Shown here piece by piece: positions 1 to 64,000 of a stretch of 64,000 nt of DNA; positions within the stretch are counted from its first letter, which is position 1, and every line of letters starts with the position of its first letter. The stretch is taken from positions 1 to 64,000 of the IMG/VR virus record IMGVR_UViG_3300020120_000133; one strand, given 5' to 3'. The DNA comes from a virus. The notes beneath the pieces were generated by a model that saw only the letters and a program-made list of their open reading frames with translations, did no database searches and was not told the origin of the DNA. The position numbers were made by a program, and so were the translations under genes.

Positions 1-2
1 AC

Positions 3-242
3 TGCAAGCTAACCGGATACTGCGCCGACGAAGACGCCATTGACGGGTTCAGGCTCGCGTTCATCCGGCAGCGCGAGCGCGATATCAACAAGCTGATGGA
101 GTCGGCTTTCCGATTCTGGCTGAAGGCGTGTCAATCGGACTGCGAAGACTTCTACAGCGATGAGCAATTCGCCGAACACTCCGACGCGAACAACTGGGAA
201 TACTACGAAGACGGCGAACTGCACGGCGTCGCGCCGGCATAG
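3..242 (+). CDS. 3' end of a gene starting left of the window; hypothetical acidic phage protein
   Basis: This frame is open from the window edge to TAG at 240-242 (...NNWEYYEDGELHGVAPA*). Composition is protein-like. No in-window start, so it is absent from the ORF track. Confidence 0.4.
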   Translation, partial: CKLTGYCADEDAIDGFRLAFIRQRERDINKLMESAFRFWLKACQSDCEDFYSDEQFAEHSDANNWEYYEDGELHGVAPA

Positions 243-310
243 GTCCGCACAACAGCGCGCCTGTTCCGCCGTCGCGATGCGGGCGCGCGATTGTCTGGAC
301 CTGGAAACAC

Positions 311-337
311 TTACGGCCGCATAGTCGGCAGGAAAGG
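311..337 (+). repeat. Early-operon intercistronic hairpin+SD element, copy 1 (TTACGGCCGC-ATAGT-CGGCAGGAAAGG)
   Basis: GCCG/CGGC stem immediately 5' of a purine-rich SD, 10 nt before ATG 347. Related to the copies at 931, 2027 and 4007. Confidence 0.5.
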
Positions 338-346
338 CGGTTTGTC

Positions 347-913
347 ATGGGATTAGATATGTATCTGGAAGCGGAGAAGTACTTGAGCGGCTGGAGCCAC
401 GCCAAGCCAGCGGAGAAGAAACTTCAAGCCGACGTGCTACGCGCCGCCGGGCTGTCTGGCTTCCGATGCGATGACTCGCCGAGCGCATCGCTTGAGGTCA
501 CGGTTGCGTACTGGCGCAAGGCCAGCGCGATACACCGATGGTTCGTGGAGAAGGTCCAAGAGGGGCGCGACGAGTGCCAGAAGTCGGAGGTTGATCGTGA
601 CCAGCTTCGCGAGCTGGTGAACGATTGCCGCGCGGTCCTGGATTCGGTGGAGACCATTGAGGGCGATATCGACACCGGCAGGACGTACTACCCGGACGGG
701 CGCGTTGAACAGCACACAAAACGCGGCGAGGTTGTCGCGCAGGTTGGAATTGCGGCAGCGAAGATGCCGACACAAGCGGGGTTCTTTTTCGGGAGTACCG
801 ATTACGACGAATACTACCTGCAGGATTTGCGGGATACGGTCGAGCAAATCGAAACGATCCTGAGCGACGCGCGGTTTGAGGGGTGGACATTCAGCTATCA
901 CGCGAGCTGGTAA
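347..913 (+). CDS. Hypothetical phage early protein (188 aa)
   Basis: ORF-track ORF with an SD (GGCAGGAAAGG) upstream. First gene after hairpin element copy 1. Confidence 0.6.
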   Translation: MGLDMYLEAEKYLSGWSHAKPAEKKLQADVLRAAGLSGFRCDDSPSASLEVTVAYWRKASAIHRWFVEKVQEGRDECQKSEVDRDQLRELVNDCRAVLDSVETIEGDIDTGRTYYPDGRVEQHTKRGEVVAQVGIAAAKMPTQAGFFFGSTDYDEYYLQDLRDTVEQIETILSDARFEGWTFSYHASW

Positions 914-930
914 GCCAAAGACAAAACACC

Positions 931-957
931 TAACGGCCGCCAATGTGCGGCAGGGAG
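931..957 (+). repeat. Early-operon hairpin+SD element, copy 2 (TAACGGCCGC-CAATGT-GCGGCAGGGAG)
   Basis: GCCGC/GCGGC stem followed directly by GGGAG, 7 nt before ATG 964. Confidence 0.55.
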
Positions 958-963
958 CCAACA

Positions 964-1800
964 ATGTTCCGAGTTATCGTCAATCGCGCCGCCTTTGCTG
1001 CGGCACTTCAGCTTGTCGCCGCGACAGCGCCGAAGCGCTCGCCAAAGCCGATACTGCTTTGCGTCAAACTGGAGTCGGGGGAACACAACGTTTTCAAGAT
1101 CGGCGCGACGGATCTTGAAAGCGCGGTATCCATAACCGCCGCGCTTGTGCAAGTCGAATCGGCCGGCGCCGTGCTTGTGGACTTCGCGGCGCTGCAAAAG
1201 ATCGTCAAGGCCGACGAGTCGGCTACGCTGTCGATGGAGCAAACCGCCGACGCCAGGGCCGCCGACGGCGAGGAACCGTCGCGCTATCTGGTCATTCGCG
1301 ACGACGATTGCACCTACAAGCTATTCGCCGATCACAAAGTCGAGGACTTCCCGCCGATACCGGAAATTGCCACGGTGCGCGACGTGCCGCTGACGCCGAC
1401 TTTCGTTATCCCGGCGAACACGCTGCGGACGATGCTGGAGCAAACCGAGTTTTGCCGCGCCAAAGAGGCGACGCGCTACAGCATGAACGGCGTCTTGATC
1501 CGCAACAATGGACGTACCGATATCGTCGCGACCGATGGCCGCCGCTTGGCCGCCGCGATGACCCGCATTGCCGGGATCGACAGCGCGGACCGCAAGCGAA
1601 TCGTGCCGGGCGCCGCGATTGACGCGCTCTGCAAGGCGCTGAAGGCGTCTTACGAGCAAAACCCGCCGGTATCGGTCTGGTTCATCGACCCGCCGAAAGA
1701 TGAGAAGGGCAATATCACAACCAGCGCCGACGACGCCGGGCAAGTGGTGTTCAGCTTCGACGACGGCGAACCCGCCGCTTGCCGATGGCGCGGACATTAA
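964..1800 (+). CDS. DNA polymerase III beta sliding-clamp-like protein, C-terminally truncated
   Basis: Clamp-like N-terminus (MFRVIVNRAAFAAALQLV...) and the VATDGRRLA signature. Only 278 aa against about 370 for complete clamps. The reading frame runs into a methyltransferase remnant in another frame. Start taken at ATG 964 behind the SD, not at the track's ATG 943, which lies in the hairpin loop. Confidence 0.6.
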   Translation: MFRVIVNRAAFAAALQLVAATAPKRSPKPILLCVKLESGEHNVFKIGATDLESAVSITAALVQVESAGAVLVDFAALQKIVKADESATLSMEQTADARAADGEEPSRYLVIRDDDCTYKLFADHKVEDFPPIPEIATVRDVPLTPTFVIPANTLRTMLEQTEFCRAKEATRYSMNGVLIRNNGRTDIVATDGRRLAAAMTRIAGIDSADRKRIVPGAAIDALCKALKASYEQNPPVSVWFIDPPKDEKGNITTSADDAGQVVFSFDDGEPAACRWRGH

Positions 1801-2029
1801 GCACATCCTGCACGCGCTGACGATGCTCAAGCCGAACGGTGGCCGATGCGTCGCGATCTGCGCCAACGGGCCACGACAGCGCGAGGAACTGAAACCGATG
1901 GCGACGGAGTGGATTGACCTGGAGCCTGGGAGTTTCGCGGCATCAGGCACCAACGTAAACGCCGCAATCGCGGTGTTCGAGCCGACGGAAGAGTACGAAG
2001 GAATCGACTATCCGAGCCAGAAATTCTAA
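1769..2029 (+). pseudogene. C-terminal remnant of a SAM-dependent DNA methyltransferase, from the NPPx motif onward
   Basis: Frame 2 reads NPPLADGADIKHILHALTMLKPNGGRCVAICANGPRQREEL. This is a motif IV-like NPP[FL] plus downstream region. There is no FxGxG domain and no start. The upstream residues in this frame (KWCSASTTA) look non-homologous. Confidence 0.5.
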
Positions 2030-2051
2030 CGGCCGCGAGAGCGGCAGAGAG
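2027..2051 (+). repeat. Early-operon hairpin+SD element, copy 3 (TAACGGCCGC-GAGA-GCGGCAGAGAG)
   Basis: Same TAACGGCCGC...GCGGCAG architecture. The TAA is the stop of the methyltransferase-remnant frame. Confidence 0.55.
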
Positions 2052-2063
2052 TGACGGTGTGAG

Positions 2064-2342
2064 ATGCCAGAGAAGAAACTGTACAGCGTTCAATGTGCCT
2101 TTGATTGCCCGGCGTATTTCCGCGTCGAGATCGAGGCCGCGACGCCGGAAGAGGCAATCGAGATCGCCAAAGCGCAATGCGCCGACGGCAGCATCGACGC
2201 GAACGACTGGAGCTACGAGCCGGAACTTGGCGACAGCTACCGCGTTGTCGATGAAGCTGGCGACGTCGAAGAGGTCGAGATCGTGGAAATGCCGAATGGC
2301 GCGACCGCGCATCTGCGGGGCGGGAAAGGCGGTGCGCCGTGA
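2064..2342 (+). CDS. Hypothetical small acidic protein (92 aa)
   Basis: ORF-track ORF. Its stop overlaps the next start (GTGA). Confidence 0.5.
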   Translation: MPEKKLYSVQCAFDCPAYFRVEIEAATPEEAIEIAKAQCADGSIDANDWSYEPELGDSYRVVDEAGDVEEVEIVEMPNGATAHLRGGKGGAP

Positions 2343-3007
2343 CAACTGTGACAGCCGCACAACCAGACACGGAGAAGATGAGATTTTCCGTGCGCACTCA
2401 CGAACAAGCCTACGGCGACGGCGCGAGATTTCACGAATACCGAATCGTGATGCGTCTTGGCGGTCGCGTTGTTGGCATCGACGATGGGCCGCGCAGAACC
2501 CACAAGAGCCGTGAAGATGCAAGGCAGGTGGGTCGTGCGCGGATTCTAGAGCTTCGGCAGCATCAGCTTTACGCCATCGAGGTCACGAAGAAAGACATCG
2601 AGATCGGCGAGGCGCGTTCCTGTCAATCGTGCGCGATCGCACAGGCGCTGTGGCGGAATCAGGAGCGGATGGGGCTATCGAAATACGAATGGGATTTCCG
2701 CGTCGAGCCGTATGGATTCATGGTTGATGTGGACGGGATCGTGCTTTCCAAGCTGCACGATTGTCATGCGCCGCGCCTTGCGACCGGAGAGAATGCAATG
2801 CCGGATTTGGTAAGCGAGGGGCAGCGCGGCATCTGGGTTGAATCGATGATGGAATGGTCGATGAACTGGGACGAATGGGCGGACAGCCGCGTAATGAGCA
2901 TCGAAGAATGGCGGGAGGAACACGGTTACCACGATGGGGAGAGACCATATCGGCCGTCGCCGTGTTCATTCGTTCTGGACATGCAAGCGCTTCGGGAGAC
3001 CCAATGA
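2339..3007 (+). CDS. Hypothetical protein (up to 222 aa)
   Basis: ORF-track ORF. GTG 2339 overlaps the upstream stop. The alternative start ATG 2378 has GGAG upstream. Confidence 0.55.
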   Translation: MTTVTAAQPDTEKMRFSVRTHEQAYGDGARFHEYRIVMRLGGRVVGIDDGPRRTHKSREDARQVGRARILELRQHQLYAIEVTKKDIEIGEARSCQSCAIAQALWRNQERMGLSKYEWDFRVEPYGFMVDVDGIVLSKLHDCHAPRLATGENAMPDLVSEGQRGIWVESMMEWSMNWDEWADSRVMSIEEWREEHGYHDGERPYRPSPCSFVLDMQALRETQ

Positions 3008-3261
3008 GCGCCGCCGATCTCCGATCTCTCCGCGCCGAAGTCGTCGCGCTGCTGCTGGCGGGCAAGTCGGACCAGCACATCCTGGAATGGCTGCCGGAAT
3101 GCCGAGACCCGCTAACCCTGCTGGCGCTGCTGCGGATAGTGACGGCCGAGTTGGAAGAGCGCAACGCATATACCAAGGAACGGGAGCCGCGAGGCGACGT
3201 GAAGCAGTGGGGGAAACGTGAACGGTTCAGGAACAACAACCGCGCCGATGCGAGCGAGTAA
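3004..3261 (+). CDS. Hypothetical protein (85 aa)
   Basis: ATG 3004 overlaps the upstream stop (ATGA). In frame with track ORF 2854..3261. Confidence 0.5.
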   Translation: MSAADLRSLRAEVVALLLAGKSDQHILEWLPECRDPLTLLALLRIVTAELEERNAYTKEREPRGDVKQWGKRERFRNNNRADASE

Positions 3262-3262
3262 G

Positions 3263-3499
3263 ATGACGGTCATGGCAAAATCACAGCAGAAGCATCTTGA
3301 AGTCCTCCGTCAGCGGCGGAAGTTCCTGGCCGACAAGATCCAAGAACGAAAGGCGCGGCGCGAACAGGTCAGCTACGAATACGCCGAACTGTCGGCGCTG
3401 GCATGGGCGCTGCCGATCCTGGAAGCAAGCTGCGGGAAGCCGCAGGAAAGGGATGCGAATCATGGAACCGACGAAGACGAGCCAAACGGAAACCGCTGA
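3263..3499 (+). CDS. Hypothetical coiled-coil protein (78 aa)
   Basis: Internal ATG of track ORF 3218..3499, lying just after the upstream stop. Charged, helical composition. Confidence 0.45.
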   Translation: MTVMAKSQQKHLEVLRQRRKFLADKIQERKARREQVSYEYAELSALAWALPILEASCGKPQERDANHGTDEDEPNGNR

Positions 3500-3806
3500 T
3501 CCGGCGAAAGGATCGCACACGCCGGCGCCGTGGCATCTTTCCAGCAGCGGGAATTTCGTCCGCAAGCTGGTGCCGACGCTGGGCGACGGTCCCAGAGACT
3601 TCAATATCTGTCAGGTGTCCGCGACGCTGGACCCGGCAGAGAAGGCCGCGAACGCCAAGTTAATCGTATCCGCGCCGAACCTGCTGAATACGCTGAAGCA
3701 AATCGCCGCCGTGGAGATACGGCCGCACGACAGGGAATCTTGGCTTGGCCTCATACTGGTCGCCTGTCGCAACGCCGCCGCTATCGCCGTCAACGACGCA
3801 GAATAA
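3453..3806 (+). CDS. Hypothetical phage protein (117 aa)
   Basis: ATG 3453 behind AGGAAAGGG. The part of track ORF 3297..3806 upstream of this ATG looks like Arg/Ser junk. Confidence 0.5.
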   Translation: MRIMEPTKTSQTETADPAKGSHTPAPWHLSSSGNFVRKLVPTLGDGPRDFNICQVSATLDPAEKAANAKLIVSAPNLLNTLKQIAAVEIRPHDRESWLGLILVACRNAAAIAVNDAE

Positions 3807-3817
3807 GGGAGTCAATC

Positions 3818-4009
3818 ATGCGAACAGCAAAGATCAAATCGGCGCGACGACTGGCGAGTAACCAAGTCGCGCTGCGCCGCCGGATCGAGACCGCCGCCGA
3901 TGCCGAACTGGACCGGCTGCTGGATGCGATCACGACGGCGCCGGAGCTGATGGAGCCGGAAGAGGACCGCGAACGTTTTGAATCGGAGTTCGAGTTGAAC
4001 CAGTTCTAA
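3818..4009 (+). CDS. Hypothetical small protein (63 aa)
   Basis: ATG 3818 behind AAGGGAG. In frame with track ORF 3530..4009. Confidence 0.45.
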   Translation: MRTAKIKSARRLASNQVALRRRIETAADAELDRLLDAITTAPELMEPEEDRERFESEFELNQF

Positions 4010-4032
4010 CAGCCGCCAGTGCGGCAAGGAGC
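4007..4032 (+). repeat. Early-operon hairpin+SD element, copy 4 (TAACAGCCGC-CAGT-GCGGCAAGGAG)
   Basis: The TAA is the stop of the upstream gene. GCCGC/GCGGC stem, then AAGGAG 6 nt before ATG 4038. Confidence 0.55.
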
Positions 4033-4037
4033 GTGTC

Positions 4038-4337
4038 ATGTTCGGCAACAACTACCCAACAGGCGTAACCATGAACGACGTATCCGACTCACCCGAATTC
4101 GCCGCGCTCGACGAGTTGACCCACGACGAACTGTGGGAACTGGCGAGCGAGAAACAGCAGGAAACGATTCGCGACAACTTCCTGGACAAGAAGCGCGACG
4201 CGATTACTTCGTGGTGCGAAGAGTGTGACGACCACAACGTCGCCGGCTTGGGGCGCTGTCTGCTGGCGGCATGGCGCGAGGTCAGGAACGGCGAACTGGA
4301 TCGGCTGATGCAGAACGGAGAACTGAGGGTGCAATAA
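4038..4337 (+). CDS. Hypothetical acidic protein (99 aa)
   Basis: ORF-track ORF behind hairpin+SD copy 4. Confidence 0.5.
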   Translation: MFGNNYPTGVTMNDVSDSPEFAALDELTHDELWELASEKQQETIRDNFLDKKRDAITSWCEECDDHNVAGLGRCLLAAWREVRNGELDRLMQNGELRVQ

Positions 4338-4618
4338 TGGCGAAATGGATACGAGTCAGTGGCGAAGTCTCCGACGTGACCCCGGCCAACGGGAAGCATT
4401 TCAGTCTCGCGGAGATGCAGAGATTCGTTGGCGGCTATATCGAGATCATCCCGGCACAAGATCCGCTTTTCAGCTTGGTCATTAACGAAGAAGGAAAACT
4501 GAATGGTCTGCCTCGCAATGAGACTGCGACGAGCATGACGCGCGGCGTCGTAATGCCGGGAGATTTTGTGGTAGGCGACGTGCTAATCATCTCGAACGAT
4601 GAGATTGAATCCGCATGA
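4337..4618 (+). CDS. DUF3846-like protein
   Basis: MAKWIRVSGEVSDV...LAEMQRFVGGYIEII...GLPRN resembles the DUF3846 pattern as I recall it. ATG 4337 overlaps the upstream TAA. Confidence 0.55.
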   Translation: MAKWIRVSGEVSDVTPANGKHFSLAEMQRFVGGYIEIIPAQDPLFSLVINEEGKLNGLPRNETATSMTRGVVMPGDFVVGDVLIISNDEIESA

Positions 4619-4641
4619 AAGGCAGGCGCGACGGCGCGATA

Positions 4642-5862
4642 TTACTGGATCAGGAAAAGGACGCGGCCAACCAGATGACTGTCAATCGTTCCAAAATCAT
4701 CCCCACTTACGATTCCGTCGTGATTGAGATCGGCAACGAGAGATCCGCCGAGGTTCGCGTCTACCACGCCGTAGTCGTCGCCGGTTACCCGGCCGTCGAA
4801 ATTAGCATCACCGAGCGGAGAGAAAACCTTCGCGACGCCAGCCGGAACGCCGGAGAGACCGCCGCGATAGATCAGTGGGCCGATCCAAGTTTGGGTGCCG
4901 CCGTCGTTCTCAATCGCCAGCCCGGTGCCGTCGTTGATCGTGACGTTCTCCCCAACAGTGTTCGGGCCGGTGTGCAGTTGGAGCGAGCTGTTGCCGGTCC
5001 CCTGGACCATGATGTTCTCGGCGATCAGGTTTCCGCGCGAGGGGCCGGCGCCGTCGATCTGATAGAACGATGCCGCCTTGTTGTAGTTCCCGACAATCGT
5101 GTTTCCGGTGAACGTCGAGTTCTGGATGCCGTCGCAATTCAAACCAGAACCGCCATTCTTGCCGTTCCGAAAAATCTGGTTGCCCGTGACGACAAAGCCC
5201 GTCGCGATAAATCCGTCGGAGTTCAGGTGAAGACCGTTGCCGAAATTATCGTGGATCGAGCAATTCGAGATCGTGACGTTGTGGCTGTTTTGTGCGACGT
5301 AGAAGCCGTGTTCGCCGGGCGTCACGGTGCCGAGATTGTTGTTGAACGATTCGCAGCCATCGAAAACGCAGTTGTTCAAATAAGCGCCGTAAAAACCGAC
5401 CCACCCGTTATTGCTGGCTTTGCAGTTCGTGACGGTGACATGATCGGAGAATCTGATCCTGAAACCGCTGGCGATGCCGTTGCGGATCGTGCCGCCAGCA
5501 TCGTTGACGTTGAACCCGTCGATGTCGATGTAGCTACAGCCGCTGCTGGCATCGAAGCCGGAAAGTTCAATACCACAATCGACCTGAGTTTCCGCCGCCG
5601 CCCTGTTGATGATGTTGACCGCGCCGATCGCCTGGAACCGGATGTGTGCCGCCGCCGTCCCCTTCAATCCGAATTCCGAGAAGCCGGAGTAGTTGCCAGC
5701 GGTGACGTCCACGGTATCGCCAGCGCGAACCGCGTCGGCGGCATGTTGAAGCGTTTTGAACGGTACGGCCCGAGTTCCGGCGCCGCTGTCGTTCCCGGCC
5801 GTGCTGACCCAAAAGGTTGTCAGCAGTCGCCGCGATTCAAGGGATTCGAAAAATCGTCGCAT
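4642..5862 (-). CDS. Secreted right-handed beta-helix (pectate-lyase-fold) protein with C-terminal dockerin-like repeats
   Basis: N-terminus MRRFFESLESRRLLTTFWVS. Repeated beta-helix turns (NxxxGxxL, NNxF). C-terminus has GDANFDGRVTGDDYGVVDANLG and ADLNHDGIVSGDDFGTID, which are calcium-binding dockerin-type repeats. It lies opposite to the surrounding operon. Confidence 0.75.
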   Translation of the reverse strand: MRRFFESLESRRLLTTFWVSTAGNDSGAGTRAVPFKTLQHAADAVRAGDTVDVTAGNYSGFSEFGLKGTAAAHIRFQAIGAVNIINRAAAETQVDCGIELSGFDASSGCSYIDIDGFNVNDAGGTIRNGIASGFRIRFSDHVTVTNCKASNNGWVGFYGAYLNNCVFDGCESFNNNLGTVTPGEHGFYVAQNSHNVTISNCSIHDNFGNGLHLNSDGFIATGFVVTGNQIFRNGKNGGSGLNCDGIQNSTFTGNTIVGNYNKAASFYQIDGAGPSRGNLIAENIMVQGTGNSSLQLHTGPNTVGENVTINDGTGLAIENDGGTQTWIGPLIYRGGLSGVPAGVAKVFSPLGDANFDGRVTGDDYGVVDANLGGSLVADLNHDGIVSGDDFGTIDSHLVGRVLFLIQ

Positions 5863-5924
5863 CGGTATGCCTCACCGATTGCAGACGTTCAAACTGGGTA
5901 ATTTGAGGCCGAAAGGAATGTGGT

Positions 5925-6149
5925 ATGAGTTATTTTCCGAATAAGTCGGTCGAGCAGATTGCGGAGCTAACGGACGAGCAGGTCACGAAGGCGATTGACC
6001 TTGCCTGCGCCGAAGCCGGAGTTCCGCTGTTCATCGAAGTGAGCGAGAAACCCGCAGAGCCGCCGCAGCCGGAAGTGGAGATGTACCAAGTCGGCGAATG
6101 GTTTTTCGCCAAGATCGAAGATGCCAAGGGTGACCATCCAACAATATGA
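5925..6149 (+). CDS. Hypothetical small protein (74 aa)
   Basis: ORF-track ORF behind AAAGGAA. Confidence 0.45.
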   Translation: MSYFPNKSVEQIAELTDEQVTKAIDLACAEAGVPLFIEVSEKPAEPPQPEVEMYQVGEWFFAKIEDAKGDHPTI

Positions 6150-6456
6150 AGCGCAGGTTGCCAAGCGCGACAAGGCATCGGCCGAGCGAGGCCGGGTTGC
6201 CTCTGCGGTTTGGGCAGAGATCAACGAAGCGCGCGGCGAGATCCGCGAGCGACAGCGGGTCATCGACACCTACAACAAATACGTCGAGCTGGCCGACGGC
6301 GACCGCGTTGTCGCGTGGCGCTTCCTGATGAAAGCCGAGAAACTGACGGAAGAACAGGTCAAGACGATGAAGCTGGAAGAGGCGATTCAGCTAAACGAGT
6401 TCGTGCCGGATTGGCGGCCGGCCGAGTCGGTTTCGGAAGACGCGATGGCCGTTTAG
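6121..6456 (+). CDS. Hypothetical coiled-coil protein (111 aa)
   Basis: ORF-track ORF. Overlaps the previous gene by 29 nt, so the start is uncertain. Confidence 0.45.
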   Translation: MPRVTIQQYEAQVAKRDKASAERGRVASAVWAEINEARGEIRERQRVIDTYNKYVELADGDRVVAWRFLMKAEKLTEEQVKTMKLEEAIQLNEFVPDWRPAESVSEDAMAV

Positions 6457-6465
6457 AGGTATCCC

Positions 6466-6639
6466 ATGAGAAGCGTTCGCATCGTTCGTCGTCCCTCCCC
6501 GATCGCGCTCCTGATCGTCGTCGCCATAGCGGGCTTCGCGTTCTGGTTCCTGTTCGATGTCGGCTACATCTGGATCATCATGGTGTCGGGGCTGATCGCG
6601 GCGCTGCCAAAACCCAAGCGGGGAAAGCGAGGATGGTGA
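6466..6639 (+). CDS. Small membrane protein (57 aa, two hydrophobic segments)
   Basis: Hand-translated as MRSVRIVRRPSPIALLIVVAIAGFAFWFLFDVGYIWIIMVSGLIAALPKPKRGKRGW. It fills the gap between neighbouring genes. It falls below the length cutoff of the ORF track. Confidence 0.4.
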   Translation: MRSVRIVRRPSPIALLIVVAIAGFAFWFLFDVGYIWIIMVSGLIAALPKPKRGKRGW

Positions 6640-6640
6640 G

Positions 6641-6928
6641 ATGACCGCAGAAGAGATCAGAAAGCGCGGCTATGACAACCCGCGAGAAATTGCTGGTCGC
6701 GGATGGTGCGCGATCATGCCCATGTTGTTCACGACTGGATTGTTTTATGGGCTGGATACATTCGGGCCAGCGGGGCGCTACTGCTACGCCAACAGGGAAG
6801 ATGCCGGAGAGGCGCTGGAAAAATGGACTGGCGACGGCGACCCGCCTGGGCCGTGGATCAAAGAAAAACCTAGTGAACGAAGAGGACCGGGGAATCCTGA
6901 AGGTGAATCCAATGACTACTTTGACTGA
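6641..6928 (+). CDS. Hypothetical protein (95 aa)
   Basis: ORF-track ORF. ATG lies 1 nt after the upstream stop. Confidence 0.45.
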   Translation: MTAEEIRKRGYDNPREIAGRGWCAIMPMLFTTGLFYGLDTFGPAGRYCYANREDAGEALEKWTGDGDPPGPWIKEKPSERRGPGNPEGESNDYFD

Positions 6929-7862
6929 ACATTTCACAGAAACCGGAATCGTCGCGGCCGATCCGATCGACACGACATTCCGAGCCGTCTTTGCCGAACT
7001 GTCGCCCAATACACTGCGCAGTTACGGCGATGCCTTCGATGACTTCGCGCGATTCCTGGGCTACACCGCCAGACCGGCTGCGGCGCGGCACCTGTTCATG
7101 TCGTCGAAGGACGAGGCAAAGCTGCTGGTGTCGAGATGGCGCGCCGATCTCTTGGCGCGCGGATTCGCAGCCGCAACCGTGGCGACAAAACTCGGCTGCT
7201 TGGCTGGAATCGTCAAAGAGATGCAATGGTTCGGCGTCGTTCCTTGGGCGCTGGAATACAAACCTGTCAAACCGACGAAGCTGCGGGATACCCGTGGCCC
7301 CGGCGCCGATGCTGTTGCCGCGATGCTGAAGCATCTTGATCCAGACACCGCGATGAATGCCAGAGACTCTGCGATCATCGAACTTTTGATCAACCCGGCG
7401 CTGCGTCGCGGAGAGGTCGCTGGACTCGATCTTTGTGACGTCGAATTCGAGTCCGGCAGGATCAGGATTCGCGGCAAGGGTAGGCATGACGATGAGTTCG
7501 TGACGGTGGCAGAGCTGCAACTCGATGCGATTCGGCGCTGGCTGCGCTTCCGTGGCGTCGAGAATGGTCCGCTATTCGTCAACTTGGATCGGGCGCACGA
7601 AACCGGCAAACTGACAACGCAGGGAATCTACAACATCGTCGCCAGAACGGCTGCGGCAGTCGGTGTCACCACGCCGACGAGTCCGCACCGATTGAGACAC
7701 CACGGAATCACGGACGCGGCGAGGGTCACCGGGATGAATGTGATCGAGACCGCCAAGTTCGCCAGACACAAAAATTACGCCACAACCGAACGCTACATCG
7801 ATAACTTGAAAGACGTCGCCGGAGATGTCGCCAAGCGCGTCGCGGCGATGAGAGGAAAATGA
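6912..7862 (+). CDS. Tyrosine recombinase (XerC/D-like phage integrase family), canonical active site
   Basis: Active-site elements ALRRGEV (Arg I), GKGRH, HRLRHHGIT (HxxR) and ARHKNYATTERY (His...Tyr). Start taken at ATG 6912 (MTTLTEHF), in frame with track ORF 6672..7862. Confidence 0.85.
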   Translation: MTTLTEHFTETGIVAADPIDTTFRAVFAELSPNTLRSYGDAFDDFARFLGYTARPAAARHLFMSSKDEAKLLVSRWRADLLARGFAAATVATKLGCLAGIVKEMQWFGVVPWALEYKPVKPTKLRDTRGPGADAVAAMLKHLDPDTAMNARDSAIIELLINPALRRGEVAGLDLCDVEFESGRIRIRGKGRHDDEFVTVAELQLDAIRRWLRFRGVENGPLFVNLDRAHETGKLTTQGIYNIVARTAAAVGVTTPTSPHRLRHHGITDAARVTGMNVIETAKFARHKNYATTERYIDNLKDVAGDVAKRVAAMRGK

Positions 7863-9109
7863 CCATGAGTGACCCGACAATCGCGGTATTGAAAGAGGCG
7901 GCAACCCTGCACGGCGAATGGTGGAAGAAGTCTGGCAATGAGTTTCCAGCATCAATCATCGCCAGACATATTCGCCAGCATATCTCCCCTCCGACGCCGC
8001 CCGCTGAAATGGATAACCGCATAGAACCGCGAGACCCACACAGGCCGCTTCCTTCGCTTGAGCATCTTCCGGGTTGTGCATACGACCACGCGAAGCCGGA
8101 GGAACACACCGGATCGTGCGTTCCCGAATGTCCCGTCGGCGGACTCGAAACCACAAAGCGGCTCATCAAAGCGGGACTGATGGACCCCGTGACGTTGAAG
8201 ATGCGAGAGTCGCCGCCAGCCGAGACGGATGATCAACGAAAGCCGGTAAAGGTGCGCGTGAACGATATTGTAGACAAAGAACTTCCAACTCCGCTAAATG
8301 CAATAGAACTTAAGATACTTGCCGGTTTTGGAAACAATCGCCATGTCATGCGAGAGCATTCTGATGGACCGGCAGGAGATGAGTATTTTGATGACGTGGA
8401 TTTGATTGATTTGGAAGAGGGCGATCAGTTTTGGGTTCTCCCTACCTGTACTCCCGGCATGTGGCCGCATACCGGGCAAACCCGAAAACCCGAGCCGCCC
8501 GCTGAGACGGGGGAGCCATACGCGCCGGGACGAATGAGTGTTGCCGACCAGCCCACCGCGAATCCCCAAGTCGATCAATCCATGATGACGCAGATTGAAG
8601 CATTGAGTAGCGATCCAGAGATCGTGAAGCGGTGCGAGGAACTGAACAAGCCCTCCGAGATGGGGGAGCAATTAGACGAAGCTGGGCACCCAATAAGCCA
8701 CAACAACAGTTTTGCATCCTTCTTAAGAAAGACCGATGAGTCACAGCAGCCCTCCGCGAATCCGCAGGGGGATGAACAATCGATGGCATACCGAGACGGA
8801 AAGGAAGAAGGGCAACTTGATTCAGTAACGCGGTTTATCTGCGAATTGTTCGAGGACCGTAAAGACCTCCGCGCCCAACTCGATGCGGCCACGAAATTAC
8901 GTGAACAGAACGCAAAGGATTCGTTGGGATTAATCAAGAAACACATGGATATCCTGAAGCAACTCGCCGACGCCCAGCAGAGGCTCCCATCCGCCTATTT
9001 CTCAGACCGCCCGCTCGCCGAACGGATAGAGAAGCTTGTCGAGGAATGGGGAAAACTCAAACTGCTCTCCGAGGGATTTCTTGCCGACGATTCCCACCGC
9101 GATGGTTAG
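7859..9109 (+). CDS. Hypothetical protein (416 aa), acidic with a coiled-coil C-terminus
   Basis: ORF-track ORF. ATGA overlap with the recombinase stop. Confidence 0.55.
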   Translation: MTMSDPTIAVLKEAATLHGEWWKKSGNEFPASIIARHIRQHISPPTPPAEMDNRIEPRDPHRPLPSLEHLPGCAYDHAKPEEHTGSCVPECPVGGLETTKRLIKAGLMDPVTLKMRESPPAETDDQRKPVKVRVNDIVDKELPTPLNAIELKILAGFGNNRHVMREHSDGPAGDEYFDDVDLIDLEEGDQFWVLPTCTPGMWPHTGQTRKPEPPAETGEPYAPGRMSVADQPTANPQVDQSMMTQIEALSSDPEIVKRCEELNKPSEMGEQLDEAGHPISHNNSFASFLRKTDESQQPSANPQGDEQSMAYRDGKEEGQLDSVTRFICELFEDRKDLRAQLDAATKLREQNAKDSLGLIKKHMDILKQLADAQQRLPSAYFSDRPLAERIEKLVEEWGKLKLLSEGFLADDSHRDG

Positions 9110-9885
9110 ATCATCCCCCACCGGTCCCGAAACCACCCAAGCCGCCGGAACCGAACCAGCATCTGATCCGCGATCACCGCCGGCACCGGCTTCGTTCCCC
9201 TGAAGATCGTGCGTTCCCCATCCTCGCCGAACAGCAGTCCCCATCTCACCGCGCCGGCGAGGTCCGGGAAGATCCGGCACAGCAGCATCGAGCAGACGTG
9301 GCGCCGCCAGCGCAGCAGCATCGCGGGAGAGGCCGGGACCGGAACCGGATCGCGTCGCGGCGGCTTGCGACCACCGGCGGGCAGCAGTCTCAGGACCGCC
9401 GCTGCCGTCCAGATCGCCGCGCCGTCTGCGGTCGGAATGAAATGCCTGTTCAGATATGCCGCGATCTCCGGCCTCACCATTCCCCTGTCGCGCTGCGTCT
9501 CGATAATTTTCATGACCCCCAAGATTGTCTGGGGGCACGGACACATTTTTTCGCGCTGCCGCCAATCGTTATCGGTGAACAGCGCATCGATCGCTGATGT
9601 CGAAACCCAGAACCCCGGCAGCGGCGCGGCTTCGACCCTGATCTTCGCGTGAATCAACGCCGTGATTCTCAGGAACGCTTCGAGCGCCGGATCGGGATTC
9701 AGGGAAAGTGCCGATGCCACCGTATCGGTGCTGATCTTGAGTTCGTCGGCGAGGACGGCAGGGGAGAGGCCGAGCTGGTGGCAGAGGGTGCGGAGGGGAT
9801 TCACGGTATCGCGGGAGTGACGGCAAATTTGAACCGAGACCAGATCACAGACCGTATCCGGCGCGGACGTATTCATTGACCGCAT
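9106..9885 (-). CDS. Putative DNA-binding regulator (HTH plus a recombinase-type DNA-binding-like segment)
   Basis: LCHQLGLSPAVLADELKISTDTVASAL is HTH-like. IAAYLNRHFIPTADGAAIWTAAAVLRLL resembles the helix pattern of serine-recombinase 'recombinase' domains. Last gene of the tail operon. Confidence 0.45.
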   Translation of the reverse strand: MRSMNTSAPDTVCDLVSVQICRHSRDTVNPLRTLCHQLGLSPAVLADELKISTDTVASALSLNPDPALEAFLRITALIHAKIRVEAAPLPGFWVSTSAIDALFTDNDWRQREKMCPCPQTILGVMKIIETQRDRGMVRPEIAAYLNRHFIPTADGAAIWTAAAVLRLLPAGGRKPPRRDPVPVPASPAMLLRWRRHVCSMLLCRIFPDLAGAVRWGLLFGEDGERTIFRGTKPVPAVIADQMLVRFRRLGWFRDRWGMI

Positions 9886-11764
9886 GGGCCTGAAGATTCG
9901 ACCCCCAATTTTCTTTCCATTGCGCCTTCGCCGCCGTCATGAAGTTGTCGAGGTTCGGCGTTCCCCCGATCGTGACGTTGTACGACTCCACCGTCCTGCC
10001 GGGATCGGCGAACACCGAATCCACGAACGTCGATGAATCCGCCGTCCGCGCCTGCCATGTCGTAAAACTCATGTAGTCGCCGTTGATCTTCATCCGCTGA
10101 TTCGGCGCCGACGTGCTGTACCACGCATCGCCGCTGAAGTGCAGCGCCGCCGTGGTGTAGTAGAGATCGACAACCGGAGTGGCGGTGTTCTCGGAGAACT
10201 TGTTGCCCGTCACTGTCAAGCTGCCGTCGAACATCTGGATCAGCAGCGAACCATGCCAGCGATAGAACACGTTGCCCGTGATGCTGACTTGGGGATTGAC
10301 CGGAAGCGCGACGCTGGGGCCGCCGGTCGTGAAGGGCGCGGTAGTCTTCATGTTCAGGGACAGCGCGGGGCCGAGGCCGACGCCCGGCAGCTTCGACGCG
10401 ATGACGTTGCCGGACATCGAGAACTTCGGGAGTCGCGTCACATCAGGTCCGATTCCCCTGTCGCCGCTGCTGGTCGAGTCGAGGTCAGCGCCACCGAGAA
10501 CCACGTTGTCGTTCCACTGCGAATCCGATTCCGCGATCGACCCCATCATCGGGCAGTTGATATACAGGTTGTCCTCGACGATGCCGCCGCACATGACCTT
10601 CGATCCGTCGCCCGCGCCCCTGCAGAAGATGTTGCCGGTGCAGCGGCAGGGTCCCGAGAGATAGCTGCCATAGAGGTTGTGGGACAGGAACGTGCGAACC
10701 GGCGCCAAGGTCGGGTGCCAGCCGCCGTAGTCGCAGATGTTTTCCTCGAACGTCCAGGGCTGCGCGCCGTTCTCGACATATAAGTTGAACGCCTTGAACG
10801 AGAGTTTCGTGGGGTCGGAGTTGGCGTTGTACTGGATCCGAAAGACGTTGCGCCGAATCCGCAGGTTGCTGACCTTCGCGATAACCTCAAGATGGCAGAA
10901 CTCGAACCAGCACGACTCCACCAGCAGCCCATTCATCGGCGAGGCCGCGCGGATCGTGCCGTTCAGGGTGCCGATGACGCCAGGATCGAAGTCGCCGCTG
11001 GCCGGGTCTTTCTTGGACCAATAGAAGTGGACGCCGACGAACGCGACATGGTTGATCGGCGTCGATCCAACTGGGGTCCAGCAGGCTTCACGGTTGATCT
11101 TCGGCGGGTTGCCGCTGGCGCCGTAGTACGAGATCAGCTTGGGTTCGGCGTCGGATTTCCCGCTGCTGCTGAAGGTGATCTCTTCGGTGAAGGTGTCGCC
11201 GCGCTTGAGATAGACCCAGTCCGGCATGTTGGCGCGGAACAGGCTGCGCGCCTTCGCGAAGGTGAGGAACGGCGTCGAGGTCGTCAAGCCATCGTTGCTG
11301 TCGCTGCCGGAGTTGCTGACGTAATACTTCTTGGTGTCGGCCGACTCCGTGAAGACCGTCCAGCCGGTGCCGGAGCCGCCGTCGCCGCCTTGGGGAACGA
11401 CGCCGCCTTCGATGAACGAGATCGTGATCGTCGAAGCGGTGCCGGCCAAGCCCGAGCCGTTGCTGCCGCTGAAGGGCGTCGCGGTGATGACGTAGCTGCT
11501 GCCGGCGACGGGTTGCCAGCCATTGAAGCGACAATCGGTCGTTTGGCCCAGCAGGGCGTAGGGTTCGTCGTTCGCGATGAAGAAGGGGGCGCCGTTGACG
11601 GTCCAAACGACCGAGCCGACGCGGCAGGGATCGCAGTTCGCCCGGATGCTGAGATTGCGTCCGACGGCCGTGAGGTTGATGACCGCGCCGTCGATCAGTG
11701 GGTTGAAGGTGGAGATTTCCTTGCCGCTGTCGGCATTGATCAATAGGAATCTTTCAATCGTCAT
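9845..11764 (-). CDS. Tail fibre / depolymerase-like protein (N-terminal carbohydrate-binding-like domain plus right-handed beta-helix)
   Basis: Start at ATG 11764 behind GGAGAACGGC. Contains YYVSNSGSDSNDGLTTSTPFLTFAKA, the typical entry to a pectate-lyase-fold helix. Lies downstream of the J-like gene. Confidence 0.65.
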   Translation of the reverse strand: MTIERFLLINADSGKEISTFNPLIDGAVINLTAVGRNLSIRANCDPCRVGSVVWTVNGAPFFIANDEPYALLGQTTDCRFNGWQPVAGSSYVITATPFSGSNGSGLAGTASTITISFIEGGVVPQGGDGGSGTGWTVFTESADTKKYYVSNSGSDSNDGLTTSTPFLTFAKARSLFRANMPDWVYLKRGDTFTEEITFSSSGKSDAEPKLISYYGASGNPPKINREACWTPVGSTPINHVAFVGVHFYWSKKDPASGDFDPGVIGTLNGTIRAASPMNGLLVESCWFEFCHLEVIAKVSNLRIRRNVFRIQYNANSDPTKLSFKAFNLYVENGAQPWTFEENICDYGGWHPTLAPVRTFLSHNLYGSYLSGPCRCTGNIFCRGAGDGSKVMCGGIVEDNLYINCPMMGSIAESDSQWNDNVVLGGADLDSTSSGDRGIGPDVTRLPKFSMSGNVIASKLPGVGLGPALSLNMKTTAPFTTGGPSVALPVNPQVSITGNVFYRWHGSLLIQMFDGSLTVTGNKFSENTATPVVDLYYTTAALHFSGDAWYSTSAPNQRMKINGDYMSFTTWQARTADSSTFVDSVFADPGRTVESYNVTIGGTPNLDNFMTAAKAQWKENWGSNLQAHAVNEYVRAGYGL

Positions 11765-12033
11765 GCCGTTCTCCCGTATCGAAACCGACGATTGGCCTTT
11801 ACCGCCCGCTTGATGCAGCCGCGACAAGGCGGGATGCCGATCGCGCCGGTGATCTTGGTCATCGTGTCGCCGAGTCCTCGCGACGCCTGCCGCTGTCGCA
11901 TCATGTGGCGAGCCGCTTTGGCACACTCTGATCCCGGTTCGAGGACGAAATCGGTCGGTGTTGCCTCGGCGCAGCCAGCCAGGAACGTGACGACCTCTGG
12001 ATCCAGCCTCGAAATTGGAATTCTGATCGGCAT
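11761..12033 (-). CDS. Small hypothetical protein with a CxGC motif (90 aa)
   Basis: TAATG overlap with the J-like stop and ATGA overlap with the next start. Contains GIPPCRGCIKRAVKAN. Confidence 0.45.
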   Translation of the reverse strand: MPIRIPISRLDPEVVTFLAGCAEATPTDFVLEPGSECAKAARHMMRQRQASRGLGDTMTKITGAIGIPPCRGCIKRAVKANRRFRYGRTA

Positions 12034-15000
12034 TAGGTCGTGCAAAGATCGGTGTAGGAGTTCAACGTTCCCTGAGCCGCGAGGGTCATTGAATCGGCGT
12101 CGATTGAAATGCCATCGCTAACGATAACCCACTCACCAGTCCCGACAGTTCCATCCGGCGCGCAGAGGCCGACGTTCGCTGCCTCAAAGATCGTCGCTTT
12201 GCCATCCTCGTAAATTTGCAGCCGCCACTTGCCGCTGACGTCATCGAAGAAGATTTTGCAGTTGTCCTCAAAAATTCCCAGCCAAAGGCACCCACTCAAA
12301 ACCGGCTGCATCAACTTGAAGTTCGGCGGCGTCGATCCGGTCACGAGGTTCGCGGTGTAATCCCCGCCAGCCGTGTCCATGCGCAGTTTGATCTCGCCGG
12401 TGCGGAACGTTCTGAAAACCAGAACCGCGTGATTGCCGCCATCGCCACCGTCGGTCGGATCGAAGCTGCCGGCGCCGCCGCCGCCAGTCCATGTCGCCGG
12501 ATCCTTCGGTGCCGACTCCGCAGCACCGGACGACGTGAATCCCGGAGCGCCGGGACCCAGCGGGAAGGTGACGGGGAAGTCGGGGTCCGCTTCTGCGGTC
12601 ACCGAAATATTGACGCCGCCCGAAATGCTGCCGCCAAAAGCTGGGAACCAGTACGGCCCCGGAAGGTTGAAGTCGAGCGCCTGCGCACCACCGATCCAGG
12701 TGATGCCATAAATTCCCGGCGGGAATGCTCCCCACGACGTTTCGGCCGCGTTCACGACCGGCATCATGCGATAGCCCAAAATATTCGTGACCCCTCGCGC
12801 CAAGATGCGTTCACGCTGGAACCCGCCGACCTTCCACCGGACGACGAAGAAATTACAACAGGTCGGCGCGTCGCAACTGGTCTGGTCGTCCACGGCGCAG
12901 AGGCGGAACACGGGATTGCCGGTCACCGGACCCGGCCTGTTGTCGGGGTACGGATCGTCCTGAAGCCACACACCGATTTTCCCGCCCGTGTGAACGAACG
13001 TGACGGTCTTGTCCGCTTCTGTCAGCGTCGTGCGATACGCTTCCTGCGCGTCGAGATCGGTGGGGTATTCGACCTCAGAATCCGGTTTCAGCGCCAAGTC
13101 GGCGTCGATGTCGCCAGCGGTCTTGTAGCGCACGAAATAGCGGTGATCGCCGACGTGCAGCCTGTACCCTTGAACGCCCTGCGAGAACGTGATCACTCCG
13201 CTGACCCATTCCACCGAATATGTTCCGGCCGCGAAGTTCGCGCCGTCGCCGAAATACACAACCGTGGCGTCCTGATACCGCGCCGAAACCTTGAGGCACT
13301 TATCGTTGCCGTCGCATGGCGGCTTCGGGCAGCAGGGCTTGGCGCTGAAGCAATCCTTCCCATCCTTGGGGTTCGGGTTCGCCAGCAGTCGCGGCGTCGC
13401 GGATCCCACTGGATCACCTTCGGCGCTGCCCCAGATCGAGCTTTCCGGGATCAACGCGATGGCGCTGCCGTCGAAGCCGAACCGACCGAAGAAGTGCCAC
13501 CGGCCCCCGTCCTTCTGGTAGTCGATATCCATCGTCAGCAGGATCGCGTCGAACTTCGCGGTGATCGTCTGGCCGCCGCCGAGATCGGCCTGCCACGTCG
13601 CCGTCACGGTCGTGGCTTCGAGCATCGGCAGATCGAGTTGATCGACCGCCGGCAGGATCGGGACCGCGCCATTCAGCGTGATCGCATACGGAACCCGCAG
13701 AACCGAAGTCGGCGCGAACCAGAAGTTCCCGCAGTTCGCCGGCTCCGTGCAGCCTTCGTCGCATTGATCGCAGTCGTCGCAGGCCTTCTTTTCGAGGCAC
13801 AAATCGTATTCGGGGTTCCCCTCGGCGCCGGTGTTGTCGTAGGCCGGTGACCGCAATCGGATGCCCACTGGACCGGCCGCCGCCAGCGCCAGCGTCGCGT
13901 TCTGCCCGCTGTTCGCTTCCTCGGCGATCGCGGCCGAACTGTAGCCGGTGTCGGGATCGTCGAAGCTCGGCGCCGGCTGCAGGACCACGATGTTGCCAGC
14001 CCCGTCCTTGGTGACGACATCGTAGCCTTTGACCGTCCAGCCGCCGTGCGGATTGAGCTGGTAGGCGCCATCGATGTAGTAGAGGAAGTAGTTGCCGGGC
14101 GCGTAGACCCCGCCGCTGTTGAACCAGACGACGTCGCTTCCGGTGCCCCCGACGGCCGATTCGCAGGCACCCGGAACGGTCGGATCGGTCGGGATGCTGT
14201 CGCCCGGATCGTTGGGGTTGCCGGTATCGGTATCGCGCAACAGGGAAAGAACCGGCCGATGTTCCTGGGCGCTGAACTTGATGTCGCCGCGCTCGTCTTC
14301 TTGACTGCTGACAATCCGGGATTTCACGCGCGACAATCCGCAGCCGACGTGGCTGATCTCGATGCAGTCGCCGGGCGTGAAGGCCAGACCGAGAAAATGG
14401 GTCTTCAGTTCGACCGATCGGCGGTTGGCGTGGACCTGATCGAGAACGCCGCGCGCGATGATCTCGGCGTGACCGTTGCGGCTGATGCCGTTGAACGACA
14501 GCGTGGACATCTGGACGTGGTAGCGGCTGTTCTGATCGAACTCGTTATCGGCCTGCACGATGTCCTTGCGGTACTCATCGCGGACGTTGGTGTACTGCAC
14601 CCTGATGCGGTTGATGCCGGTGCCGCGACCTTGGAACGTCACGGCGGCGGCGCCATCGACCATGTTGCCTTCGTTGAACAGCCACGACGGGAAGATGCCG
14701 GGTTTCTGGATGCCGACGTAATAGCGGCCGTCGGCCATGTACTGATAGCCGTTGATCGAGGCGAGGATTTCGTTGGTCACCAACTCGGCAACCGGGATCT
14801 CGTTATCCAGCACGAAATCGAACTTGAATCTCTCGGCGTATCGGTAGCTGATCGCCGGCAGCGTCGTGGTGCCGTCGGGATGCTTCTTGACCTTGCGGGG
14901 GTTCTGCATCCGGACGCCGCCGACGCAGTGGGAGTGAACCGACTCGAAGCTGCTGAGGCAGAACAGCGACGCCTGCAATCCCGCACCCCAGCGCCCGCTG

Positions 15001-17102
15001 TCCAGGTTGACATCGTCCACCATCGCGGCCCATGCTGCCGCCGCGACCGAGCTGTTGCCCTCCAACTGCACGAGGTTGTAGGCGTTGTACGTGCGGTACG
15101 ACCAGTCGCGGACCCAATCCTTGACCGAGTTGGCCTGCGGCATCACGAGGTCGTAGAGGTCCCATCCGGCGCCAGCGAGGCCGGGGCCGTTGCTGTAGGT
15201 CGATACCGCCGTTGCGGTCGCGACGTAGTTCTTGTAGCCGCTGCCGTTGTCCCGGACCCAGAAGTTGGCGCCGCCGCTTTCGTTGACCCCGAGGATCGGA
15301 TCGGTCCCCGGCGCGTTGATGGCCGAAGCCTGATGATCCGCGATGCAGCGATAGCGCATGCCGTCGTCACCGGTCACCAGATCGCCGATGACGTACTGGG
15401 TTCCGGTATGCCATGGCGCCCAAACTCCGTCGCTTTGGACGTAATCGCCCGTGGTATAGCTGTGGCCGACGACCCAGATGGGGAACTGCCACTGAAACTC
15501 CGGCTCCGTCGGCGTCCCGTTGGCGCTGACGTCTTCGAGGTCTTCGATAACCGATGGGATGAAATTGACCAGCGCGGCGGTCGATCCGGTGTAGGGTTTC
15601 GCGATCGTGACGTGGCCGGTCCAACTGTTCTGCCGCGCCGAAACGGTCGATCCGAAGCACCCTTCGTTCAGGCTGTTGTCGTTGGATCCGAGAACCTCGG
15701 TGGTGCCTTCCTGCGGGTCCCAGTAGACGAAGCTGTCGGTTTTGATGACGCCGATCCGATTGCCCGTCGCGCAGACCCCGATGCAGCCCCCGACATTGAC
15801 GTTCGTGGTATCGCGGAAGGTCTCGCCGCTGTCGGCGTCGGCCATGAGAACGTGGCCCGCGACGGTGACGAGGATGTAGGCGTGGAAGTCGGGGGAATAG
15901 CAGAACGCCTTGTAGTTCGGTTCCGGGAAATCGATCAGCATCTTCTCGATGCGCCCGGTGCCGAGCCACCATCGCATGACGTAGCGCCCGTCGCTGCCGT
16001 TATGCAGGGTGTGGAGGATGCCGTGGCGCTCGTCGAGGTATTCGGCCTTGATGGGGTTCACGTAGCCGGGGTCCGGCGTGTAGTGTTCCCAGTCCGGCGA
16101 ACCGTTTGTCGCGCCCCAGTAGGCGACGTGGAAAAGCGATGAGTCCGAGGGGTCCTGCATCACCACAACGTCGTGCCTGCCGAGATACCAGCCAAAGATT
16201 ATGTCGGAGCTGACTCCGAGGGGCGGCGCCGTATGCTGCCTGCCGGACGCGCCGCTGCGGCTGATGCGGACCAAGCCGCGCGGGGAAGCGGTGTCCGAGG
16301 AAGTCAGCGTGTAGAAGAAGCATTCGCTGTCGGCGTCGTAGTAGGCGTATCCGACGGCATCGTGGAAGTTCGACCCGCTGGTCGTCCCGGATCGCCGCAG
16401 CGTGAAGTCCTGGCCGACGGCATCGCAGCCGAAATCGACGAGGCGCGGGGTGTAGCCGCAGAAAGCCTGCAAACTGATCCGCGCGGTGTTGCGCCACGGC
16501 ACCGCCGGCTCATGCGACGTGATATCCAGCCAAACGCCGCCGACATCTTCGGCGAACCCGAGCGCCACCGGCTCGCCGCTGTTCGTCACCATCGGCAGTA
16601 AGCCTTCGTTGTTTCTGCCGTTGTAAAGTTTTGTGATAAAATATTCCGACTCGCTTGTATTGTGTGCTTTGACCGCGAGTTGCAGCGCGTCGGCCTTTCT
16701 TCTCGTGTCAAAACGGTAATTACCGATTGTCTGGATCGGCCCTTCGGAAAGTCCGATGATGGCGTGAAGCAGCACCAGTCTGGCGCGGCCGTCGTCTTTC
16801 CCCGTCGCATAACTCAGGAAGTTGCCCAACGCGATGTAGTTGCCGCCGAGTCGCCCGCGCCCGAAGACCACCGGAACCGGCAGGGTTCGGATGCTGGTCG
16901 TCGAAATGGTGTCCTGGGTCTTCCGCCCCGTGTTCGGCTTCTTCTGCCCCAGCAGGCCGATCGCACCGACTGCCGCGCCGATCGCGGCACCAACCAGTGC
17001 GCCACCGATGCTGAATGTCCCAGCAGCGATGGCAGCGGGACCGCCGCCCCCTGCCAGAGCGCCCACGGCCAAGCTCACGATCAACGGTATGGCGACTGGC
17101 AT
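12033..17102 (-). CDS. Host-specificity / central tail fibre protein (lambda J / GTA g15-like), 1689 aa
   Basis: Gly/Ala-rich hydrophobic N-terminus, then LPVPVVFGRGRLGGNYIALGNF and LHAIIGLSEGPIQTIGNYRF, typical of J-family proteins. Positioned after NlpC/P60. Confidence 0.8.
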   Translation of the reverse strand: MPVAIPLIVSLAVGALAGGGGPAAIAAGTFSIGGALVGAAIGAAVGAIGLLGQKKPNTGRKTQDTISTTSIRTLPVPVVFGRGRLGGNYIALGNFLSYATGKDDGRARLVLLHAIIGLSEGPIQTIGNYRFDTRRKADALQLAVKAHNTSESEYFITKLYNGRNNEGLLPMVTNSGEPVALGFAEDVGGVWLDITSHEPAVPWRNTARISLQAFCGYTPRLVDFGCDAVGQDFTLRRSGTTSGSNFHDAVGYAYYDADSECFFYTLTSSDTASPRGLVRISRSGASGRQHTAPPLGVSSDIIFGWYLGRHDVVVMQDPSDSSLFHVAYWGATNGSPDWEHYTPDPGYVNPIKAEYLDERHGILHTLHNGSDGRYVMRWWLGTGRIEKMLIDFPEPNYKAFCYSPDFHAYILVTVAGHVLMADADSGETFRDTTNVNVGGCIGVCATGNRIGVIKTDSFVYWDPQEGTTEVLGSNDNSLNEGCFGSTVSARQNSWTGHVTIAKPYTGSTAALVNFIPSVIEDLEDVSANGTPTEPEFQWQFPIWVVGHSYTTGDYVQSDGVWAPWHTGTQYVIGDLVTGDDGMRYRCIADHQASAINAPGTDPILGVNESGGANFWVRDNGSGYKNYVATATAVSTYSNGPGLAGAGWDLYDLVMPQANSVKDWVRDWSYRTYNAYNLVQLEGNSSVAAAAWAAMVDDVNLDSGRWGAGLQASLFCLSSFESVHSHCVGGVRMQNPRKVKKHPDGTTTLPAISYRYAERFKFDFVLDNEIPVAELVTNEILASINGYQYMADGRYYVGIQKPGIFPSWLFNEGNMVDGAAAVTFQGRGTGINRIRVQYTNVRDEYRKDIVQADNEFDQNSRYHVQMSTLSFNGISRNGHAEIIARGVLDQVHANRRSVELKTHFLGLAFTPGDCIEISHVGCGLSRVKSRIVSSQEDERGDIKFSAQEHRPVLSLLRDTDTGNPNDPGDSIPTDPTVPGACESAVGGTGSDVVWFNSGGVYAPGNYFLYYIDGAYQLNPHGGWTVKGYDVVTKDGAGNIVVLQPAPSFDDPDTGYSSAAIAEEANSGQNATLALAAAGPVGIRLRSPAYDNTGAEGNPEYDLCLEKKACDDCDQCDEGCTEPANCGNFWFAPTSVLRVPYAITLNGAVPILPAVDQLDLPMLEATTVTATWQADLGGGQTITAKFDAILLTMDIDYQKDGGRWHFFGRFGFDGSAIALIPESSIWGSAEGDPVGSATPRLLANPNPKDGKDCFSAKPCCPKPPCDGNDKCLKVSARYQDATVVYFGDGANFAAGTYSVEWVSGVITFSQGVQGYRLHVGDHRYFVRYKTAGDIDADLALKPDSEVEYPTDLDAQEAYRTTLTEADKTVTFVHTGGKIGVWLQDDPYPDNRPGPVTGNPVFRLCAVDDQTSCDAPTCCNFFVVRWKVGGFQRERILARGVTNILGYRMMPVVNAAETSWGAFPPGIYGITWIGGAQALDFNLPGPYWFPAFGGSISGGVNISVTAEADPDFPVTFPLGPGAPGFTSSGAAESAPKDPATWTGGGGAGSFDPTDGGDGGNHAVLVFRTFRTGEIKLRMDTAGGDYTANLVTGSTPPNFKLMQPVLSGCLWLGIFEDNCKIFFDDVSGKWRLQIYEDGKATIFEAANVGLCAPDGTVGTGEWVIVSDGISIDADSMTLAAQGTLNSYTDLCTT

Positions 17103-17111
17103 TCAGCGGAA

Positions 17112-17522
17112 TCAGACGACTTCGCGCTGCCGCCACGCCATAACCACCAGCGGGGAAACGAGATCAGCGCGGGAGATCGTCAACCTGTCGAGCATCTGGT
17201 AGGCCATGCCGCTGCAGTACAACCCGAGATGGTTCCTTCGGAGATCGCCGATCATGAGGATGTCGCCGTCGCGCCAGACGCCAGTGACCTCGATGCGTTG
17301 GAATCGCCGGTCCAACCGTCGCGCGACTTCGGCGAAGCGATGGGGGCGCAGGTGATCGCGCTCGCCATAGGGAATGTCCAGGTCGTTGAACGGCCGGCCG
17401 ACGAGTTCGTAGATCAGCAGGACGAGACCGAGACAATCGACGCCATCGAAGTCCCTGCCGTGGTGAACGCGATTGATATCAGCGGGGATTGATGCGACGG
17501 CTTCCGGAAAGGTCATGGGCAT
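17112..17522 (-). CDS. NlpC/P60 (C40) peptidase, tail-tip protein (lambda K / GTA g14-like)
   Basis: GVDCLGLVLLIY (catalytic Cys context) and NHLGLY (His). Synteny between the DUF2163-like and J-like genes. Confidence 0.75.
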   Translation of the reverse strand: MPMTFPEAVASIPADINRVHHGRDFDGVDCLGLVLLIYELVGRPFNDLDIPYGERDHLRPHRFAEVARRLDRRFQRIEVTGVWRDGDILMIGDLRRNHLGLYCSGMAYQMLDRLTISRADLVSPLVVMAWRQREVV

Positions 17523-18463
17523 CAGCCGGATATAAGTGTCGGGATCGCTTGGCCGTAGGGCGCGGTCGTGAAGCCGCCAAAATTAAAAGCATTCCCATTC
17601 GGTGCCGGCCCGAACGTGGAACATGAGCGGTCACCCAAAAGGGTTTTGCTACATTGCATTCGAATGATCAGCGCATCCCCCGGTGCCGGCGCCTGCAGGA
17701 ACGGATATCGCAGGTAAAGCCGGCGCTGCCCCGCGACGACTTGATAGCGCTGTGCCGGCCGCTGCTGCGACGTCAGATTGCCCGAAGTAAAAAAAACTAC
17801 TGCATCTTCCCAAACTGCATTCGGATTCGCGGGCGATCCAGCATCCGTCAGCGCCTGCGCCGGCAACCGAATGTACGAGTCGGTGCTGCCGGAAAGCGCG
17901 GTTGTCGATACCGAGTAGGGGTTTGCCGCCAGATTGAACAGCGGCGTCGCGCCGAGACAGGCGCGGGATCCGAAAGTGTAAGGGCAAGATTGTTGAAACT
18001 GCCGGCGCGGCACGATCAGTTGGGCCATCATCCCGAGGACCGGGACGATCTCGAAACTCAAGGCCGCTTCGGTCAACTGCGCGCCCCTGATCTCCCCGAC
18101 GGTCAGGACGATCGCGTCGTTGGGATTGTCGAGCAACCGGCGATCGACGACGCGCAACGTCGCCTCCGCGCCTTCCAGTTCGTTCGTGTTCAGCAGCGCG
18201 GCCATCTGGAGGTTGATGTTGGAGATCAGCATGTTGACGCTGGGAACGTCGCCCGCTTGGGTGGACAGCACTTCCTCGACGAGTCCGCGCGTCATGTTCA
18301 TCGGCACGTAGGTGTTGCCATTCCACGTCAGTTGTTCGCCGGGACTGCAGAGATGGAGCGCCGAGGCCGCCGTGGTTCCGGCGAATCGGATGTCGAGAAG
18401 TTCGGCCCGCATCATCTCGCCCCCGTTTAGTACGCGAAGTAACCTTCTGCTGCACCGTTTCAT
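17522..18463 (-). CDS. DUF2163-like minor tail protein (lambda L / GTA g13-like)
   Basis: AELLDIRFAG...LTWNGNTYVP pattern and a Cys-containing C-terminal half. Synteny supports the call. The start may instead be ATG 18415 or 18412. Confidence 0.65.
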   Translation of the reverse strand: MKRCSRRLLRVLNGGEMMRAELLDIRFAGTTAASALHLCSPGEQLTWNGNTYVPMNMTRGLVEEVLSTQAGDVPSVNMLISNINLQMAALLNTNELEGAEATLRVVDRRLLDNPNDAIVLTVGEIRGAQLTEAALSFEIVPVLGMMAQLIVPRRQFQQSCPYTFGSRACLGATPLFNLAANPYSVSTTALSGSTDSYIRLPAQALTDAGSPANPNAVWEDAVVFFTSGNLTSQQRPAQRYQVVAGQRRLYLRYPFLQAPAPGDALIIRMQCSKTLLGDRSCSTFGPAPNGNAFNFGGFTTAPYGQAIPTLISG

Positions 18464-18478
18464 GTCGGAGTCAGACGA

Positions 18479-19057
18479 TCAACTCCGGCAACGGCCGCAT
18501 TCGCATCGTGGCGCGAATTCGTCATAAATTGCGTTGAGGATTCCGGCGAATCGTTCCTCGATTTTCGCGCCGACACGATCATCGCGCGACACCGTTTTGA
18601 CGATGGGACAGCCGAAATCGCGGGGCACGTAGATGATGTGGGCCTGTCGCCACGGCCCCCAGTGCATGTAGGCTTGGACCTGATCGAAGTGGCGGCGGCT
18701 GATGTCGGGATGTTCGCGCAGATGCTTGTTCGTCGTGCTTTTGATCTCAAGCATGTCGCCGCGCCACTCGCCATCAGTGTGACCCTTGACCATTCCATTG
18801 AACGCGCTGAGTTCAATTCCCGGTTTGACGTCATCGCCAAGCAGTTTCAGGACCGCCGCCTCAATCGTGTAGCCGAGCCACGCGCCGATGTGATTGTCGA
18901 TCGTGGCTGGCGTTCCGTCGAAATATTCGAAATACAGGACGCGCGGGCATTCGCTGGCTTTCGACATTCCGATGTATGGCCGGCGCTCGTCGAAGCCGCT
19001 GTTCTTCTGAAGCCGATCGATCAAAAGCCGATGAAGAGAATCAGAGGGGTTCGCCAT
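18479..19057 (-). CDS. Cas4-like PD-(D/E)xK nuclease with four Cys (putative Fe-S cluster)
   Basis: SECPRVLYF (N-terminal Cys), GHTDGEW...MLEIKS (D...ExK), QVQAYM (QxxxY) and C-terminal CECGRC. A cargo gene inside the tail operon. Confidence 0.65.
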   Translation of the reverse strand: MANPSDSLHRLLIDRLQKNSGFDERRPYIGMSKASECPRVLYFEYFDGTPATIDNHIGAWLGYTIEAAVLKLLGDDVKPGIELSAFNGMVKGHTDGEWRGDMLEIKSTTNKHLREHPDISRRHFDQVQAYMHWGPWRQAHIIYVPRDFGCPIVKTVSRDDRVGAKIEERFAGILNAIYDEFAPRCECGRCRS

Positions 19058-19099
19058 GCCGTGATTTTATCGTAACTGCATGGCGTCGTTTTCGATCCG

Positions 19100-19399
19100 T
19101 CAGACGCACTCGATTCTGGTGGGACGGCCGGTTTGTTCGCGCAGGACCACAAGGGATCGCAAGAGGACTTCTTTGAGATGGTCCACGTCATCGAAATAGC
19201 CGCTGCGACCGTCGTGAGTGAGGCAGGCGGATCGCCAAAGGCCGTCGGGGTGAAGGTAAATCGCGGGACATTCGCGGCCTTCGCGCCAGAACCGAGGATC
19301 GGGCCGAGATGCGAAGTAGCCGTCCGAACGGTATCCGATCCGAATCACCGTCTCTTCCACCAATGAGCAACCGGGCGGCAGTTTGAAATTGGACGGCAT
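19100..19399 (-). CDS. Hypothetical protein (99 aa)
   Basis: ORF-track ORF behind GAGGAAAGG. Confidence 0.45.
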   Translation of the reverse strand: MPSNFKLPPGCSLVEETVIRIGYRSDGYFASRPDPRFWREGRECPAIYLHPDGLWRSACLTHDGRSGYFDDVDHLKEVLLRSLVVLREQTGRPTRIECV

Positions 19400-19435
19400 G
19401 GCGCGATCTTACCTTTCCTCGCACAACACGTTCGA

Positions 19436-20785
19436 TCACAGCAGCGCCGGATCAACCGCCAGCGAAATCGTCAGCGTCCCGGTTCCCCCGACCACGACCT
19501 CGGCGATCTCAAACGCGATGCTGCCGATCGCACCGTCGGCCTCTGAGTTCATGTCGGCGACATCGAATTCATAGTCATCCCCGACGAAATGCACCGCGAA
19601 CTGCTGGCCGCTGATCGGATGGACGAACTTGAAGGGCTTGCGCGCCCCGGTCATCCGGTCGAAGAAGTCGATGAGGGCCTGAATCTCGGGGGCTTCACGG
19701 TTCGAATAGACCAGCTTGAAACCGTTCTGGGGTCGCGTGAAGGGGACCGACACGAACTCGCGGCCATCATCGGTCGTGGTGCTGACGGTCTCGGCCGTGT
19801 GGTTTCGGTCCATGACATAATCTGGCAAGATGTCGGATGGCATCTCGTCGTTGGGAAGCGGGAAAGACGACGGCGCCAGTTTTGACCCCGAGACGACGAT
19901 CCGTTGTGTGGCCGTCCACGGGTTGGCGCCGCCGTTTTTCTTCAGCTCCCGAACCCTTACGTCGTAGGTGTAGCCCGGCCTCAGCCAGAGAACCCGCGTC
20001 GTCACCGTCGCGATGGTGAGATCGTGGTAGCTTTCGGGGAAATCGTCGGGGTCGGCCGGCATCACTTCCCATTCCAGCAGTTCGGTTGCCGACGAGACCG
20101 ACGAAACCGTGGCGGTCACGGGCTTGAGATCGAGGTTGGCGGCGGCGGCGACCGCGAGGGACGGGGGCGGCAGCGCGGCGCTTGGCAGTTCCTTGGCGAC
20201 GAAGTGCACGATCCGCATGTCCGCGCCCGCGATATTCGACACCATGTAGATGCCCCACTGGCCCGGCGCGTTGTAGACGTTGACGAGATCGACCGCGTCG
20301 TCCGGCGGTTGATCTTCCGTCGGCCTGAAGTGCGGTTCGAACCACCACCGCGCCCGCCTCCCGATGATCTCAAGCCTCACGCTCGCGCCGGTGACGTCGT
20401 TGGCCGCGACGACGGACGAAGTGGCGAGATCATGCTCGACGCCCGCGACGATCTCGATCAGGTGGAGTTTGCGGTCGTTGTGGTCCCCATAGACCGCGAC
20501 GTAGTTGTTGGCGTCCTGATACAGCAGGAACGCGCCGGTGCGGGCGAGCGATCCGACCGTGGCGCCGAAGACGAAGCGGACCTCGACCATCTGATGAACG
20601 CGATCGGGCGCATCGACGTTCGCGAGAAAGCCGACACCGCTGCTGGCCGATAGCTCGATCGGCTGGGTCGTGCCGGCGACGAAGGTCAGGTTGGTATCGG
20701 AGGCGGCGAGATAGTCCCAGGCTTGGCTGCTTGAACTCGGGGACGGGACAGTGCTAACGGCGTCGTGAAAATCCGTGTCGATCAT
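19436..20785 (-). CDS. Tail protein: LamG-like plus FN3-like domains plus a DUF2460-like C-terminal domain
   Basis: The C-terminus LIDFFDRMTGARKPFKFVHPISGQQFAVHF parallels HRWFQALNGPLRPFYFDFTDP of the 21497..22213 product and the DUF2460 pattern I recall. Confidence 0.5.
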   Translation of the reverse strand: MIDTDFHDAVSTVPSPSSSSQAWDYLAASDTNLTFVAGTTQPIELSASSGVGFLANVDAPDRVHQMVEVRFVFGATVGSLARTGAFLLYQDANNYVAVYGDHNDRKLHLIEIVAGVEHDLATSSVVAANDVTGASVRLEIIGRRARWWFEPHFRPTEDQPPDDAVDLVNVYNAPGQWGIYMVSNIAGADMRIVHFVAKELPSAALPPPSLAVAAAANLDLKPVTATVSSVSSATELLEWEVMPADPDDFPESYHDLTIATVTTRVLWLRPGYTYDVRVRELKKNGGANPWTATQRIVVSGSKLAPSSFPLPNDEMPSDILPDYVMDRNHTAETVSTTTDDGREFVSVPFTRPQNGFKLVYSNREAPEIQALIDFFDRMTGARKPFKFVHPISGQQFAVHFVGDDYEFDVADMNSEADGAIGSIAFEIAEVVVGGTGTLTISLAVDPALL

Positions 20786-20793
20786 CGATCAGG

Positions 20794-21225
20794 TCAGACG
20801 GATTCGTCGGCGCGTTGCTTCTCCAGCCAAGCGTGGGCCTCTTTGGATATTTTGTCGAGTCCCTGCTGAAGCTGCTTTGCGTTCATCGCGTTATCGTCGA
20901 TCAGACAGAATTGCTCTATCAGGTCTTCCGCTTCCGAGAGTCGTTCCCTCGCCTCAAGGAATTTCCGCAGCACCCAGCACCGATTGCACCCACACGATGG
21001 CGCATGCAATAGCGCCTTTGCGCGTCGCACATCTTCGTTTGGCTGATCGCTCATGGAAGCTGATCTTACCGCGAGCGGCAGCTTCGTCACGCTACAGGCA
21101 TGATCGTTCGGCGGATCGATGGCGGCGCATCCCACCAGCGCGGCCAGTATGTACCCGGCGGCGGCGAATGCGATGATCGCGAGGGTCATCAGGGCGATGA
21201 AGCGGAGGCAGTCGCGGAAATTCAT
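20794..21225 (-). CDS. Putative lipoprotein (lipobox LVGC) with a helical C-terminus
   Basis: MNFRDCLRFIALMTLAIIAFAAAGYILAALVGC. Start taken at the ATG overlapping the upstream stop (TGATG). Confidence 0.45.
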   Translation of the reverse strand: MNFRDCLRFIALMTLAIIAFAAAGYILAALVGCAAIDPPNDHACSVTKLPLAVRSASMSDQPNEDVRRAKALLHAPSCGCNRCWVLRKFLEARERLSEAEDLIEQFCLIDDNAMNAKQLQQGLDKISKEAHAWLEKQRADESV

Positions 21226-21497
21226 CAGCATTCTCTCCAGACTCCGGCCTCCAAGAACCCGTGCCATTGCCCGTCGTGCCGCGTGATCAGGATCGACGGC
21301 GAAACCGTGATCGTGCCGTCCGGATGTTCTTCGACTTTGTGGCCGCCGAGATTGGCGATAAACAGATTGTGGGCGTCGAGAGGATGGGTCTTCTCTGATG
21401 CCCGTCGCGGCGCACAGGCGTACCAGTGGCCTTCTACTTTCCCGTAGTCACCGGGGCTCGGAAGTCCCGGCGGATCATCGATGCGCTTGCCTTGCAT
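21225..21497 (-). CDS. Small protein with an SPSI...WHGFL motif (DUF6527-like)
   Basis: TGATG overlap with the upstream gene. TVSPSILITRHDGQWHGFLEAGVW is paralogous in motif to 52181..52522 and 52519..52917. Confidence 0.5.
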   Translation of the reverse strand: MQGKRIDDPPGLPSPGDYGKVEGHWYACAPRRASEKTHPLDAHNLFIANLGGHKVEEHPDGTITVSPSILITRHDGQWHGFLEAGVWREC

Positions 21498-22213
21498 CAG
21501 ACATCCCCCGCCACGGTCTGTCTCGGTTCCTCGATCAGATTGAACTCCAACGTGCTGAGGTCCGGCGCGGTGATCCGATCGACGATGCTGGGGTCTCGGA
21601 ACCGCACGATGTACCGCGTCTCGACGCCCGTGTTCGGATCGGTGAAATCGAAGTAGAAGGGTCGCAGTGGCCCGTTGAGCGCCTGAAACCAGCGGTGCAG
21701 CAGCGCGGCCTGATCGGGGTCCAGCAGCCGCATCATGACCTTGAAGGCCGCGCGGGGTGCCTGCCACTTCGAACGTCGCGTGTTGCCGGCGAACCCGCCA
21801 TCGACGAGGGTTCGGTAGGTCTTGATGATGCCCGAACCCACGGAGAGATCGGGGAACGTCGCGGCCGGCTCCATGATCTCGATATCCTCATCGACGCCGC
21901 TCCCGATGGTGGAGGGTGCCGCGCCGCCGCCGTAGTTCGCGACGGCGAGAGTGGTTTTGTTGGACGCCTCGCTCCACACGCCGGACCTGTCTCTGCATCC
22001 CGCCACGTACTCCCGGTTCCCCGTCGAATCCAACGCAATCAGGTGCGCCTGCCGGAGTCGCGCACCCGTCACGATCCTTCTGCCGCCGCCAGATGGGGCC
22101 GAGACCTTCACCAGCGTCGCTTGAGGCGTCAATCCACCCCTGAGAAATGGCGTCGCCACGGCGCGGGCCAGGGGTCCTGTGCCGCCGTTGCTGAGCGCTA
22201 AAGTCATCGCCAT
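21497..22213 (-). CDS. DUF2460-like distal tail protein (GTA g12-like)
   Basis: LLHRWFQALNGPLRPFYFDFTDPNTGVETRYIVRFRD. Located in the tail operon. Confidence 0.5.
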   Translation of the reverse strand: MAMTLALSNGGTGPLARAVATPFLRGGLTPQATLVKVSAPSGGGRRIVTGARLRQAHLIALDSTGNREYVAGCRDRSGVWSEASNKTTLAVANYGGGAAPSTIGSGVDEDIEIMEPAATFPDLSVGSGIIKTYRTLVDGGFAGNTRRSKWQAPRAAFKVMMRLLDPDQAALLHRWFQALNGPLRPFYFDFTDPNTGVETRYIVRFRDPSIVDRITAPDLSTLEFNLIEEPRQTVAGDV

Positions 22214-22220
22214 GCGGGGA

Positions 22221-23324
22221 TCAGACGAATAGCTGCGGTTGATGCTGGCGTTGCGCCCACTCGATCCGGCGTCGCGCGATATCGACGTAGTTCTCGTCGC
22301 CGGGTCCGGCTGGACAGCGTTCGATGCCGGTGAAATCCCTGCCCGTCAGCATCGCGGCCATTCCGGTCGTGCCCGAGCCAGTGAAAGGATCGAGGACGCT
22401 GCCGCCGGTTGGGGTGGACGTCAGCTTGCAGAGATAAGCCATCAAATCGAGCGGCTTTACGGTCGGGTGCGGATTGTTCTCCCCCGGGTTCAGCCCCGCG
22501 TTGCGTTGGGCCTTGCTGGCTTTGGAACAGTAGAAAAAGCGCGACGCGCCGCCGCTGTCGCCGTAGGTTCCGGTGGACGTCGCTTCGTCGGGGAAGTTGC
22601 CCATGTACCCGCCGCCGCCAAGGGAGGACACGCGGCGCTGCCCCGGTTTCATCATTCCACTCGCGAGAGTTCCGGTCTGCTGATCTAATAATTCCGACGC
22701 CGCCTCGTCCATCGCCACGTTTGCAGGCCATCGACCCAGCGGCGATACTGCGCCGTCCCCACTCGTTCCGCCGGCGATTCTCCAATTTTCTCGGTCTTTC
22801 CGGGGTTCATACTCTCTTGGTTTCCCGATCTCGTCGCCTTCAATTCTTCCCGCGTCGATGTTGAATTCGCGGACGCGATCGGCATATTTCCGCGCCACGA
22901 TGATCGGTTCCCACGCTGGCTTCAACGAACTTCGCGCCTTCGGAAACCCCTGTCCGAATAGCCAGCAGATTGTGTCGGTGATCTCCCATCCGCCATCTTC
23001 AATCGCAACCGCCAACCGATGAAACGTGCGAGGACCCCCGAACGACAGCAAGAATGCGCCCGGCTTGGCGACGCGCAGAACCGCCTGCCACGTTTCCGGC
23101 CTGAACGCGACGTCGCCGCCGTCCCAAGTCTTGCCCATGAATCCCTTGGAGCCGAGGCGCGTGCGCCCAAACGGCGTCGCCGGATCGTTGATTCTCGCGC
23201 TGCCGTTGCGGCTGCGGCTGGTCAAATGATAAGGCGGATCGGTAATCACCGTGTCGAAACTGTCGGCGGCGAACGTCGGCAGGACCGCCAAGCAATCGCC
23301 GTGATGGAGCGCGAATTCGGGCAT
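22221..23324 (-). CDS. DNA methyltransferase, beta class (DPPY then FxGxG), N6-adenine or N4-cytosine
   Basis: VITDPPYH near the N-terminus and VLDPFTGSGTTGMAA near the C-terminus. Inserted between tail genes and has its own leader. Confidence 0.8.
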   Translation of the reverse strand: MPEFALHHGDCLAVLPTFAADSFDTVITDPPYHLTSRSRNGSARINDPATPFGRTRLGSKGFMGKTWDGGDVAFRPETWQAVLRVAKPGAFLLSFGGPRTFHRLAVAIEDGGWEITDTICWLFGQGFPKARSSLKPAWEPIIVARKYADRVREFNIDAGRIEGDEIGKPREYEPRKDRENWRIAGGTSGDGAVSPLGRWPANVAMDEAASELLDQQTGTLASGMMKPGQRRVSSLGGGGYMGNFPDEATSTGTYGDSGGASRFFYCSKASKAQRNAGLNPGENNPHPTVKPLDLMAYLCKLTSTPTGGSVLDPFTGSGTTGMAAMLTGRDFTGIERCPAGPGDENYVDIARRRIEWAQRQHQPQLFV

Positions 23325-23359
23325 CGCGTGACTCTATCGTGATTCCCCGCCAGCGTTCA

Positions 23360-23824
23360 TCAAGCGTCAACCGTGTATCCGAACACATCGACCCCGATGA
23401 CCAGACCCGGTGCCGCGCCCGTGATCTTCACGCTGAACTCGATATTGGCCGCATAGCTGACCCACGTTGCCGGCGGCGACACCAGCTTCAATTTCGCGAT
23501 GCCGTCGAGATCGCGCGATGCCGACGCCGAGAAATCGTCGTAATCAGTGCTGTTGCCCCCGAGACTCAACGTCGGATTCGTCGCCAAACTGCTGACATCG
23601 ACCGATCTGAGAACCACTGAAGTGACAATCAGCCGTTTGCCAGTTGGGACGGTGAACAGCACGACCCGCCCGGTGCCCGCGACATCGATCTCGTCCCGCG
23701 CCAGTTGCCACGGCACACATTTATCGAGTTCGTCCAGCGCGTTGTTGATCGTGACATCCGCATCGGTCTGTCCACGAAACAGCTTCTGGATACTTCGCCA
23801 CGCTGTCAGCACCACATTGGGCAT
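23360..23824 (-). CDS. Hypothetical tail-operon protein (154 aa)
   Basis: ORF-track ORF behind GGAGAGACCGAA. Confidence 0.5.
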   Translation of the reverse strand: MPNVVLTAWRSIQKLFRGQTDADVTINNALDELDKCVPWQLARDEIDVAGTGRVVLFTVPTGKRLIVTSVVLRSVDVSSLATNPTLSLGGNSTDYDDFSASASRDLDGIAKLKLVSPPATWVSYAANIEFSVKITGAAPGLVIGVDVFGYTVDA

Positions 23825-23877
23825 TTCGGTCTCTCCGATTCACGCAAAAGTAAAGATGTAAACTACCTCTTTACATT

Positions 23878-24261
23878 TCAAACCGTCTCGATCGTCCCGA
23901 GTTCCAGCCGCCGTCCGACCTGATCGAACTGCACGACCCTGAGTTTCAGCGCCGTCGCATAAACGCCGTGATCGCTGACGTTCATTTCGTGGTAGTAGGT
24001 CCACCGGCTGATCGGCGCCAGCAGCGGCGCGGACTCCGAGACAACGTCGCCGGTCGCGGGATTCAGGATCTCGACAACGGTGTGGCGAATGTCGGGTGCC
24101 AACGTCGCGCCAAAGCCGGCGGGTTCGAAGCCGACAGCCTCGCGGCCAATTCCGACTACGGCGCTCAAGGGGTTCCAAACGACGGTCAAGTCATCACTAT
24201 CCGCAATAGTGACAGGTCCCGAGGGTGCGCGATGCTCGACGCCGTTGACGATCAGGTTCAC
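23878..24261 (-). CDS. Hypothetical tail-operon protein (127 aa, GTG start)
   Basis: ORF-track ORF. The CGTCTGA box lies 8 nt upstream. Confidence 0.5.
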   Translation of the reverse strand: MNLIVNGVEHRAPSGPVTIADSDDLTVVWNPLSAVVGIGREAVGFEPAGFGATLAPDIRHTVVEILNPATGDVVSESAPLLAPISRWTYYHEMNVSDHGVYATALKLRVVQFDQVGRRLELGTIETV

Positions 24262-24276
24262 AGCGGAATCAGACGA

Positions 24277-25938
24277 TTACGGCTGCGTCGCTGCCGCTGC
24301 CTTCAGTTTCGGCGTCAAGTTGTGGAGATCGTCCGTTGCACCCCAAGAATTTAGCTTCCAAGCGCTGGCGAGGTCATACCAACAACCGATGTCACCAACG
24401 CCGCTGAACCAGTTCGCCCGGTATCTCGCGACGACCGTTCCCATCCTGTCGTCGGCCTGTGATGCCAGAACGCCCGGCCATCGTGCCTGCCCGTTCCTTC
24501 CGACCCCCATTTCGTAGGCCACAAGCCGCTTGCCGTACTTTTTGGCGATCGCGAGCTGCTGCTGAACATTGGCATCGAACGACGCGCCGGTCCTGCCGGG
24601 GTCCAGCAGCCCGGTGATTCCAAGTGACGGAACGCCGTTGAAATATTGATCCGCTGTCCACGTCGGCTGCGTCGCCGCTTTCACGCTGTCACCCATGTAA
24701 GGCGCTATCGCGATGGCGTCGATGAGTCCGAGCCGGCCGCGCTTCTGTAACCACGACAGCATGTTCTCCGTCGCCGCCGGGTTCTCGCGATGACAGCCGA
24801 GGACGATGATGCTGCGCCTCGCCAGTGCCGGATCGGATGCCCGCCACAATTCCGCGTTCGCTGCCGTCATTTCGGCGAAGATCCGGGCCGCCGTGTTCCA
24901 GCGGTTCTTGTCGAAGCCGATCGCGAGATTCGCCGCGATCGTGGCGTCGGCGCGTGCCAGCAACATCTTTCCTTGTGGGAACGCTGGCGCTTCGTTCCAT
25001 GCCTCGTTGCTCGTCTCCACGAAAGCGCAGAGGTCCGGCGACAGCGCCGAGTTCACCATCGCGGCCGCCGATCGCACGAAATCGGGGTTGGCGTCAAGCG
25101 GCAGGTTCAGCCAACAATCGTTGCCCGTGAGATTGCAGAGTGCCACGGCGTCGGCGACGCAGCCCTTGCCCGCGAACGTCAGGCTGTCGATTCCCGGCTG
25201 ATCGGTCCAGGCGACCGAAGTGTTGCCGTTGGCTCCGAGCCAGTCCATAAAGCGAACCGGACCCGGAAACATCTTGACCTTCTCGACAAGCTGGGGATTG
25301 AACTTCGGTGGTTCGGTGGTCTGCGGTGCCGCGATGATTCCCGGCCTGTAGCAGCGAACGTAACTAGGTGCCGTGGCTACAGCAAGATCGACGCCGACGA
25401 GTTCGGAGGTCGCCGCCACGTTCAGCGCCCACCACTTGTCGCCGTCCTCCGTCGCGGCCAGCGGCTTCACCGACTCCGCAGCGCCCGGTGTCGCGGTGAC
25501 CGCAACGACGCCGCCGCCGATCCTGAGATACCAAGTGCCTGCCGTCGATGCTGGATTCAGCCCGCGCGCCAAGTAAACCCGCAAGTTACCCGTCGGCCAC
25601 TTCGTTGTCCCCGGCGCGATGGCGACGCCGTTGAGTTGGATTTCGGCGGTTCTGATGGCGTCGGCGTAGACGCACTGGGGATCGTAGTCGCGCAGTTCCC
25701 CGAGATTGATTCCGCCGCGCTTTGCCGGCTGCGTCGATGGCACCGTGGTCGGAGGCGTCGGAACTGCAGCCGCCCAGTTATGTTCGTTCACAGTCCCGTC
25801 GGTCCACCAAACCGTTGTCTGGACCCGCTGAATGGTGGGGCGCGTCGCTTGGCCGTAAACCTTGACCGGCAGGAACCACGCGACCAGCAGGAATGCCGCC
25901 AGAATCAGCAGCAACGTGAAAAAGTCTCGTTTTCGCAT
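24277..25938 (-). CDS. Signal-anchored glycoside-hydrolase-like protein (TIM-barrel clan-A style)
   Basis: N-terminal TM segment (FFTLLLILAAFLLVAWFL). FVETSNEAWN and LVAYEMG resemble the acid/base and nucleophile Glu contexts of clan GH-A enzymes. Call made by eye only. Confidence 0.4.
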   Translation of the reverse strand: MRKRDFFTLLLILAAFLLVAWFLPVKVYGQATRPTIQRVQTTVWWTDGTVNEHNWAAAVPTPPTTVPSTQPAKRGGINLGELRDYDPQCVYADAIRTAEIQLNGVAIAPGTTKWPTGNLRVYLARGLNPASTAGTWYLRIGGGVVAVTATPGAAESVKPLAATEDGDKWWALNVAATSELVGVDLAVATAPSYVRCYRPGIIAAPQTTEPPKFNPQLVEKVKMFPGPVRFMDWLGANGNTSVAWTDQPGIDSLTFAGKGCVADAVALCNLTGNDCWLNLPLDANPDFVRSAAAMVNSALSPDLCAFVETSNEAWNEAPAFPQGKMLLARADATIAANLAIGFDKNRWNTAARIFAEMTAANAELWRASDPALARRSIIVLGCHRENPAATENMLSWLQKRGRLGLIDAIAIAPYMGDSVKAATQPTWTADQYFNGVPSLGITGLLDPGRTGASFDANVQQQLAIAKKYGKRLVAYEMGVGRNGQARWPGVLASQADDRMGTVVARYRANWFSGVGDIGCWYDLASAWKLNSWGATDDLHNLTPKLKAAAATQP

Positions 25939-25956
25939 GAGAACGGCAGACGCGAT

Positions 25957-26334
25957 CTACATGCCGCTGCCGAATGGCTTTAACTTCTCGTCGATATCGA
26001 AGACCTCGAAATTTCTCGCGACGATCCTGATCGCCTCATCGCTGTCTTTCAGGAAAATGCGATATCGGTTTAATGTTTGGTGGACGCCCTTGTGATGCGC
26101 GGCGCACAAGGGTCTCAAACTGGCGATTGGCTCGCGCCCGAGGTTGCGATAATCGGTGTGGTGAAGTTGGACGCGACGCGCATCGCAGATCAGGCAGCGT
26201 TTTGGCAGCGGGGATTCGAAGTATCGGTCTCGGATCAGCCACCAGCGCGGGGACGAAAGATAGCGCCGCAGCGTACTCGGCTTGGGTCGGTGATCGCCGT
26301 TCGCAACCGCAGCCCAGAACGTATCCGTGTTCAT
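25957..26334 (-). CDS. HNH endonuclease
   Basis: CLICDARRVQLHHTDYRNLGRE...LRPLCAAHHKGVH. Start at ATG 26334 behind GGAG. Free-standing gene directly after the tape measure. Confidence 0.6.
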   Translation of the reverse strand: MNTDTFWAAVANGDHRPKPSTLRRYLSSPRWWLIRDRYFESPLPKRCLICDARRVQLHHTDYRNLGREPIASLRPLCAAHHKGVHQTLNRYRIFLKDSDEAIRIVARNFEVFDIDEKLKPFGSGM

Positions 26335-26440
26335 GGGGAACTCCTGTGATGGGAAAAACTGTGGAACGGTCTTCGGCGGTTTCGGCGACGTGCCGATCCC
26401 AAAAGGTGGACCCAAATAATCACGAAGTTCAGGTGAGTTG

Positions 26441-29400
26441 TCAACCCGGTTGATGTCGAATCGCGCGGCCCAATTTTTTATTTTTGATGACCGCTTGCGT
26501 CGCCATATCGACGATCAGGTCCGAGTTTTTATGAAGCCCGCGACGCACTAATTCGTCGTGATTTGCGACGACCGTGACATGCACGACCGGAGTTCCACCG
26601 CCCCCGCCACCGCGCATTTCGACCGGAATTTTCCCCGAGCGCAGCGGCACGAACGCCTCTGGGTTTCCGGTTTCCGCGATCAACCCCAATGTTCTACTCA
26701 TCGCGATTCCCCCATCCGCGTAAGAGTGAAACGGGATGAAGCCCGGAACGATGCCGCCGCCTCCGAACTCGGCACCAGCAGCGACACCGGCATAGGCATC
26801 GACGCCGGCGCCAGCGCTACTGGCCGCTGCTGATGATCCGCCGCCTCCACCGAACAAACTGGCGAAGATACCGCCGAACTGCGTCGTCACATTCCCGGCG
26901 TTGTTGCGCGTGAAGGCGTCGCCGAAAAGCCCCTGCGTGATGTCCTTCGATGCCATTTGGGTAAACGCGCGAGTAATGTCGTGCGCGAACCCGAGCAAGA
27001 CATCTTTCAGTTTTCCGCCTCGCCAAATCATGTCATCCAGCGCCGAACCCAAGCTATTCTGGAACGCATCGCGCGCGGCGACTCCGAACTCCAGCCAGCC
27101 CTCGGTGAGATAATCCACGCTGCGCCTGAGTTCCCGGACTTTGGCGTCGGCGGTTTCGAGGTTGTGGATCGTTTGGAGAAGCGCGAACGCGGCCGCATCC
27201 TTGTCGGCCCCGGGCTTCGCGCTTTGATAGGCGCCGAAAGCCTCGGTGATCTGGCCTTCCAGCCGCTGCCTGCCGCCGTTCGTGTAGATCGCCAAAGCGT
27301 TCTGCGCCGCCGTGCGATCGGAAACCGGTGTCGCGCCGTTGACCGCCGCGATGATCTGGGACGCGCTGCCCGAATGTATCAACGATCCGAGATCCAGCGA
27401 TCCATATTTCGTGCCTTCCAAAGCCGCCTGCACCGCGTTGGTTTGCTGGGTCTGGAGGAACCCGACGCGCGTCGAAAGCGGGATGTTTTTATCCGTGAGA
27501 AGCGACTGCGCTCCGAGACCGGTGATTCTCGCGATCGCGGTCGCATAAGAGGTCGTGCCGGCCAGGATGATCTGCTGCATCGCGGCGGCAGCATCCGGCG
27601 GAAGGTCCTTCGTCGCCTTGAACAGCGCTTCACCAAAATTACGTGCCGCACTGGAAGCCTGAAGCTGAATGAACTTCGCGGTGTCGGCCGCGCTGGCGAT
27701 GAGGTTGAATGCCGTGACCCCAGTGGAAGCGTAGCCGCCAAGAAAGCCAGCCGTGCCGATGCCGCCGCTGGGACGATCCAGCCCCAGTTTCTTCAGGTCG
27801 GTTGCCAGCGACGATCGGAGGCCGCCCAGCGCGGTGCCGAAAAGGTCGGGGTTCGCGTTGCTGGCGGCCTGCAGCAGCTTGTCCAACGGCGTTTCTTGGC
27901 GAACCGAGATTTCGTTCAGCGACTGCAACGCGCCCGGCAAGTTCTGCACTCTCGTCGCGTACCGGTTGCCGCTGCCGAAAGACTGCTGATCGATCTGGCT
28001 CCAAAGCGCGAAGCTGCCCCAGAAACTCTTCGTGGCATCCGAGATCCCGGAACCCTGAATGCCGCCGGGGGTGCCGGTGAATTGGCCGTTACGCGAGACG
28101 ACGAAGCCGTTCCGATCGGTCGTCCACGCCATCGGCCCGTTGCCTTCGAAGACGGTGCCGCCGCTGGGTCCGCGCGTGCCGGTAAGCCCCAGTGCGTGTT
28201 CGACGGCCAAGTCGAGAAGGCTGTGCTGATCGTCATGGCTGAGATGGGGGCCGGCGCCGGTAGCGCTCCCACCGTTGATCCCCCGAAGCCGACCAATTGC
28301 CCAAACGACCAAATCGATGTCCGCGACGATGTCGTGGATCGCCGAACCGATCGTGGCCGCAGCCGCCGGCAGGGCAGATGCCGCGTCGGCGAGCTTATGG
28401 GCCGCGAGGGCGAAGGCTTCGGTCGCATTTGCGGCGGCATCCCCTTGATCCTTTGCCCCGGTCAGCGTCGTCGCGAACTTCAGCAGCCCCCCGCCCAAAC
28501 CAGCGAAAATCCTGTCCAGATCGGCACCGATGCGGTTGGCCTGCTTGTCGAAATTGTCGGACCCGAAGAACTTAAAGAGATTCTGTGTCAACGCCCCGAT
28601 CTTGGCCGAGACGGAGTCGAAGACATGGCTATCGGCGATCTTGGTCAGACCGAAATCGAAAGCCTCTCTCAGCTTGTCCAGTCGGCGACTGATCAGGTTC
28701 CCGGTCTGGCTCAGAGCCTCTTCGGGCAGAAAGAGGTCGGCGAAGCGCTGGACCGCCTGGAACCTCAACTGGGCGCTTCCCCGCAATTCTGGCGTCGTTC
28801 GGCCCACAAGACCGGCTAGAACGTCTTCCGAGAGTCCGAAGCGTCTCCGAAGCAGCGGCACGCCCCCTGAGCCGCCTTCTGAGAGCTGTCTTAGAGCGAT
28901 TAGGGCTTGCTCGGTGCCTTCACCCCCGACCAAGCCAAGCCGGGTTGCTAATGCGGCGAATTGCTGGATGCCTTGTGGACCGAACTGATTGGCGAGCGCG
29001 GGGGTTTGGGCAAGCAGGCTGCCGGCACCCCTGAGTTCAGAGACAAGCAGCGGGGAACTGCCAGAACCGGCGACAAGGCTGTAGTTCAAGGCGCGGGCGC
29101 GCTCCATCGACCCGACGACGCCGAGAATCGAGATTTCGAACTTGCGACTGCGCTCGTCGGCCTCCAGCATGAGTTTATTAAATTGGACAAAGGGCTGAAT
29201 CAGGGCGCGGTCGATGACATTCGCGACGCGCTCGATGCTGTAGATCGAGGCGGCGAGGGTGGTCACGCCACTCTGTATGCTCGCAAAGATGCCCCCGATC
29301 CCACCGCCGCCAGCGCCGCCTCCCCCGGAGCCGCCCACCTTGTTAAACGACTGAACGATGCGGTTTGCAAGTTGATCGACGACCGCCGCAACCTGTTTGG

Positions 29401-29503
29401 CCTCAGCATCGACCGTTGCGGCGATCTGCTTCATCCCCTGTTGTGTTCCAGCGGCGATCTGGGAACTGTCGATAACCAAACGCAAACGAATCGGTTCGGG
29501 CAT
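26441..29503 (-). CDS. Tail tape measure protein (1020 aa)
   Basis: Long helical, Gly/Ala-rich protein with an N-terminal coiled coil and G-rich tracts. Lies upstream of the tail-tip genes. Confidence 0.85.
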   Translation of the reverse strand: MPEPIRLRLVIDSSQIAAGTQQGMKQIAATVDAEAKQVAAVVDQLANRIVQSFNKVGGSGGGGAGGGGIGGIFASIQSGVTTLAASIYSIERVANVIDRALIQPFVQFNKLMLEADERSRKFEISILGVVGSMERARALNYSLVAGSGSSPLLVSELRGAGSLLAQTPALANQFGPQGIQQFAALATRLGLVGGEGTEQALIALRQLSEGGSGGVPLLRRRFGLSEDVLAGLVGRTTPELRGSAQLRFQAVQRFADLFLPEEALSQTGNLISRRLDKLREAFDFGLTKIADSHVFDSVSAKIGALTQNLFKFFGSDNFDKQANRIGADLDRIFAGLGGGLLKFATTLTGAKDQGDAAANATEAFALAAHKLADAASALPAAAATIGSAIHDIVADIDLVVWAIGRLRGINGGSATGAGPHLSHDDQHSLLDLAVEHALGLTGTRGPSGGTVFEGNGPMAWTTDRNGFVVSRNGQFTGTPGGIQGSGISDATKSFWGSFALWSQIDQQSFGSGNRYATRVQNLPGALQSLNEISVRQETPLDKLLQAASNANPDLFGTALGGLRSSLATDLKKLGLDRPSGGIGTAGFLGGYASTGVTAFNLIASAADTAKFIQLQASSAARNFGEALFKATKDLPPDAAAAMQQIILAGTTSYATAIARITGLGAQSLLTDKNIPLSTRVGFLQTQQTNAVQAALEGTKYGSLDLGSLIHSGSASQIIAAVNGATPVSDRTAAQNALAIYTNGGRQRLEGQITEAFGAYQSAKPGADKDAAAFALLQTIHNLETADAKVRELRRSVDYLTEGWLEFGVAARDAFQNSLGSALDDMIWRGGKLKDVLLGFAHDITRAFTQMASKDITQGLFGDAFTRNNAGNVTTQFGGIFASLFGGGGGSSAAASSAGAGVDAYAGVAAGAEFGGGGIVPGFIPFHSYADGGIAMSRTLGLIAETGNPEAFVPLRSGKIPVEMRGGGGGGTPVVHVTVVANHDELVRRGLHKNSDLIVDMATQAVIKNKKLGRAIRHQPG

Positions 29504-29527
29504 GCACAGATCAGACGACGCGAAGGC

Positions 29528-29563
29528 ATTAAAATGCCCGCGATCTACGGGAAGATCGCGGGC
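29528..29563 (-). terminator. Rho-independent terminator just upstream of the tape measure start
   Basis: The minus strand reads GCCCGCGATC-ttcccgta-GATCGCGGGC followed by ATTTTAAT. Confidence 0.6.
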
Positions 29564-29629
29564 CGTTGCGTTGCGTCGCGGGGCGATGCGTAGCGACGAG
29601 TTGCGGAGCGAGGCGGTGCGGCGAAAAGA

Positions 29630-30205
29630 TCAGGCCGCGAGAGTTTCGGCCCGGGCCAAGAAATTCTGAACGTCGAACCTTCCGTAGTAACCGTTCTGGC
29701 GAGGCCGGAATCGCCCAAGTCCAATATATTTCCCCGCCGCGATGAGATACCGATGCAGGACGTCCGGCGTGATGATCGGGTCCAGCACGATGATCTCCGC
29801 GTTCGCCTTCCAAGAATGAAAGATCGGGTAGGTTTTCCAGATACGCTTCCCGGAGCCGCGTTTGCCATCGGACGGGAGAAACAGCCGTTCACTCGGGACA
29901 TCGTCGGCCTTGACGCCAAGCATCAGGGGATCGAGGACCGTGACGCCAGCCTCGAAATTCTTCGTATACGTCGCCTTTCCCTTTCCGGGGATTGATTCGG
30001 AAAGGTATTTCGCGATCTCGCTCAGGCAGTTTTTGAGCGCCGTCGGCGGAATGAACGCCTCGCCGTCGGCGTCGCGGTGAATGTGTTCTCGCCACGTTCG
30101 CTTTTCGAATTCGTCGTGCGGTTCGTTCTGGCCCCGGACAGACTGAATCGCCGCTGATTGGCTGTATGGCGTCACGCCAACGATCATGCAGGTGCATCGA
30201 ATCAT
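29630..30205 (-). CDS. Hypothetical protein (191 aa)
   Basis: ATG 30205 behind GGAGAA. Protein-like sequence (…GLGRFRPRQNGYYGRFDV). I do not recognise the family. Confidence 0.5.
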   Translation of the reverse strand: MIRCTCMIVGVTPYSQSAAIQSVRGQNEPHDEFEKRTWREHIHRDADGEAFIPPTALKNCLSEIAKYLSESIPGKGKATYTKNFEAGVTVLDPLMLGVKADDVPSERLFLPSDGKRGSGKRIWKTYPIFHSWKANAEIIVLDPIITPDVLHRYLIAAGKYIGLGRFRPRQNGYYGRFDVQNFLARAETLAA

Positions 30206-30432
30206 CGAAGCTTCTCCGCTGCAAAAGCACCGCCCCGGGTTGCGATCTGCCGGTAAGGACAGGACCAAGGGCGGTGCGGGGTTCCGAAATTTAAGGGGAA
30301 CAGCAGATCGCAAAAGCAGAGTAACCGCGCCGAATCCGAAGTCAAGTGATAAAGTCACCTTTCTTTCGTCTGCAATGACATCCGCCGCACCGGGCAGCGG
30401 CGACCGGCGTATCTGCTTCGAATGGGCCGACC

Positions 30433-31101
30433 ATGAATGATGGACCTCTCTGGGAGGGGATTGAACTTCCTGAATGGAACCTGCAGGTATTTTTCAAGCT
30501 GTACCTCCGCTTCAAAGGCCGCAACCGGACGCGCATTGAAGAGGACGAATTCTGCCGGATGTTGATGTTCCAGGTCGCGGTCCACGCCAACAAACTAGGC
30601 TGGCGTCGCACTTTCGCGCAGCACAACATCGATCCGCAAGATGCCGGCGCCGAAGTCGTGAAGGCCCTGATCCCAAAACTTCTGCGCGTCAAACTGCGCC
30701 ACCCATGCCCACTCGTCCTGATCCAAACCCTCAATCTCGCGATCAACAATGAACTCAAATCCGTCGTCCGCGCCAAGAACCGCAAGAGCGCGATCCCGAC
30801 GCAGAACGAGGCCGAGGACTTCGAACATGCCGACATCAGCTCGGCCTCCCCGACGATCGACGGCCTGTTGCGCGCGATGAAAGACGCCGAAGAGGAAGTC
30901 TGCCCGAACTACCGCGTCGTCAAACTGGCGTATCGTCGGATGTGCGAATCGGTCGTGAGGGGGAAGAATATCCCGACCATAGAGGAAATGCCCCGCAAGA
31001 TTCGGGATAGTATTGTCTTCGATGATTTCGCCCTCGTTGCGTTCCGCCTCGGCACAATCATCGACCGGTACGCGCAGGATCTCGCCAGCGCTGCTTGTTA
31101 A
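30433..31101 (+). CDS. Hypothetical protein (222 aa), possible regulator
   Basis: ORF-track ORF, divergent from 29630..30205 and upstream of the Mor-like gene. Confidence 0.4.
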   Translation: MNDGPLWEGIELPEWNLQVFFKLYLRFKGRNRTRIEEDEFCRMLMFQVAVHANKLGWRRTFAQHNIDPQDAGAEVVKALIPKLLRVKLRHPCPLVLIQTLNLAINNELKSVVRAKNRKSAIPTQNEAEDFEHADISSASPTIDGLLRAMKDAEEEVCPNYRVVKLAYRRMCESVVRGKNIPTIEEMPRKIRDSIVFDDFALVAFRLGTIIDRYAQDLASAAC

Positions 31102-31507
31102 TCTTCTCACCGAACATTTCAAAGAGACGCTGAAGCGCCACGGCCTCGATCCCGACTACGAGACCGCCGCGCGCGAAGCCCTGCAATTCTGCCGGCGCTT
31201 CTACCCTGTCGGCGTCCTGCACGTTCCCGGCCCCGAGATCATCGAACGGGTCGCCAGAGACAACCATATCGCGATGCGGATCCAAAAGGATGCGAGCATC
31301 GACAACGTGCGGAGGTTGGCCGACTGGCACGGGATCAAGAATCGGGACGTCGTCAAGACGACAGCGCGGAAGCTGGGGAGATCGGTTGCGGCCCTTCGTT
31401 CCGGCTGTCAGCAGCAGAAGCCGAGGCGTCGTCGGCGCCGGGGTCGGCTGATGATGCCCCATCGGGTCAAGGATTGCGTCGGGCAGATCGTGATGTTCGG
31501 GGTGTGA
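31013..31507 (+). CDS. Mor-like transcriptional activator (start uncertain)
   Basis: VLHVPGPEIIERVARDNHIAMRIQKDASIDNVRRLADWHGIKNRDVVKTTAR matches the Mor/C pattern (Y.P...RD..I...LA..yg.s...v). The first 26 codons look like junk and overlap the upstream gene. The true start may lie near 31091. Confidence 0.45.
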   Translation: MSSMISPSLRSASAQSSTGTRRISPALLVNLLTEHFKETLKRHGLDPDYETAAREALQFCRRFYPVGVLHVPGPEIIERVARDNHIAMRIQKDASIDNVRRLADWHGIKNRDVVKTTARKLGRSVAALRSGCQQQKPRRRRRRGRLMMPHRVKDCVGQIVMFGV

Positions 31508-31508
31508 T

Positions 31509-31967
31509 TTACAGCTTGGTGATTCTGATAAACGCGCCGGTCTTGTCGCCGTAGGTCTTCTCCAGATACTCGCAAGCGATCTGGGAATCGTCGCGCCACA
31601 CGATCCCGGTCAGAGCGTCCTCCGTTGACCTGCCCAGCTTCAGCGCGTCCGGCTTCTTCGTGTGAAATCGCGGCGCCACCGGTTTCAGTTCCCCGTTGCT
31701 GCGGAAATGTGCCTGGACGCGCGGCATCACGAATCGCATCTCGACGCGCAGCGGACCTTCCAACAATGCGCCGATGTAGTTCTGTTGCGCGAATACCGCG
31801 ACGGTGCGCTTCCAGTCCTTCGCCTTCGGGTTGTCATCGGTGACGATCGCGCGCTTCAGCTTTTCGATGTAGAACGCCCGCTTGCTGCCGCCGGGTTGGG
31901 GAAGGCCCGGGACGAAGAACTCAATCGATTCGGTCGCCTCTGCTGATTGTTCGAACAATGCCGTCAT
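31509..31967 (-). CDS. rusA: RusA-family Holliday junction resolvase
   Basis: FFVPGLPQPGGSKR... and PDALKLGRSTEDALTGIVWRDDSQI match RusA signatures. Confidence 0.8.
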   Translation of the reverse strand: MTALFEQSAEATESIEFFVPGLPQPGGSKRAFYIEKLKRAIVTDDNPKAKDWKRTVAVFAQQNYIGALLEGPLRVEMRFVMPRVQAHFRSNGELKPVAPRFHTKKPDALKLGRSTEDALTGIVWRDDSQIACEYLEKTYGDKTGAFIRITKL

Positions 31968-31975
31968 CGCGTCCT

Positions 31976-33754
31976 CTATTCGAAAAGCTGATCCGCCGCC
32001 TTGACCTCACCGCGCCCGACGGACTCGACGAGTCGCCGGCTGCTGAGTCTCTGGATATAAGCGTCCCGAGAACTACGTTTATAGTTCACCGCTTCATCGA
32101 TCGATTCTCTGGTCACCGATTCGGGATACGCCGCCATGACGAACTCAAGGATCTTGCGCTCGCCTTCCGGAAGCCGCCGCAGCCAGTATTCGCGAAGATC
32201 GGCGCCAGTCGGCAATGGATCGAAGTCGGAACCCAGCGCCGCCACCCCATCGGCAGTCGCGATAATGCTGTCGCCGCGCTGCTCGACGTATCCGCGCTCG
32301 CGAAGTCGCTGAATATAGGCGTCCCTGCTGGATCGTTTGTACGCCGTCAGCACCGTGATCTGATCGCGACCCGCACCTTCAGGATATTGCGCCGCAACCG
32401 TGAGGACGGCGCGCTCGCCCTTGGGCAAGTCGCCCCCGGACTCGCCGGATGATGATGGCTTCCGATACCGGATTGTTTCCGAGAATTCTTTCGCTGGCGC
32501 TGGCGGTCTGGTGAAACTCGGCGCCTGGCGCGTCTGGGGGATCGCTGCGGACGGCACTGGCTTGGCCTTGACCATCTGGCGGATCGAGGCCGCCTCAGTC
32601 AGCATCTTGTCGCGCGTCTCGGCGACCGCTTTCCACTTCGGTTCCAGAACCGCCGTCCACTTCTCCATCGTGCCGTTCCCCATCGACTCGAACTTGTCGG
32701 CCAACTTCTCAAGCCTGCTGATTTGGGAATCCCGGATGACCGGGACCTCGACGCGCTTTTCCTTCGCGGTCGCCGGTGCCGCTGCCGGCTTGGCGATCTG
32801 CTTCTTGAGTTCCGCGATCTGGCGCCTGAGTTCTCTCGGATCGTTCGCTTTCGCCTCTTCTATTACCACGGCGAGTTTCTCTTTGACCGCCTGCAGGTCA
32901 ACATCCGCCCAGCCCTTCCCGCTGATGCGTTTTTGTAGCTGCGGGGGAGCGAACGAATCGAACGTCTTGAACAGAGGAAAGCTGACACGTTTGGGGCCAA
33001 AGCCGACCTCGGGGGACCACATCCATGCCTCGGGACGTTCCAAGTTCGCGAGCGTTTTCATCACTTCGCTGCCAATTTCCGGGTCGCCGTTGCCATCAAT
33101 CCAGGTTTTTATCGCCTCACGGTCTGCTGGATGAACCACGCGAAGCGCTACCAGTGTTTCGCAGCTAGTCAACGTGTCATTGTGAACCTTTTGTGGCCGC
33201 TGTGACGCGAGCAGGCATACTAATCCGAGGCCGCGCCCTTCGCTGAGCAGCCGGTTTGCCCAGTGAAGGCCCACGCCGGCAGCGGTGTCTTTGTCGGACA
33301 TTCCCTTCCATTGCTTCGGCGCGAAATTATGGAACTCGTCGCCGACCAAATACAGTTCGCCCGCATTCGCGGCAAAGAGCGTCGAGGCGAAATCAATCCA
33401 AAATCGCATCATCGCGCCCTGCGTCCAGCCTCGAAGCCCGATGACGCATGGTCGGTTCCCTGAGCTGATCAGTTCCGCGATGTGCTTCCCGCTGTGGTCG
33501 TTAATTGGAACGTCTGTGGCGCGCGACTCTTTGAAGTCGCCGAACATTACCACGGGTAGCCCCGGATCTTTTCCGTTTTCCGCCAGCTTTAGGCCCCACC
33601 AATCGCCCTTAGGATCCAAAATACAAACGCGCTTCTGGACCTGCAGAAGATGCTCGACGATGTAGCGCAGCTTGGATGACTTGCCCGACCCGGTCTTGCC
33701 GAGCATGACCAGATGCTGATCAAGCACTTCCTGCGGAAAAATCAACTTGCTCAT
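31976..33754 (-). CDS. HerA/FtsK-like P-loop ATPase with two C-terminal winged-helix repeats
   Basis: Walker A GKTGSGKS, Walker B LVGDEFHNF, and SQRPQ. The C-terminus carries a tandem repeat, each unit containing YKRSSRDAYIQRL. Confidence 0.65.
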   Translation of the reverse strand: MSKLIFPQEVLDQHLVMLGKTGSGKSSKLRYIVEHLLQVQKRVCILDPKGDWWGLKLAENGKDPGLPVVMFGDFKESRATDVPINDHSGKHIAELISSGNRPCVIGLRGWTQGAMMRFWIDFASTLFAANAGELYLVGDEFHNFAPKQWKGMSDKDTAAGVGLHWANRLLSEGRGLGLVCLLASQRPQKVHNDTLTSCETLVALRVVHPADREAIKTWIDGNGDPEIGSEVMKTLANLERPEAWMWSPEVGFGPKRVSFPLFKTFDSFAPPQLQKRISGKGWADVDLQAVKEKLAVVIEEAKANDPRELRRQIAELKKQIAKPAAAPATAKEKRVEVPVIRDSQISRLEKLADKFESMGNGTMEKWTAVLEPKWKAVAETRDKMLTEAASIRQMVKAKPVPSAAIPQTRQAPSFTRPPAPAKEFSETIRYRKPSSSGESGGDLPKGERAVLTVAAQYPEGAGRDQITVLTAYKRSSRDAYIQRLRERGYVEQRGDSIIATADGVAALGSDFDPLPTGADLREYWLRRLPEGERKILEFVMAAYPESVTRESIDEAVNYKRSSRDAYIQRLSSRRLVESVGRGEVKAADQLFE

Positions 33755-34626
33755 GGTGCGCTCGTTGTAGCAATGTTCGCCGGCGACGTTCCGGGAAATT
33801 CCCTGATGCGTAATCGTTCAGGCCAATCGCTAGGGTCGCCGCTGACTTTGCCGTTGATCGGCATCTGTTTGTGAAAACATCTCACCCCCGCCGACTTGCA
33901 CTGATCGATAATGCTCAACGCGGCGTCGGCATAACCGTCCGCGAATCGGCCGGGGTAGTTGCCGCGCGACTCACAGCCAATAATCACCCACTCGACGTTC
34001 TGTTCGAGATAGCCCCTGATGTTCCCCAAATCTTCCAGCAGCGGCTCAAGGCTCCAGAAATGCACTGCGGCGAGGCAGGCCGATAGGTCCATCGCGCGGT
34101 CCATGCACTTCTGATTCTCGGCACTGACACCCAACCACACGTTGGGGAGTGGAAAGCTTTCGGGGACACGAATCTCATCGCCGAATTTCTCGCTTGCTGC
34201 CAGACACAACACGCCCCGTCGCGTTAGGGTCTCGCAATACTCCTTCATTCGTTCCGCGCGCTTGGTCAACACCTGGAACGTGTGCTGCGGACAAAGCGCC
34301 ATAACGGCAAACACTCTGTCGATGAACTCGAACGGCACTGACTTGTGGAACATGTCCGACATGGAGTTGACGAAGACGCGGCGGGGCTTGCGCCAGCCGA
34401 ACGGGATCTTCAGTGCCGGCTCGGCCGTTCGGACAATGCCGTTGAAGTGACGATCGCCCTTCGGATTCAAGACAGTCAGCCCTGCATATTTCGCCTGTCC
34501 CATTTTTTCGAGGCGGTAGGTTTGCCGAACCGCATAACATGAATCACAGCCCGGGGAGGCGTGTGTGCAGCCCGCGACCGGGTTCCATGTCGCGTCAGTC
34601 CATTCGATATCGCTAGATGTTGCCAT
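33751..34626 (-). CDS. Phage Gp37/Gp68 family protein (DUF5131)
   Basis: IEWTDATWNPVAGCTHASPGCDSCYA signature. Confidence 0.75.
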   Translation of the reverse strand: MATSSDIEWTDATWNPVAGCTHASPGCDSCYAVRQTYRLEKMGQAKYAGLTVLNPKGDRHFNGIVRTAEPALKIPFGWRKPRRVFVNSMSDMFHKSVPFEFIDRVFAVMALCPQHTFQVLTKRAERMKEYCETLTRRGVLCLAASEKFGDEIRVPESFPLPNVWLGVSAENQKCMDRAMDLSACLAAVHFWSLEPLLEDLGNIRGYLEQNVEWVIIGCESRGNYPGRFADGYADAALSIIDQCKSAGVRCFHKQMPINGKVSGDPSDWPERLRIREFPGTSPANIATTSAP

Positions 34627-34644
34627 CGATTTCCTTTGTATCGA

Positions 34645-35082
34645 TCACGCCGCAGCCACGATCAGTTCGTCCGGCACATTGAACCAGCCCTGCCGCCCGC
34701 GCCATGGGAACGGCTTGATGATCCTTGGCGATGCAAGATGCCAAGCCCACCGTCCCGGCGCGTAATTCCCGAACATCCGTTCATCGCTCCCCAATGTCGG
34801 CGCGCAGCTTTCCGTGGGTGACCAGCCGGTGATTTCGACGGTTCCGATCACCATGCCAAGCGGCGGTCTCGAATTGGTCCAAAGCCGGTTCACTAACGGA
34901 TCGGCGAGCCACTGCTTGAATGGTTCCTGCAACCAGAGTCGCCGTTGTTCCGGTGCCCACCTTTTCGAAACGTGGATCGCGACGATGCCGCGATAGTTCG
35001 GCTGCCAACTGCGCGTCTCGTTGCGCTTGGCGCCGATGACGCAAAGCGTCCCCCACGGATCCCAAAGGCTGATGCACTTCAC
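34645..35082 (-). CDS. ASCH domain protein
   Basis: ISLWDPWGTLCVIGAKRNETRSW...GIVAIHVSK pattern. Confidence 0.65.
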   Translation of the reverse strand: MKCISLWDPWGTLCVIGAKRNETRSWQPNYRGIVAIHVSKRWAPEQRRLWLQEPFKQWLADPLVNRLWTNSRPPLGMVIGTVEITGWSPTESCAPTLGSDERMFGNYAPGRWAWHLASPRIIKPFPWRGRQGWFNVPDELIVAAA

Positions 35083-35525
35083 CGCAGCCTCCGTCTTTCC
35101 GCCAGCATCGCATCGGCGATCTCGTAACAGATTCCAGCCGCTTCCGATGTCGGCTTCTCCCTCAGCACCGCCGCCAGCGCGAACGCCGCGAAGTAGTCCC
35201 GCAGCGTCATGGCGTCGGCTTCGGGGTCGATATCGTCGTCGTCATAGCGCAGACTGCGGGGATCGTGGACATTGTTGTCATCACGAACTGGCGCCGCCTC
35301 CGACCATTGGCTGCGGCGATTCTGCTTCTGTCTCTTCGATGAAAGGATGTTCCTGCCGCGCTGCGCCCTCTCAATCATGGCGTCGGTGAATTCCTTGCCG
35401 ATCAGCAGGCGCGTCCAGCCGCTTCGGAGATCGTCCCAATGCAGCCCCAGCGCCTCGATGGTCGCGCGGGTAAAGGCACCGTTACGGCGCAGGCTGTTGA
35501 GAAGTTGGTGAGTCATCACCGGCAT
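35079..35525 (-). CDS. Hypothetical protein (148 aa)
   Basis: ORF-track ORF. Overlapping stop/start codons on both sides. Confidence 0.5.
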   Translation of the reverse strand: MPVMTHQLLNSLRRNGAFTRATIEALGLHWDDLRSGWTRLLIGKEFTDAMIERAQRGRNILSSKRQKQNRRSQWSEAAPVRDDNNVHDPRSLRYDDDDIDPEADAMTLRDYFAAFALAAVLREKPTSEAAGICYEIADAMLAERRRLR

Positions 35526-35932
35526 CAGATTTTTTCATCGATCGCGATCGGATGCAGCCCCGCCAAATCGGACTGGTATTTTTCGATCTCCGGTTTCAGT
35601 CGCGCCATGATCCGGGTTCGATTCTCATGGCACCATTTCTCCCAGCGATCATTGTCGCGCGCGATCTCGTCGGGGACTACTTCGTCGAATAGCCCGTAGT
35701 GCGCGATGGCGTAAAAGCCGCCGCCAGCGCCCTTGCCGGCGCGAATGTGCATGTGGGTCGGCTTTCCCAAGATGCGATAGACGAAGATGGTCTCGCCGCT
35801 TTCGGCGACGTCGCACGGCAGATCGAGGGCATCGGTTTTTCCCCGTGGCCCGATCACCACCCGCAGCAGCATCGGCGTCCGCATCAGGCGAAGCTCTTTT
35901 CCTTCCGCTGGACCGTCTATGAACTTCACCAT
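35525..35932 (-). CDS. Hypothetical protein (135 aa)
   Basis: ATG 35932 behind GAGGA. The track start at 35944 is a TTG. Confidence 0.5.
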   Translation of the reverse strand: MVKFIDGPAEGKELRLMRTPMLLRVVIGPRGKTDALDLPCDVAESGETIFVYRILGKPTHMHIRAGKGAGGGFYAIAHYGLFDEVVPDEIARDNDRWEKWCHENRTRIMARLKPEIEKYQSDLAGLHPIAIDEKI

Positions 35933-35940
35933 ATTGATCC

Positions 35941-36132
35941 TCAACTCCGAACATTCATCGCCGCCAACTGTTCCCGGACCTTAGCCTCGGCTTGCTTCAA
36001 GATCATCCAAGCCTGCATGCGCGTCAGCGGCTCGTGGGTGCGCCTGCGGTATTCAGCCGCGACCTCAGAAATCGTCCGCACCGCATACTTCTGCCCGTTC
36101 GTCCCGGTCCCGATATCAGCCTCTTCCAACAT
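35941..36132 (-). CDS. Small HTH protein resembling sigma-70 region 4
   Basis: LTRMQAWMILKQAEAKVREQL resembles the region-4 recognition helix context. GGAGGA SD upstream. Confidence 0.35.
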   Translation of the reverse strand: MLEEADIGTGTNGQKYAVRTISEVAAEYRRRTHEPLTRMQAWMILKQAEAKVREQLAAMNVRS

Positions 36133-36298
36133 GATTACATCCTCCGTGCGAGCATCCGTGCAAAGAGATGTGAAATGGCATCGACGGACCAGCGCTGGGA
36201 CACTGGTCCGCGATGCCGCCGTAGCGCTTATTCGGGCGTCAACCGATACGTGGAGTCGTCGCCGTGGTCGCCCGAAATCTGAAATCCTTTGTGTTTCA

Positions 36299-36850
36299 TC
36301 ACTCTTCTCCCGAGATGTGTGTTCGCCCGTTCGCCCCGCCGTCGTTGATCATGAGAAGTTCGTCGCAATCCGCGTTGGACTGCTTGCGGCTGGTCTGTTC
36401 GATAATGCGCCATCGCGGCGCCGGGTAGAGATCGCGGATCAGGGGATGGTCGCCGTATCGCACGACAACCCGCGCCTTCTTGAACGATGACAGTTTCAAC
36501 GCCAGCCTGCGGTGATCGTTCTCGCGGAAGAAATGGCGGTACTTCAATCCGGCGTCCACCCAGGGCGCATCGGCATAAATTGCGTTACCCGTGAGGTCCC
36601 GCACTTTCTCCAAGAACGCGAAGCAGTCCATCGACACGAAACTGCATCGCTTCAGGTATCGCCGCCACTGGATCAACCCCTCGACAGCGCCGTGGAAATG
36701 CTTGGCGTTGTCGCCGCCGCCACCGTCATATCGGATCCCGATGCCGGCGGTGAATTCATTGGGCTTCCCCGCGCTGCCGTGCCGCGTCATCCAAGCGCAA
36801 CAGAACGAGTCGATGGCCCATTGGAGATCGGCGTCGGCGTCGGATGCGAT
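36299..36850 (-). pseudogene. Dam-like (D12 class) N6-adenine methyltransferase lacking its N-terminal SAM-binding region
   Basis: AIYADAPW (DPPY-like), then FFRENDHRRLALKL...VVVRYGDHPLIRDLY...CDELLMIN, aligns by eye to roughly the C-terminal two-thirds of Dam. No FxGxG in this frame. The upstream part of the frame is junk overlapping the Dcm fragment. Confidence 0.55.
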
Positions 36851-36851
36851 T

Positions 36852-37094
36852 TCATCCTGTGGTGCCTGTTTCGTGCCGAACAAGCCTTTGCCGAGATCGA
36901 GACCAGATAGGCGCGCGATCCAATGCCGCCTCTTCCATCCGGGCCACGAGGACCGCCGCTGCGTAGGCTTCCCGCTCGCAGTAACAAAGGGTTCGTGCCC
37001 GGTGCCCGAGGAACTCCAGCGCCCGATGAACGCCCCTATCGAGCATTCCGGCTCCGCTGCACAAACTGATGATGGGGATGGAATGTGAATCCAC
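36852..37094 (-). pseudogene. N-terminal fragment of a C5-cytosine DNA methyltransferase (motifs I-II only)
   Basis: IISLCSGAGMLDRGVHRAL...CYCEREAYAAAVLVARMEEAALDRAPIW is a typical Dcm N-terminus. It breaks off before the PCQ motif, and a stop follows 16 codons later. Confidence 0.55.
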
Positions 37095-37124
37095 ACGGCA
37101 ATTTCCACAGAACCAGCGCCGAGC

Positions 37125-38372
37125 CTACGCCGTCGCCTCAGCCGCCGCCTTCGCCTTGAATGCGAACCCGCCGGACTTCAATTTCTGGAACACCGCGACC
37201 TGATCCTTGCGGCTCAGTTTCATCCACGGCTTCGTCAGCATCAGGTTCAGCTGCTGCTTGATGTCGGCTTCGTTCAACCCGAGTTCATCGGACACCGCGA
37301 ACTCCGAAGCGAAATTACAAATCCAGTCCCAAGTGCAGGGGTCCGGCATCTCGATCGCCGACGGCTCCTGCTGTTCCGGCTTCTTCTCCGGTTCCTTCTC
37401 CGGCTCCTGTTGCTGCTGGGGTGGCGCGCCCTGCGTCTCTGCGGCACTGGACGTCGCCGTCTCGGTCTTTGGTTCCGGCTGCTTCTGTTCGCCGGTCGTT
37501 CCGCCACTGATGGTTCCCGACACTGGCGGGGTCTTGAAGCCGAAAGCGGTCTTGCCGTCGGTCGGCTGCGGCGGCCCTTCCTGTTTCGGGGGGAACTCGG
37601 CGTCGATCGTGGTCTCTTCGTCCCTGATGGCGTTGAAGACGCCGCGCAGTTTCAGCAGGTCGTCGCCGTCGATGTCTTCGATCCGACCGTTCGGCTTGTC
37701 GAGATATTCAAGCAACTGTTCGACGGAGACGTGCATCTTCCCGAATGCCGAGATCGCGTCGGCGAGGCGCTGCCCGTGGGTCTTGGCTTCCCCGACCGCT
37801 GTTTTCTTGGCGCTGCGCCAGACCTCATCGATCACGATCTTCGGAACGACCGAATTGAGCGCATTGCGCCGCGCGATCGCCGATGCCGCGTTCGTCGTCG
37901 TCATGATCATGTCGTCGCCGTATCGGTAGCCGTCGCGGGTCGTGATCCGCCGCCGGATGTCCACCGAACACGACACGTTGGTTTCGAGGTCGTGACAGAC
38001 CCCCTGAGTCGTCACGAACTTCTCGTCCTCGCCGATCACCCTGGACCCCCAGCGAAGATTGCCCCAGCACGATGCCACGATCTCGGCGCATCGGATCGAC
38101 GGGCCTTCGATGAACTTGATCTTGCCGTCCTTCTCCTTGCGCTTCAGCGTGTAGAAGCAACTCTGCGCGGTTTCCTGATTCCGCGTCGCCATCGCGACGG
38201 CGTTGTCGGTGCTTTTCGCGATTGAACGCGGATAGCGCTTCGCTGTCGATATCTGCAAATCGACCTCGGCCTTGATGATGGCCTGTGCGGAAACCTGATC
38301 TTCATTCGGGAAGATCGGCTCGGCCTGTCGCGGCAACTCCGTCGGTCGTCCTCTATTGTCTGATCCGCTCAT
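37125..38372 (-). CDS. Putative recombination (ssDNA-annealing-like) protein with a Pro/Glu-rich linker
   Basis: ATGA-coupled to the upstream exonuclease gene. Conserved-looking core (GPSIRCAEIVASCWGNL...NAASAIARRNALNSVVP). Function inferred mainly from position. Confidence 0.35.
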   Translation of the reverse strand: MSGSDNRGRPTELPRQAEPIFPNEDQVSAQAIIKAEVDLQISTAKRYPRSIAKSTDNAVAMATRNQETAQSCFYTLKRKEKDGKIKFIEGPSIRCAEIVASCWGNLRWGSRVIGEDEKFVTTQGVCHDLETNVSCSVDIRRRITTRDGYRYGDDMIMTTTNAASAIARRNALNSVVPKIVIDEVWRSAKKTAVGEAKTHGQRLADAISAFGKMHVSVEQLLEYLDKPNGRIEDIDGDDLLKLRGVFNAIRDEETTIDAEFPPKQEGPPQPTDGKTAFGFKTPPVSGTISGGTTGEQKQPEPKTETATSSAAETQGAPPQQQQEPEKEPEKKPEQQEPSAIEMPDPCTWDWICNFASEFAVSDELGLNEADIKQQLNLMLTKPWMKLSRKDQVAVFQKLKSGGFAFKAKAAAEATA

Positions 38373-39478
38373 GATTTCGATCCCTTCTCGGTTGATGGTG
38401 CTTTGAACGTGATTCTTTTCTCGGTGGTGCGCTCGATGGCCCCGACGGCGTCGAGTCGATTGACCAGTTCCTGTTTCGCTTTCCCCTTGCCCCGAGGCGG
38501 CGCCTGTGCGGCCACCGCATCCATGAGGTCCGGCAACGACAACTTCATGGCCCCGGCGATCTCCGCATCACTCAGCATCGGTGCGAGAACCGGCCATGCC
38601 AGCAGCGGCAGGACCTTGCGTTTCTCCGATTCGCTGAACTCGACGCTGCCGCCATCCGGCAACGCCTGCTTGCCGCCGTTGGCTTCGATGAATGCCTTGT
38701 GCTGTCGGCGAAAGTCCTCGCAAGCCTTCTCGACGCAGCGAAGCCCGGTGTAGATGTCGCGAAGTTTGGGGGCGATCGCGGGGAAATCGACGTCGCCCAA
38801 GCCCGTGAGATCGTTGATGCTCTGCCGCACCAGTTGGTGCCGGGCCGGACAGTTGGCAGCGCGGGGACAAAAATCACATCCTTCATTGATCCGATACGCC
38901 GCCGTCTCCCGCGTCCGCGCCGCCGTGACCAGCTTCTCTTTGAAGTCGCGCAATTCCGCGACGCCGCCGCTGCGCGTGTCGTTGATCCGGTCCCGCAGCC
39001 ACGACAGCGTCACCGACCATCTCGGCTTCTCGAAAACCGTCGTCGAGAGAAGCGCGTAAGCCAGAAGCTGCGCGTAATAGTCGCGGTGCCGGCGGCCGGA
39101 CTTGTAATCATCGACGGCGACGTGGTTATCGCCGACCTGCAATTTGTCGAGCGTCCCGGTCAACTCGACATCGTGGGCCAGTTGGATCGCGAACGATTGT
39201 TCCAAGAGTGGTTTCGGGAATGAGTCGCGCATCGCATCGCTGGCCTGCCGCGCGAACGCCAGCATGAAGCCGAGTTCATCGACATCATCGACGCCGTACT
39301 TCTGCGCCAACTCGACGGCGCGGGGAATCTCGCCGTCGCGCTCGTAGATCATGACCCCTTCGTGCGCCGCCGAACCAAGCCGCGATTCCTGGCGGTCGTT
39401 GTCGATGCGCAGGCCCGGCTCTTGACTGCGCGGGCACAGTATCAACAAGGGGGCGGAACTACAGCGGATGGAGATCAT
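38369..39478 (-). CDS. PD-(D/E)xK exonuclease, Cas4/DUF2800-like, with a Cys cluster
   Basis: CSSAPLLILCPRS at the N-terminus, DKLQVGDNHVAVDDYKSG, QLLAYAL, and C-terminal CDFCPRAANC. Start at ATG 39478 behind GGGAGG. Confidence 0.65.
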   Translation of the reverse strand: MISIRCSSAPLLILCPRSQEPGLRIDNDRQESRLGSAAHEGVMIYERDGEIPRAVELAQKYGVDDVDELGFMLAFARQASDAMRDSFPKPLLEQSFAIQLAHDVELTGTLDKLQVGDNHVAVDDYKSGRRHRDYYAQLLAYALLSTTVFEKPRWSVTLSWLRDRINDTRSGGVAELRDFKEKLVTAARTRETAAYRINEGCDFCPRAANCPARHQLVRQSINDLTGLGDVDFPAIAPKLRDIYTGLRCVEKACEDFRRQHKAFIEANGGKQALPDGGSVEFSESEKRKVLPLLAWPVLAPMLSDAEIAGAMKLSLPDLMDAVAAQAPPRGKGKAKQELVNRLDAVGAIERTTEKRITFKAPSTEKGSKS

Positions 39479-39651
39479 GGAAGCAGCCTCCCTTGCGACG
39501 CCAAAAACCAGAGCATCGACATGCCCCCGAGAACGTAAAAGGCCGCCCCAATGGCGATCAGCACAATCCGCCTCAAGACCGGCAACTCGGTAGTCAGCAA
39601 AGCCACCGCGAGACCGAGAAGGCCAGAGATAATGCCAAGAAGAAAGGTCAT
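39475..39651 (-). CDS. Small membrane protein (58 aa)
   Basis: MTFLLGIISGLLGLAVALL...IAIGAAFYVLGG. ATGA overlaps on both sides. Confidence 0.4.
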   Translation of the reverse strand: MTFLLGIISGLLGLAVALLTTELPVLRRIVLIAIGAAFYVLGGMSMLWFLASQGRLLP

Positions 39652-39839
39652 CGCGCCAGCTTCCTTCCGAGAAATTGCCACTGCGCCGACGAAGCCAGCA
39701 GGATGTCACAGATTAAGGTTCCGGCTCCCGATGCGACGAAGCCCCACCGAAGCGCGAAATGCAGCCACGCCATGCAGAGCGCGTAGTAGCCGCCGATCCA
39801 AATGAGCGCGAAGATCGTAAAGGCGCGGGAGGGTTTCAT
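39648..39839 (-). CDS. Small membrane protein (63 aa)
   Basis: MKPSRAFTIFALIWIGGYYALCMAWLHF... ATGA overlaps on both sides. Confidence 0.4.
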   Translation of the reverse strand: MKPSRAFTIFALIWIGGYYALCMAWLHFALRWGFVASGAGTLICDILLASSAQWQFLGRKLAR

Positions 39840-40549
39840 TTCCAGCCCCTTTCCGCAGCGACTGGACAATCCGGCCAATGCCAAGATCGCGATGCTTCCG
39901 CCATATCGAGCGCAATCCAGCGGCCGTCCTGTGTTCGCGCCCAATCCAGCGACCAGGCGCCTTCGAAGGATCGGGAAACCTTTTCGGATAGTTGGGTTAA
40001 CAGCGCGATCTCGCCGTCGTCCTGCTGATTGAGTTCGGCGAGAAGTTCGCGCCAGTTCGCGACCGACGGTCTCGCGTAAGCAGGTTCCAGACAACCGACC
40101 GGCCAATAGGGATGGCGGCAGAGGACGTTCCCATTCTCGATGAAATAACGGCGCTCTTTGGTCACCGGCATTCCACGGAACGCGGTGAAGCGATGCTCAA
40201 GCGGAATGAATTTGCGGACGGCCCACGCTGAAGTAGGCAGATCGGCGCACCCGCTTTCGTCGATGAGAGTGCAGATATGCCGTGGAATGCCGACGCCGGA
40301 TTCGAGAAAACAAGTCTGGTTCCATTGGTGTTTGGCGCTGAGATGCCCGGTGCGAATGAAGCAGGGGTATCCGACGCGGTCGATCGCGGCCGAAATCTGC
40401 GCGAGGAAGTCATCCCAGCCGTCCGGCTTCCTGCCGTCGAGAACGACCGTGACATCGGCATCGGTTTTGATGATCTCAGTGGGCGGCGTCTCCACGCCTG
40501 TTGATTGCAGGATCGGATACCAATAGCTGATGCAATTTCCGTCGATCAT
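39836..40549 (-). CDS. ATP-grasp-like phage protein
   Basis: FIRTGHLSAKHQW...VRKFIP...FRGMPVTKERRYFIENG...WSLDWARTQDGRWIALDMAEA matches a phage family usually annotated ATP-grasp, as I recall it. ATGA start at 40549. Confidence 0.45.
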   Translation of the reverse strand: MIDGNCISYWYPILQSTGVETPPTEIIKTDADVTVVLDGRKPDGWDDFLAQISAAIDRVGYPCFIRTGHLSAKHQWNQTCFLESGVGIPRHICTLIDESGCADLPTSAWAVRKFIPLEHRFTAFRGMPVTKERRYFIENGNVLCRHPYWPVGCLEPAYARPSVANWRELLAELNQQDDGEIALLTQLSEKVSRSFEGAWSLDWARTQDGRWIALDMAEASRSWHWPDCPVAAERGWK

Positions 40550-40884
40550 TTCGCACCCTTCGGATTCGCGATTTCCAGCAGAATGTCGGCATGGCACGAA
40601 TCACCGGGTTTGCACCAGCAAGCCAGATTCTTCCCGCGCAGCACTCGCCGCGCAGCAAGGGCGACGGTCTGCCCAACCGGATTCACTTCCAGCCAAACCC
40701 GGAACGCATCAACCGCATCCTTCTTCGTGTCGATTGGAGTGGACCCGACGACGCTTCCTACCTTGAACGGGTTTCCCCACATGCCGCTGCTGCGATCAAC
40801 GCAGACCACGGGCAAACCGTTGGGTGATGTGAGGCGCGACCCCTTCTTTCGGCTGCGCTGAATACGAACCGGCGTCGGGTTCAT
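40546..40884 (-). CDS. DUF4326 domain protein
   Basis: WGNPFKVG...AVDAFRVWL...LRGKNLACWCKPGDSCHADILL signature. GGAGGG SD. Confidence 0.7.
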   Translation of the reverse strand: MNPTPVRIQRSRKKGSRLTSPNGLPVVCVDRSSGMWGNPFKVGSVVGSTPIDTKKDAVDAFRVWLEVNPVGQTVALAARRVLRGKNLACWCKPGDSCHADILLEIANPKGAK

Positions 40885-40974
40885 GCCGCCCTCCGCAATG
40901 TTTCAGCAATCAAATGGCCCGTTTGTTCAGTGGATGTGCGGAGAGAACCGGCTACCCACAATGCGCAATGAATA

Positions 40975-41016
40975 AGCCCGCAAATGCTGGATCGACCAAG
41001 CATCTGCGGGCTTTTC
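40975..41016 (+). promoter_or_regulatory. Strong hairpin followed by a T-run, in the divergent region upstream of the integrase
   Basis: AGCCCGCAAATGCT-ggatcgacca-AGCATCTGCGGGCT then TTTC. No plus-strand gene lies upstream for it to terminate. Confidence 0.35.
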
Positions 41017-41147
41017 GTCCTATCCGACGCGGGGTAGGACGCTTCATTTTTCAACCCCGTAGGCGCCGGTGTCACCAAACCGTCACAGACATCCGCTCCG
41101 ACAGCAGTTACGTTTCCAAGATACCCGACCCGCAAGGAAAAACCGCA

Positions 41148-42398
41148 ATGCGACGACGACAGACGGCGTTCCCGCAATGGTGGAACGATCTCCACATCCC
41201 CGACCGCCTCCGCGAACAGGTCCGCGCCACCTTCACGATCAACCGCGACGGCTACGTGATCTGGTACAACGGCAGGACGCGAACCGTCTGCGGCAAGACC
41301 GTCGCGCCCGCCGATGTGCAAGACCGCTGGCTGAAGAAGAAAGAGGCCATCGACGCCGGCGCCGAATACGGTCCTCCCAACATCTACCGCGATGCCCTGG
41401 CCGACTTCCTGAAGATGCAGCGTGACCGCCTCGTCGCCGCGAAGAACCGCATCGAGCATCGCACCTACCACAACTACGAGGTCGCCCTGAACGATTTCGG
41501 CAACTTCGTCTTCGAGCATCGCAAGGTCGCGGATACACCACTGGCCGAACTCGGACCCCGCGTCTTCGCCGCCTATGCCTCGAAGTTCAACGGCTGGAAG
41601 GCCAGCGGTTTCGACTCCATCGTCTGCCGCGTCGGCGCGCTGTTCCGGTGGTGTGTCGAGATGGAATACCTCGATCGCTATCGCCCCGGCCCTCAATTCG
41701 TCAGACCGGCGAAACAGGAAATCGTTGACCAGCGCATCGACCTGACCAAGAGTTTCGAGGCCCAGGAGATCGCGGACCTCTATGTCGCGGCCAACCAAAC
41801 GGTGCGCTGCTGGATCGCGCTGGGACTCTGCGCCGGCTTCAACAACTCCGACATCGCGCACCTGCCCCGCGCCGTCGTCGATCTCGAATCCGGCATCATC
41901 GACTTCCGGCGCCGCAAGTCCGGCAAGAAGCGCCGCGTCATCCCGCTGCCAGCCGATCTCGTCGATCTGCTGAAGCGATACCAGCGACCCGACCCCACCG
42001 ACGCCGTTCACGCTGGCCTGTTCTTCGTCTCCGAATACGGCAATCCCTACGGCCGCACCCGAAGCCGAAACGGCGACTACATGCCGAGCGACAGCGTCAG
42101 CCGCCTGTTTGGCCGGCTGATGGATGACGCCAAAGTCGAGCGCCGCCGGGGCCGCAACTTCTCCGGCCTGCGGACGACGCTGTTCAACTGGTGGCCGCGC
42201 GGTCAATGGGATCTGGAACGCAAGATCGTCATGGGACGCGCCACCGGCACCGTCGATCTCGACAGCTATCTTGAGGATGTCGGACTGGAACGTATCGGTC
42301 ATGGCGTCAACGAAGTGTGGGGTCGGGTCAAGCCGCTGATCGAGTCGGCGACGATCAATCTTCCGACTCATCCTCTTCCTCTTCGCCCTCTTCCTTGA
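41148..42398 (+). CDS. Tyrosine-recombinase-family integrase with apparently non-canonical catalytic residues
   Basis: Integrase-like layout (SAM-like N-domain, FRRRKSGKKRRVIPL, FSGLRTT, MGRATG...DSYL). Start at ATG 41148 behind AAGGAAAAA. Confidence 0.65.
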   Translation: MRRRQTAFPQWWNDLHIPDRLREQVRATFTINRDGYVIWYNGRTRTVCGKTVAPADVQDRWLKKKEAIDAGAEYGPPNIYRDALADFLKMQRDRLVAAKNRIEHRTYHNYEVALNDFGNFVFEHRKVADTPLAELGPRVFAAYASKFNGWKASGFDSIVCRVGALFRWCVEMEYLDRYRPGPQFVRPAKQEIVDQRIDLTKSFEAQEIADLYVAANQTVRCWIALGLCAGFNNSDIAHLPRAVVDLESGIIDFRRRKSGKKRRVIPLPADLVDLLKRYQRPDPTDAVHAGLFFVSEYGNPYGRTRSRNGDYMPSDSVSRLFGRLMDDAKVERRRGRNFSGLRTTLFNWWPRGQWDLERKIVMGRATGTVDLDSYLEDVGLERIGHGVNEVWGRVKPLIESATINLPTHPLPLRPLP

Positions 42399-42675
42399 CG
42401 ACGACCTTCGTCCTGCCTTCGAAAATCTCGACGATGGTGCCATCGTGCTTGAACTTGCTGATGCTCTTGCCGCGCATCAGGCCCACCAGCTTCTCCCGGG
42501 CGCTATCGACCTTCTCCTTGGCCGTCGAAAGCACTTCGTCGCGTTCGCGCTTCGCTTTCGAATATCGCTTGGCGGCGCGGAAAAGTTCCTTGTCCTGCGC
42601 ATTGTCCATATCAAGCTCAGGGAAAAGGGCACGATCCTCGTTCTCAGTCGTCGTATCTGTTTCGGTCTCCGGCAT
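42355..42675 (-). CDS. Hypothetical acidic protein (106 aa)
   Basis: ORF-track ORF behind AAAGGA. Its 3' end overlaps the convergent integrase by 44 nt. Confidence 0.45.
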   Translation of the reverse strand: MPETETDTTTENEDRALFPELDMDNAQDKELFRAAKRYSKAKRERDEVLSTAKEKVDSAREKLVGLMRGKSISKFKHDGTIVEIFEGRTKVVVKEEGEEEEDESED

Positions 42676-42705
42676 TGCTTCAATCCTTTGCTGGTGATCC
42701 CAGCG

Positions 42706-42963
42706 TTAGCACCTGACCCCCGTATAGTCTCTGGCTTCGATCGGCCGCGCCGCTCCGTGCGGCATCGGCACTTTCTGATTCAGCACGATCCTGGCGGCAT
42801 CCGACATCTTCACCTTGATAAACGGCCTCCGCGCCGAGCCGGCGAAATGGACCGCGATCCCGTGGGCAATGGCGAGACGACGAAATCGTTCTCGACTGAT
42901 GCCGAGCCGCTTGGCCGCCTCGTGCGCCCAGACCAGATCCGAGATGTCCGCATCGGCTGGCAT
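42706..42963 (-). CDS. Excisionase/AlpA-like HTH protein
   Basis: LVWAHEAAKRLGISRERFRRLAIAHGI. ATG directly follows the upstream stop. Near the integrase. Confidence 0.5.
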   Translation of the reverse strand: MPADADISDLVWAHEAAKRLGISRERFRRLAIAHGIAVHFAGSARRPFIKVKMSDAARIVLNQKVPMPHGAARPIEARDYTGVRC

Positions 42964-43311
42964 TCACACCGCCTCCAAGATCGACAGGACGTGCAAGGTC
43001 GCGTCCAACGACGGCTTCTTCGACGTCACCATCCGCCGCAGCGCCTTGATCGCTTCCTCGATCGCGATCCTCTCCCTCGATTCCATCATTTCGATCCCCC
43101 TCGCCTTATGTGGCACCACCTGGAGATATCGCTTCGTCGCCAGCGCGCACACATGCTCGAAGACCGAGACCTTCGAGATTCCGATCGTCTCGGACAACTC
43201 CACGTAGGTCGGCGACATCCCGGTGCCGCGCTGGAAGCGCCGAATCTCGTTCAGCACTTCCTGCTGTCGCGGTGTCAAGGAGTCGGGAGTATTGATCGTC
43301 GATGATCGCAT
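42964..43311 (-). CDS. LexA DNA-binding-domain protein without the S24 peptidase domain
   Basis: LTPRQQEVLNEIRRFQRGTGMSPTYVELSETIGISKVSVFEHVCALATKRYL...ARGIEM parallels the LexA N-terminal wHTH. The protein is only 115 aa. Confidence 0.65.
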   Translation of the reverse strand: MRSSTINTPDSLTPRQQEVLNEIRRFQRGTGMSPTYVELSETIGISKVSVFEHVCALATKRYLQVVPHKARGIEMMESRERIAIEEAIKALRRMVTSKKPSLDATLHVLSILEAV

Positions 43312-43319
43312 GTGGCGGA

Positions 43320-44069
43320 TTATGAAATATGTGGTTTGGCGATTTCGAGGCAGCGCGCGACCTTGTCGAGATCGAACCTGGAATCGTCGGATGATCGCAC
43401 CCGCGTCTCCATATCGATCCAGATCGGGGTCTCACCAGCCGCCGCGCCGATCAGCGGAATCTGCTGTTCGAGATTATCGGGGCCGAGACCGCCAGCGTAG
43501 CCGTGATAGCAACAGGTCGTGTCGTCGTCCATGTACTGCGGCTTCGGCCATTCAGTCGGCAAAATTCCGGCACCACCCGAGATATCGAATAGTGGGACGG
43601 CATCGACGGTCTGATCTCCGTTGTTCTCGCCGTAGAGCGATTCGAGATGCGCGTTCCCCTTGGCCCCGTCGATTTGGAAGATGTATTGGCGCTTGCCGAG
43701 CGAAAGCATCGCATTGAAGAATTCCGGGGCCTTACATGGCGTGCGCTCGGCGTGAAAGTTCAGTTGGATTCTCTGAAACTCCGGGGCCAACAACAATTCC
43801 GGAATATGTACGTCACCGACCAGCAATTCCCGAACCCATCGCCCGCAGAGATGCAGCGAAAGCGAAATGTTGCCGACCCGCCTCGCGACTCCGATCAATT
43901 CAGCGATCCAAGGCGCGGATGGAAATCGGAAACTGCCGGCATCGGGGCCGACGCTGGCAGAGGCCAGAATGCCCCACTCGACGAACCTGTATTGCCGCGA
44001 CAGCTTCAGCAGGTCATTCGGGATAATGCTGTCGTCGGCGCCCGTGATTGTCACTCTGTCCAGTCGCAT
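43320..44069 (-). CDS. TrpF-like (phosphoribosylanthranilate-isomerase-like) TIM-barrel protein
   Basis: VEWGIL, SLHLCG, RIQLNF, LFDISGGAGILP..WP and GYAGGLGPDNL resemble the PRAI phosphate-binding elements. Start taken at ATG 44069. Confidence 0.5.
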   Translation of the reverse strand: MRLDRVTITGADDSIIPNDLLKLSRQYRFVEWGILASASVGPDAGSFRFPSAPWIAELIGVARRVGNISLSLHLCGRWVRELLVGDVHIPELLLAPEFQRIQLNFHAERTPCKAPEFFNAMLSLGKRQYIFQIDGAKGNAHLESLYGENNGDQTVDAVPLFDISGGAGILPTEWPKPQYMDDDTTCCYHGYAGGLGPDNLEQQIPLIGAAAGETPIWIDMETRVRSSDDSRFDLDKVARCLEIAKPHIS

Positions 44070-44136
44070 GATCGTTTCCAATCCGATAAATGTGGGCCGA
44101 ATCGGTGGGTGAGCGATCCGGCCCCGTGGAGGGGGA

Positions 44137-44325
44137 CTAAGTTGATTTGGTTGATGCCCGGTTCTTGCGCTCGATCGCGTCGAACACTTCCTTGCGGTGG
44201 ACTTGGACGTCATTCGGCGCCCGGATTCCGACGCGAACGTTGCCGCCCTTGATCCCGAAGATCATGACCTCAACGTTCTTCCCGATCATGATGGACTCAT
44301 CTACCGCTCTGCGGACAACAAGCAT
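44137..44325 (-). CDS. csrA: Carbon storage regulator CsrA homologue
   Basis: MLVVRRAVDESIMIGKNVEVMIFGIKGGNVRVGIRAPNDVQVHRKEVFDAI aligns along its full length with E. coli CsrA ([48 protein letters not shown]). Confidence 0.9.
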   Translation of the reverse strand: MLVVRRAVDESIMIGKNVEVMIFGIKGGNVRVGIRAPNDVQVHRKEVFDAIERKNRASTKST

Positions 44326-44344
44326 TTTCGACTCCGTTCGTTTT

Positions 44345-44809
44345 TTAGGCGATCACAGTTTTCTTTCGGCGATGCTGACGTCCGAAGCGGATGATCTCCG
44401 ATTCGAATCGCGCGACCTTGACCCCGTAAAGTGGTGCCAGCATCGCCGCCTCATCCAATCGCGGGCACTTCTTTCCGGCCTCGTAGTTCTTGACCGTGGA
44501 TTCGCTTTTCCCGATGCGTTTGGCCATTTTTCGGCAACTCAGGCCCAACGCCTTCCGCGATTTCCTGAAGAGGTTCGGTTTCGGACCACCAACCAACCCT
44601 GGAAGATTCCCATTCCGCTCGACTTCTGGCCGAATTATGCCTGCCCGGATCAGCTTCGCCGGATGGATGCGCCAGATCAGGCCGAGGCGAGACAAAAGCA
44701 CTTGCAGCATCTTCGTTTTGCATCGGCCCTCCGATTGCGCGAATCGGCCGAGACAATCATCGAGTTCTTGGCTGAGGTTCACGCCGAATCTGACGGGTTT
44801 CGTGTTCAC
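44345..44809 (-). CDS. RHH (CopG-like) plus XRE-HTH fusion regulator
   Basis: N-terminal VRFGVNLSQELDDCLGRFA..., C-terminal LGLSCRKMAKRIGKSESTVKNYEAG. Confidence 0.6.
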   Translation of the reverse strand: MNTKPVRFGVNLSQELDDCLGRFAQSEGRCKTKMLQVLLSRLGLIWRIHPAKLIRAGIIRPEVERNGNLPGLVGGPKPNLFRKSRKALGLSCRKMAKRIGKSESTVKNYEAGKKCPRLDEAAMLAPLYGVKVARFESEIIRFGRQHRRKKTVIA

Positions 44810-45096
44810 GCCGCTTTCGCCCTAGCCTTCCTCGCGGACTCCAGTATCGCTCGCTCAATCGCCTCAAAGCTGCATTCGTAGGCCGATGCCATCGAGTCAA
44901 CGGCGTCGAGCGGCGGTATCGATCTGCCGGACTCTCGGTTTTGAAGCGCCGTCTCCGTGATGCCGAGACGATCCGCCATTTGTCTTTGGGTCATCCCGAG
45001 TTCTGCGCGACGAGACTTCCAGAAGTTCTCGGTTCCCCTTGGCCTTCTGGTTTTACCAATCCGAGTTCGATTGCTCTCTCTGGATTTTCTCGCCAT
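44806..45096 (-). CDS. XRE-family HTH protein (HTH half of a split RHH-XRE paralogue)
   Basis: LGMTQRQMADRLGITETALQNRESG. Overlaps 44991..45230 in another frame. Confidence 0.55.
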   Translation of the reverse strand: MARKSRESNRTRIGKTRRPRGTENFWKSRRAELGMTQRQMADRLGITETALQNRESGRSIPPLDAVDSMASAYECSFEAIERAILESARKARAKAA

Positions 45097-45230
45097 ATTC
45101 GCACCACACGGGCCATGACAGTCTCAATCAGATTTGTCTTCGATCGCCGCTCGATGGCACCAAGTTCACGAGTCGCTTTATTGACCTCGTAAGAAAAAGA
45201 AACTCCGAAGCGCCTTCGGTCACTTGCCAT
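44991..45230 (-). CDS. RHH-like protein (RHH half of a split RHH-XRE paralogue)
   Basis: RRFGVSFSYEVNKATRELG...RVVRIWRENPERAIELGLVKPE parallels residues 6-75 of the 44345..44809 product. Confidence 0.5.
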   Translation of the reverse strand: MASDRRRFGVSFSYEVNKATRELGAIERRSKTNLIETVMARVVRIWRENPERAIELGLVKPEGQGEPRTSGSLVAQNSG

Positions 45231-45354
45231 CTTTAAGTGACTTTATCGCCAACTAGGCACCACTTAAAGGGGAAAATCCCAAGTTGGACTTGTCTATGTC
45301 ATGGTCGGTGCTGTAAGTCTTAGGGTGGCAAGTAACTTAACGCGGGAAGAAAAA
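45231..45354. promoter_or_regulatory. Divergent promoter/operator region (genetic-switch candidate)
   Basis: AT-richer 124 bp between divergent regulator genes. Palindromes AAGTGACTT (45235-45243), CAAGTTGGACTTG (45280-45292) and AAGTAACTT (45330-45338). A 9-bp inverted repeat CTTTAAGTG/CACTTAAAG at 45231-45239 and 45261-45269. Confidence 0.5.
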
Positions 45355-45813
45355 ATGAATAAAGGTGTCGAAATCGATGTGAACAAGCTGGCGCGAATCC
45401 TAGACGACCGGCTGATGACGCATCAGGCGCTGGCTGTCGGCATCCATTCGAATCGGGAGACGGTGAGCCGGATTCTTGGCGGCAGCAGGCCCTCCCGCGC
45501 CGTCCTGTCCAGGATCATCGCGTTCCTCGGCATCAAGAAAGAAGCCCTTCTCAGCACCGATGTCGTGGACATCTCGATCCCGCGCGAGACCTACGACGGC
45601 TTGGTGCATCTGATGAAGTCTGATGAGACCCCGGCGAAGACGGTTCAGGAATATCTTCGGCAGCACGTCGCCAAAGAGGCGATCCGCGTCAGACACGCCG
45701 AAACCGGGAGTTCCGGGAAATCATCGGCATCTCGTACTCGCGCGCCTGATCCAAGGCGCGATGGTAGGTCGCCATCGTCGCGGCGACAGAAACCAAGATC
45801 ATTCCGGCCTTGA
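45355..45813 (+). CDS. XRE-family HTH regulator (Cro-like position)
   Basis: ATG 45355 behind GGGAAG. LMTHQALAVGIHSNRETVSRIL. The last ~40 codons are low-complexity, so the real functional C-terminus is unclear. Confidence 0.55.
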   Translation: MNKGVEIDVNKLARILDDRLMTHQALAVGIHSNRETVSRILGGSRPSRAVLSRIIAFLGIKKEALLSTDVVDISIPRETYDGLVHLMKSDETPAKTVQEYLRQHVAKEAIRVRHAETGSSGKSSASRTRAPDPRRDGRSPSSRRQKPRSFRP

Positions 45814-45967
45814 GGTCGATATCACAGCCGACGTCGAGAATCGCGAGCGGCACCATGAAGACGATCCACTTGCGCAGCCCAACGACGATGTCCCAACGTT
45901 CCAGGAATTCTTTCGGTGCCGTCATTCCGACCCCTTCCAACGTGACCGAACGGGAGGCTAACGCCAT
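45689..45967 (-). CDS. Possible small two-TM protein
   Basis: WIVFMVPLAILDVG and GMILVSVAATMATY are hydrophobic segments. It conflicts with the tails of both plus-strand neighbours. Confidence 0.25.
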   Translation of the reverse strand: MALASRSVTLEGVGMTAPKEFLERWDIVVGLRKWIVFMVPLAILDVGCDIDLKAGMILVSVAATMATYHRALDQAREYEMPMISRNSRFRRV

Positions 45968-47690
45968 CCGCGCGAGAGTTCAAGAGAATTGCCATTTGCC
46001 CGAGCCGATTGGATTGCGTCCCCAATTCGGAGCGGCGGAATCTAAGGGAAAGACTGACCCGGTCGCAAGCACAAAATTAAGAAAATGGGGAAGGCGGGAA
46101 ATTCAGGTCGTCGCGGTCGCGCTGATCTCGCTCGTCGTGATCTTGCCACGATCCATTTCGATCGTTCGATCCCACTCGCCCTGTACCGACGATTTCTACC
46201 ATATCGAGCGTGGCGCGCTGTTCTGGTCACGACATCTGGGGTCAACGGATCTGAACGATCCACCGCTCGGCGAGGCCATCGGGGCGATCCCGGTTTCGGC
46301 ATCGGACTGGCTGTTGCTGCTGCCGCGATTCCGCAAGTTTGTGCTGTCGCGAGATCAGGCCCAACTCATCGTCGCGATCTGGAAATCGATCATCTTCGCC
46401 CCCTTGGTCGCGATCGTCTTTTGCTGGCTTCGCGGGTTGTACGGCGTCGGTGCCGGATGGTTCTGTGCCGCGCTGATCGTCTTCGATCCCAACGTCACGG
46501 CGCATCTTCATCTCGGCGCCATCGACATGCTCGGGGCCGAGGTCGCCGTTGTGGCGCTCTACGCGGTGTCGCGATGTCTGGACCGGCCGACGACGATCCG
46601 GCTGCTGCTGGCTTCCACTGCCATCGCGGCTGCGGTTCTGACGAAGCACACGAACATCTTGGTGCCGGTCGTCGCGGTCGGGTATGGGGCGATGCGTCGC
46701 GTTCCCTTCGCGGTCATCGTGAAGTTGCTGGCGCCGATCCCGGTGCTGATGTGGGCGCTGCTATTGTTCGACGTCTCGGTCCCGACGGTGCCGCGAGATT
46801 GGCGCGAAGCTGGCTGGGCGGCGCCGACACTGTTGCGGCATCGCGTCCCCTGCGGCCTCTACATCGGTTCGTTGTGGCAGGCGCGCTCCCATGTCGCCAG
46901 CGGGCATCCCGGTTTCCTCAACGGCGAGATCCGCGACAACGGCTGGTGGTTCTACTACTTCGCGGTCGCGGCGTACAAAGTGCCGGTCGCGACGCTGCTG
47001 TTGATCGGGGTCGCGGCGCCTTCGTTCCTGTGGAAGCCGATGGGGCGCGCCGAGTTAGAGTTGATCCTGCCGGCGATCGTGTTCGCGGCCGCGCTGTCGA
47101 TGTCACCGATCAACATCGGGTTCCGGCATTTTCTGCCGGCGTATCTGTTCGTCCTGATGCTGTCGGCGCGGATCATTGCGATCATTGGAATCCCCGGCGC
47201 CGTGAAGGCGATGGCCTGGATCGGTCTCGCCGCCGGCGCGGTCCATGCCGCCAGTTTCCATCCCGACTATCTCGGCTACATCAACTGGCCGCGCGACAAG
47301 GTTTGGTTGCGCATCGGCGACAGCAATCTGGACTGGGGACAGTCGCTCAAAGAGGTCAAGGCTTGGCTGGAAGCGCATCCGCAGAACCGGCCCGTCTCCG
47401 TCGGCGCGTTCTACGGCGGCGAACCGACGCAGCGGGAGGTCCGCAGATATATCGGCAAATCGGTCGATGCCCGGCTGATCTGGGATCCGCCGCCCCAGCG
47501 CGGCTTGCTGATCGCGTCGCCGACGTGGGTTGCGGGAATCTACGGGTTCGGAGATCGCTATGCCGAGTTCAGGTCGCGCGATCCCGACGCCGTGATCGGT
47601 CGCTGCATGTTGGTCTACGATTTGGATCGGATCAGAGAAGAATCGAGTCCAGCCCACACGCAATCGTCATCCCCGATTTCCCAACCCTGA
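45888..47690 (+). CDS. GT-C fold glycosyltransferase (GT39/ArnT/PMT-like), polytopic membrane protein
   Basis: More than 10 hydrophobic segments. First-loop DDFYH...LNDPPLGEAIGAIPV resembles the ArnT/PMT family. The start is uncertain (ATG 45888 or TTG 46014). The track start at 45810 is a TTG. Confidence 0.65.
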   Translation: MSQRSRNSFGAVIPTPSNVTEREANAIRARVQENCHLPEPIGLRPQFGAAESKGKTDPVASTKLRKWGRREIQVVAVALISLVVILPRSISIVRSHSPCTDDFYHIERGALFWSRHLGSTDLNDPPLGEAIGAIPVSASDWLLLLPRFRKFVLSRDQAQLIVAIWKSIIFAPLVAIVFCWLRGLYGVGAGWFCAALIVFDPNVTAHLHLGAIDMLGAEVAVVALYAVSRCLDRPTTIRLLLASTAIAAAVLTKHTNILVPVVAVGYGAMRRVPFAVIVKLLAPIPVLMWALLLFDVSVPTVPRDWREAGWAAPTLLRHRVPCGLYIGSLWQARSHVASGHPGFLNGEIRDNGWWFYYFAVAAYKVPVATLLLIGVAAPSFLWKPMGRAELELILPAIVFAAALSMSPINIGFRHFLPAYLFVLMLSARIIAIIGIPGAVKAMAWIGLAAGAVHAASFHPDYLGYINWPRDKVWLRIGDSNLDWGQSLKEVKAWLEAHPQNRPVSVGAFYGGEPTQREVRRYIGKSVDARLIWDPPPQRGLLIASPTWVAGIYGFGDRYAEFRSRDPDAVIGRCMLVYDLDRIREESSPAHTQSSSPISQP

Positions 47691-47895
47691 TGGTCACTTC
47701 CCGGTCGTGCCACGCCGAGGGGAAACGGTCGCTGCGCAGCCGCCATATTTCTCGTTCGACCGATGGGATTTTGCTTCTGGAAGCCAGAAAGATATCGGCG
47801 GTGTATTCAAGCTCGTGAAGCAGCGCCCCGACCGCCTGTTTCGAGACCGTCGCCCGAACCGTCGCGCCCGTTTTTACGGCACCCATCAACCGCAT
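47632..47895 (-). CDS. Candidate 87-aa ORF overlapping the 3' ends of the BCS1-like and GT39-like genes
   Basis: Starts at the ATG of GCGTCTGATG, the same stop/start box used at 21497 and 53429. By hand count its third-position GC is higher than that of either overlapping frame. The overlapping tails of the BCS1-like and GT39-like ORFs look like junk. Confidence 0.3.
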   Translation of the reverse strand: MRLMGAVKTGATVRATVSKQAVGALLHELEYTADIFLASRSKIPSVEREIWRLRSDRFPSAWHDREVTIRVGKSGMTIACGLDSILL

Positions 47896-49042
47896 CAGAC
47901 GCTTCGCGCATCGACAGCAGCCGTTCTTGGATCGCCGCCATGCTGCGCCCGGCCATTTCCTTCGCGAATCCAGCGGCGTCGCCGTTGACCCCCGCGCCCA
48001 TGAATCTTCGGTACATCGCGGCTGCTTGTTCCTCTGTGGCATCGTCGATCAGCAGGTGGACGTCGGCGCGTCCCGGTCGGACCAGTGCGCCGTCCAGCTT
48101 GTCGCGATGGTTCGTCGTCATCATGAGGATTTGGCCCTCCTTAGCGACGACGCCGTCGATGGCGTTGAGTAAGCCGCTGAAGGTGAGGTCGTGATTGCTG
48201 TCGCGCCCCTTCCATGCGGCATCGACATCTTCGATGAGAAGGACGCTGTTCGATGGAGTCCGAATCAGGCATTCGATGAGATCGTTGTCGCTCTTGAAAC
48301 TCGACAGGCTCAGGACGCACAGATTCCTTCCCAACTCACTCGCCATCGCGTGCGCCAGCGAACTCTTGCCGTTTCCCGGCGGTCCATGAAGCAGGTAGCC
48401 GCGACGCCACGGGATGCCACGGTCGAAGTACCATGCCTTCGATCCGATAAACCGAACGGCGTCCGCGATCAGCGCCTCGGCCTTCCCGCCGGGCAGCACA
48501 ACCGAGGCGACGCGGCGGATCGGCTTACGATCAGCCAACTGCCAGTTCGGCCCCGACGGCACCCACACTTCCACGACCGAACCATTCTTGAACTTCGCGA
48601 ATCGATAGGCTTCTTCAAGCAGTTCCTCGAATATTTTCTTGTCGCGCCCGAGGCATTGCAGCGTGATCAATTCACGGTAGCCGTTCTGCATCTGCAGTTC
48701 TTTTCTCTCGACCCAAACGACGATGCGGCGGCCCCGGAAGCGCAGCCAGCAGAAACTGATCGGGAACAGTGAGAAGTCCGGTTTCACCGGGCCAGTTCCG
48801 GGACCATCAGGAAAGACCGCGTTGATCCCCATCCATCGGGATTTCGAATTCGCGGCCAGCCATTGCTTCACCCACGCGAACGCGCAGTCGCTGTTGTCGA
48901 TTTCCGCCGTCAACAGCAGCCGATTCTTGATCCAGCGGAGGATCGCTTTCGGCGCATCTCGACACGCGGCGGCGCACCAACCAGCGGCGACGACCGCGAG
49001 GCCACCGGAGAAGAAGGGGTTGTGGAGAAGTTCCGAGATCAT
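47807..49042 (-). CDS. BCS1-like AAA+ ATPase with an N-terminal membrane anchor
   Basis: GYLLHGPPGNGKSS (Walker A), VLLIEDVD (Walker B), MTTNHRDKLDGALVRPGRADV. Hydrophobic N-terminus. ATGA overlap with the PDF stop. Confidence 0.8.
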   Translation of the reverse strand: MISELLHNPFFSGGLAVVAAGWCAAACRDAPKAILRWIKNRLLLTAEIDNSDCAFAWVKQWLAANSKSRWMGINAVFPDGPGTGPVKPDFSLFPISFCWLRFRGRRIVVWVERKELQMQNGYRELITLQCLGRDKKIFEELLEEAYRFAKFKNGSVVEVWVPSGPNWQLADRKPIRRVASVVLPGGKAEALIADAVRFIGSKAWYFDRGIPWRRGYLLHGPPGNGKSSLAHAMASELGRNLCVLSLSSFKSDNDLIECLIRTPSNSVLLIEDVDAAWKGRDSNHDLTFSGLLNAIDGVVAKEGQILMMTTNHRDKLDGALVRPGRADVHLLIDDATEEQAAAMYRRFMGAGVNGDAAGFAKEMAGRSMAAIQERLLSMREASDAVDGCRKNGRDGSGDGLETGGRGAASRA

Positions 49043-49635
49043 TTGATGCCGACGGCGCGTTGCAGTTCCCAAGCCTCGCCGACGCGACAAATTCCGGAAA
49101 GATGGTCGATCTCATGCTGGACCACTCGCGCGGACCAAGCGACGAAGGTGAGTTGCGTCAGCATCCAATCGAGGCCGCGATATTGCACCGTGATCCGATT
49201 GAACCGCTCGACGTTGGCGCGGACGCCGGGGAACGACAAGCAGCCCTCGACGGAAACGTTGGTCTCGGCGCTGTGATCGATGATCTCGGGGTTGAGCATG
49301 AATAAGCCGTTCGTCCGGTTCGGTGCCACGAAGACGGCGCGGCGCAGCCAATCGATTTGATTCCCCGACAGCCCGACGCCGCCAGCCGAATACTCACAAG
49401 CCGTCCGCAGCAGCCGCAGCTTGGCGACATCCCTTAAATCTTCTTCGGTGAACTCCGCAGCCACGGCTTTCAGGGACGGATGCCCGAACTTCACGATCTT
49501 CGTTGTCGCGGCACCGCAGCATCCTTTGGCTTTGGTGCCGCTGCCGCAGGGACACGGCGAATTTCTGTCATACCCGCGAAATAACTGCACCGGACGATCT
49601 AACGGCAGGATTGCAGATTTTTGATCGGTGTTCAT
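49039..49635 (-). CDS. def: Peptide deformylase with an N-terminal SEC-C metal-binding motif
   Basis: GVGLSGNQI, EGCLSFPG and QHEIDHL are the three PDF motifs. CPCGSGTKAKGCCG is a SEC-C motif. The ATG overlaps the T-frame stop (TGATG), with AGAGGA upstream. Confidence 0.8.
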   Translation of the reverse strand: MNTDQKSAILPLDRPVQLFRGYDRNSPCPCGSGTKAKGCCGAATTKIVKFGHPSLKAVAAEFTEEDLRDVAKLRLLRTACEYSAGGVGLSGNQIDWLRRAVFVAPNRTNGLFMLNPEIIDHSAETNVSVEGCLSFPGVRANVERFNRITVQYRGLDWMLTQLTFVAWSARVVQHEIDHLSGICRVGEAWELQRAVGIK

Positions 49636-50569
49636 CACATCCTCTTGGACTCCCGCTTCGCCTTCTCGATCGCGGCGGCGCGGCGCTTATCCTCGATCGC
49701 CGCGCGCTTCTGCGTCGCGACCCGATCGAGTAACCACATCAACTCCAACGTCTCCCAGCGCTGCAGTTCCGACATCACGTTCAGCCGGCAATGCTGATCC
49801 AGAATCGCGACGGCCTGTTCCATCTGAAGCGTCCCGAAAAGGCTCGCCGATTCTCCGCTTCTGAGGTCCGACGCCGCCAGCCGGTACAGTTTGACCGCCG
49901 TGAAGTTCGCCGGGTGCAGGCCGAACGTCGCGGGATACAGCAGATATTTCGGACATCGTCGGCATGGCGGATCGCGCCTCGGAACGATCGCTTTGTGCGC
50001 GGTGATGCAGCTTTTGCAGTTCCCGGTGACGCTCTCGGACGTGTTGAAGACCGGGTTCAGGCCGAACTCGTAGCCGGCCCAGTCGATGAGTTTTTTACGC
50101 GGGTCTCCCAATCGGCGGCTTGGAAGCGGCCGATGTCCTGACAGATCGTCCAAACGAAGTTGCTAAACGGCTTGCAGTGATCGAGGACGAAAAGGATGTT
50201 CTCTCTCGCCTCGCTCGACTTCCCGGAAACCGACGGGTCCATCGGAACCTCGGCGTCCATGCCGCCGCATTTCGCGACTTCGTCGGCATCCAGCGGCACC
50301 ATTGATCGCAGTTTCGCGAACGTCACCTTCTCACAACGAATCACGGCTTGCAGGCAAACTTCCTGCACGACGGCGAGTTGGAACGCGGCCGGGGACTCTT
50401 CGCCCTCGCGACGCCCGCGCAATTTGATGAGGTCCTGGACCTCGCGCATCGCGTCGGGTCCGAGAAACTGCAGCCAGACCTTAAACCCAGTGGTGTCGTC
50501 GGCGTTCTCTGGATACCAGAACAGTCGCGTCAGGGCGCCGGCTTTCGGCTTCATGTTGCTGAGGTTCAT
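49635..50569 (-). CDS. Tail assembly chaperone GT fusion made by a -1 programmed frameshift
   Basis: The T frame (49635..50153) has no plausible own start and overlaps the end of G by 97 nt. The slippery A_AAA_AAC is in the correct phase. Located directly downstream of the tail tube gene. Confidence 0.65.
50057..50569 (-). CDS. Tail assembly chaperone G (170 aa)
   Basis: AAAGGAA SD. Position after the tail tube gene. C-terminal ...DWETRVKNSS contains the slip site. Confidence 0.65.
   Translation of the reverse strand: MNLSNMKPKAGALTRLFWYPENADDTTGFKVWLQFLGPDAMREVQDLIKLRGRREGEESPAAFQLAVVQEVCLQAVIRCEKVTFAKLRSMVPLDADEVAKCGGMDAEVPMDPSVSGKSSEARENILFVLDHCKPFSNFVWTICQDIGRFQAADWETRVKNSSTGPATSSA
50090..50096 (-). 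promoter_or_regulatory. Slippery heptamer A_AAA_AAC (-1 ribosomal frameshift site)
   Basis: G frame reads GTA AAA AAC. The -1 frame continues AAA AAA CTC ATC GAC, giving KKLID..., which is exactly the T-frame ORF. Confidence 0.65.
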
Positions 50570-50618
50570 AGTGACGTTCCTTTACCACAAAGCCCCCCAT
50601 CTCGTTTCGCCTCAGGCG

Positions 50619-50648
50619 CAAAAAACCGCCCGGCAACGCACCGGGCGG
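50619..50648 (-). terminator. Rho-independent terminator/attenuator after the tail tube gene
   Basis: Minus strand CCGCCCGG-tgcgttg-CCGGGCGG followed by TTTTTTG. Confidence 0.7.
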
Positions 50649-50676
50649 ACCAAAGGAGTGAAGGGGGACTGAAGGT

Positions 50677-51690
50677 TTAATCATCGATCGCGGCTTCGGA
50701 GGTCGTGATCTGGACCTCGATGTCCGGCGTGTTCCCATCCGTCGATGCCAAGCATTCGCCGCCCAGCGCGATATCGATGGGGCCGGGAGTCGAAATCTTG
50801 GGTGACGCATTGTTCGGCAGCAGGTTCACGCGATCGAGCAGGAACGCGAACGAATAGGCCCCGTGGGTCGCGATGATGTGGATCGAGGTATCGGTGCCGT
50901 TGATCGCCTTGTTGTAGAGGTAGAAGTCGCTGAACAGGAACGATCCGTTGAAGGTGACGTCGCGGGTGCCGGGCTTGAGGTTGACCCGCTTATTCGATCC
51001 CAGAACGAAGTTGTCGCCGTACATATTGTTCGCGATTCGCATCTGCAGCGACCGCGCGGTGCCGAGCTGGGTCGCCGAACCGGCCTCGTAGATCGCGATC
51101 TCGACGGAAGTGAAGGGATCGACCGATTCGTCGATGACCGTCGGACTGCCGCCGAAAATGCTGGTGCCGCTGGGGGACGTGAACTCGCGCCCCATCACGT
51201 CGAAACTGCCGGCCGTGATGCTGTCGATGTTGAAGTTTATGTCGCAACTGTTGACCCGGCAGCCGAGGATCGCGACGTACTGGACCGATGCCAGATCAGT
51301 GAACTTCTTCTCGACGCTGAAGCCGGTGGGCAGCGACGGGGACCCGACGATGGTGTGGACGTGGTTCGGGGCAGCGGAGCCGTTATCGACGCTGACGGAG
51401 CCGCCGAGCAGGTGCCAGAACAGTTGGGAGACGCCCTTGTGGGCCAGTTCGAAGGGGATGGAGCCGCCGGGCCGGACGGAACCGCGAACCGAGCCGGTGC
51501 TGCGGGCGCGGGAGGGAATCATCGCGTTGGAGCGGTACAGCGCGATGTTCTGATCGATGGTCTCGCCCGGCAGCAGGTTCAGTTGCCGGATCGTGGAGGC
51601 CGGTCGGGCGACGCCCCAATCGGTTTCTTTGCCCATCCTGATGCTGGATAGTGCGCCGGTGGCCTGCGTTTTCTCGAAGGTGCTGGGCAT
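50677..51690 (-). CDS. Major tail tube protein
   Basis: Start at ATG 51690 behind ACAGGAGATC. Beta-rich 337-aa protein. It is followed by a terminator and then G/GT. Its N-terminal pattern (G.ETDWG...LNLLPGETI...L.S..) resembles tail tube families. Confidence 0.65.
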   Translation of the reverse strand: MPSTFEKTQATGALSSIRMGKETDWGVARPASTIRQLNLLPGETIDQNIALYRSNAMIPSRARSTGSVRGSVRPGGSIPFELAHKGVSQLFWHLLGGSVSVDNGSAAPNHVHTIVGSPSLPTGFSVEKKFTDLASVQYVAILGCRVNSCDINFNIDSITAGSFDVMGREFTSPSGTSIFGGSPTVIDESVDPFTSVEIAIYEAGSATQLGTARSLQMRIANNMYGDNFVLGSNKRVNLKPGTRDVTFNGSFLFSDFYLYNKAINGTDTSIHIIATHGAYSFAFLLDRVNLLPNNASPKISTPGPIDIALGGECLASTDGNTPDIEVQITTSEAAIDD

Positions 51691-51751
51691 CTGCTGATCT
51701 CCTGTGGAGGTCACAGACGCCTTTGGCGGGTTGGCTGGCCGTGCGGGAGGC

Positions 51752-52184
51752 TTATTCGCCGCCGATGGGCACGATGAGATGGATCGATTGGGGATCGCCC
51801 TCTATGCCGGTGCCATCCGGATGCGGGTCGTGGACAAGCCTCCAATTCGCGCCGTTCACGTTCGCCACAATGGCGTGGTTAGTGCCCCCGCGAGGACTCT
51901 TGCCGAACATGAGTACTGGCTGGCATCCAGTGGGCAGGTGCATGGTGCAAGGTTTCAATGAACGTGTCGCCCCAATCGTGCGAACCGGCGAATTTGATGG
52001 CGATGCGCCGTAGGCCGCGAGAGTGAAGGAATTCGTCGATCGCGGTCTCGAATTCCTGCGCCGGCAAATCGCGAAACGCGGGAACTTCGTCCAGCTTCAA
52101 ATCGAGGATCGACGCGATGGCGGCTTGGACGCAGTTGCCCTTGCCGTGCGTGGCAACAAACTGGGTCTGGAACACCGGAGTCAT
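51752..52184 (-). pseudogene. Papain-like cysteine-peptidase-like gene split by a frameshift
   Basis: N-terminal frame (51879..52184) contains HGKGNCVQAAIASILDL (Cys context). The C-terminal frame (51752..51958) contains GGTNHAIVANV...LVHDPHP (His/Asp context). The two frames overlap by about 80 nt. Confidence 0.4.
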
Positions 52185-52522
52185 ACGATTTGCCCGTCGC
52201 GGACGCACCCATGCCAGTGACCGGATTTGCTGGCATCCACCGAAGGCGAGAGGGTCATTGTGTCAAACGTGTCGCCGGTGCGCTGCCACATATGGCCGGG
52301 CGGAACGTCGAACGTGCCGAGTTCATGAACATGCCGGAGTTTCTCGGCTTCGGTCATTTCGATGCCGGGATGGCCTTCAACTGGGTTCGCAAACTGGACG
52401 CCCAATCGGACGGCTTGGCCCGATCGGCACTTCTCGCACGGGCAAAGGAACGTAAGGCCATCCCTGTTGGTTCCAACGCCCGGAACATCAAACCAGCGAG
52501 GATCGAGATCGGTCAGTTTCAT
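52181..52522 (-). CDS. Small Cys-containing protein with an SPSV...HWHG motif (DUF6527-like)
   Basis: LTFLCPCEKC...MTLSPSVDASKSGHWHGCVRDGQIV. Confidence 0.5.
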   Translation of the reverse strand: MKLTDLDPRWFDVPGVGTNRDGLTFLCPCEKCRSGQAVRLGVQFANPVEGHPGIEMTEAEKLRHVHELGTFDVPPGHMWQRTGDTFDTMTLSPSVDASKSGHWHGCVRDGQIV

Positions 52523-52917
52523 ACGCGCCTCAGAAATCCATCCTCAAGCATCCCGTGATAATCACCGGCTTGAATCGATCCGCCGCCAGCCGCGCAGGTC
52601 TCGCAACCCTGCTTGTTCACCGTAATATCCGGCGGTTCGCCGTGCCGGCACCAGCAACGGTGGGACCTGTCGCCCTTGCGCGTGCAGTTGTTGCACTCGC
52701 CATCGATGTTCCAGCTCCGGCCATTGGGCAACTTCACCGTCAATCCCCAAGGGAACCTCACCATCGCGCCAGCGGGCGCGTCTTTGAACTCCATCTCTTC
52801 GCCCGTGTCCTTGCGGCGATAGATTGGTGCCGAGCACGTTCCGCCCCCGTCCGCCGTCCATTCGCGCTCGCGCCCGGTCGGTTCCAGCAGGAAACATTTG
52901 ACGCGATCGTCGCTCAT
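52519..52917 (-). CDS. Cys-rich small protein, distant paralogue of the DUF6527-like proteins
   Basis: CNNCTRKGDRSHRCWC...CETCAAGGGSIQAGDYHGMLEDGFL. Confidence 0.45.
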   Translation of the reverse strand: MSDDRVKCFLLEPTGREREWTADGGGTCSAPIYRRKDTGEEMEFKDAPAGAMVRFPWGLTVKLPNGRSWNIDGECNNCTRKGDRSHRCWCRHGEPPDITVNKQGCETCAAGGGSIQAGDYHGMLEDGFLRRV

Positions 52918-53429
52918 GACATGCGTATCGGACGGTCGTACAGGAACTCGACGACCGCGACGAACCGGGCGAACGGGAAATTCATCGCGTCATCCCCCAC
53001 GATTCCGGTGACGTGGTGATCGATGCAACTCACTTCCGGCAGCGCCAAGGCCGCGACCGCATTCTTGATCTTGATATCGGGGTCTAGGGCGTCTTTCAGG
53101 TCCTCTTGGAGATCGGACAGGACCTCATCCAGCGTCCTGTCGGCCTGCCGCTCGTCATCGGTCAACTGCACCAATCCGAACACCTTGTACTGCCGCTTAT
53201 AGCGCCGCCGCCCGCCGACCACCATATCGGTCTCGGTCTCGCCGCCGGGGAACAGCCCGACCCCACGGCACAGCTTCCGGAACGCATCCTGCTTGTCCCC
53301 CTGGAACTTCGTCGGATCGCCGCCCCGGATGCACACAACTCCACGGCTTCGATAGCCGTTCTCAATCGATATTTGGCCGATCATGTGTTCGGCCCCACGC
53401 ATCACCCTTGTGAGATTGGTCTCGGGCAT
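52914..53429 (-). CDS. Neck / tail-terminator-like protein (by position)
   Basis: ORF-track ORF in the head-tail joining block. TGATG overlap upstream. Confidence 0.4.
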   Translation of the reverse strand: MPETNLTRVMRGAEHMIGQISIENGYRSRGVVCIRGGDPTKFQGDKQDAFRKLCRGVGLFPGGETETDMVVGGRRRYKRQYKVFGLVQLTDDERQADRTLDEVLSDLQEDLKDALDPDIKIKNAVAALALPEVSCIDHHVTGIVGDDAMNFPFARFVAVVEFLYDRPIRMS

Positions 53430-54085
53430 CAGACAACCCTCGCGTTAATTCTGGACGCCACAGCCTCGCCCGCAGCCGCCGCCTTGCGCTCCAACTCAAC
53501 CTTCGTGGCGTCGAGAAACCGGTTGCCGATGACACCGGGATGGTTGACGTATGGGACCTCAACAAAGTCATTGAAGCTGGGGTTCAGGAACCGCGCCGCG
53601 CCGACGCCAGCTTCCACGAACGCGATTCCCGCGAACTTGCTGCGCCTCTCCCCGATGCTGGCGGGAAACTGCAGGAACGCCGCCTCCGATGCCGCGATCG
53701 GGTGGGGCCGCGCCCCATTCAGCAGGATCGACAGCAGCGCCTTACCCTCGATCGGGTAGGTCTTGGTGCTGAACGGCGCCCGCGACTTCGTTTGGAACGT
53801 CATGTTCTCGGCTTCGCTGTAGACCTCGACCGCGACCGACCCGTCCGGCGATGTTTCGGGATCCGTCGCCTTCCACATCGGGGCCAAGAAGACGTGCCCG
53901 ATGCCGGTTTCCAAGCCGTAGAGGAATTCGACCGCGTCCTTCCCCAACTCTTCGGCGAGTTGCCGCGATTCCGTCGTCGCGGCGTTTTTCAGGCTGTTGA
54001 ACGCGAAATCGACGCTTTCGCGATCCAGGATGATTTGCAGGGTCGGTTTGCCCGTCAGCGCCACTGGGTCACCTGCTTCTGCCAA
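53429..54085 (-). CDS. Head-tail joining protein (by position)
   Basis: ORF-track ORF between the capsid and tail genes. Confidence 0.4.
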   Translation of the reverse strand: MAEAGDPVALTGKPTLQIILDRESVDFAFNSLKNAATTESRQLAEELGKDAVEFLYGLETGIGHVFLAPMWKATDPETSPDGSVAVEVYSEAENMTFQTKSRAPFSTKTYPIEGKALLSILLNGARPHPIAASEAAFLQFPASIGERRSKFAGIAFVEAGVGAARFLNPSFNDFVEVPYVNHPGVIGNRFLDATKVELERKAAAAGEAVASRINARVV

Positions 54086-54800
54086 GCCTCAGCAGCTCGC
54101 TTTGATACTTCGCCTCGTAGCGGTCCCGCTGCGCCGTCATGGTCTTGAGCCGCTGGTCCGTCGCCCCGAGCATCTGGATGTTCTGGGTCATCGGATCCGA
54201 ACCCCGGCGGTTCAATGCCGCGTTCAAGATCGCGGCACAGCAGGCGCTTTGCAGCGCGATCTCGGCCTCCGTCGGCAGCGATTCGATCGAATAGCCGGTC
54301 ACGGTGTAGCGCACCGCGACCCAGCAGGTTTCAAGGGGGACGGGCATCAACCGCAGCGTGTCGCCGATCGTCTCCCAGTCGTAGCGGTCCATGCGCGACG
54401 AGCGCTGCAACTGAATGATGGTCCTGAAAACGTCAGCTTGCAGACCGGCCGGGATGATCGCCATATCATTGAACGGCCTTCCCATCCGCACGATGTCGTT
54501 GGGATCATCCATCAGGTAATCCCCGACGTAGGCGTCGCTGCGGATCACTTCCTCGATCTCATAGACATCGGTGCCGACGACCCCGGCGATGCTGTAATCC
54601 TGCTGGTTGACGACGGCCTGGAAGATGATTTCTTTCAGTCCGGACGAACCCCCGAAGATTCGGTTGAGGTCCCGGATCGCCGTTTTCATCTCCGCGACGA
54701 TCGCGGCGTCGTCGATGGAGGTCTCGCCAGCACCAGCATCGGTCTTGTTGCCGGTGATGGCGCGGGCCGCTGCGATGATCTCCGTGGCGCTCAGGGACAT
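54069..54800 (-). CDS. Head-tail connector/adaptor-like protein (by position)
   Basis: ATG 54800 behind GGTGGAGAAT. First gene after the capsid terminator. Confidence 0.4.
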   Translation of the reverse strand: MSLSATEIIAAARAITGNKTDAGAGETSIDDAAIVAEMKTAIRDLNRIFGGSSGLKEIIFQAVVNQQDYSIAGVVGTDVYEIEEVIRSDAYVGDYLMDDPNDIVRMGRPFNDMAIIPAGLQADVFRTIIQLQRSSRMDRYDWETIGDTLRLMPVPLETCWVAVRYTVTGYSIESLPTEAEIALQSACCAAILNAALNRRGSDPMTQNIQMLGATDQRLKTMTAQRDRYEAKYQSELLRLGRSR

Positions 54801-54810
54801 ATTCTCCACC

Positions 54811-54846
54811 AATAAAGACGCCCCCGACGGGTAAATGCCGGGGGCG
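54811..54846 (-). terminator. Rho-independent terminator/attenuator after the major capsid gene
   Basis: Minus strand CGCCCCCG-gcatttacccgt-CGGGGGCG followed by TCTTTATT. Confidence 0.7.
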
Positions 54847-54874
54847 ACGAGCGAGTGTAAGAGCTTCGTGAAAT

Positions 54875-56182
54875 TTAGACCGCGTCGCTGATCGTGATCT
54901 CTGCATAGACCTCGCCGAGAATGTTGGCGTCGGTGTTGACACCGTCCGGCTTGGTGATGCCGAAGCGGGTGTAGCCGCCCTTGGTCCGCTTGAGGGTGCG
55001 GGGATCGACGAAGTCGTCGGCCATGCCCCACATGCGGTAGGGGTTCCAGAAGATCGACGGTTCCATCTCCATCTGCGGCCGGTAGCCGAGATAGATTTTG
55101 TTCGTGTTGATCATCGGGGCGATCAGGATGCGGAGGCCGCCGTTGTCCATCAGGCCGAGGTCCCGGATCGCACCGGTGCGCTGATCGATGTTGGAGTCAT
55201 CGACGCGGATCGGATCGAAGGTCTTGACCGACGAGATGTCCGTCGCCGCATTGGAGCCGCAGACCGCGAAGTTCGGGCGCACGTAACGCTTGTCGTAAAT
55301 CTTCTGCATCGCCGGCAGGAAGGCGTTGGCCCAAATCTGTTCGCGCCACGCGCTCTGTTCGCTGGGGGCCAGACCGGCCCAAGCGACGGAGTTGATCGTG
55401 GGGGTGCGCTTCCAGGTGACCTTGTTGGCCGCCGGGACTGCCGCGACCATCGCGGCGATCATGACGGAGTCGACCGCGAGCTTGACGTGGTAGGCCATGC
55501 GCTCCGACATCACGGCGTTGTAGTCGCGGCCGTACTGGGAAGCGTAGTCCTCTTCGGTCTGCAGCGCCGAGATCGCCGAGACGCCGTAGGTGTCGGCCGA
55601 GATATCGATCGAGTCCATCGACATCTTCAGCAGCCCGAGGTTGTCGAGCTGGTTGGCCTGCTTGAAGAACGCGGCATTGAACTTCGTCAGATCGGCGGTG
55701 TTGTCGCCGGTCAGGATGTTCGGGGACGAGGACGCGAAGGCGTTGTCGTACAGCACGTTCTCGAAGAACACGCGCGCGGTCGGGCCGGTCATCGGGATGA
55801 CCGGGAACAACTGCGGGGTGATGAGATCGGGATACGCGCGGGTGATGACCCGGAGAAGCTGCCGCGTGAAGTTCGGAATGTCGGTTCCCGCGAGCGTCGC
55901 TTCCTTGTGGAGAACCGAGGGCAACGTGACGCCGAGGTTTCGCAGCATCATCGCCATGCCGAGCTTGTAGGTGGCCTCGAAGCGCTTGCGAATCGGCTTG
56001 CTGCCGGGCATCCGCGAGTTCCAATCGACCGCTTCGATGAACGGCCGGAACTTCCGCAGCAGCCCCGCCGCTTCGAAGCTCAGGGTGCCGGCGTCGAGGA
56101 TCGCCGAGTTCTGGAAATCCTCGATCTCGGCCGGGAGTCCGGCTGAAACGGCTTTTTCAAAGATGGTAAGCGTGTCGATCAT
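54875..56182 (-). CDS. Major capsid protein
   Basis: Start at ATG 56182 behind ACAGGAGATC. 435-aa protein directly after the protease/scaffold gene and followed by an attenuator. The N-terminal extension in the track looks like junk. Confidence 0.7.
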   Translation of the reverse strand: MIDTLTIFEKAVSAGLPAEIEDFQNSAILDAGTLSFEAAGLLRKFRPFIEAVDWNSRMPGSKPIRKRFEATYKLGMAMMLRNLGVTLPSVLHKEATLAGTDIPNFTRQLLRVITRAYPDLITPQLFPVIPMTGPTARVFFENVLYDNAFASSSPNILTGDNTADLTKFNAAFFKQANQLDNLGLLKMSMDSIDISADTYGVSAISALQTEEDYASQYGRDYNAVMSERMAYHVKLAVDSVMIAAMVAAVPAANKVTWKRTPTINSVAWAGLAPSEQSAWREQIWANAFLPAMQKIYDKRYVRPNFAVCGSNAATDISSVKTFDPIRVDDSNIDQRTGAIRDLGLMDNGGLRILIAPMINTNKIYLGYRPQMEMEPSIFWNPYRMWGMADDFVDPRTLKRTKGGYTRFGITKPDGVNTDANILGEVYAEITISDAV

Positions 56183-56237
56183 CGGACGATCTCCTGTTGT
56201 TGCCTTCACAGACGCTGCGGTCGGGTTTTTGCCGATC

Positions 56238-57929
56238 TCAGGCGAGACGCAGTTCGCGGCGCACGGCTTCGACTTCCTCGTCCTGGCCGGGCTTCGGTTC
56301 CACCGGATCGATGCCGGTGATCGCATGGAGCGGGTTGGTTCGCTTGGAGCCGATCACCGCGTCGTATTCGGCGGTCTTTTCCTTGATGAACGCCGTGGCC
56401 TTGGCGACGTCGAAATCCGCGCTGTCGATCAGGCCCTTGCCGTCCTTGTCCGCGATCTTGGCGCCGATGACGGCGGCGTACTTGTCGTCCTTCAGCAGCG
56501 CGGGCAGCGCCTTCGTGACCTCAGCGCGGCGGGCGAGGTCCTTGTTGGCCGCTTCCTGGGCTTCGAGCTTGCCCTTCAGTTCTGCGGCCTCGTCGGTCGC
56601 CTTCTTGGTCGCGGCCTCGGCGTCGATCGCCTTTTTCTCCGCGTCCTTGAGTTCCTGCTTCAAGCCGGCGATCTCGTCGGCCAGCGGCTTCGTCGCCTCT
56701 TGGGCGGCGTCCTTCTTGGCCTGTTCGACGACCTGCAGGTGCTGGGCGAAAACGGCCCCATGCTGCGCTTCGAGTTCCTTGAGGTCTTTCATGTCCACGG
56801 TCTCCGTGTTGAGTGCTTGATCGGTACTGTCCCGCTTAGACGCTGGGGGTGTGCCGCCGGGCATCACGGCATCGACAACCGAGGGGTTATCCACCGGGTC
56901 GATCGCGATGAGTTCCCAATCGGGATTGATGACGACGACGCCGTCATCGACGCCGTCCTTCAGCCCGTATTTGGTCTTCTCTTCCGGGGTCGGGAAGTGG
57001 GCCGATCCGTAGCCCCGGGTGCTGAAACCGATCCCCCGGCCGGCGTCGATCAAAGCCTGCAAATCGGCGCCGCAGGTGTGGCCGACGATGCTCTCGAAAT
57101 CGCCCCGGACATCCCCGGCGGTCATCATTTCGAGGCCGCGCCAGATGATTGCCGCGTCCTTGAGGGGGTCGTAGCTGTGATCGAGACATCCCCCCATCAT
57201 CCCGGCCGCCATCTTGGCCTTGGCCCGCTCCAGTTGGACGGCCCAAACGGCTTCGGGGTAAATCCGCCGATTCCCGTTGACCTTATTTGCCTGCCCGACC
57301 TTGACGCCCTCGTATCGCGGGTTCGTGCCGGCGGCTTCGGATTTGCCCGACCCCGACGCCTTGAAGACATCGACCGCCGATTCGATCAGCTCGTAGCGGT
57401 TGCCGGATTCGCACAGGATCCGGTTCTGTTCGCGGGCATCCAGTCGCCGCCACTGCTCCGGTTCGATCGATTCCTTGGCCGCGAAGGTCGCGCCGCACTC
57501 GGCGCATTTCATCATCCCGGGCTTCCCCGGAACCGCCGAGACTTCATCGCTGCCGCAGTCCGGACAGACCTGCTTGGCCGATGCCGATTCCCCCATCTGC
57601 TGCATCAGGTTCGCGCAAGCCGATGAGATCGCGGAAAGACCCTGCTGGCTGGCGCGGCTGTGGGCGGCGGCGACGCCACGGCGGAAAATCTTGATCTCGC
57701 CGCCGACTTTCTTGGCGAACGGGTATTTGTACCGCCCCTTGGTTTTGTCGCTGACGCTGCCGTCCTCGCCGAGATGGCACTTCGCGTAGGTCGTCCAGTC
57801 GTCGCCGTTGGGACCCAAGAGTGCGTCGCCGTCGGCACCGCTGAAACTCCAACTGCCCTTTTCGATCTTGCCGTCTTTGACGAGTTCGTGGGCGTAATCG
57901 ACGCCGGCTTGATAAAGTTTGACAGCCAT
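56238..57929 (-). CDS. Prohead protease / scaffold fusion protein
   Basis: NKVNGNRRIYPEAVW resembles the prohead-protease motif. The C-terminal ~200 aa is Ala/Lys/Glu coiled coil (scaffold-like). A zinc-ribbon-like CPDCG...CAECG insert is present. Confidence 0.6.
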   Translation of the reverse strand: MAVKLYQAGVDYAHELVKDGKIEKGSWSFSGADGDALLGPNGDDWTTYAKCHLGEDGSVSDKTKGRYKYPFAKKVGGEIKIFRRGVAAAHSRASQQGLSAISSACANLMQQMGESASAKQVCPDCGSDEVSAVPGKPGMMKCAECGATFAAKESIEPEQWRRLDAREQNRILCESGNRYELIESAVDVFKASGSGKSEAAGTNPRYEGVKVGQANKVNGNRRIYPEAVWAVQLERAKAKMAAGMMGGCLDHSYDPLKDAAIIWRGLEMMTAGDVRGDFESIVGHTCGADLQALIDAGRGIGFSTRGYGSAHFPTPEEKTKYGLKDGVDDGVVVINPDWELIAIDPVDNPSVVDAVMPGGTPPASKRDSTDQALNTETVDMKDLKELEAQHGAVFAQHLQVVEQAKKDAAQEATKPLADEIAGLKQELKDAEKKAIDAEAATKKATDEAAELKGKLEAQEAANKDLARRAEVTKALPALLKDDKYAAVIGAKIADKDGKGLIDSADFDVAKATAFIKEKTAEYDAVIGSKRTNPLHAITGIDPVEPKPGQDEEVEAVRRELRLA

Positions 57930-57948
57930 CTTGGCGTCCTCAGACGCC

Positions 57949-60900
57949 TTAAAGCGGTTCCCCCGTCGCGCTCGGCAACTCGAAAGTCCCCTGATTCGGA
58001 ACCGTGAAGGTCACGTCAGAACCATTTCCAACGCCGTAGACGTAGATGCCGCCGCGATAGGCTTCGAACTGCAGCAGGTCGCCGGCGCCGACGGTTTCCT
58101 CGTTCAGATGGGTCGAATATCCGCCCGGCGATCCCGGCGGCGGTGTCGTCAGCCGCCAGCGGTACAGCGCGTCGGCGTCGCGGTTGGTGACGAAACAGGT
58201 GCATTTCAGGGGGTCGGGCGACGGCGTCACCGTCTTGGGCGTCATCGAAATGGTCTTCGTCCCAGCGTTGCTCGATACCACGACCGTCGCGCTGCCGAAT
58301 TGGTAGCCCGTCGCCGCCGCCGTGATCGTGTAGGTCAGTGCATCGACGGTGTGGAATGTCGCGTTGCCGCTGCTGTCGGTGACTTCATCGTAGCCGGTGG
58401 CGCCGTTTTGAAGATGAACTTCTACGCCTTGGATCGCGGCGCTGCCGTCGTTGACCGTGATCACGACCGTCGCTGGCCCGGTCCCGGCACCGCCACTTCC
58501 GCCGCCGCTATTCAGTTTCGCGCCAGTCGTCCCGGCGGTGAGATGATCGGCCATCGCTTCGTCCCAAACGGCGTCGGCGACATCGGCCGCGCTGCTGCCG
58601 ATCCAGGCGAGGTCGCCGCGATCGCGCAGGGCTTCCAGCGAATCGGTCGCCGGGTCGAACGTGCCGCCGACATCCGAGGGCGTCGTCGCGGTCTTGCTGA
58701 AGGCTGATTTCAGGAACCCGAGGATCGTGTTGACCCCGCTGCCCGTGAAACTGCCGACGCGGTTCATCAGGGTCGATAGGTTCGTCGAGATCGTCGCGAT
58801 GGTTGTGTTGTCTGGCGCGGTATAGCCGCTGGTCGCGAGGCGCGTGCTGGTCGCGACATCGGTTCGAGTGAGGATCGTCCCGATGCTGGTGTTGTCGGGC
58901 GCGGTGTAGGAAGTCGTCGCCAGCCGACTGCCGACAGTCGCGTTGAGGTTCGTCGAAATCGTTCCCTGCGCCGTGATGGCATTCGGCGAATCCGCCGCGT
59001 TCGTCGCGATGAGATCGGTCTTCGCCTTGATCGCCGCCGTTGTCGCCGTCAATTCGGCATCCTGAATTTCCGTGGCATCGGAGACTGAGAACGGAACCGC
59101 TCCGACCGCCCATGTCGCATCGAAGATGGCTTCCTGCGCCGTATCGGTGCTGGCGACCGTAAAGGTGACCTTGTAGCGGCCCAGCGCGATCAGCGTCATG
59201 GTCGTGCTGCCGAGGCTCGAATCCAAACTGCTTCCGGCGGGATTTCGCGCATGGATCGTCGGTGCCGCGTCCGGCGCTTCAAGCTGGCCTTGCAGGTTGT
59301 AGACATTGAGGTCGATTTCATAACTCGTCGATCCCGCAGCCGGGCGCACCAGCCAATACGGGAGAACGAGGCGACCGCGCGCCGTGTTCGTCGTGATCGC
59401 GTTGACGGCGTTGAGGATCGTCGTCTGGCTCGCCGCCGTCCCGACCGCGTTGCCGCTGGCATCGACGACTCGCGCGCCGGTCCCGGTGATCGCACTGATC
59501 CCGCCGCCGAGGACCTTGCCGCCGACATCGCCGGAGACATTCCCGCTGATGGTCACGGCCCAAGTGTCGTCGGCTTCGTTGAACTGCTGGATCATCGTGT
59601 CCAGAGTCCCGTCTCTCGAAATCGGGTTGAATTTGACGCCACCGAAGCCCGCAATAAGGTGCATTCCATCGGACACGCCAGCGGTCCCGCCGGTAACAAA
59701 CATCCCGTGTTTGCTGGTGCCGTTGGCGGTCGCGACGATGCCATGACCCGCAGTCGGCGTGATGTTCAATCCGTTGCCGGAGGTCGTCGTCACATAGAGG
59801 CCATCCCCGCTCGTCCCGCCTCCGATCCATCTCATGCCCGCGCCGGTTGCGCCGCCGTCCGCCTCCATGCCGTTCCCCGTTCCATTGCCGATGACGTGGA
59901 AGCCGTGATAGCCGGTCCCCTGCGCCTCTGCCCGCAAACCCGATCCGCTTGTCGCCCCGCCGATCAGATACATGCCGCGCCCGGTTGCGCCGCCCGTTGA
60001 TTTGAAGCCGTTGCCCGTGCCATTACCCGACAGCACCATCGCGTTGCCGTTACCGCCGGAACTGGTGATCGTGAAGGCGTCGCCGGAAGCGTTGGAGATT
60101 GTCAATCCGGCGGTAGCCGACACGGCGCCAGCGAAAGTCACGTTCCCCGAACACGACAGTGAAGTGAGTGAGATGTTGGCGGCATAAGAAACGACGCCAG
60201 CATGACTGACCGTGCCCGAGAAAGTGGTGTTGCCAGCAATGGAGAGGGACGAACCCAACGAGACCGCGCCTGCGAGTGTCGTCGCGCCGGAGTTGTTCAG
60301 CGAAGAAAGCGTGACGCCCGCAAAGGTCGTATTGCCCGCGACCGAGAGGGACGACGAAAGCACGACGGCGCCAGCGTGGGTGGTGTTGCCGGTCACGTTG
60401 AGAGAGGTCATCGTGAAGGCGCCGATATGGTCGTATGTCTGCGGCCCGGTAACGTCACCAGCCGCAATCGTCGCAGCCGGTTTCAGGCTGCTGTTCAGCG
60501 CCGGGGCTTCGATCGCTCGAATCGCAAAGACGCTTCCGCTCGCCGGATTCGTAATCCAGTTCCAATCGACCGTCGCGGCCTTGGTGGTTCCGTTGTATGC
60601 CGTGCAGACGCGCGATTGCCCGGCGCCCGTTCCCGCCGTAACCGTGAGGATGCACCCCTTGTAGATGTCCGTGGTCGCCGATGCCGATGCGTCGAGCGTG
60701 ATGCCGCTGTTCGTCCCGCCCTGCGCCTGACCGCTGCGGAGCGGATCGGACAAGGCGTTCCACACGAAACTGCCGGTGATAATCCCGCCGACCGTGGCGT
60801 AAACGAAAAGCTGCGAGTTGTCGCCCGAAACAAGCGTTGGAAGCGTGACCGTCAGCTTGTAGGTTCCAGTGACGAGACCACTGGCAACCGTAACGGCGTT

Positions 60901-61023
60901 GGCGCTGGCGGTGCCGTTGACGACCAGTGTTGCGGCTGGGGTGCTGTCGGCATTGACGAGCGCGCCAGTCCCGCTATTAACCGAGTGTTGGTGCGTGAGG
61001 GTTGCGCCGCCGACTGCGTTCAT
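57949..61023 (-). CDS. Fibre-like structural protein (1024 aa) with Gly-rich repeats and a CarboxypepD_reg-like domain
   Basis: Repeats such as GNGTGNG..GGATG.GM. VITVNDGSAAIQGVEVHLQNGATGY...SGNATF is the carboxypeptidase-regulatory-like pattern. Confidence 0.6.
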   Translation of the reverse strand: MNAVGGATLTHQHSVNSGTGALVNADSTPAATLVVNGTASANAVTVASGLVTGTYKLTVTLPTLVSGDNSQLFVYATVGGIITGSFVWNALSDPLRSGQAQGGTNSGITLDASASATTDIYKGCILTVTAGTGAGQSRVCTAYNGTTKAATVDWNWITNPASGSVFAIRAIEAPALNSSLKPAATIAAGDVTGPQTYDHIGAFTMTSLNVTGNTTHAGAVVLSSSLSVAGNTTFAGVTLSSLNNSGATTLAGAVSLGSSLSIAGNTTFSGTVSHAGVVSYAANISLTSLSCSGNVTFAGAVSATAGLTISNASGDAFTITSSGGNGNAMVLSGNGTGNGFKSTGGATGRGMYLIGGATSGSGLRAEAQGTGYHGFHVIGNGTGNGMEADGGATGAGMRWIGGGTSGDGLYVTTTSGNGLNITPTAGHGIVATANGTSKHGMFVTGGTAGVSDGMHLIAGFGGVKFNPISRDGTLDTMIQQFNEADDTWAVTISGNVSGDVGGKVLGGGISAITGTGARVVDASGNAVGTAASQTTILNAVNAITTNTARGRLVLPYWLVRPAAGSTSYEIDLNVYNLQGQLEAPDAAPTIHARNPAGSSLDSSLGSTTMTLIALGRYKVTFTVASTDTAQEAIFDATWAVGAVPFSVSDATEIQDAELTATTAAIKAKTDLIATNAADSPNAITAQGTISTNLNATVGSRLATTSYTAPDNTSIGTILTRTDVATSTRLATSGYTAPDNTTIATISTNLSTLMNRVGSFTGSGVNTILGFLKSAFSKTATTPSDVGGTFDPATDSLEALRDRGDLAWIGSSAADVADAVWDEAMADHLTAGTTGAKLNSGGGSGGAGTGPATVVITVNDGSAAIQGVEVHLQNGATGYDEVTDSSGNATFHTVDALTYTITAAATGYQFGSATVVVSSNAGTKTISMTPKTVTPSPDPLKCTCFVTNRDADALYRWRLTTPPPGSPGGYSTHLNEETVGAGDLLQFEAYRGGIYVYGVGNGSDVTFTVPNQGTFELPSATGEPL

Positions 61024-62249
61024 GTGATCAGCCTTCCTCTACCGATTGACGGACCACCGGCGAGCGTGCCTGTGGAAATCGCGTCGCTGTAGCCGAACGT
61101 CTTGCTGCTTTGGACGACTGACACCGCTGGCAAAGTCAAATACCCATTCACCCAATTCGTGCTCGTCGTGATCGTTCCCTTGTAGGTGAAGATCGGGATG
61201 CCACCGCTGGAGTCGATGTCGGTGGGGTCAACAAAGTCCAGGGACGAATCCGCGCCGCTGTTAAGTGTGAGTATCGCCTTTGTTCCCGGCGTGCTGGCAA
61301 CCAGTGTCAGTCGGTTTGCAGAGCTGGTCTGAGGCGCAAACCAGGAATTAGTGATGGTGTAAGTGTTACTGGATTTCAGGCTAAGCGTAGCCGCTCCCGC
61401 TGTATTGGTCAGCGTCGATGCAGAAAACCCGCTCGTTCCAACAAAACTGGTGCTTCCAGTTGGCAACTGAAGCGTCCCGCTGATCGCCAGAGCGGAGTTG
61501 ACCGTGGCGACCGTGCTCGCCGATAGTGATACGTTGTTCCATGTAACCCCGCTTGTGCTCAATGTGCCGTTGACGCCGAGGGCTAAAGTCGATCCAGTGG
61601 TAACGACAGTGCCCGATGAATAGGTCAAGGGACCGCCACGAAATGACACCGTTCCACTGAACGTGATGTTTCCGCCTGCAAGGGTCAGGGCGTTTCTGAG
61701 TTGCCCAGCACCGCTGATCGTTCCGGCAGTCGCGGTGATTACGGTGGTCCCACTGACCGTGGTTGTTGTTACCGTAATTCCTCCCCCAACGCTCAACGTT
61801 GAACTATTCAGCGTAACCGCCGTCGTCCCGTTGAACGTCAGCGCCCCGTTGACAATCCACGCCCCCGACAGGGTGTAGGTCTGCGACGTACCCGCGAGTT
61901 GAAGCCCACCCGTCAGCGTCTTGCCGCCGCTGGTGAGGGTCGCGGTTGTGTTGCAGATCAGGTCTGAGGTCCCAGCAGGTGCGGCCATAGTGCTCGCGAA
62001 CGTAACCGTCCCGGCAACCGTCAAATTCGCATTGAATGTCAGCGTGTTGGTGTAGCCGGTGCAGACGATGGATGTGCAGGCCGAGGCAGCGTCGATGATG
62101 CAGGATGGTGAACCCGAGTCGAAAACCGCAGCATCGCCGTTGACCGCCTTCGTTGTATTGGCTGGTCCGCTGCTGGCGGTCGTGCTCCAGTTACCGTCTG
62201 TTGACCAGTTGGAGTTCACCCCGCCGTTCATGAAGAACTTGGTCGCCAT
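61020..62249 (-). CDS. Beta-strand-repeat (autotransporter-associated-repeat-like) fibre protein
   Basis: FMNGGVNSNWSTDGNWS... and many T/S/G-rich LT..G..TF repeats. ATGA overlap with the next gene. Confidence 0.55.
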   Translation of the reverse strand: MATKFFMNGGVNSNWSTDGNWSTTASSGPANTTKAVNGDAAVFDSGSPSCIIDAASACTSIVCTGYTNTLTFNANLTVAGTVTFASTMAAPAGTSDLICNTTATLTSGGKTLTGGLQLAGTSQTYTLSGAWIVNGALTFNGTTAVTLNSSTLSVGGGITVTTTTVSGTTVITATAGTISGAGQLRNALTLAGGNITFSGTVSFRGGPLTYSSGTVVTTGSTLALGVNGTLSTSGVTWNNVSLSASTVATVNSALAISGTLQLPTGSTSFVGTSGFSASTLTNTAGAATLSLKSSNTYTITNSWFAPQTSSANRLTLVASTPGTKAILTLNSGADSSLDFVDPTDIDSSGGIPIFTYKGTITTSTNWVNGYLTLPAVSVVQSSKTFGYSDAISTGTLAGGPSIGRGRLIT

Positions 62250-62355
62250 CGACTACAGCCTCCACGGGTTCGCTTGTTGCGCGCGACCGGCCAGCGATTG
62301 AGAGACCGTGCCGACAGATTGGGTCGTGAAGTCCATTTCCCCGAGATCAGACGCC

Positions 62356-62703
62356 TCACAGCGGATCGGCGCGACTCAGCAGCGACGGCAGCGCGAAGCT
62401 ATCGGCGGTGCCGGTGAAGAACGCGACCTCGGGTCCGCTGCCGTTTCTCCCGATATACCAAGCGGATTTCAGGAACTCGGCCTGCAATAAGCCGTCGGCG
62501 TCGCTGCGGACCTCTCGCGCCGCCAGCGAATAAGCGGCTGCGACATCAGTTGGCGGCTCGGACAGCCTAAAGGTCACGGGAACGCGCGGATCCGGCTCGC
62601 CATCCGACCCGATCGTCGTGAGACTCCCGGTCGTCATCCCCGGCGACGCCTCGGCGGCGAATCCCGGCTGGAACCAATGATTTTGTGCCCAATGTGATCG
62701 CAT
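62356..62703 (-). CDS. Hypothetical structural-operon protein (115 aa)
   Basis: ORF-track ORF. 1-nt stop/start overlap upstream. Confidence 0.45.
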   Translation of the reverse strand: MRSHWAQNHWFQPGFAAEASPGMTTGSLTTIGSDGEPDPRVPVTFRLSEPPTDVAAAYSLAAREVRSDADGLLQAEFLKSAWYIGRNGSGPEVAFFTGTADSFALPSLLSRADPL

Positions 62704-63116
62704 TACGAAACCGTGGAACTCGACCGCTGCCCCGTGCTGGTCCCGTAGGTGATCGCGGCTTTCTCGGTTACGCCATCGCGGCCCTTGAATGAGACCGTGT
62801 TGCCGCTGACCGTCGTTTTGCCCGCCAGAACCGCCAGCATCGCGGACAGCGCCGACAGCCAGCCGATCCCGTCAACAGCGCTCGCCGCGAACTGTTCGGT
62901 CGCGACGACGACCCCCTGAAATCGCCACTTGACGCGGCCGGACCACGAATCATCCCAACTCGATTCCAGCTTCGTATAGAAGCCGTCGCCGTCATCGGCG
63001 ATCCCGCTGCCGCTTTGGGCGATCAGCGGAGCGCCAGCGTTATCCACGACCTCCACGGTGAGATCGGCGACGATCCCGGCGACGCCGTAGTTCAATTCAA
63101 GTAATCGCTGGCTCAT
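62703..63116 (-). CDS. Hypothetical structural-operon protein (137 aa)
   Basis: ORF-track ORF behind GGGAG. Confidence 0.45.
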   Translation of the reverse strand: MSQRLLELNYGVAGIVADLTVEVVDNAGAPLIAQSGSGIADDGDGFYTKLESSWDDSWSGRVKWRFQGVVVATEQFAASAVDGIGWLSALSAMLAVLAGKTTVSGNTVSFKGRDGVTEKAAITYGTSTGQRSSSTVS

Positions 63117-63134
63117 CGCGCGCTCCCGTCAGTT

Positions 63135-64000
63135 TTATTGCGTCCCGTGAAGCGTTTTGAGGGACTGGTACAGCGCCAGAAAATCGGAGTCCGCGATGTG
63201 GGGCTGGAACGCCGCGAACCGCCGGAACTTTCCGGGCATGCAGATGGTCCCGCCGAACGACCCGTTGCCGCAGACCCAGCCCATCGTCAGGTTCGCCCCG
63301 GCCGCGACGCCCGCAACGAAGGTGCCGTCGAGGAACATCCGGAGGCTGCCGCCGAAATACTGCACACCGAAGCAGTGCCACGTATTCCTCGCCGCCGCAG
63401 CCGTGAAGGGGAACAATCCGCCGCCGCCGCTGTCCTGAAGCTCGCCGCCGATCAGGTTGTCGGAGAAGCGGTAGACGAAATCCATCGTGTTGCTGTCGTG
63501 CCTCCCCATCATCGCGCAGTAGCTCGACGACGCCGCCGACGTGTTGTTGAACACGAACAGCAGCGAACAATCCTGACTGTTCAGCGTCGTCAACGAGTTC
63601 AGGATGTATTTCGCCGTCGTGTTGGTGGGTCCAAAGTTCAGCGACGGCTTGCTGTCGGAGTCCGACGTGATCAGCGTCGCGCCGGTGGCGTCGTGGCCGT
63701 AGTTCCCGCTGCCGCTGGCGTCCGCGATGCTCTTGACGATCTGCCCGTTCGTCGCGGCCGACCCGCTGAGGTCCTGGCTGGTAAAGAGTCCGGTTCCGTT
63801 GGCGGCACTGAGGTCGCAGACACAGCCCGCCAAATCCTCCGGGGTGATCACCGTCTGAAGCAAATTCTGCCGGATCGCCGTGTTGATGACGAAGGCGCCG
63901 TCGTAGCTCATGAACTCGAAGGCGTCGATGGCTTGTGCGGTGGCCGTGTTGACTGGCGCCGATCCGCCCGGGAACAGATACTGCGCCGCGTAATGCAGCA
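63135..64000 (-). CDS. LamG/concanavalin-like domain protein, probably 5'-truncated by the window edge
   Basis: The frame stays open and protein-like upstream of the track start 63911 (LHYAAQYLFPGGSAPVNTATAQAIDAFEF-MSYDG...), with high third-position GC. WHCFGVQYFGGSLRMFLDGTFV is LamG-like. Confidence 0.5.
   Translation of the reverse strand, partial: LHYAAQYLFPGGSAPVNTATAQAIDAFEFMSYDGAFVINTAIRQNLLQTVITPEDLAGCVCDLSAANGTGLFTSQDLSGSAATNGQIVKSIADASGSGNYGHDATGATLITSDSDSKPSLNFGPTNTTAKYILNSLTTLNSQDCSLLFVFNNTSAASSSYCAMMGRHDSNTMDFVYRFSDNLIGGELQDSGGGGLFPFTAAAARNTWHCFGVQYFGGSLRMFLDGTFVAGVAAGANLTMGWVCGNGSFGGTICMPGKFRRFAAFQPHIADSDFLALYQSLKTLHGTQ

Follow-up and report, generated by a model that had tools for sequence, protein, structure and literature searches.

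A strand-specific heptamer upstream of late genes as a probable -10-only promoter element in an uncultured phage clade

The late genes of an uncultured phage are preceded by a short box, CGTCTGA or a close variant, usually a few nucleotides from the start codon. We analysed 64 kb of this phage (hereafter the window, W), taken from a 101-kb contig, together with related loci. We think that the box is probably a late-promoter element of the -10 type alone, with transcription starting at the start codon or immediately upstream of it, and not a replacement for the ribosome-binding site. The consensus (G/T)CGTCT(G/A)N would be the sole recognition element of the late promoters of this clade, resembling a -10 element and lacking a conserved -35, and RNA synthesis would begin at a purine found 7 nt past the heptamer. 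Most tail genes have their start codon 6-8 nt after the box and would thus be expressed from leaderless mRNAs or from mRNAs with leaders of 1-4 nt, on which a Shine-Dalgarno (SD) sequence is neither present nor needed. For the highly needed proteins (capsid, tail tube and nested scaffold) the box stands ahead of a short leader that bears a strong AGGAG, and the capsid and tube units additionally end in strong terminators. The box would presumably be read by the host RNA polymerase with a phage-specified sigma-like factor.

Results

Strand and position, not number, set the box apart

CGTCTGA occurs ten times on the coding (minus) strand of the window (TCAGACG on the plus strand, starting at 17112, 18471, 19100, 20794, 22221, 24269, 29511, 47895, 57940 and 62347) and a single time in the opposite orientation, at 63852. 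These 11 copies do not exceed the chance level, which dinucleotide shuffles put at 11.7 +/- 3.2, or about 5.9 per strand and not the four or so assumed in the first-pass annotation. The signal is one of strand and position rather than of total count. Nine of the ten coding-strand copies lie at gene junctions, and in seven cases the first start of an ORF of 60 codons or more follows after 5-12 nt. When all 16,384 heptamers were scanned without bias for this pre-start position, CGTCTGA ranked first, with P = 5e-9 against an NNNNTGA background (8e-5 after Bonferroni correction). The starts that follow the box are validated by the coincident N-termini of homologues. The first-pass annotation had placed every listed copy correctly, and the box is indeed strand-specific (10:1) and restricted to late genes.

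The TGA of the box is the stop codon of the upstream gene in five of the ten copies, and a stop lies 1-11 nt away in the others. One could thus imagine that a TGA-containing heptamer simply accumulates at gene ends, a view that also fits the unremarkable total count. The probability of this is practically nil. Enrichment over NNNNTGA and the first rank among heptamers both speak against it, as do the stop-free variants CGTCTAT, CGTCTGT and CGTCTGC and the conservation described below; with the pooled counts and the variants of the relative L005, these results refute it. The five junctions at which the upstream gene had been reported to stop ahead of the box are real, and there the box is kept whatever the reading frame upstream.

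The box is common to an uncultured phage clade

A search of related phages recovered the box. Over seven loci (W, L003, L004, L006, L007, L008 and L009) we counted 33 copies of CGTCTGA on the coding strand and four on the opposite one (p = 1e-6), and for 27 of the 33 a start follows after 6-28 nt. The box is kept at orthologous junctions in phages with capsids 49-62% identical to that of the window and with GC contents from 52% to 69%. The GC-rich L005 carries CGTCTAG, CGTCTAT or GTCTAA at its orthologous tape-measure, DUF2460-like, 449-aa, hub and J-like genes. In this locus GTCTA followed by G, A or T occurs seven times on the plus strand, always upstream of starts, and never on the minus strand. 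Hence, a stop codon is not required in the box.

Tail and cargo genes

All window features given from here on lie on the minus strand. The spacers between box and start reported by the first-pass annotation were each 1 nt too large and are corrected here. The J-like tail gene (1689 aa, ATG 17102) has its box at 17112..17118, with N9 in between, and its L005 orthologue has CGTCTAG-N8. This junction (17104-17119) and that of a 127-aa gene (24261-24276) share, as had been noticed, the identical 16-mer TCGTCTGATTCCGCTG; in the latter the box at 24269..24275 precedes a GTG at 24261 by N7. The same N7 separates box and ATG in four other genes. These are the baseplate hub gene (PF09931/PF09356; box 18471..18477, ATG 18463), the DUF2460-like gene (238 aa; box 22221..22227, its TGA being the stop of a DNA methylase gene, ATG 22213), a gene of 553 aa with the variant CGTCTGC (25946..25952, ATG 25938) and the tape-measure gene (1020 aa; box 29511..29517, ATG 29503). 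The 553-aa protein has no family match, and its former label as glycoside-hydrolase-like has no Pfam or PHROG support. The 449-aa tail protein gene has N8 (box 20794..20800, ATG 20785). Orthologous genes are often preceded by a box as well: the 449-aa gene in L003 (N7, GTG) and L005 (CGTCTAT-N7), the DUF2460-like gene in L004 (N9) and L005 (CGTCTAG-N6-GTG), the tape-measure gene in L005 (CGTCTAG-N6-ATG) and the hub gene in L005 (TGTCTAT-N7, after a divergent junction). The L003 hub gene, with no insert upstream, has an SD only.

The box at 19100..19106 lies 42 nt upstream of the ATG (19057) of a Cas4-like nuclease gene without a clear SD. The copy at 47895..47901 falls in the 3' part of an AAA-ATPase gene, N8 before the ATG of an 84-codon ORF; it had been taken for a stop/start overlap, which does not involve real genes, and may be a chance copy. 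Finally, the box at 62347..62353 starts 2 nt past the stop of a 115-aa gene and precedes by N10 the ATG (62336) of a 27-codon ORF. It is likely the promoter of a block of 409-aa and 1024-aa genes that is inserted relative to L008; neither Pfam nor PHROG supports the terminase and portal roles previously implied for these ORFs.

Such arrangements raise the idea that the heptamer is a recombination linker, providing microhomology for the exchange or insertion of cassettes, its nearness to starts being incidental. Three blocks are indeed bounded by boxes: the 99-aa ORF with the Cas4-like nuclease gene (19106 and 18477), the 553-aa gene (25952 and 24275) and the 409-aa and 1024-aa block absent from L008 (62353 and 57946). 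The shared 16-mer and the cargo between the 449-aa and hub genes, which differs in W, L001 and L005 and is missing from L003, point the same way. Yet, 7 bp are too short for homologous exchange, and the idea leaves unexplained the strict spacing to start or SD, the fixed purine, the orientation on one strand, the box inside the protease gene and the lineage-wide switch to CGTCTAG/T. We therefore hold it to be very improbable as the primary function. The first-pass annotation, which had proposed it, was right about the flanking copies, but such copies are what one promoter per late gene would give anyway. A role in recombination may be a secondary consequence.

Protease, capsid and tail-tube units

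The protease/scaffold gene (563 aa, Peptidase_S77, ATG 57929) has its box at 57940..57946, with an N10 spacer containing GAGGA, and its orthologues are boxed in L007 (8623), L008 (8615), L009 (8627) and L006 (384). A second box, CGTCTAA, lies inside the protease ORF (56836..56842), in the linker that follows the protease domain. It is found in the same phase and at the aligned position in W, L006, L007, L008 and L009, while the amino acids of the linker vary. In these five phages it is followed after 40-55 nt by a conserved SD and an in-frame Met, and the sequence downstream is also kept. In the window (56238..56805), the SD of this nested scaffold unit is GGAGA (56801-56805); reading from the in-frame ATG at 56792 gives 184 aa (MKDLKELE...) and ends at the shared stop, 56238.

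The capsid and tail-tube leaders carry the variant CGTCTGT, within the previously described CGTCTGTGA (56206-56214 and 51711-51719), 19-28 nt upstream of the start and with a strong AGGAG in between. The capsid box (56208..56214) is followed by AGGAGA (56190-56195) and, after N25, by the ATG at 56182, a start supported by the JGI call of 435 aa; transcription is predicted to begin around 56200. For the tube gene the corresponding elements are the box at 51713..51719, AGGAGA at 51698-51703 and ATG 51690 (N22), with a predicted transcription start near 51705. The capsid leaders of L006, L007, L008 and L009 have the layout of the window, and the capsid and tube leaders of the five phages all read box, about N7, purine, AGGAG and ATG. 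Strong intrinsic terminators stand directly past the capsid gene (54819..54846, gene stop at 54875) and past the tube gene (50626..50648). The former shares bases with a degenerate box, CGTCTTT (54814-54820), that precedes an SD and the ATG at 54800.

Two spacing classes and a fixed purine

The 46 curated sites fall into two ranges of spacing, N6-12 (35 sites, mode N7) and N19-28 (11 sites). Only one site, at the L001 hub gene, has N12; it carries an SD, with a GGGGGG run between box and start. We thus define class 1 as the 34 SD-less sites at N6-11 and class 2 as the 11 distant sites plus the N12 site. Genes directly behind a box do lack an SD, as the first-pass annotation had claimed: an SD core is present in one of the 34 class-1 sites, in ten of the 12 class-2 sites and in around 35% of the other window genes. 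The base at box+7 is mostly a pyrimidine. At box+8, 11 of the 12 class-2 sites (p = 0.003) and 14 of the 15 class-1 sites with N of at least 8 have a purine. This pyrimidine-purine step is fixed 7 nt after the box and tracks the box rather than the start codon.

The leading interpretation of the first-pass annotation was that the box acts in RNA in place of an SD, CGUCUGA recruiting ribosomes or promoting termination-reinitiation, directly or through a phage RNA-binding factor. The box does sit in the SD position (N6-11) at the 34 SD-less sites and is strand-specific. In addition, start-associated sequences of Cluster K mycobacteriophages offer an analogy, and an upstream stop lies within 0-11 nt at most window junctions, so that translational coupling is possible there. 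Still, we regard this interpretation as unlikely. At 12 sites the box is 12-28 nt upstream, with a canonical SD core in between in ten, and the box inside the protease gene lies 40-55 nt ahead of a nested start that bears its own SD. The conserved purine follows the box and not the AUG, L005 uses the stop-free CGTCTAT, and some boxes lie past divergent junctions or terminator T-runs, where an upstream ribosome or read-through RNA is not guaranteed. We found no shared RNA fold, no Rfam match and, by inspection, no complementarity to the conserved 16S 3' tail.

Boxed genes after divergent junctions are found in L005 (5785 and 10001) and L007 (14521 and 17300). Others follow terminators directly: in the window, a terminator-like hairpin with a T-run (29536..29563), at the end of the chaperone ORFs, ends 18 nt upstream of the tape-measure box, and similar cases occur in L009 (11398, where the T-run abuts the box), L008 (11402) and L007 (11390). 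These positions also bear on the suggestion that the box is an RNA processing site. A sequence-specific endoribonuclease of the phage or its host would then cleave polycistronic late RNA at or near the box, leaving monocistronic mRNAs whose leaders are short or missing. Such cleavage would account for both spacing classes, the purine at fixed distance, the bias to one strand and the way the box is conserved in lineage-specific forms. It leaves unexplained the transcription after divergent junctions and the box abutting a T-run, and it is at odds with the match of the motif to a known -10 class and with the lack of an RNase III-type hairpin context. Nor did we find a candidate endoribonuclease, nuclease matches being limited to Cas4-like and PD-(D/E)XK DNA nucleases and a weak HNH. 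We consider processing quite unlikely.

Discussion

We favour the late-promoter interpretation, and several observations nevertheless count against it. The start purine would lie 7 nt from the box, or 8 from the invariant hexamer CGTCTR, which exceeds the usual distance of 6 nt by 1-2 nt. GTG, the start at four of the 34 class-1 sites, is a weak codon for initiating on leaderless mRNAs in E. coli-type systems. At ten class-1 sites the N9-11 spacers would give leaders of 2-4 nt of uncertain translatability. A promoter ahead of nearly every tail gene is also unusually dense. As to the factor, searches of the 64-kb window yielded neither a sigma nor a gp55-like or gp33-like protein. L004 and L001 encode proteins of the sigma70-ECF superfamily (70.9 and 46.6 bits, respectively), and the L001 sigma gene is directly followed by CGTCTAG-N6-ATG.

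Among known systems, the start-associated sequences of Cluster K mycobacteriophages are 13 bp long, contain the SD core AGGAG, lie 3-7 nt from the start and occur at non-structural genes only (PMC3203893). Like our box, they are short asymmetric repeats found in one orientation a few nt upstream of many starts, are kept across subclusters before unrelated genes and sometimes include the upstream stop. The box differs in having 7 bp without an SD, in its association with structural genes and in lying also far upstream of SD-bearing starts. In T4-type phages, the PeSL of Arbiol et al. (2010) are reportedly mobile promoter-stem-loop cassettes, whose repeated promoters bound variable gene cassettes and may favour shuffling. 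PeSL are early promoters with stem-loops, whereas the boxes share no hairpin and a role in recombination is only conjectural.

The late promoter of T4 is TATAAATA. T4 late promoters, served by gp55, gp33 and the gp45 clamp, are likewise single elements of 7-8 bp without a -35, repeated ahead of many late genes within apparent operons, and the phage studied here has genes for a gp23-type capsid, a gp21-type (S77) prohead protease and a sliding clamp. Yet, the promoter sequences are unrelated, T4 late mRNAs have SD-bearing leaders, we found no gp55 or gp33 homologue in the window and the tail is of siphovirus type. Another comparison is with the ECF promoters of RpoE and AlgU, the latter with consensus GAACTT-N16-17-TCtgA (PMC3819740). 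GTCTGA equals their -10, and L001 and L004 encode proteins of this sigma superfamily. However, no GAAC/AAC -35 was found at 16-17 nt in the 46 sites, and no sigma gene was found in the window. In phiEco32 the sigma gp36 is presumed to recognise only AATGTA, an example of a lone -10-region element linked to a phage sigma (PMC12276001).

The Thermus phages Lalka27a and phiYS40 provide a further parallel. Lalka27a has 16 predicted late promoters in which only the -10 (TAGGGT) is distinctive; starts 6 nt downstream were seen for half of them, and transcripts are mostly leaderless (bioRxiv 10.64898/2026.04.20.719267). The differences are in the motif, TAGGGT being TANNNT-like and read by a modified host sigma-A holoenzyme, in the spacing (6 nt there, 7 nt here) and in the hosts: leaderless mRNAs are the norm in Thermus, while our phages have GC contents of 52-69%. 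Most Thermus phage transcripts have the A or G of the start codon as their first base, much as the leaderless mRNAs that we infer here. In both groups a purine fixed a few nt downstream would mark the start, its position measured there and deduced here, and in both a short -10-type motif without a -35 precedes many late genes, including genes past divergent junctions.

Location of the box in the window

The CGTCTGA box that precedes late-gene starts is real and conserved. On the sequence evidence its most likely role is that of a late promoter, a new variation on a class already described in phages, and not that of a new translation signal. Within the window the heptamer as such is not over-represented (11 copies against 11.7 by shuffling), and it is by location that it is non-random. 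Ten copies lie on the coding (minus) strand and one in the opposite orientation, and nine of the ten are at gene junctions, a bias of strand and position that the first-pass annotation had proposed. When all 16,384 heptamers were scored, without prior choice, for occurrence 5-12 nt upstream of the first start of ORFs of at least 60 codons, CGTCTGA ranked first (7 of 10 copies; P = 5e-9 against heptamers ending in TGA, 8e-5 after Bonferroni correction). Chance agrees with the total count; as an explanation of this placement its probability is negligible. All the junction copies are upstream of head or tail genes and none precedes a plus-strand or replication gene, which bears out the suggested restriction to late genes. 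Searching the literature for the heptamer gave nothing beyond incidental primer matches.

The variant CGTCTGC at 25946-25952, the form CGTCTGTGA at 56206-56214 and 51711-51719, and the 16-mer common to two junctions were all found as described. The distances from box to start had each been given one nucleotide too large and are in fact 7 to 10 nt (N7 to N10), and the copy at 47895, described as a stop/start overlap, is within the AAA-ATPase gene. This copy (CGTCTGA, 47895-47901, minus strand) is followed by N8 and the ATG of an 84-codon ORF (47632-47886) that overlaps the AAA-ATPase gene and a convergent plus-strand gene; the ORF may be a genuine small gene or a chance occurrence. None of the other box sites shares the palindrome at 57933-57948. 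We also considered the box as the DNA-methylation target of two phage methylases, a role we rejected in view of its limitation to one strand and its tie to starts.

Conservation of the box among relatives

Protein searches recovered a handful of metagenomic contigs from related phages (L001 and L003-L010), and the box recurs in them, where the first-pass annotation had suggested looking. When the window is pooled with L003, L004, L006, L007, L008 and L009, the coding strand holds 33 copies of CGTCTGA and the opposite strand 4 (p = 1e-6), and 27 of these 33 are 6-28 nt upstream of a start. No box was found on the opposite-strand genes of L005 or L007. In L005, whose GC content is 69%, the orthologues of the tape measure, DUF2460-like, 449-aa tail protein, baseplate hub and J-like (1689-aa tail protein) genes carry CGTCTAG, CGTCTAT or GTCTAA at N6-8, and all seven copies of GTCTA followed by G, A or T are on the coding strand. 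CGTCTAT holds no stop codon, hence termination is not the purpose of the motif. A switch of the box at all sites of one lineage argues for a trans-acting reader that would have co-evolved with it. The N-termini of the homologues coincide, showing that the box-associated starts are correct. At two tail junctions of L005 (6490-6540 and 9955-10003) some 35 nt are repeated: a GC-rich hairpin (GCCCGG..CCGGGC), then (C)GTCTAT CCGGTC(G/A) ATG.

No INPHARED phage matched the head or tail module by megablast, i.e. no DNA-level relative was found among sequenced phages; among these, tblastn found no match to the capsid protein and only matches of about 25% identity to the tube protein. IMG/VR, queried with the hub, capsid and 449-aa proteins and a capsid alignment, revealed no relative, and neither did scans of JGI metagenomes and GTDB genomes.

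Two spacing classes and the Shine-Dalgarno sequence

We curated and aligned 46 box sites from the window and its relatives. The distance from box to start is bimodal, with 35 sites at N6-12 (mode N7), 11 at N19-28 and none between 13 and 18. We placed 34 sites (N6-11) in class 1 and 12 in class 2, the latter including the lone N12 site on account of an SD-like G-run in its spacer. In class 1, 24 of the 34 sites are at N6-8. Class 2 consists mainly of capsid and tail-tube genes, which in the window, L006, L007, L008 and L009 show the same layout: box, about 7 nt, a purine, AGGAG, 5-10 nt and ATG. The two classes speak against the box as a substitute for a Shine-Dalgarno (SD) sequence: an SD core is lacking at 33 of 34 class-1 sites and present at 10 of 12 class-2 sites.

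An SD sequence is recognised by its complementarity to the 3' tail of 16S rRNA, with its CCUCC core. CGUCUGA includes none of GGAG, GAGG or AGGA and is not such a pairing element; by inspection, it does not pair with GAUCACCUCCUU, which is the conserved 16S tail and not the host's own. Ordinary GGAG-type SD sequences occur at many other window genes, indicating that the host uses SD pairing. An initiation signal acting in RNA, for which the SD-less class-1 starts would speak, is rather unlikely. In its fuller form the box would be a clade-specific, SD-independent signal for ribosome recruitment or reinitiation, with the SD-bearing capsid and tube sites as a second use; late genes would then be translated without anti-SD pairing, the box being read by the ribosome or a phage factor. 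We regard this version as improbable. An RNA processing site is quite unlikely. When 23 box sites were folded, the mean z was -0.43 and no structure was shared, and there was no match in Rfam. No tRNAs were found.

A start-site signature downstream of the box

The aligned sites carry information only at box positions -1 to +6 and at box+8, where a purine stands in 11 of the 12 sites of class 2 (p = 0.003) and in 14 of the 15 class-1 sites with the start codon further downstream. Counting sites where the start codon does not cover the position, box+8 is a purine in 25 of 27, and box+7 is mostly a pyrimidine. This pyrimidine-purine step tracks the box and not the start codon, as expected for transcription starting at a fixed distance; at N7 sites the purine coincides with the first base, A or G, of the start codon. 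None of the 46 sites shows a conserved element at the -35 position. Some 10-11 nt upstream of the box, which is not the -35 distance, there is a weak enrichment in C (27 of 46, p = 5e-5 uncorrected), often within AACC(C)G at the head-gene sites of the window.

Boxes at the heads of transcription units

Several box genes follow divergent junctions (L005 5785 and 10001; L007 14521 and 17300). At such places there is no upstream ribosome to reinitiate, and a promoter must lie in the gap of 70-120 bp. Other boxes come directly after terminator hairpins: in the window a hairpin (29563-29536, minus strand) immediately precedes the tape-measure box at 29517, and the same is found at L009 11398, where the T-run of the terminator abuts the box, L008 11402 and L007 11390. 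The capsid and tube genes of the window are each followed by an intrinsic terminator (54846-54819 and 50648-50626), the two strongest of the region; this is the classic shape of what would be a self-contained, highly expressed transcription unit. The hub gene offers an apparent natural experiment on the presence of the box versus upstream insertion. The box is present where foreign genes were inserted upstream, in the window, L005 and L001, and the L003 hub gene, with no such insert, has an SD only, 8 nt past the previous stop.

A predicted nested scaffold gene in the protease ORF

CGTCT(A/G)N occurs in the same codon phase in all five protease/scaffold homologues (window, L006, L007, L008 and L009), in a weakly conserved linker downstream of the protease domain. 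In each, GGAG and an in-frame ATG lie 40-55 nt past the box and open a conserved MK(D/T)L.EL(K/E). On the minus strand of the window the internal box is CGTCTAA (56842-56836), the SD is GGAGA (56805-56801) and the ATG at 56792 begins a 184-aa product, the whole unit spanning 56238-56842; the arrangement is kept in L006, L007, L008 and L009. We interpret this as a predicted scaffold gene with its own expression signals inside the protease ORF, so that the box brings a gain in annotation. A box in this location is neither a junction linker nor an SD replacement.

Proposed mechanism and candidate sigma factors

We propose that the box is a late promoter with a -10-like element alone, from which class-1 genes would be transcribed as leaderless or near-leaderless mRNAs and abundant proteins would receive short SD leaders. 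The weak points of the promoter reading are the implied spacing from box to start, 7 nt versus the usual 6, some GTG starts and some N9-11 spacers. The -10 of AlgU/RpoE-type ECF promoters is GTCTGA (PMC3819740). The box contains it, and thus agrees with an ECF -10 (TCTGA, GTC-containing); at the 46 sites there is no ECF -35 (GAACTT, GGAAC or AAC, 16-17 nt upstream), the sequence 16-22 nt upstream being unconserved.

Proteins of the sigma70-ECF superfamily are encoded by two relatives. In L004 the gene (957-1613) encodes 218 aa and belongs to the tail module, with the DUF2460-like gene on one side and the 461-aa gene on the other; the sigma gene of L001 (122-667) is directly followed by CGTCTAG-N6-ATG. 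This ATG starts an ORF of 178 codons, which is cut short in the public call. Searches of the window with phmmer (using the relatives' sigmas), Pfam and PHROGs gave only HTH regulators and weak sub-threshold r4 matches, with no sigma, gp55- or gp33-like factor within these 64 kb of the 101-kb contig.

Cargo genes and annotation

The window comes from a metagenomic phage contig of 101 kb and encodes a gp23-type capsid, an S77 prohead protease, a Phage_tube_2 tail tube and GTA-like tail genes, together with an integrase, a DnaN-like clamp and a peptide deformylase. The earlier labels GH-like, terminase and portal find no support in Pfam or PHROGs. The 409-aa and 1024-aa ORFs (57949-62336, minus strand) match neither terminase nor portal, the larger protein having only a CarboxypepD_reg-like domain, and relative to L008 they are inserted, with the 115-aa gene on one side and the protease on the other. 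GC by codon position is atypical in the 409-aa ORF (0.43/0.63/0.68). The peptide deformylase, with an N-terminal SEC-C motif, adjoins a BCS1-like AAA ATPase (47807-49638, minus strand), and the AAA gene is kept near the tube gene in L007. Directly upstream of the tape measure gene, two overlapping ORFs (29529-29919, minus strand) are as expected for a tail-assembly chaperone pair made by programmed frameshifting.

The tail module carries defence- or counter-defence-like cargo on the minus strand: a Cas4-like PD-(D/E)XK nuclease (18479-19057), an N6/N4 DNA methylase (22221-23324) and, weakly, an HNH-endonuclease-like ORF (25957-26415). Cargo in the gap between the 449-aa and hub genes differs from one relative to the next and is missing in L003. 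One might see in this a recombination linker, and box repeats might still favour shuffling, but blocks of cargo flanked by boxes are expected anyway if there is one promoter per late gene; as a primary role this is very unlikely. Under the promoter reading, a promoter for each gene suggests why foreign genes such as the nuclease, methylase and HNH settle in the tail operon.

The JGI call for the hub gene (17522-18463, minus strand; P0005) starts 16 codons downstream of the box-associated ATG, and conservation of the hub N-terminus extends to L001, L003 and L005. Gene callers relying on SD scores appear to misplace SD-less box starts. If confirmed, the box would supply the code for late promoters in an uncultured clade whose phages measure about 90-140 kb, with T4-type head genes, GTA-like siphovirus tails and no relative among sequenced isolates. 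This code would be an ECF-type -10 without a -35, driving most tail genes as leaderless mRNAs, with a minimal SD leader and a terminator added for abundant proteins. Since whole lineages use CGTCTGA or CGTCTAG, co-evolution of promoter and sigma factor would be testable.

Comparison with known systems

Integron attC sites have a 7-bp core and an imperfect inverted repeat of 57-141 bp between cassettes, whereas the window junctions are just 15-25 nt and have no shared inverted repeat; they are not attC sites. The SAS of Cluster K mycobacteriophages is a 13-bp sequence, GGGATAGGAGCCC, with an SD core, 3-7 bp from the start of non-structural genes (PMC3203893). The box differs from it in sequence and length, lacks an SD core and precedes structural genes, and thus does not belong with it. 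Closer parallels come from late promoters. In Thermus phage Lalka27a, 16 late promoters with a distinctive -10 only were predicted; half of these showed starts 6 nt downstream, and most transcripts of this phage are leaderless (bioRxiv 10.64898/2026.04.20.719267). Middle and late promoters of phiEco32 consist of a single element, presumably read by the phage sigma factor gp36 (PMC12276001), and in T4 a late promoter likewise comprises one motif, TATAAATA. Like the late promoters of T4, Lalka/YS40 and phiEco32, the window box is one short motif with no conserved -35, and it also has their restriction to late genes, their orientation and their position at the heads of transcription units.

Follow-up and report, generated by a model that had tools for sequence, protein, structure and literature searches.

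Evidence for a clade-wide separation of tail chaperone and tape measure genes by an early region in uncultured siphophages

The phage described here is a member of an uncultured siphophage clade whose gene order runs on one strand, and its tail chaperone (G/GT) and tape measure protein (TMP) genes lie 20.1 kb and around 30 genes apart in the minus-strand tail order. The window analysed is 64 kb of a 101-kb metagenome contig, and the gene inventory covers those 64 kb (Table 1). The interval between GT and TMP, whose part beyond late unit 1 is referred to here as the block, is filled by regulatory, lysogeny and recombination genes alone, and is very probably native to the phage, serving its immunity, lysogeny and early recombination, rather than foreign DNA, because the same split is common to six related uncultured phages. 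The predicted order would start with a putative late unit 1 of head, neck, tube and G/GT genes (in the window also peptide deformylase (PDF), a BCS1-like AAA ATPase and a small ORF), pass through the immunity switch and early operon, and finish with a putative late unit 2 of TMP, distal tail, hub, J-like protein and fibres. The evidence supports this arrangement of late unit 1, early/lysogeny region and late unit 2 as old and clade-wide, and the split itself as a native, non-canonical siphophage architecture.

Table 1. Features of the window, listed in the direction of the minus strand.
Feature	Coordinates	Strand	Evidence or remark
S77 protease/scaffold	56238-57929	minus	gene identity holds
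Gp23-like capsid	54875-56326	minus	gene identity holds
Major tail tube, PF18906 Phage_tube_2	50677-51714	minus	Pfam 1.1e-35
Terminator-like hairpin after tube gene	50626-50648		
G	50057-50569	minus	
T frame	49635-50162	minus	open 50162 to 49635; reached by -1 frameshift
G-T fusion span	49635-50569	minus	
PDF	49039-49638	minus	Pfam; start overlaps T stop
BCS1-like AAA ATPase	47807-49090	minus	Pfam
87-aa ORF, last of late unit 1	47632-47895	minus	ATG abuts CGTCTGA box 47895-47901
Repressor-side operon	45301-47690	plus	convergent with late unit 1
GT39/PMT_2-like membrane glycosyltransferase	45810-47690	plus	PMT_2 below gathering cut-off
HTH protein	45301-45813	plus	HTH_31/HTH_26 below gathering cut-offs
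Divergent intergenic switch region	45097-45300	none	
First part of early operon	42706-45096	minus	
HTH_3 proteins	44806-45096, 44345-44809	minus	Pfam
CsrA	44137-44325	minus	Pfam
Conserved protein, 244-297 aa	43320-44213	minus	homolog in L008
LexA-DBD protein	42964-43311	minus	Pfam
'Xis-like' ORF	42706-42963	minus	weak HTH_17, E = 0.01
Tyrosine integrase	40914-42398	plus	phrog_1 1.9e-18; phrog_216 2.7e-10
Early recombination/DNA-metabolism genes	31509-40884	minus	Pfam + PHROG
PD-(D/E)XK nuclease	38369-39709	minus	
phrog_3657 protein	37125-38372	minus	
Methyltransferase-like fragment	36299-37108	minus	
DUF5131	33751-34626	minus	
HerA-like ATPase	31976-33754	minus	
RusA	31509-31967	minus	
Orphan ORFs	30433-31101, 31013-31507	plus	
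phrog_4652 protein	29630-30358	minus	PHROG 2.7e-14
Early/late unit 2 boundary	29504-29629	minus	
TMP, first gene of late unit 2	26441-29503	minus	phrog_1292 3.8e-9; phrog_12798 2.6e-5
Remainder of late unit 2	9106-26415	minus	Pfam + PHROG; homologous module in L042
HNH-like gene (extra)	25957-26415	minus	
553-aa protein (extra)		minus	
N6/N4 methylase (extra)	22221-23324	minus	
DUF2460-like proteins	21497-22213, 19436-20785	minus	
Hub	17522-18463	minus	
J-like protein	12033-17102	minus	
Fibre-like genes	9106-11926	minus	

The genes bounding the block are recognisable, and their separation by about 20 kb, first noticed in an initial annotation of this DNA, stands: the tube and G/GT are canonical and the TMP is genuine. 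Upstream, the minus-strand order of protease/scaffold, capsid, tube and G/GT given in that annotation holds in both gene identity and position, with tube homologs in the clade sharing 39-61% identity. G and T have no Pfam or PHROG match; a slippery heptamer, A_AAA_AAC, lies at 50090-50096 in the correct phase for a -1 shift from G into T. Homologs of G and T in relatives are 27-42% identical, and the heptamer is kept in phase in seven relatives, with a -1 extension of 153-178 codons.

Downstream, late unit 2 opens with what is, as judged from its sequence, a genuine tape measure. Its PHROG matches fall on the C-terminus, it has the classic composition together with a C-terminal AETGNPEAFVPL motif, its family has around 1,000 representatives of mostly 1,000-2,000 aa, and the family profile matches solved tape-measure chains at 4e-9. 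The boundary ahead of it contains degenerate GC-rich repeats with a 10-20-nt period (29556-29621) and a hairpin at 29536-29563 of 11 bp, 8 of them G-C pairs, with the tail ATTTTAAT; this is the best-scoring terminator-like site across 29-48.5 kb, in agreement with the strong terminator described previously on this side. A late box, CGTCTGA, follows at 29511-29517, 7 nt ahead of the TMP start, and TMP thus heads its own late unit, with terminator hairpin, box, 7 nt and ATG in succession. The previously described order of tape measure followed by tail-tip genes was likewise recovered, DUF2460-like, hub and J-like genes all lying after TMP.

Six relatives are informative, with tubes 39-47% identical to that of the window, and come from independent metagenome assemblies (JGI, ENA and Logan samples). 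In all six, GT is followed by early, recombination or replication genes and never by TMP: DnaB and an SNF2 helicase in L003; PDDEXK, ERF and RNR in L004/L005; PDDEXK, RNR and DnaE in L006; methyltransferases, beta clamp, HTH, CsrA, HTH_17 and integrase in L008/L009; a divergent HTH pair, AAA_24 and helicases in the P0016 contig; and PDDEXK, HTH_17, ERF and RNR in L060. No ORF longer than ∼800 aa was found within 9 kb of the tube in these six, and their ORFs of more than 600 aa near the tube are AAA_25, ATP-cone/RNR or without annotation. The early regions of the relatives have little sequence in common with the block, their position being conserved and their content not, and the product of 36299-36883 has a 35%-identical homolog adjoining DnaB in L003. 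Among outgroups, 14 IMG/VR loci with tubes of at most 33% identity have an ORF of 560-1,900 aa directly after the chaperone, one of which was confirmed as TMP at 5.6e-22, and the cultured phage Xp15 has the canonical order of tube, chaperone and TMP, as does AXL1 (PMC9206674). The ancestral adjacency of tube, G/GT and TMP was broken once, prior to diversification of the clade, and is retained in these more distant relatives.

On the TMP side the comparison consists of one relative, L042, which has a module of TMP, DUF2460, hub and J homologous to that of the window, its TMP homolog being 30-31% identical and in the canonical position. In the 1.3 kb of sequence upstream of this TMP lie a 209-aa gene and a divergent gene instead of tube or GT, and its hairpin, box and ATG are laid out as in the window. 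The full late-early-late order is seen in the window alone, the relatives showing each junction separately and not both in one genome. That the contig is a metagenome assembly would leave room for a chimera or a rearrangement private to it, but this is hardly credible given that the GT/early junction recurs in six independent assemblies, that the terminator, box and TMP layout recurs in L042, and that composition is uniform over both junctions.

In the reading favoured by the initial annotation, an otherwise canonical phage had taken up a self-contained integrative element, satellite or second prophage at its GT-TMP junction. This would suit the integrase, the weak Xis-like HTH_17 protein and the HTH switch of the block, the terminator at its TMP edge, and a second tyrosine recombinase, unrelated to the block integrase, at 6672-7862 in the window. 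It would also suit the lack of structural genes and of the late box in the block, and both of these hold: Pfam and PHROG searches gave no structural-family match inside the block, and a scan of the window found no box copy ahead of any block gene. The latter is, however, accounted for by the putative early temporal class of these genes, since the box is specific to late genes. Furthermore, no empty site, in which GT adjoins TMP without a block, was found among the six informative relatives, all of which keep the interruption after GT, and the temperate relative L008 has homologs of three window genes downstream of GT and beside its integrase, namely the 43320-44213 protein and CsrA from the block (43% and 47% identity) and the 87-aa ORF of late unit 1 (41% identity, E = 2e-15). 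The block is also indistinguishable from its flanks in composition and codon usage, with tetranucleotide-usage correlations of 0.92-0.95, sliding windows of 0.94-0.955 in the block, similar to the remaining window, and RSCU correlations of 0.97-0.98. No direct repeat of at least 14 nt is present at both block edges. The short repeat reported at each edge (29511-29517 and 47895-47901) does exist, but its 7-8-nt copies are the late boxes of TMP and the 87-aa ORF, and they were rejected as att sites. An outer genome with its own recombinase and early operon had also been described; the recombinase is there, but within the window an immunity switch and recombination genes were found in the block alone, the remainder of the window having a beta clamp, DUF3846 and orphan ORFs. 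Another early or replication module may lie in the other 37 kb of the contig. A nested element is thus largely refuted and very improbable, and the native, if odd, architecture that had been the fallback is supported by the interrupted order in all informative relatives, the flank-like composition and the lack of att-type repeats.

Within this early region, the integrase, LexA-DBD, CsrA, GT39 and RusA identities assigned previously are matched in Pfam or PHROG (GT39/PMT_2 below the gathering cut-off). Three HTH_3 proteins are present, and it is HTH_3 that is matched in the switch where RHH had been named; the supposed annealing partner matches phrog_3657, whose function is unassigned, and no Mor-like activator was matched in the Pfam search. 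The Xis-like label keeps an HTH_17 match, albeit a weak one. The switch region contains a perfect 9-bp inverted repeat (45231-45239/45261-45269) and a hairpin (45205-45219). The Pfam match of the integrase is weak (0.0086), and its start is probably the ATG at 41148; with that start, the divergent intergenic region measures 260 nt (40885-41147) and contains a hairpin (41016-41041). Genes for DUF4326 and R2K ATP-grasp proteins also lie on the minus strand within 31509-40884. The last block genes (29630-31507) have no Pfam match, and a structure model there was unusable (pLDDT 38).

A variant of the native reading is that the split is old but the lysogeny part (∼39.7-47.6 kb, comprising the switch, CsrA, LexA-DBD protein, integrase and GT39) was gained by modular exchange at an existing late/early boundary in an otherwise lytic lineage. 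This is a tentative possibility that refines the native explanation, with which it is compatible, rather than excluding it. The lytic-looking L004, L006 and L060 pass from GT nearly straight to the PDDEXK nuclease and then ERF and RNR, the window and L008 have a switch, CsrA and integrase between GT and the recombination genes, and the late/early boundary of the P0016 contig likewise carries an HTH switch. There is, however, no compositional step at ∼39.7 kb and no boundary repeats were found, and the change may have been either gain in temperate members or loss in lytic ones.

The late box recurs across the clade. In the window the total number of CGTCTGA copies is at chance level (11 found, 11.7 expected), but 10 of the 11 are on the coding strand, and of the 20 CGTCTG copies, 11 fall in the 45 nt ahead of a late-gene start, stretches that together make up 4.5% of the sequence, which is far above chance (p ∼2e-10). 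Many late unit 2 genes have the box ahead of their start. A further 24 instances were found over eight loci in relatives, giving 37 with the window's 13, and the instances form two spacing classes. Under the proposed working, G and GT would be made from late unit 1 via the conserved -1 frameshift and would act in trans on TMP made from late unit 2, which is conceivable because adjacency is a convention of gene order and not a mechanistic need. The strong terminator would insulate late unit 2 from early transcription, and a CGTCT(G/A)-type box 6-10 nt ahead of the ATG may serve as the unit's own initiation signal. As the box is common to many genes of both late units and absent from early genes, one late factor could co-activate both.

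The canonical order in lambda/HK97-type siphophages is major tail, G/GT and tape measure (Xu, Hendrix and Duda 2004, summarised in PMC3483164). In the window, as in these phages, two overlapping ORFs come after the major tail gene and are linked through a -1 frameshift at an XXXYYYZ heptamer, and the distal tail, hub and J-like genes come after TMP. The window differs in the 20.1 kb between GT and TMP, and its relatives in having at least 9-10 kb of non-structural genes after GT. In the listed exceptions (KL1, HK97, SPP1, psiM2, c2 and others) a single tail gene intervenes (PMC3483164). Cultured phages with PF18906 tubes and BR0599-type hubs were taken as a comparison set, namely Pamexvirus (AXL1, PaMx74), Xanthomonas phage Xp15 and Vibrio/Serratia siphophages. 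The window shares their tube family, and resembles AXL1 in its BR0599-type hub, in a very large minor head protein adjoining the portal and in a morphogenesis module which in AXL1 is broken by a small reverse operon (PMC9206674). Tube identity to these cultured phages is, however, just 23-28%, and the order in Xp15 and AXL1 is canonical. A tblastn search of 50,697 phage records gave no match to the capsid, hub, GT or J-like proteins of the window.

In T4, late structural genes fall in several separated clusters, and the late promoter motif of each, TATAAATA, is of -10 type and very short. In common with T4, the clade encodes a Gp23-like capsid and an S77 (gp21-like) protease, and a short motif is found repeatedly just ahead of its scattered late genes, but the window phage is a siphophage, the motif is different and no gp55- or gp33-like factor was identified; by analogy, the likeness may indicate a way of working and not family membership. 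Cluster S mycobacteriophages keep the chaperone-TMP adjacency. In these Marvin-like phages the right arm contains two genes for minor tail proteins, and, as in the window, some tail genes are found apart from the main structural operon (PMC9872701). The displaced genes there encode minor tail proteins, whereas in the window the break falls exactly between GT and TMP and is filled by a whole early region.

The distal tail module of the window, and also that of L042, is like the RcGTA type, with DUF2460, hub (Gp84_N/BR0599) and Phage-tail_3 J-like genes in the same order after TMP. The Pfam matches to these families in the window are weak to moderate, DUF2460 and BR0599 scoring below their gathering cut-offs and Gp84_N just reaching its own (26.6 bits, cut-off 26). 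Unlike the RcGTA type, the window has extra genes, including those for the DNA methylase and the HNH-like protein, between TMP and the DUF2460-like genes.

The separation of the tail chaperones from the tape measure protein (TMP) by a non-structural block, as described in the initial annotation, is confirmed, with the start of a genuine TMP lying 20.1 kb downstream of G/GT, and the usual adjacency of GT and TMP is absent here as it is across the clade to which this genome belongs. As the window has a G+C content of ~61%, genes were called with a self-trained caller, and they were annotated with Pfam and PHROGs. The gene calls of the initial annotation stood, with the exception of 'Mor-like', 'RHH' and 'annealing protein', which could not be verified.

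Features of the window, with positions and strand
Feature	Position	Strand	Remarks
Orphan head-side genes, then 1024-aa protein		-	5' part of late unit 1
S77 protease/scaffold	56238-57929	-	Late unit 1
Gp23-like capsid	54875-56326	-	Followed by neck genes
Tube	50677-51714	-	PF18906
Terminator-like hairpin	50626-50648	-	Between tube and G; 10 bp, 8 G-C pairs, then TTTTTT
G	50057-50569	-	Directly after tube gene
T frame	50162-49635	-	Open frame; overlaps G, -1 relative to G
Peptide deformylase		-	N-terminal SEC-C motif (Pfam); start overlaps T stop
BCS1-like AAA ATPase		-	After deformylase; BCS1_N and AAA domains (Pfam)
87-aa ORF	47632-47895	-	Last gene of late unit 1; 41%-identical homolog in L008
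HTH protein, GT39/PMT_2-like membrane protein		+	Block; convergent with late unit 1
Divergent region			200 nt; separates plus-strand HTH operon from minus-strand early operon
Switch region	45205-45269		Perfect 9-bp inverted repeat: CTTTAAGTG (45231-45239), CACTTAAAG (45261-45269)
Terminator-like hairpin	45205-45219	-	Within switch region
Two HTH_3 proteins, CsrA, conserved protein, LexA-DBD protein, weak HTH_17 ORF		-	Start of early operon
CsrA homolog	44137-44325	-	Pfam 2.7e-20; L008 counterpart at 13522-13878
Tyrosine integrase	40914-42398	+	phrog_1, 1.9e-18
DUF4326, ATP-grasp protein, PD-(D/E)XK nuclease, phrog_3657 protein, methyltransferase-like fragment			Block, after integrase
DUF5131, HerA-like ATPase, RusA, two plus-strand orphans, phrog_4652 protein			Last genes of block
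Last early gene	29630-30187
Degenerate G+C-rich repeats	29556-29621		10-20-nt periodicity; CGCNN-type pentamers on minus strand
Terminator hairpin	29536-29563	-	11 bp, G+C-rich, T-rich tail; best terminator-like site in 29-48.5 kb
CGTCTGA box	29511-29517	-	7 nt before ATG of 1020-aa TMP
Extra genes	22221-26415	-	~4.2 kb, between TMP and DUF2460-like genes
Fibre-like genes	9106-11926	-
Second recombinase cluster	5925-9109	+	Tyrosine recombinase at 6672-7862 (Pfam 1.9e-19)
Beta-helix gene	4642-5862	-
DnaN-like beta sliding clamp	943-1800		L008 counterpart at 8813-9910, 36% identity
Late box copies	5881-5887, 17112-17118, 18471-18477, 20794-20800, 22221-22227, 24269-24275, 25946-25952, 29511-29517, 47895-47901, 51713-51719, 56208-56214, 57940-57946

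G and T had no match in Pfam or PHROG scans, and the single-sequence structure model of G reached a pLDDT of 45, too low to be of use. A slippery A_AAA_AAC heptamer is present at 50090-50096, in the correct phase and 40 nt before the G stop. An overlapping G and T ORF pair is also found directly 3' of the tube gene in seven relatives, in which the heptamer is kept in phase (GGGAAAC in L060, a metagenome locus encoding a tube homolog) and the -1 extension comprises 153-178 codons. The pairs in the relatives are real chaperone pairs that do not adjoin a TMP, with a -1 frameshift predicted from these signals. The hairpin between tube and G may lower expression of the chaperones relative to the tube. 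At the 3' end of the unit, the deformylase, BCS1-like ATPase and 87-aa ORF (47632-49638) are joined to the end of GT by translational coupling and are probably expressed late, along with the structural genes; no homologs of the deformylase and the ATPase were found at the same position in relatives. Most head-side genes (52181-64000, minus strand), including the 1024-aa protein and a 409-aa protein 5' of the protease, are without a Pfam or PHROG family.

On the other side of the block, the 1020-aa protein 3' of the box is the tape measure. It is rich in alanine (14%), glycine (13%) and leucine (10%), contains a AETGNPEAFVPL motif, and matches phrog_1292 (3.8e-9) and phrog_12798 (2.6e-5) through its C-terminus alone, with no match in Pfam. 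The family to which it belongs has ~1,000 representatives, mostly of 1,000-2,000 aa, and the family profile matches the solved tape-measure chains 25vf_5 (4e-9) and 8rk3_A (9e-5). The DUF2460-like, hub and J-like genes come after it.

The initial annotation favoured an integrative element nested within the tail operon, and a site-specific recombinase is indeed encoded inside the block. Its integrase sits mid-block, away from both edges. The six informative relatives offer no empty site. Tube homologs with 39-61% identity were identified on metagenomic contigs, and the gene context was read wherever the contig was long enough; L007, L040 and L041 were left out of the count as they end too soon to be informative. 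All six informative genomes keep the order head, neck, tube, G, T, with G and T homologous throughout, and TMP is the next gene in none of them, the complete late-early-late order being read in the window and each relative on one side. What follows T is instead DnaB and an SNF2 helicase (L003); PDDEXK, ERF, dCTP deaminase and RNR (L004/L005); PDDEXK, dCMP deaminase, RNR and DnaE (L006); methyltransferases, beta clamp, HTH, CsrA, HTH_17 and integrase (L008/L009); a divergent HTH pair, AAA_24 and helicases (P0016 contig); or PDDEXK, HTH_17, ERF and RNR (L060). The intact GT-TMP junction was found only in outgroup loci with tube identity of ≤33%, where an ORF of 560-1,900 aa directly follows the chaperone, in one case confirmed as a TMP (5.6e-22). 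Cultured phage Xp15 has the textbook order of tube, chaperone and TMP, as does Pamexvirus AXL1 (PMC9206674). With a TMP-less GT in all six relatives and canonical outgroups, the break is an old trait common to the clade rather than a private event of this genome.

In the temperate locus L008, homologs of the protein encoded by the block at 43320-44213 (43% identity), of CsrA (47%) and of the 87-aa ORF lie 3' of GT, and the L008 homologs of window genes adjoin an HTH_17 ORF and an integrase. At the start of the same locus (1-3245) is a small inverted cassette made up of the hub and the gene downstream of it, which are homologs of 17522-18463 and 17112-17522. The cassette diverges from that of terminator, tube, G and GT, and a late box lies 6 nt 5' of the hub ATG; the order of tail genes is thus even more scrambled in L008.

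Composition does not set the block apart either. Tetranucleotide frequencies correlate with those of the tail flank (r 0.95) and head flank (0.92), relative synonymous codon usage (RSCU) with that of the flanks at 0.97-0.98, and sliding windows within the block are no less typical of the whole window than those elsewhere. The block has a slightly lower GC3 (0.75, vs 0.78-0.80), a difference that is usual between early and structural genes. No direct repeat of at least 14 nt was found at both edges. The shorter direct copies of CGTCTGAT that had been reported at the edges are really present, but rather than an att site they represent the 7-8-nt late box, one lying 5' of TMP and the other abutting the ATG of the 87-aa ORF (CGTCTGATG), and the same sequence precedes at least nine other late genes. 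A reading of the 47895 copy as chance coding sequence within the BCS1 ORF was rejected, as it abuts the ATG of this conserved ORF. The block itself is without a late box because of the predicted early class of its genes, not because they are foreign. The nested-element reading is therefore not supported, nor is the block a new kind of mobile element; the evidence supports a native, clade-wide variant of siphophage genome organization in an uncultured lineage, which the initial annotation had held as its fallback and which now extends beyond this genome.

The block is the sole recognizable early/lysogeny module within the 64-kb window. Outside it, the window holds a beta clamp, DUF3846, a beta-helix protein, a second, unrelated recombinase and orphans, and no switch or recombination genes were found there by Pfam and PHROG scans. 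The 9-bp inverted repeat within the switch region is a plausible operator candidate. For the last early gene the predicted structure reached a pLDDT of 38, and a sequence search of the PDB gave insignificant matches only for the phrog_4652 and phrog_3657 proteins and for the 30433-31101 and 7859-9109 products. The G+C-rich repeats occupy the whole 66-nt stretch that separates the last early gene from the terminator hairpin; an arrangement of this gene and the terminator like that of lambda Q, PR' and tR' was considered, but no support for it was found. An Rfam scan of the window identified no family, and a tRNA scan no tRNA.

The lineage has no cultured relative and is very poorly sampled. There was no match for the block among GenBank phages (megablast), for the capsid, hub, GT and J-like proteins in 50,697 GenBank phage records (tblastn), for the tube in plasmids (tblastn), or for the TMP and hub alignments in IMG/VR and JGI metagenomes. 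Single-sequence locus scans with tube and TMP in IMG/VR gave no close match, whilst a word-indexed homolog search returned no relative for TMP and one for the hub. From GTDB genomes and metagenomes the tube alignment retrieved only distant or very short loci, giving neither a prophage relative nor the name of a host.

The comparison on the TMP side is with one relative, L042, a 137-kb contig (69% G+C) reached through the hub protein. Its TMP is 30-31% identical to that of the window, its DUF2460-like proteins 34-38%, its hub 40% and its J-like protein 38-42%, and the TMP lies directly 5' of the DUF2460-like genes. Upstream of the L042 TMP, a 209-aa gene and a divergently transcribed gene take the place of tube and GT. 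In the 60 nt 5' of its ATG are a G+C-rich hairpin with a T-rich tail, then GGCGTCTA, 6-7 nt and the ATG. This layout of hairpin, box and ATG, shared with the window, suggests that in both phages TMP heads a unit insulated from upstream transcription. In the window, the genes between TMP and the DUF2460-like genes, which are nearly adjacent in L042, comprise an HNH-like ORF, a 553-aa orphan, two small orphans and an N6/N4 DNA methylase (Pfam 3.8e-27). Two of these (starts 25938 and 24261) and the next DUF2460-like gene (22213) are preceded by late boxes, suggesting that the extra genes are expressed late.

The late box is distinguished by position, not by number. CGTCTGA occurs 11 times in the window against 11.7 expected, showing no overall excess; 10 of these lie on the coding strand. 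Of the 20 copies of CGTCTG, 11 fall within 45 nt 5' of minus-strand starts, in 4.5% of the sequence (p ~2e-10), and all 11 precede late genes, with none before a gene of the block. The genes concerned are those for TMP, DUF2460-like proteins, hub, J-like protein, protease, tube and capsid, and the lone beta-helix gene. On the coding strand, the box lies directly after, or includes, the stop codon of the upstream gene. Two spacing classes were observed. In one, the box lies 6-10 nt from the start and no Shine-Dalgarno sequence is present; in the other it lies 17-25 nt away, with GGAG in between. The form CGTCT(G/A)(A) is also seen in L003, L004, L007, L008, L040 and L042, and the core precedes late genes in eight relative loci, including the TMP, DUF2460, hub and J-like starts of L042 (6-8 nt) and the L008 hub. 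No flanking sequence around the box is conserved in the relatives. The box itself is kept across a clade spanning 54-69% G+C, and early genes lack it.

As the L008 hub heads a divergent unit, translational coupling cannot account for the box there. We infer that the box would act as an autonomous signal for late initiation, in the simplest case a short late promoter of the -10 type. Scanning the window against Pfam and PHROG identified no sigma-like protein. A fuller account, which we offer only tentatively, is that the box would be such a minimal late promoter or autonomous signal, used by a phage-specific factor to give leaderless or very short-leader transcripts, and that selection for one contiguous tail operon would be relaxed since each late gene or cassette has its own copy. 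Such relaxation would have let the near-universal adjacency of GT and TMP break, and would also allow scrambling such as the inverted hub cassette of L008. If this proves true, these phages have a new late-transcription logic among siphophages, and the clade is a natural experiment indicating that chaperones and TMP need not be encoded together.

With two late units on one strand and the early region between them, late unit 1 would supply heads, tube and the chaperones G and GT, and late unit 2 the TMP and tail tip, such that the chaperones would have to reach the TMP in trans. The box common to both units could switch them on together, whilst the terminator 5' of TMP would keep early transcription out of the tail genes.

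The order of major tail gene, G/GT and TMP is among the most dependable synteny rules of long-tailed phages and is used routinely for gene naming. According to PMC3483164 (citing Xu, Hendrix and Duda 2004), the frameshifted pair of most tailed phages is immediately 5' of TMP, and the exceptions listed there are phages with one intervening tail gene, whereas in the window an entire early region intervenes. In Cluster S mycobacteriophages, two minor tail genes are displaced to the right arm (PMC9872701). A limited literature search found no description of a lineage with a whole early region between GT and TMP. In phage T4, late clusters are scattered, each with a short late promoter. T4 would be the nearest analogue in logic to the late units described here, as the motif is likewise short, has no -35 element, lies just 5' of many late genes and of no early ones; this is a likeness in working, not in membership. 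This clade keeps the frameshifted chaperones yet places its entire early or replication region between them and TMP, making the adjacency a matter of conventional gene order and not of mechanism. Such genomes will be misread by synteny-based annotation and by tools that define the boundaries of prophages or nested elements, as in the first reading of this block. The clade also provides a natural system for the co-regulation of two separated late units, with the conserved box as a concrete candidate.

The second tyrosine recombinase, unrelated to the integrase of the block, is accompanied on the plus strand by small orphan ORFs and a 416-aa orphan, and its cluster is wedged between the minus-strand beta-helix and fibre-like late genes. 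No att-like or flanking repeats were found around it (5.9-9.1 kb). This recombinase may serve in dimer resolution or inversion, or may mark a small nested element.

Follow-up and report, generated by a model that had tools for sequence, protein, structure and literature searches.

The csrA gene carried by an uncultured tailed phage raises the question of what a translational regulator does for its phage, and in particular whether it acts on the phage's own late messages or on those of the host. The gene lies in a stretch of 64,000 nucleotides (the window), which is part of a ~100 kb temperate-type tailed phage genome. A preliminary description of this DNA placed csrA in a lysogeny operon of a prophage and proposed that its product might keep the capsid and tail tube mRNAs silent by binding GGA motifs in their leaders. 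Phage DNA fills all 64 kb of the window, so that prophage is a putative label; the other parts of that proposal are taken up below. Our best overall explanation, to which we give a probability of roughly 0.6, is that the phage CsrA tunes the host, and that the capsid and tube leaders consist of a late start motif and a strong Shine–Dalgarno (SD) sequence.

The CsrA protein and its lineage

The 62-aa ORF encodes a canonical, full-length RNA-binding protein of the CsrA family, as had been recognised before. It matches the Pfam CsrA profile (PF02599) with 72.5 bits (cut-off 27) over profile positions 1–52 of 53, it passes both NCBIfam equivalog cut-offs (NF002469, 78.6 vs 73; TIGR00202, 70.2 vs 70.1) and it is matched by PHROG 9500, ‘CsrA-like regulator’, at 63 bits. 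Residues 1–55 align without gaps with Escherichia coli CsrA (PDB 1Y00, ~44% identity) and also with 2BTI, 1VPZ and 2JPP (E = 2e-13 to 4e-12 over the four, by sequence alignment). The product is shown by these profile and alignment matches to be a genuine CsrA-family protein. CsrA structures consist of five beta strands and a C-terminal helix, in a chain of ~55–75 aa that forms an intertwined homodimer. The RNA-contact residues of E. coli CsrA, which we take to be L2, L4, R6 and R7 of strand beta1 and V40, V42, R44 and I47 of beta5 and the helix, are shown by the alignment to be largely intact: the two proteins agree at L2, R6, V40, V42, H43 and R44, two of the changes (L4V, I47V) are conservative, and R7A is accompanied by an extra R5. 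By analogy, the predicted activity would be binding of GGA-containing RNA, with altered translation or mRNA stability.

An exhaustive search of 1.84 billion representatives returned 13,430 members of the CsrA family, none of them above 59% identity as a single domain, and a word-index homologue search with the same protein gave three matches only. Judged by its sequence, the gene is a divergent csrA, and the ~100 kb temperate-type phages to which it belongs form a lineage not sampled before. Megablast of 42–62.3 kb against 50,697 phage records found no match, and searches with the capsid protein and its alignment in IMG/VR and GTDB genomes gave pattern matches and no confirmed relative. Concerning the host, a GTDB scan for the family of the TIM-barrel protein encoded next to csrA found it in CPR, Paludibacter and Stellaceae MAGs, which is uninformative, and no tRNAs that could serve as att-site clues were found.

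The csrA operon

The coordinates of csrA, its neighbours and the late-gene features are given in Table 1. csrA is the third cistron of a minus-strand operon (45230 to 42355) that leads away from a divergent HTH switch in the direction of a recombinase gene. Two XRE regulators are encoded first, then CsrA, and after it a TIM-barrel enzyme, a protein with a LexA DNA-binding domain and an excisionase-like protein; csrA is considered operonic because the short spacer after the upstream stop codon holds a GGAG SD sequence. The order agrees with the preliminary description as to the XRE regulators, CsrA, the LexA domain and the divergent switch, whereas the RHH fold assigned there to the operon-head regulators has no HMM support and the Xis-like protein scores below its cut-off. 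Paralogy of the two regulators and the frame change in one of them were read in the sequence, the former from the N-termini; ORF79 and the 96-aa XRE ORF seem to be a second version of this fusion that a frameshift has broken in two. Concerning the TIM-barrel protein, which had been called TrpF-like, the fold is upheld by the structural model, and no Pfam, PHROG or NCBIfam model matched it. It belongs to a large family without a Pfam model (2,675 homologues). The TrpF (PRAI) identity was rejected: PRAI comes only at Foldseek rank 10, among generic TIM barrels, with a TM of ~0.55 and 15% identity. The tyrosine-recombinase-like gene is matched by NCBIfam Xer-type models at E = 5e-5 and is syntenic with the integrase gene of the phage L008.

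Table 1. Positions of the features discussed in the text; all coordinates refer to the 64,000-nt window.
Feature	Coordinates	Strand	Evidence or remarks
csrA, CsrA-family protein	44137..44325	-	
csrA upstream spacer, 19 nt	44326..44344	-	Between RHH-XRE gene stop and csrA ATG; GGAG SD (ACGGAG) 7 nt before ATG
Tandem paralogous regulators at operon head	44345..45230	-	HTH_3 matches, 37.5 and 47.6 bits
154-aa regulator with XRE HTH	44345..44809	-	One of the two tandem paralogues
ORF79 and 96-aa XRE ORF	44991..45230 and 44806..45096	-	Second paralogue
Divergent intergenic region, putative switch, 70 bp	45231..45300		Between csrA operon (-) and HTH + glycosyltransferase genes (+)
HTH gene and PMT_2-like membrane glycosyltransferase gene	45301..47690	+	Divergent from csrA operon
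GC-rich hairpin, 11 bp, directly 3' of csrA stop	44094..44124	-	RNA fold of 44060-44140(-): -27.3 kcal/mol, z = -1.85
Small hairpin GAUUG-GAAA-CGAUC abutting TIM-barrel ATG	44070..44083	-	RNA fold and sequence
TIM-barrel protein, (beta/alpha)8, 249 aa	43320..44069	-	AF2 model, pLDDT 92; Foldseek
LexA DNA-binding-domain-only protein	42964..43311	-	PF01726 (LexA_DNA_bind), 48 bits; same operon, downstream of csrA
Excisionase-like HTH protein	42706..42963	-	TIGR01764, 23.1 bits, below cut-off 28.8; same operon, downstream of csrA
Tyrosine-recombinase-like gene, weak support	40914..42398	+	Convergent; PF00589, 16.3 bits, below cut-off
Capsid leader	56183..56215	-	GCGTCTGTGA, 8 nt, ACAGGAGATC (AGGAG SD), 5 nt, ATG at 56182
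Major capsid gene, Gp23-type	54875..56182	-	PF07068, 69.5 bits; PHROG 138
Terminator-like hairpin (10 bp, 9 GC) and TCTTTATT	54811..54846	-	Directly 3' of capsid stop
Tail tube leader	51691..51720	-	GCGTCTGTGA, 5 nt, ACAGGAGATC, 5 nt, ATG at 51690
Tail tube gene, Phage_tube_2	50677..51690	-	PF18906, 124 bits; PHROG 290
Intrinsic terminator (10-bp stem, TTTTTT)	50620..50648	-	Directly 3' of tube stop
Other CGTCTG(A) copies, 8-11 nt before late-gene starts	17112..57946	-	Upstream-sequence tables
CGTCTG(A), protease	57946 (first base)	-	
CGTCTG(A), 1020 aa	29517 (first base)	-	
CGTCTG(A), 553 aa	25952 (first base)	-	
CGTCTG(A), 127 aa	24275 (first base)	-	
CGTCTG(A), DUF2460-like	22227 and 20800 (first bases)	-	
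CGTCTG(A)	19106 (first base)	-	43 nt before start codon
CGTCTG(A), hub	18477 (first base)	-	
CGTCTG(A), 1689-aa tail protein	17118 (first base)	-	

A lambda-type early-left (pL) operon runs on one strand from the immunity switch through accessory and recombination genes to xis and int. In the window operon the switch, the regulators and an excisionase-like gene are present, the recombinase gene is convergent and there are no exo/bet genes. csrA has a comparable place in other phages: L008 has a minus-strand HTH gene followed by CsrA, DUF3799, TIM-barrel, LexA, AlpA/Xis and integrase genes, Providencia PSTCR8lys has cI, csrA, exonuclease and integrase genes, and AUS531phi has Cro/CI, bci, PD-(D/E)XK and RecT genes, in each case with further genes between. 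csrA is co-directional with, and upstream of, the exonuclease/RecT and int genes in all three, and L008 and PSTCR8lys present the full pL-type pattern with csrA inside. Based on gene order, the csrA layout of the three phages is that of a lambda pL-type early operon, and lysogeny operon is at best a putative label. Because the position of csrA matches the early-left operon, expression early after infection or induction is its likelier timing. As a candidate for expression in the lysogen, the plus-strand unit of the HTH gene and the membrane glycosyltransferase gene ranks no lower than the csrA operon.

The late-gene start motif and the capsid and tail tube leaders

The 10-mer ACAGGAGATC occurs only twice in the window, at 56188–56197 and 51696–51705 on the minus strand, against 0.10 copies expected, and none of 100 shuffled sequences contained two or more. 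Both copies lie 5 nt before an ATG, those of the capsid and the tail tube genes, exactly as previously reported. The sequence seen before each 10-mer, GCGTCTGTGA, is confirmed as well; it too has exactly two copies (56206–56215 and 51711–51720), 8 nt and 5 nt upstream of ACAGGAGATC. On sequence grounds, ACAGGAGATC is the strong AGGAG SD of the genes of the two most abundant virion proteins, and GCGTCTGTGA is one copy of a lineage-wide late-gene start motif, (G/T)CGTCTGA. An AGGAG SD precedes only 3 of the ~70 genes of the window, and the two best terminator-like sites of 47.5–64 kb are those directly after the capsid and tube genes. Because the start motif and a strong SD stand upstream and a strong terminator follows each gene, the two genes resemble a pair of cassettes built alike, each for high-level expression of one of the two most abundant virion proteins.

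The motif precedes at least 10 late genes in the window, and in six related contigs (L001–L006) it stands before 30 of the called gene starts. Across the window and these contigs, CGTCTG is found at most 40 nt upstream of 41 gene starts, compared with 3.15 expected (P = 4e-31), and minus-strand starts of the window have eight copies 7–12 nt upstream, compared with 0.11 expected (P = 7e-13). By number alone CGTCTGA is not enriched in the window (11 copies, with 11.7 expected by chance); the signal lies in strand and placement, 10 of the 11 copies being on the coding strand. Two spacing classes are seen: in the first, the motif lies 7–12 nt (n = 23, ~8 nt) before the start and there is no SD; in the second it lies 19–33 nt (n = 17, ~23 nt) before the start, mostly with an SD, and this class holds every capsid and tube copy. 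The motif is also found before late genes without any GGA. In relatives with 44–62% capsid identity it is kept before the capsid and tube genes although the remaining spacer sequence has diverged, the sole exception being the L006 tube gene with the variant CGTCTA. It serves both late blocks of the window (head and tube, 64–50.6 kb; tail, 29.5–12 kb), with ~20 kb of non-structural genes lying between them (replication/recombination, integrase, regulators). Independent late promoters would fit this arrangement, because the motif serves two late blocks ~20 kb apart.

Our best guess is that CGTCTGA is a -10-like late promoter element. As would be expected of a late promoter consisting of a -10 element only, the motif stands before many late genes, is strand-specific and is kept in relatives. 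If it is a promoter, the distance of ~8 nt from the ATG would give leaderless mRNAs, and that of ~23 nt would give leaders of roughly 16–20 nt. No -35-like element was found to accompany the motif; a candidate ECF-like -35 (AAC) was rejected because its spacing from CGTC was inconsistent, and only weak C enrichment is seen at -10 and -11, and no gene for a sigma factor or RNA polymerase was seen among ~60 scanned ORFs.

With clearly less than even odds, and concerning the leaders only, CGTCTGA may be a signal at the RNA level, either a processing site at which polycistronic late RNA is divided into units, or a start-associated sequence that a phage or host factor reads in translation initiation. 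The near-fixed distance of ~8 nt from start codons, which is the usual place of an SD, favours such a signal, as do the frequent location of the motif in 10–20-nt spacers or overlapping an upstream stop codon (22221, 20794), the lack of a -35 element and phage sigma factor among the sequences searched, and the precedent of the Start-Associated Sequences of Cluster K mycobacteriophages (PMC3203893). However, a substitute for the ribosome-binding site would leave the 19–33-nt class, which mostly has a real SD, unexplained; in relatives the motif is found after terminators and before the next ATG (L004, 11411; L005, 11405; L003, 11402), which fits transcription re-starting; and no complementarity was found to the conserved 3' end of 16S rRNA.

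The region downstream of csrA

csrA and the TIM-barrel gene are separated by 67 nt, a spacer that had been singled out as GGA-rich. It does contain CGGAUCG and UCGGAUUGGAAAC, but its three GGA compare with ~1.2 expected from base composition, which is only ~2.5-fold, and the first of them (CGGAUCG) is buried in the 5' arm of the 11-bp stem next to the csrA stop codon. That hairpin is followed by ACAUUUAU, without a clear U-tract, and was not flagged by the terminator scan. The small hairpin at the TIM-barrel ATG carries one GGA at the stem/loop junction, overlapping a weak ribosome-binding site, and is the only CsrA-site-like geometry seen near csrA.

The translation of E. coli csrA is autoregulated, and a similar control is conceivable here, with CsrA acting mainly in cis: it would regulate its own synthesis through the ACGGAG leader and control translation of the TIM-barrel gene through the hairpin at its ribosome-binding site. 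We consider this unlikely. The position of the small hairpin, with its GGA at the loop edge, and the A-C-GGA-G of the csrA leader point to such control, as does AGGAAAGGA just before the ATG of the L008 csrA gene. On the other hand, csrA and the TIM-barrel gene are three genes apart in L008, where the leader of the latter has no similarity to that of the window, L007 and L009 possess the TIM-barrel gene without csrA, and the number of GGA in the spacer is near chance, one of them being buried in a stem.

The leaders as possible CsrA targets

Known target leaders of CsrA (glgC, hag and csrA) have at least two GGA 10–60 nt apart, of which one overlaps the SD and one or more are presented by a hairpin loop (PMC4066749). 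In the model that follows from the preliminary description, CsrA would bind the SD GGA of the capsid and tube leaders and block late translation in the lysogen or until a set time of the lytic cycle. ACAGGAG of the two leaders fits the loose A(N)GGA core of CsrA and overlaps the SD, and few late genes other than those for capsid and tube depend on an SD that contains GGA, most having the motif at ~8 nt from the ATG and no SD, so that a GGA binder would be selective. In addition, the window is not the only member of the lineage with a CsrA or CsrA-like gene: L001, whose capsid is 52% identical, has a CsrA-like ORF ~10 kb downstream of the capsid gene (36 of its 99 residues were read). A Pfam scan of the ORFs upstream of this ORF for a switch region was uninformative, and an exact-pattern scan of JGI metagenome contigs to extend L001 gave no match.

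Each leader, however, has a single GGA, located within the SD between motif and ATG and indistinguishable from an ordinary strong SD, and RNA folding revealed no structure common to the two leaders that would present it (z = +0.8 for the capsid leader; the hairpin of the tube leader has no counterpart there). In this layout the leaders differ from the known type of CsrA target. The late motif explains the rest of the shared sequence, and the same design of motif and CAGGAG is found in L004–L006, in which no csrA was found in the 21 kb read of each contig (of 95, 68 and 62 kb, respectively), an absence that is provisional. Late genes are normally silent transcriptionally in a lysogen, where a translational lock would be redundant. 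Silencing of late mRNAs through these leaders is, in our judgement, distinctly improbable, as the late motif and the SD account for the leader sequences. Equally doubtful is the related notion of CsrA as a selective valve on the two SD-dependent messages, capsid and tube, the other late mRNAs being SD-less and possibly leaderless; if true, the timing and dose of the bulk virion proteins would be set independently of late transcription. The lesson is that a common SD-containing leader is not evidence of CsrA control.

That csrA is a recently captured, neutral or decaying passenger, as the apparent frameshift in the neighbouring first RHH-XRE gene might suggest, is scarcely credible, because no donor above 59% identity is found among the 1.84 billion representatives, the reading frame is undamaged over its full length and keeps the RNA-binding residues, and unrelated temperate phages have csrA in this position as well.

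Proposed role of the phage CsrA

By analogy with known CsrA proteins, the most likely role of the phage CsrA is to retune translation in the host, and perhaps early phage translation. The protein would bind GGA at or near the ribosome-binding sites of host mRNAs or in Csr-type sRNAs, and possibly in early phage mRNAs, and this binding would retune host physiology or the lysis–lysogeny decision. As to the capsid and tube leaders, what they share is, from their sequence, a late start motif and a strong SD, with no CsrA signature. Rewiring of host Csr control, also suggested in the preliminary description, has a precedent in Pseudomonas phage AUS531phi, where deletion of the CsrA-domain gene bci changed infectivity, motility, biofilm and pyocyanin (PMC7546807); for the present phage it is drawn by analogy only. 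In Salmonella, host CsrA raises the expression of a prophage cI (PMC12371270). Concerning possible partners encoded in the window, no Rfam family matched, no intergenic cluster of four or more A(N)GGA sites that could act as a CsrB-like decoy was seen, and no scanned ORF matched a FliW model; an antagonist could be host-encoded.

The re-reading of the leaders is a more useful product than csrA itself, as it yields a 7–8-nt motif that is kept at 44–62% capsid identity. With this motif, the late transcription units of an uncultured phage group could be mapped, and possibly its leaderless translation too.

Comparison with known systems

T4-type late promoters have an 8-bp -10 element, TATAAATA, and no -35, and are found before many late genes. 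CGTCTGA is likewise a short, single-block, strand-specific element without a -35 that precedes many late structural genes, and the phage shares with T4 a Gp23-type capsid and also an S77-type prohead protease; it differs in that the motif is GC-rich and often ~8 nt from the ATG, and in that no gp55-like sigma factor was found. The Start-Associated Sequences of Cluster K mycobacteriophages are also short, asymmetric and in one orientation a few nt before many start codons, and are conserved across subclusters before different genes, as CGTCTGA is across relatives; in both cases the function is putative (PMC3203893). Those sequences, however, are 13 bp long, contain the AGGAG SD, lie 3–7 bp from the start codon and mark non-structural genes only, whereas CGTCTGA is a 7–8 bp element without an SD that is found at structural (late) genes and, in its second spacing class, is accompanied by a separate SD.

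Concerning CsrA, the chromosomal proteins (E. coli CsrA, PDB 1Y00; Pseudomonas RsmA/RsmE) have the same length as the window protein, but the latter is phage-borne, has the substitutions L4V, R7A and I47V, and is not accompanied in the window by a CsrB/RsmY/RsmZ-type RNA. CsrT of Legionella ICEs and the Rsm alleles of Pseudomonas plasmids are mobile-element CsrA proteins, thought to tune the expression of host or element genes for the benefit of the element (PMC7366521); they are located in conjugation or replication modules, in contrast to the immunity/integration operon that holds the window gene. Phage-borne csrA is already known and catalogued, and one example, Bci, is studied experimentally: CsrA was found in 30 of 2,517 surveyed phages (PMC7366521), and we find a homologue, annotated CsrA, carbon storage regulator or Bci, in 86 of 50,697 phage records. 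The window protein is only 38–47% identical to any INPHARED phage CsrA, has 62 aa without a C-terminal extension (Bci has 123 aa), and comes from an uncharacterised ~100 kb lineage with a host that is neither Pseudomonas nor Vibrio. Like the phage CsrA/Rsm proteins (PHROG 9500, the RsmM-type alleles of P. aeruginosa phages, and Bci; PMC7366521, PMC7546807), it is a small CsrA-domain protein of a temperate tailed phage, with no dedicated Csr sRNA nearby and with its gene between the immunity (CI/Cro) region and the recombination and integration genes. The window csrA strengthens the pattern of csrA genes lying within the immunity-to-integrase operon of temperate phages.

Gene content of the window

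The entire window looks phage-like, with no host genes, tRNAs or Rfam RNAs found within its 64 kb; the prophage state assumed in the preliminary description is therefore not established, but a temperate-type phage is a fair description. The source contig is 101 kb long, and relatives are found on contigs of 62-95 kb. The virion genes form two modules about 20 kb apart: the tail genes (12033-29503) and the head and tube genes (50677-63911, minus strand). Between them lie the peptide deformylase (with a SEC-C motif), the BCS1-type AAA ATPase, the regulatory region, the recombinase, and replication and recombination genes. Both modules and the intervening region are on the same strand, except for an HTH-glycosyltransferase unit and the recombinase gene.

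Features of the window. For CGTCTG(A) the position is that of the first base; the listed starts lie 8-11 nt downstream unless another spacing is given.
Feature	Position	Strand	Remarks
Sliding-clamp-like gene	0.9-1.8 kb
Integrase	6.7-7.9 kb		well supported
Tail genes	12-29.5 kb		Phage-tail_3, phiJL001 gp84-like hub, DUF2460
Methylase, RusA, DUF5131, PD-(D/E)XK nuclease	22-40 kb
Recombinase-like gene	40.9-42.4 kb
Peptide deformylase, BCS1-type AAA ATPase	47.8-49.6 kb
Head genes	50.6-64 kb
LexA DNA-binding domain	42964-43311	(-)	csrA operon
249-aa TIM-barrel protein	43320-44069	(-)	AlphaFold model; csrA operon
csrA	44137-44325	(-)
Tandem regulators	44345-44809, 44806-45230	(-)	paralogous
Divergent region	45231-45300		70 bp; start of csrA operon
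Terminator-like hairpin and tail	50620-50648	(-)	hairpin 50648-50626; directly 3' of tube gene
Terminator-like hairpin and tail	54811-54846	(-)	hairpin 54846-54819; directly 3' of capsid gene
CGTCTG(A)	57946	(-)	prohead protease, 57929
CGTCTG(A)	56214	(-)	capsid, ATG 56182; 26 nt
CGTCTG(A)	51719	(-)	tail tube, ATG 51690; 23 nt
CGTCTG(A)	29517	(-)	1020-aa protein, 29503
CGTCTG(A)	25952	(-)	553-aa protein, 25938
CGTCTG(A)	24275	(-)	127-aa ORF, 24261
CGTCTG(A)	22227	(-)	DUF2460-like tail protein, 22213
CGTCTG(A)	20800	(-)	DUF2460-like tail protein, 20785
CGTCTG(A)	19106	(-)
CGTCTG(A)	18477	(-)	hub protein, 18463
CGTCTG(A)	17118	(-)	1689-aa tail protein, 17102
CT(A/T)AC(G/A)GCCGC	310-320	(+)	start 347
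CT(A/T)AC(G/A)GCCGC	930-940	(+)	start 943 (sliding-clamp-like)
CT(A/T)AC(G/A)GCCGC	2026-2036	(+)	start 2064
CT(A/T)AC(G/A)GCCGC	4006-4016	(+)	start 4038

A start motif of the late genes

The sequence identity reported earlier between the capsid and tail-tube leaders is confirmed. The 10-mer ACAGGAGATC has exactly two copies in 64 kb (0.1 expected), each ending 5 nt before the ATG of a Gp23-type major capsid gene or a Phage_tube_2 tail-tube gene, and the 10-mer upstream of it, GCGTCTGTGA, also has exactly two copies in the window; all are on the minus strand. In six related phage contigs (L001-L006, 44-62% capsid identity), GCGTCTG is kept before the capsid and tube genes and the remainder of each spacer varies, the sole exception being the tube gene of L006, with the variant CGTCTA. 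The CGTCTG(A) core likewise stands just 5' of numerous further structural genes, in the window and in the relatives alike. A conserved late-gene start motif is thus present, of which GCGTCTGTGA is one copy, the signal being lineage-wide.

When seven loci are pooled, 41 copies fall within the 40 nt ahead of a gene start (3.15 expected, P = 4e-31); the window by itself has eight copies 7-12 nt before minus-strand starts (0.11 expected, P = 7e-13), and 10 of 11 copies of CGTCTGA are on the coding strand. The total count of CGTCTGA in the window is at chance level, so that the signal is one of placement. The consensus is (G/T)CGTCTGA, and no partner element was found at a fixed distance upstream of it. 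The spacing to the start is bimodal: 23 copies lie at 7-12 nt (mode 8) with no Shine-Dalgarno (SD) sequence between, and 17 at 19-33 nt, mostly followed by an SD; all capsid and tube copies belong to the second class.

We favour a reading of CGTCTGA as a promoter or otherwise 5'-end-generating element. It could be a -10-like late promoter element: the 8-nt class would then give leaderless mRNAs, and the capsid and tube genes SD-bearing leaders of roughly 16-20 nt. The main rival is a signal at the RNA level, either a processing site or a start-associated sequence akin to the SAS of Cluster K mycobacteriophages (PMC3203893). The promoter or 5'-end reading is preferred because it explains both spacing classes, the position of the motif after terminators in the relatives, and the co-regulation of two late blocks with about 20 kb of non-structural genes between them. 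Of everything found here, this motif, which shows two classes of spacing and belongs to an unsampled phage lineage, is of greatest interest.

GCGTCTG is also found inside the prohead protease genes of L001 (9217) and L003 (9215), on the plus strand and at matching positions about 600 nt into the gene; the L003 copy has an ATG 6 nt downstream. These copies may mark the internal start of a nested scaffold protein. At 62336-62353 (minus strand) of the window, CGTCTGA precedes ATG 62336 by 11 nt; this ATG is in frame with a 409-aa ORF (61020..62249) with a stop codon in between, an arrangement that might reflect a frameshift or a sequencing error, or else a short upstream ORF. A second motif, CT(A/T)AC(G/A)GCCGC, lies at most 45 nt before four plus-strand starts at the left end and may mark genes of another class; with two mismatches allowed its overall count in the window is at chance level, and only its placement is suggestive.

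Capsid and tube leaders

ACAGGAGATC includes AGGAG, a strong SD. Of about 70 genes in the window, just three (capsid, tube and the one that starts at 4038 on the plus strand) have AGGAG at the SD position. Among 13 leaders of capsid and tube genes inspected in the relatives, 11 contain GGAG, mostly as AGGAG and often with CA ahead; the remaining two read CGGAG and AGAGG. On the coding strand at 47.5-64 kb, the top two terminator-like hairpins lie directly 3' of the capsid and tube genes, and such hairpins also follow the capsid genes of L001 and L003-L006. A strong SD and a terminator hence flank both genes and, together with the start motif, suggest parallel, bounded expression cassettes (start motif, strong SD, gene, terminator) serving the two most abundant virion proteins.

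The proposal that CsrA silences these mRNAs through GGA in their leaders found little support. Each leader has a single GGA, within the SD, whereas high-affinity CsrA targets usually contain at least two sites, often in hairpin loops (PMC4066749). RNA folding predicted no structure common to both: the capsid leader is no more stably folded than shuffled sequence (z = +0.8), and the hairpin of the tube leader (z = -2.9) uses CCUCC, which the capsid leader lacks. L004-L006 have the same leader design, and phmmer in all six frames found no CsrA in them, a provisional result for the 21-kb samples. No GGA-rich decoy-like cluster was found in the intergenic DNA of the window. Control of the late leaders by CsrA is possible but improbable: nothing specific speaks for it, and the start motif with its SD is the better alternative.

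The csrA gene and its operon

The full-length CsrA homologue itself is well founded. Its 62-aa product matches Pfam CsrA (PF02599) end to end with 72.5 bits, passes the NCBIfam equivalog cut-offs (NF002469, 78.6 vs 73; TIGR00202, 70.2 vs 70.1) and matches PHROG 9500 ('CsrA-like regulator'). It aligns without gaps to residues 1-55 of E. coli CsrA (PDB 1Y00) at about 44% identity (hand count): the two share L2, R6, V40, V42, H43 and R44 and differ conservatively at L4V and I47V, and the phage protein has A in place of R7 and an additional R at position 5. The protein lacks close relatives: HMMER, run exhaustively against 1.84 billion representatives, gave 13,430 matches, with identity reaching at most 59% among single-domain proteins. 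The best-scoring relatives in this library (hits P0135-P0189 among others) are about 120-180 aa long with two CsrA-like stretches per chain, that is, tandem CsrA fusions.

This canonical csrA gene is located within an immunity-to-integrase operon, in the order: two paralogous XRE regulators, csrA, the 249-aa protein, a LexA-DBD-only protein, an excisionase-like protein (scoring under the model cut-off) and a 106-aa ORF. The operon is convergent with the recombinase-like gene, and its genes lack the CGTCTG(A) motif upstream. Beyond the divergent region are genes for an HTH protein and for a PMT_2-like membrane glycosyltransferase, a unit at least as plausible as the csrA operon as one expressed in the lysogen. 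The 154-aa regulator is similar to ORF79 in its N-terminal part and to the overlapping 96-aa XRE ORF in its C-terminal part, so that the first copy gives the impression of this two-domain protein broken by a frameshift near a GGGG run (~45030). The break might reflect a sequencing error or a pseudogene, or it might be programmed. The LexA DNA-binding domain lacks the S24 self-cleavage domain, whereas the LexA-like product of the syntenic gene of L008 (11135-11692), a Logan contig also carrying csrA, is complete and includes Peptidase_S24. A LexA-like repressor that cannot be cleaved could render part of the regulation SOS-insensitive.

The 249-aa neighbour, earlier called TrpF-like, has no match in Pfam, PHROG or NCBIfam; its 2,675 homologues (50-70% identity) all lack a name. 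An AlphaFold model from 32 sequences (pLDDT 92.4) is a (beta/alpha)8 barrel, best matched in the PDB by DUF1341/aldolase-like proteins, triosephosphate isomerase and KDO8P synthase, with PRAI only at rank 10 (TM ~0.55). The fold thus stands and the TrpF/PRAI specificity does not; the accurate label is TIM barrel of unknown specificity. Early regions of various phages, the huge phages LR756501 and LR745206, and MAGs from CPR bacteria, Paludibacter and Stellaceae all contain members of this highly conserved family (window, L007-L018). Downstream of csrA, the GGA-containing strings described earlier are indeed present. In the 67-nt spacer the first GGA is base-paired within an 11-bp hairpin (44124-44094), and the last lies, by RNA folding, at the stem/loop junction of a small hairpin adjoining the ATG of the TIM-barrel gene, the sole CsrA-site-like geometry seen, which is not kept in L008.

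Comparison with other phage csrA genes

The occurrence of csrA on phages is already known, PHROGs having its own family, and the window protein is a new, divergent representative of this type. A tblastn search of 50,697 phage records gave homologues in 86, the majority from phages of Pseudomonas and Vibrio; identities range over 38-47%, and the annotations given are CsrA, carbon storage regulator or 'bacteriophage control infection protein'. A survey by Sobrero and Valverde counted 30 csrA-positive phages among 2,517 (PMC7366521). Ambroa et al. deleted the CsrA-domain gene bci of the temperate phage AUS531phi, which altered infectivity, motility, biofilm and pyocyanin (PMC7546807), and in Salmonella the host CsrA is reported to increase prophage cI expression (PMC12371270). 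By analogy, the window CsrA may bind GGA sites in host RNAs, and perhaps in early phage RNAs, and thereby adjust physiology or the choice between lysis and lysogeny; for other CsrAs of mobile elements such a role has been proposed or shown.

The term lysogeny operon is unproven, because the placement of csrA elsewhere matches an early-left operon of the lambda pL type. This layout is shared by L008 (HTH on the minus strand, then small genes, CsrA, DUF3799 exonuclease, TIM-barrel homologue, full-length LexA-like, AlpA/Xis and integrase), Providencia phage PSTCR8lys (cI ... csrA ... exonuclease ... integrase) and AUS531phi (Cro/CI ... bci ... PD-(D/E)XK, RecT).
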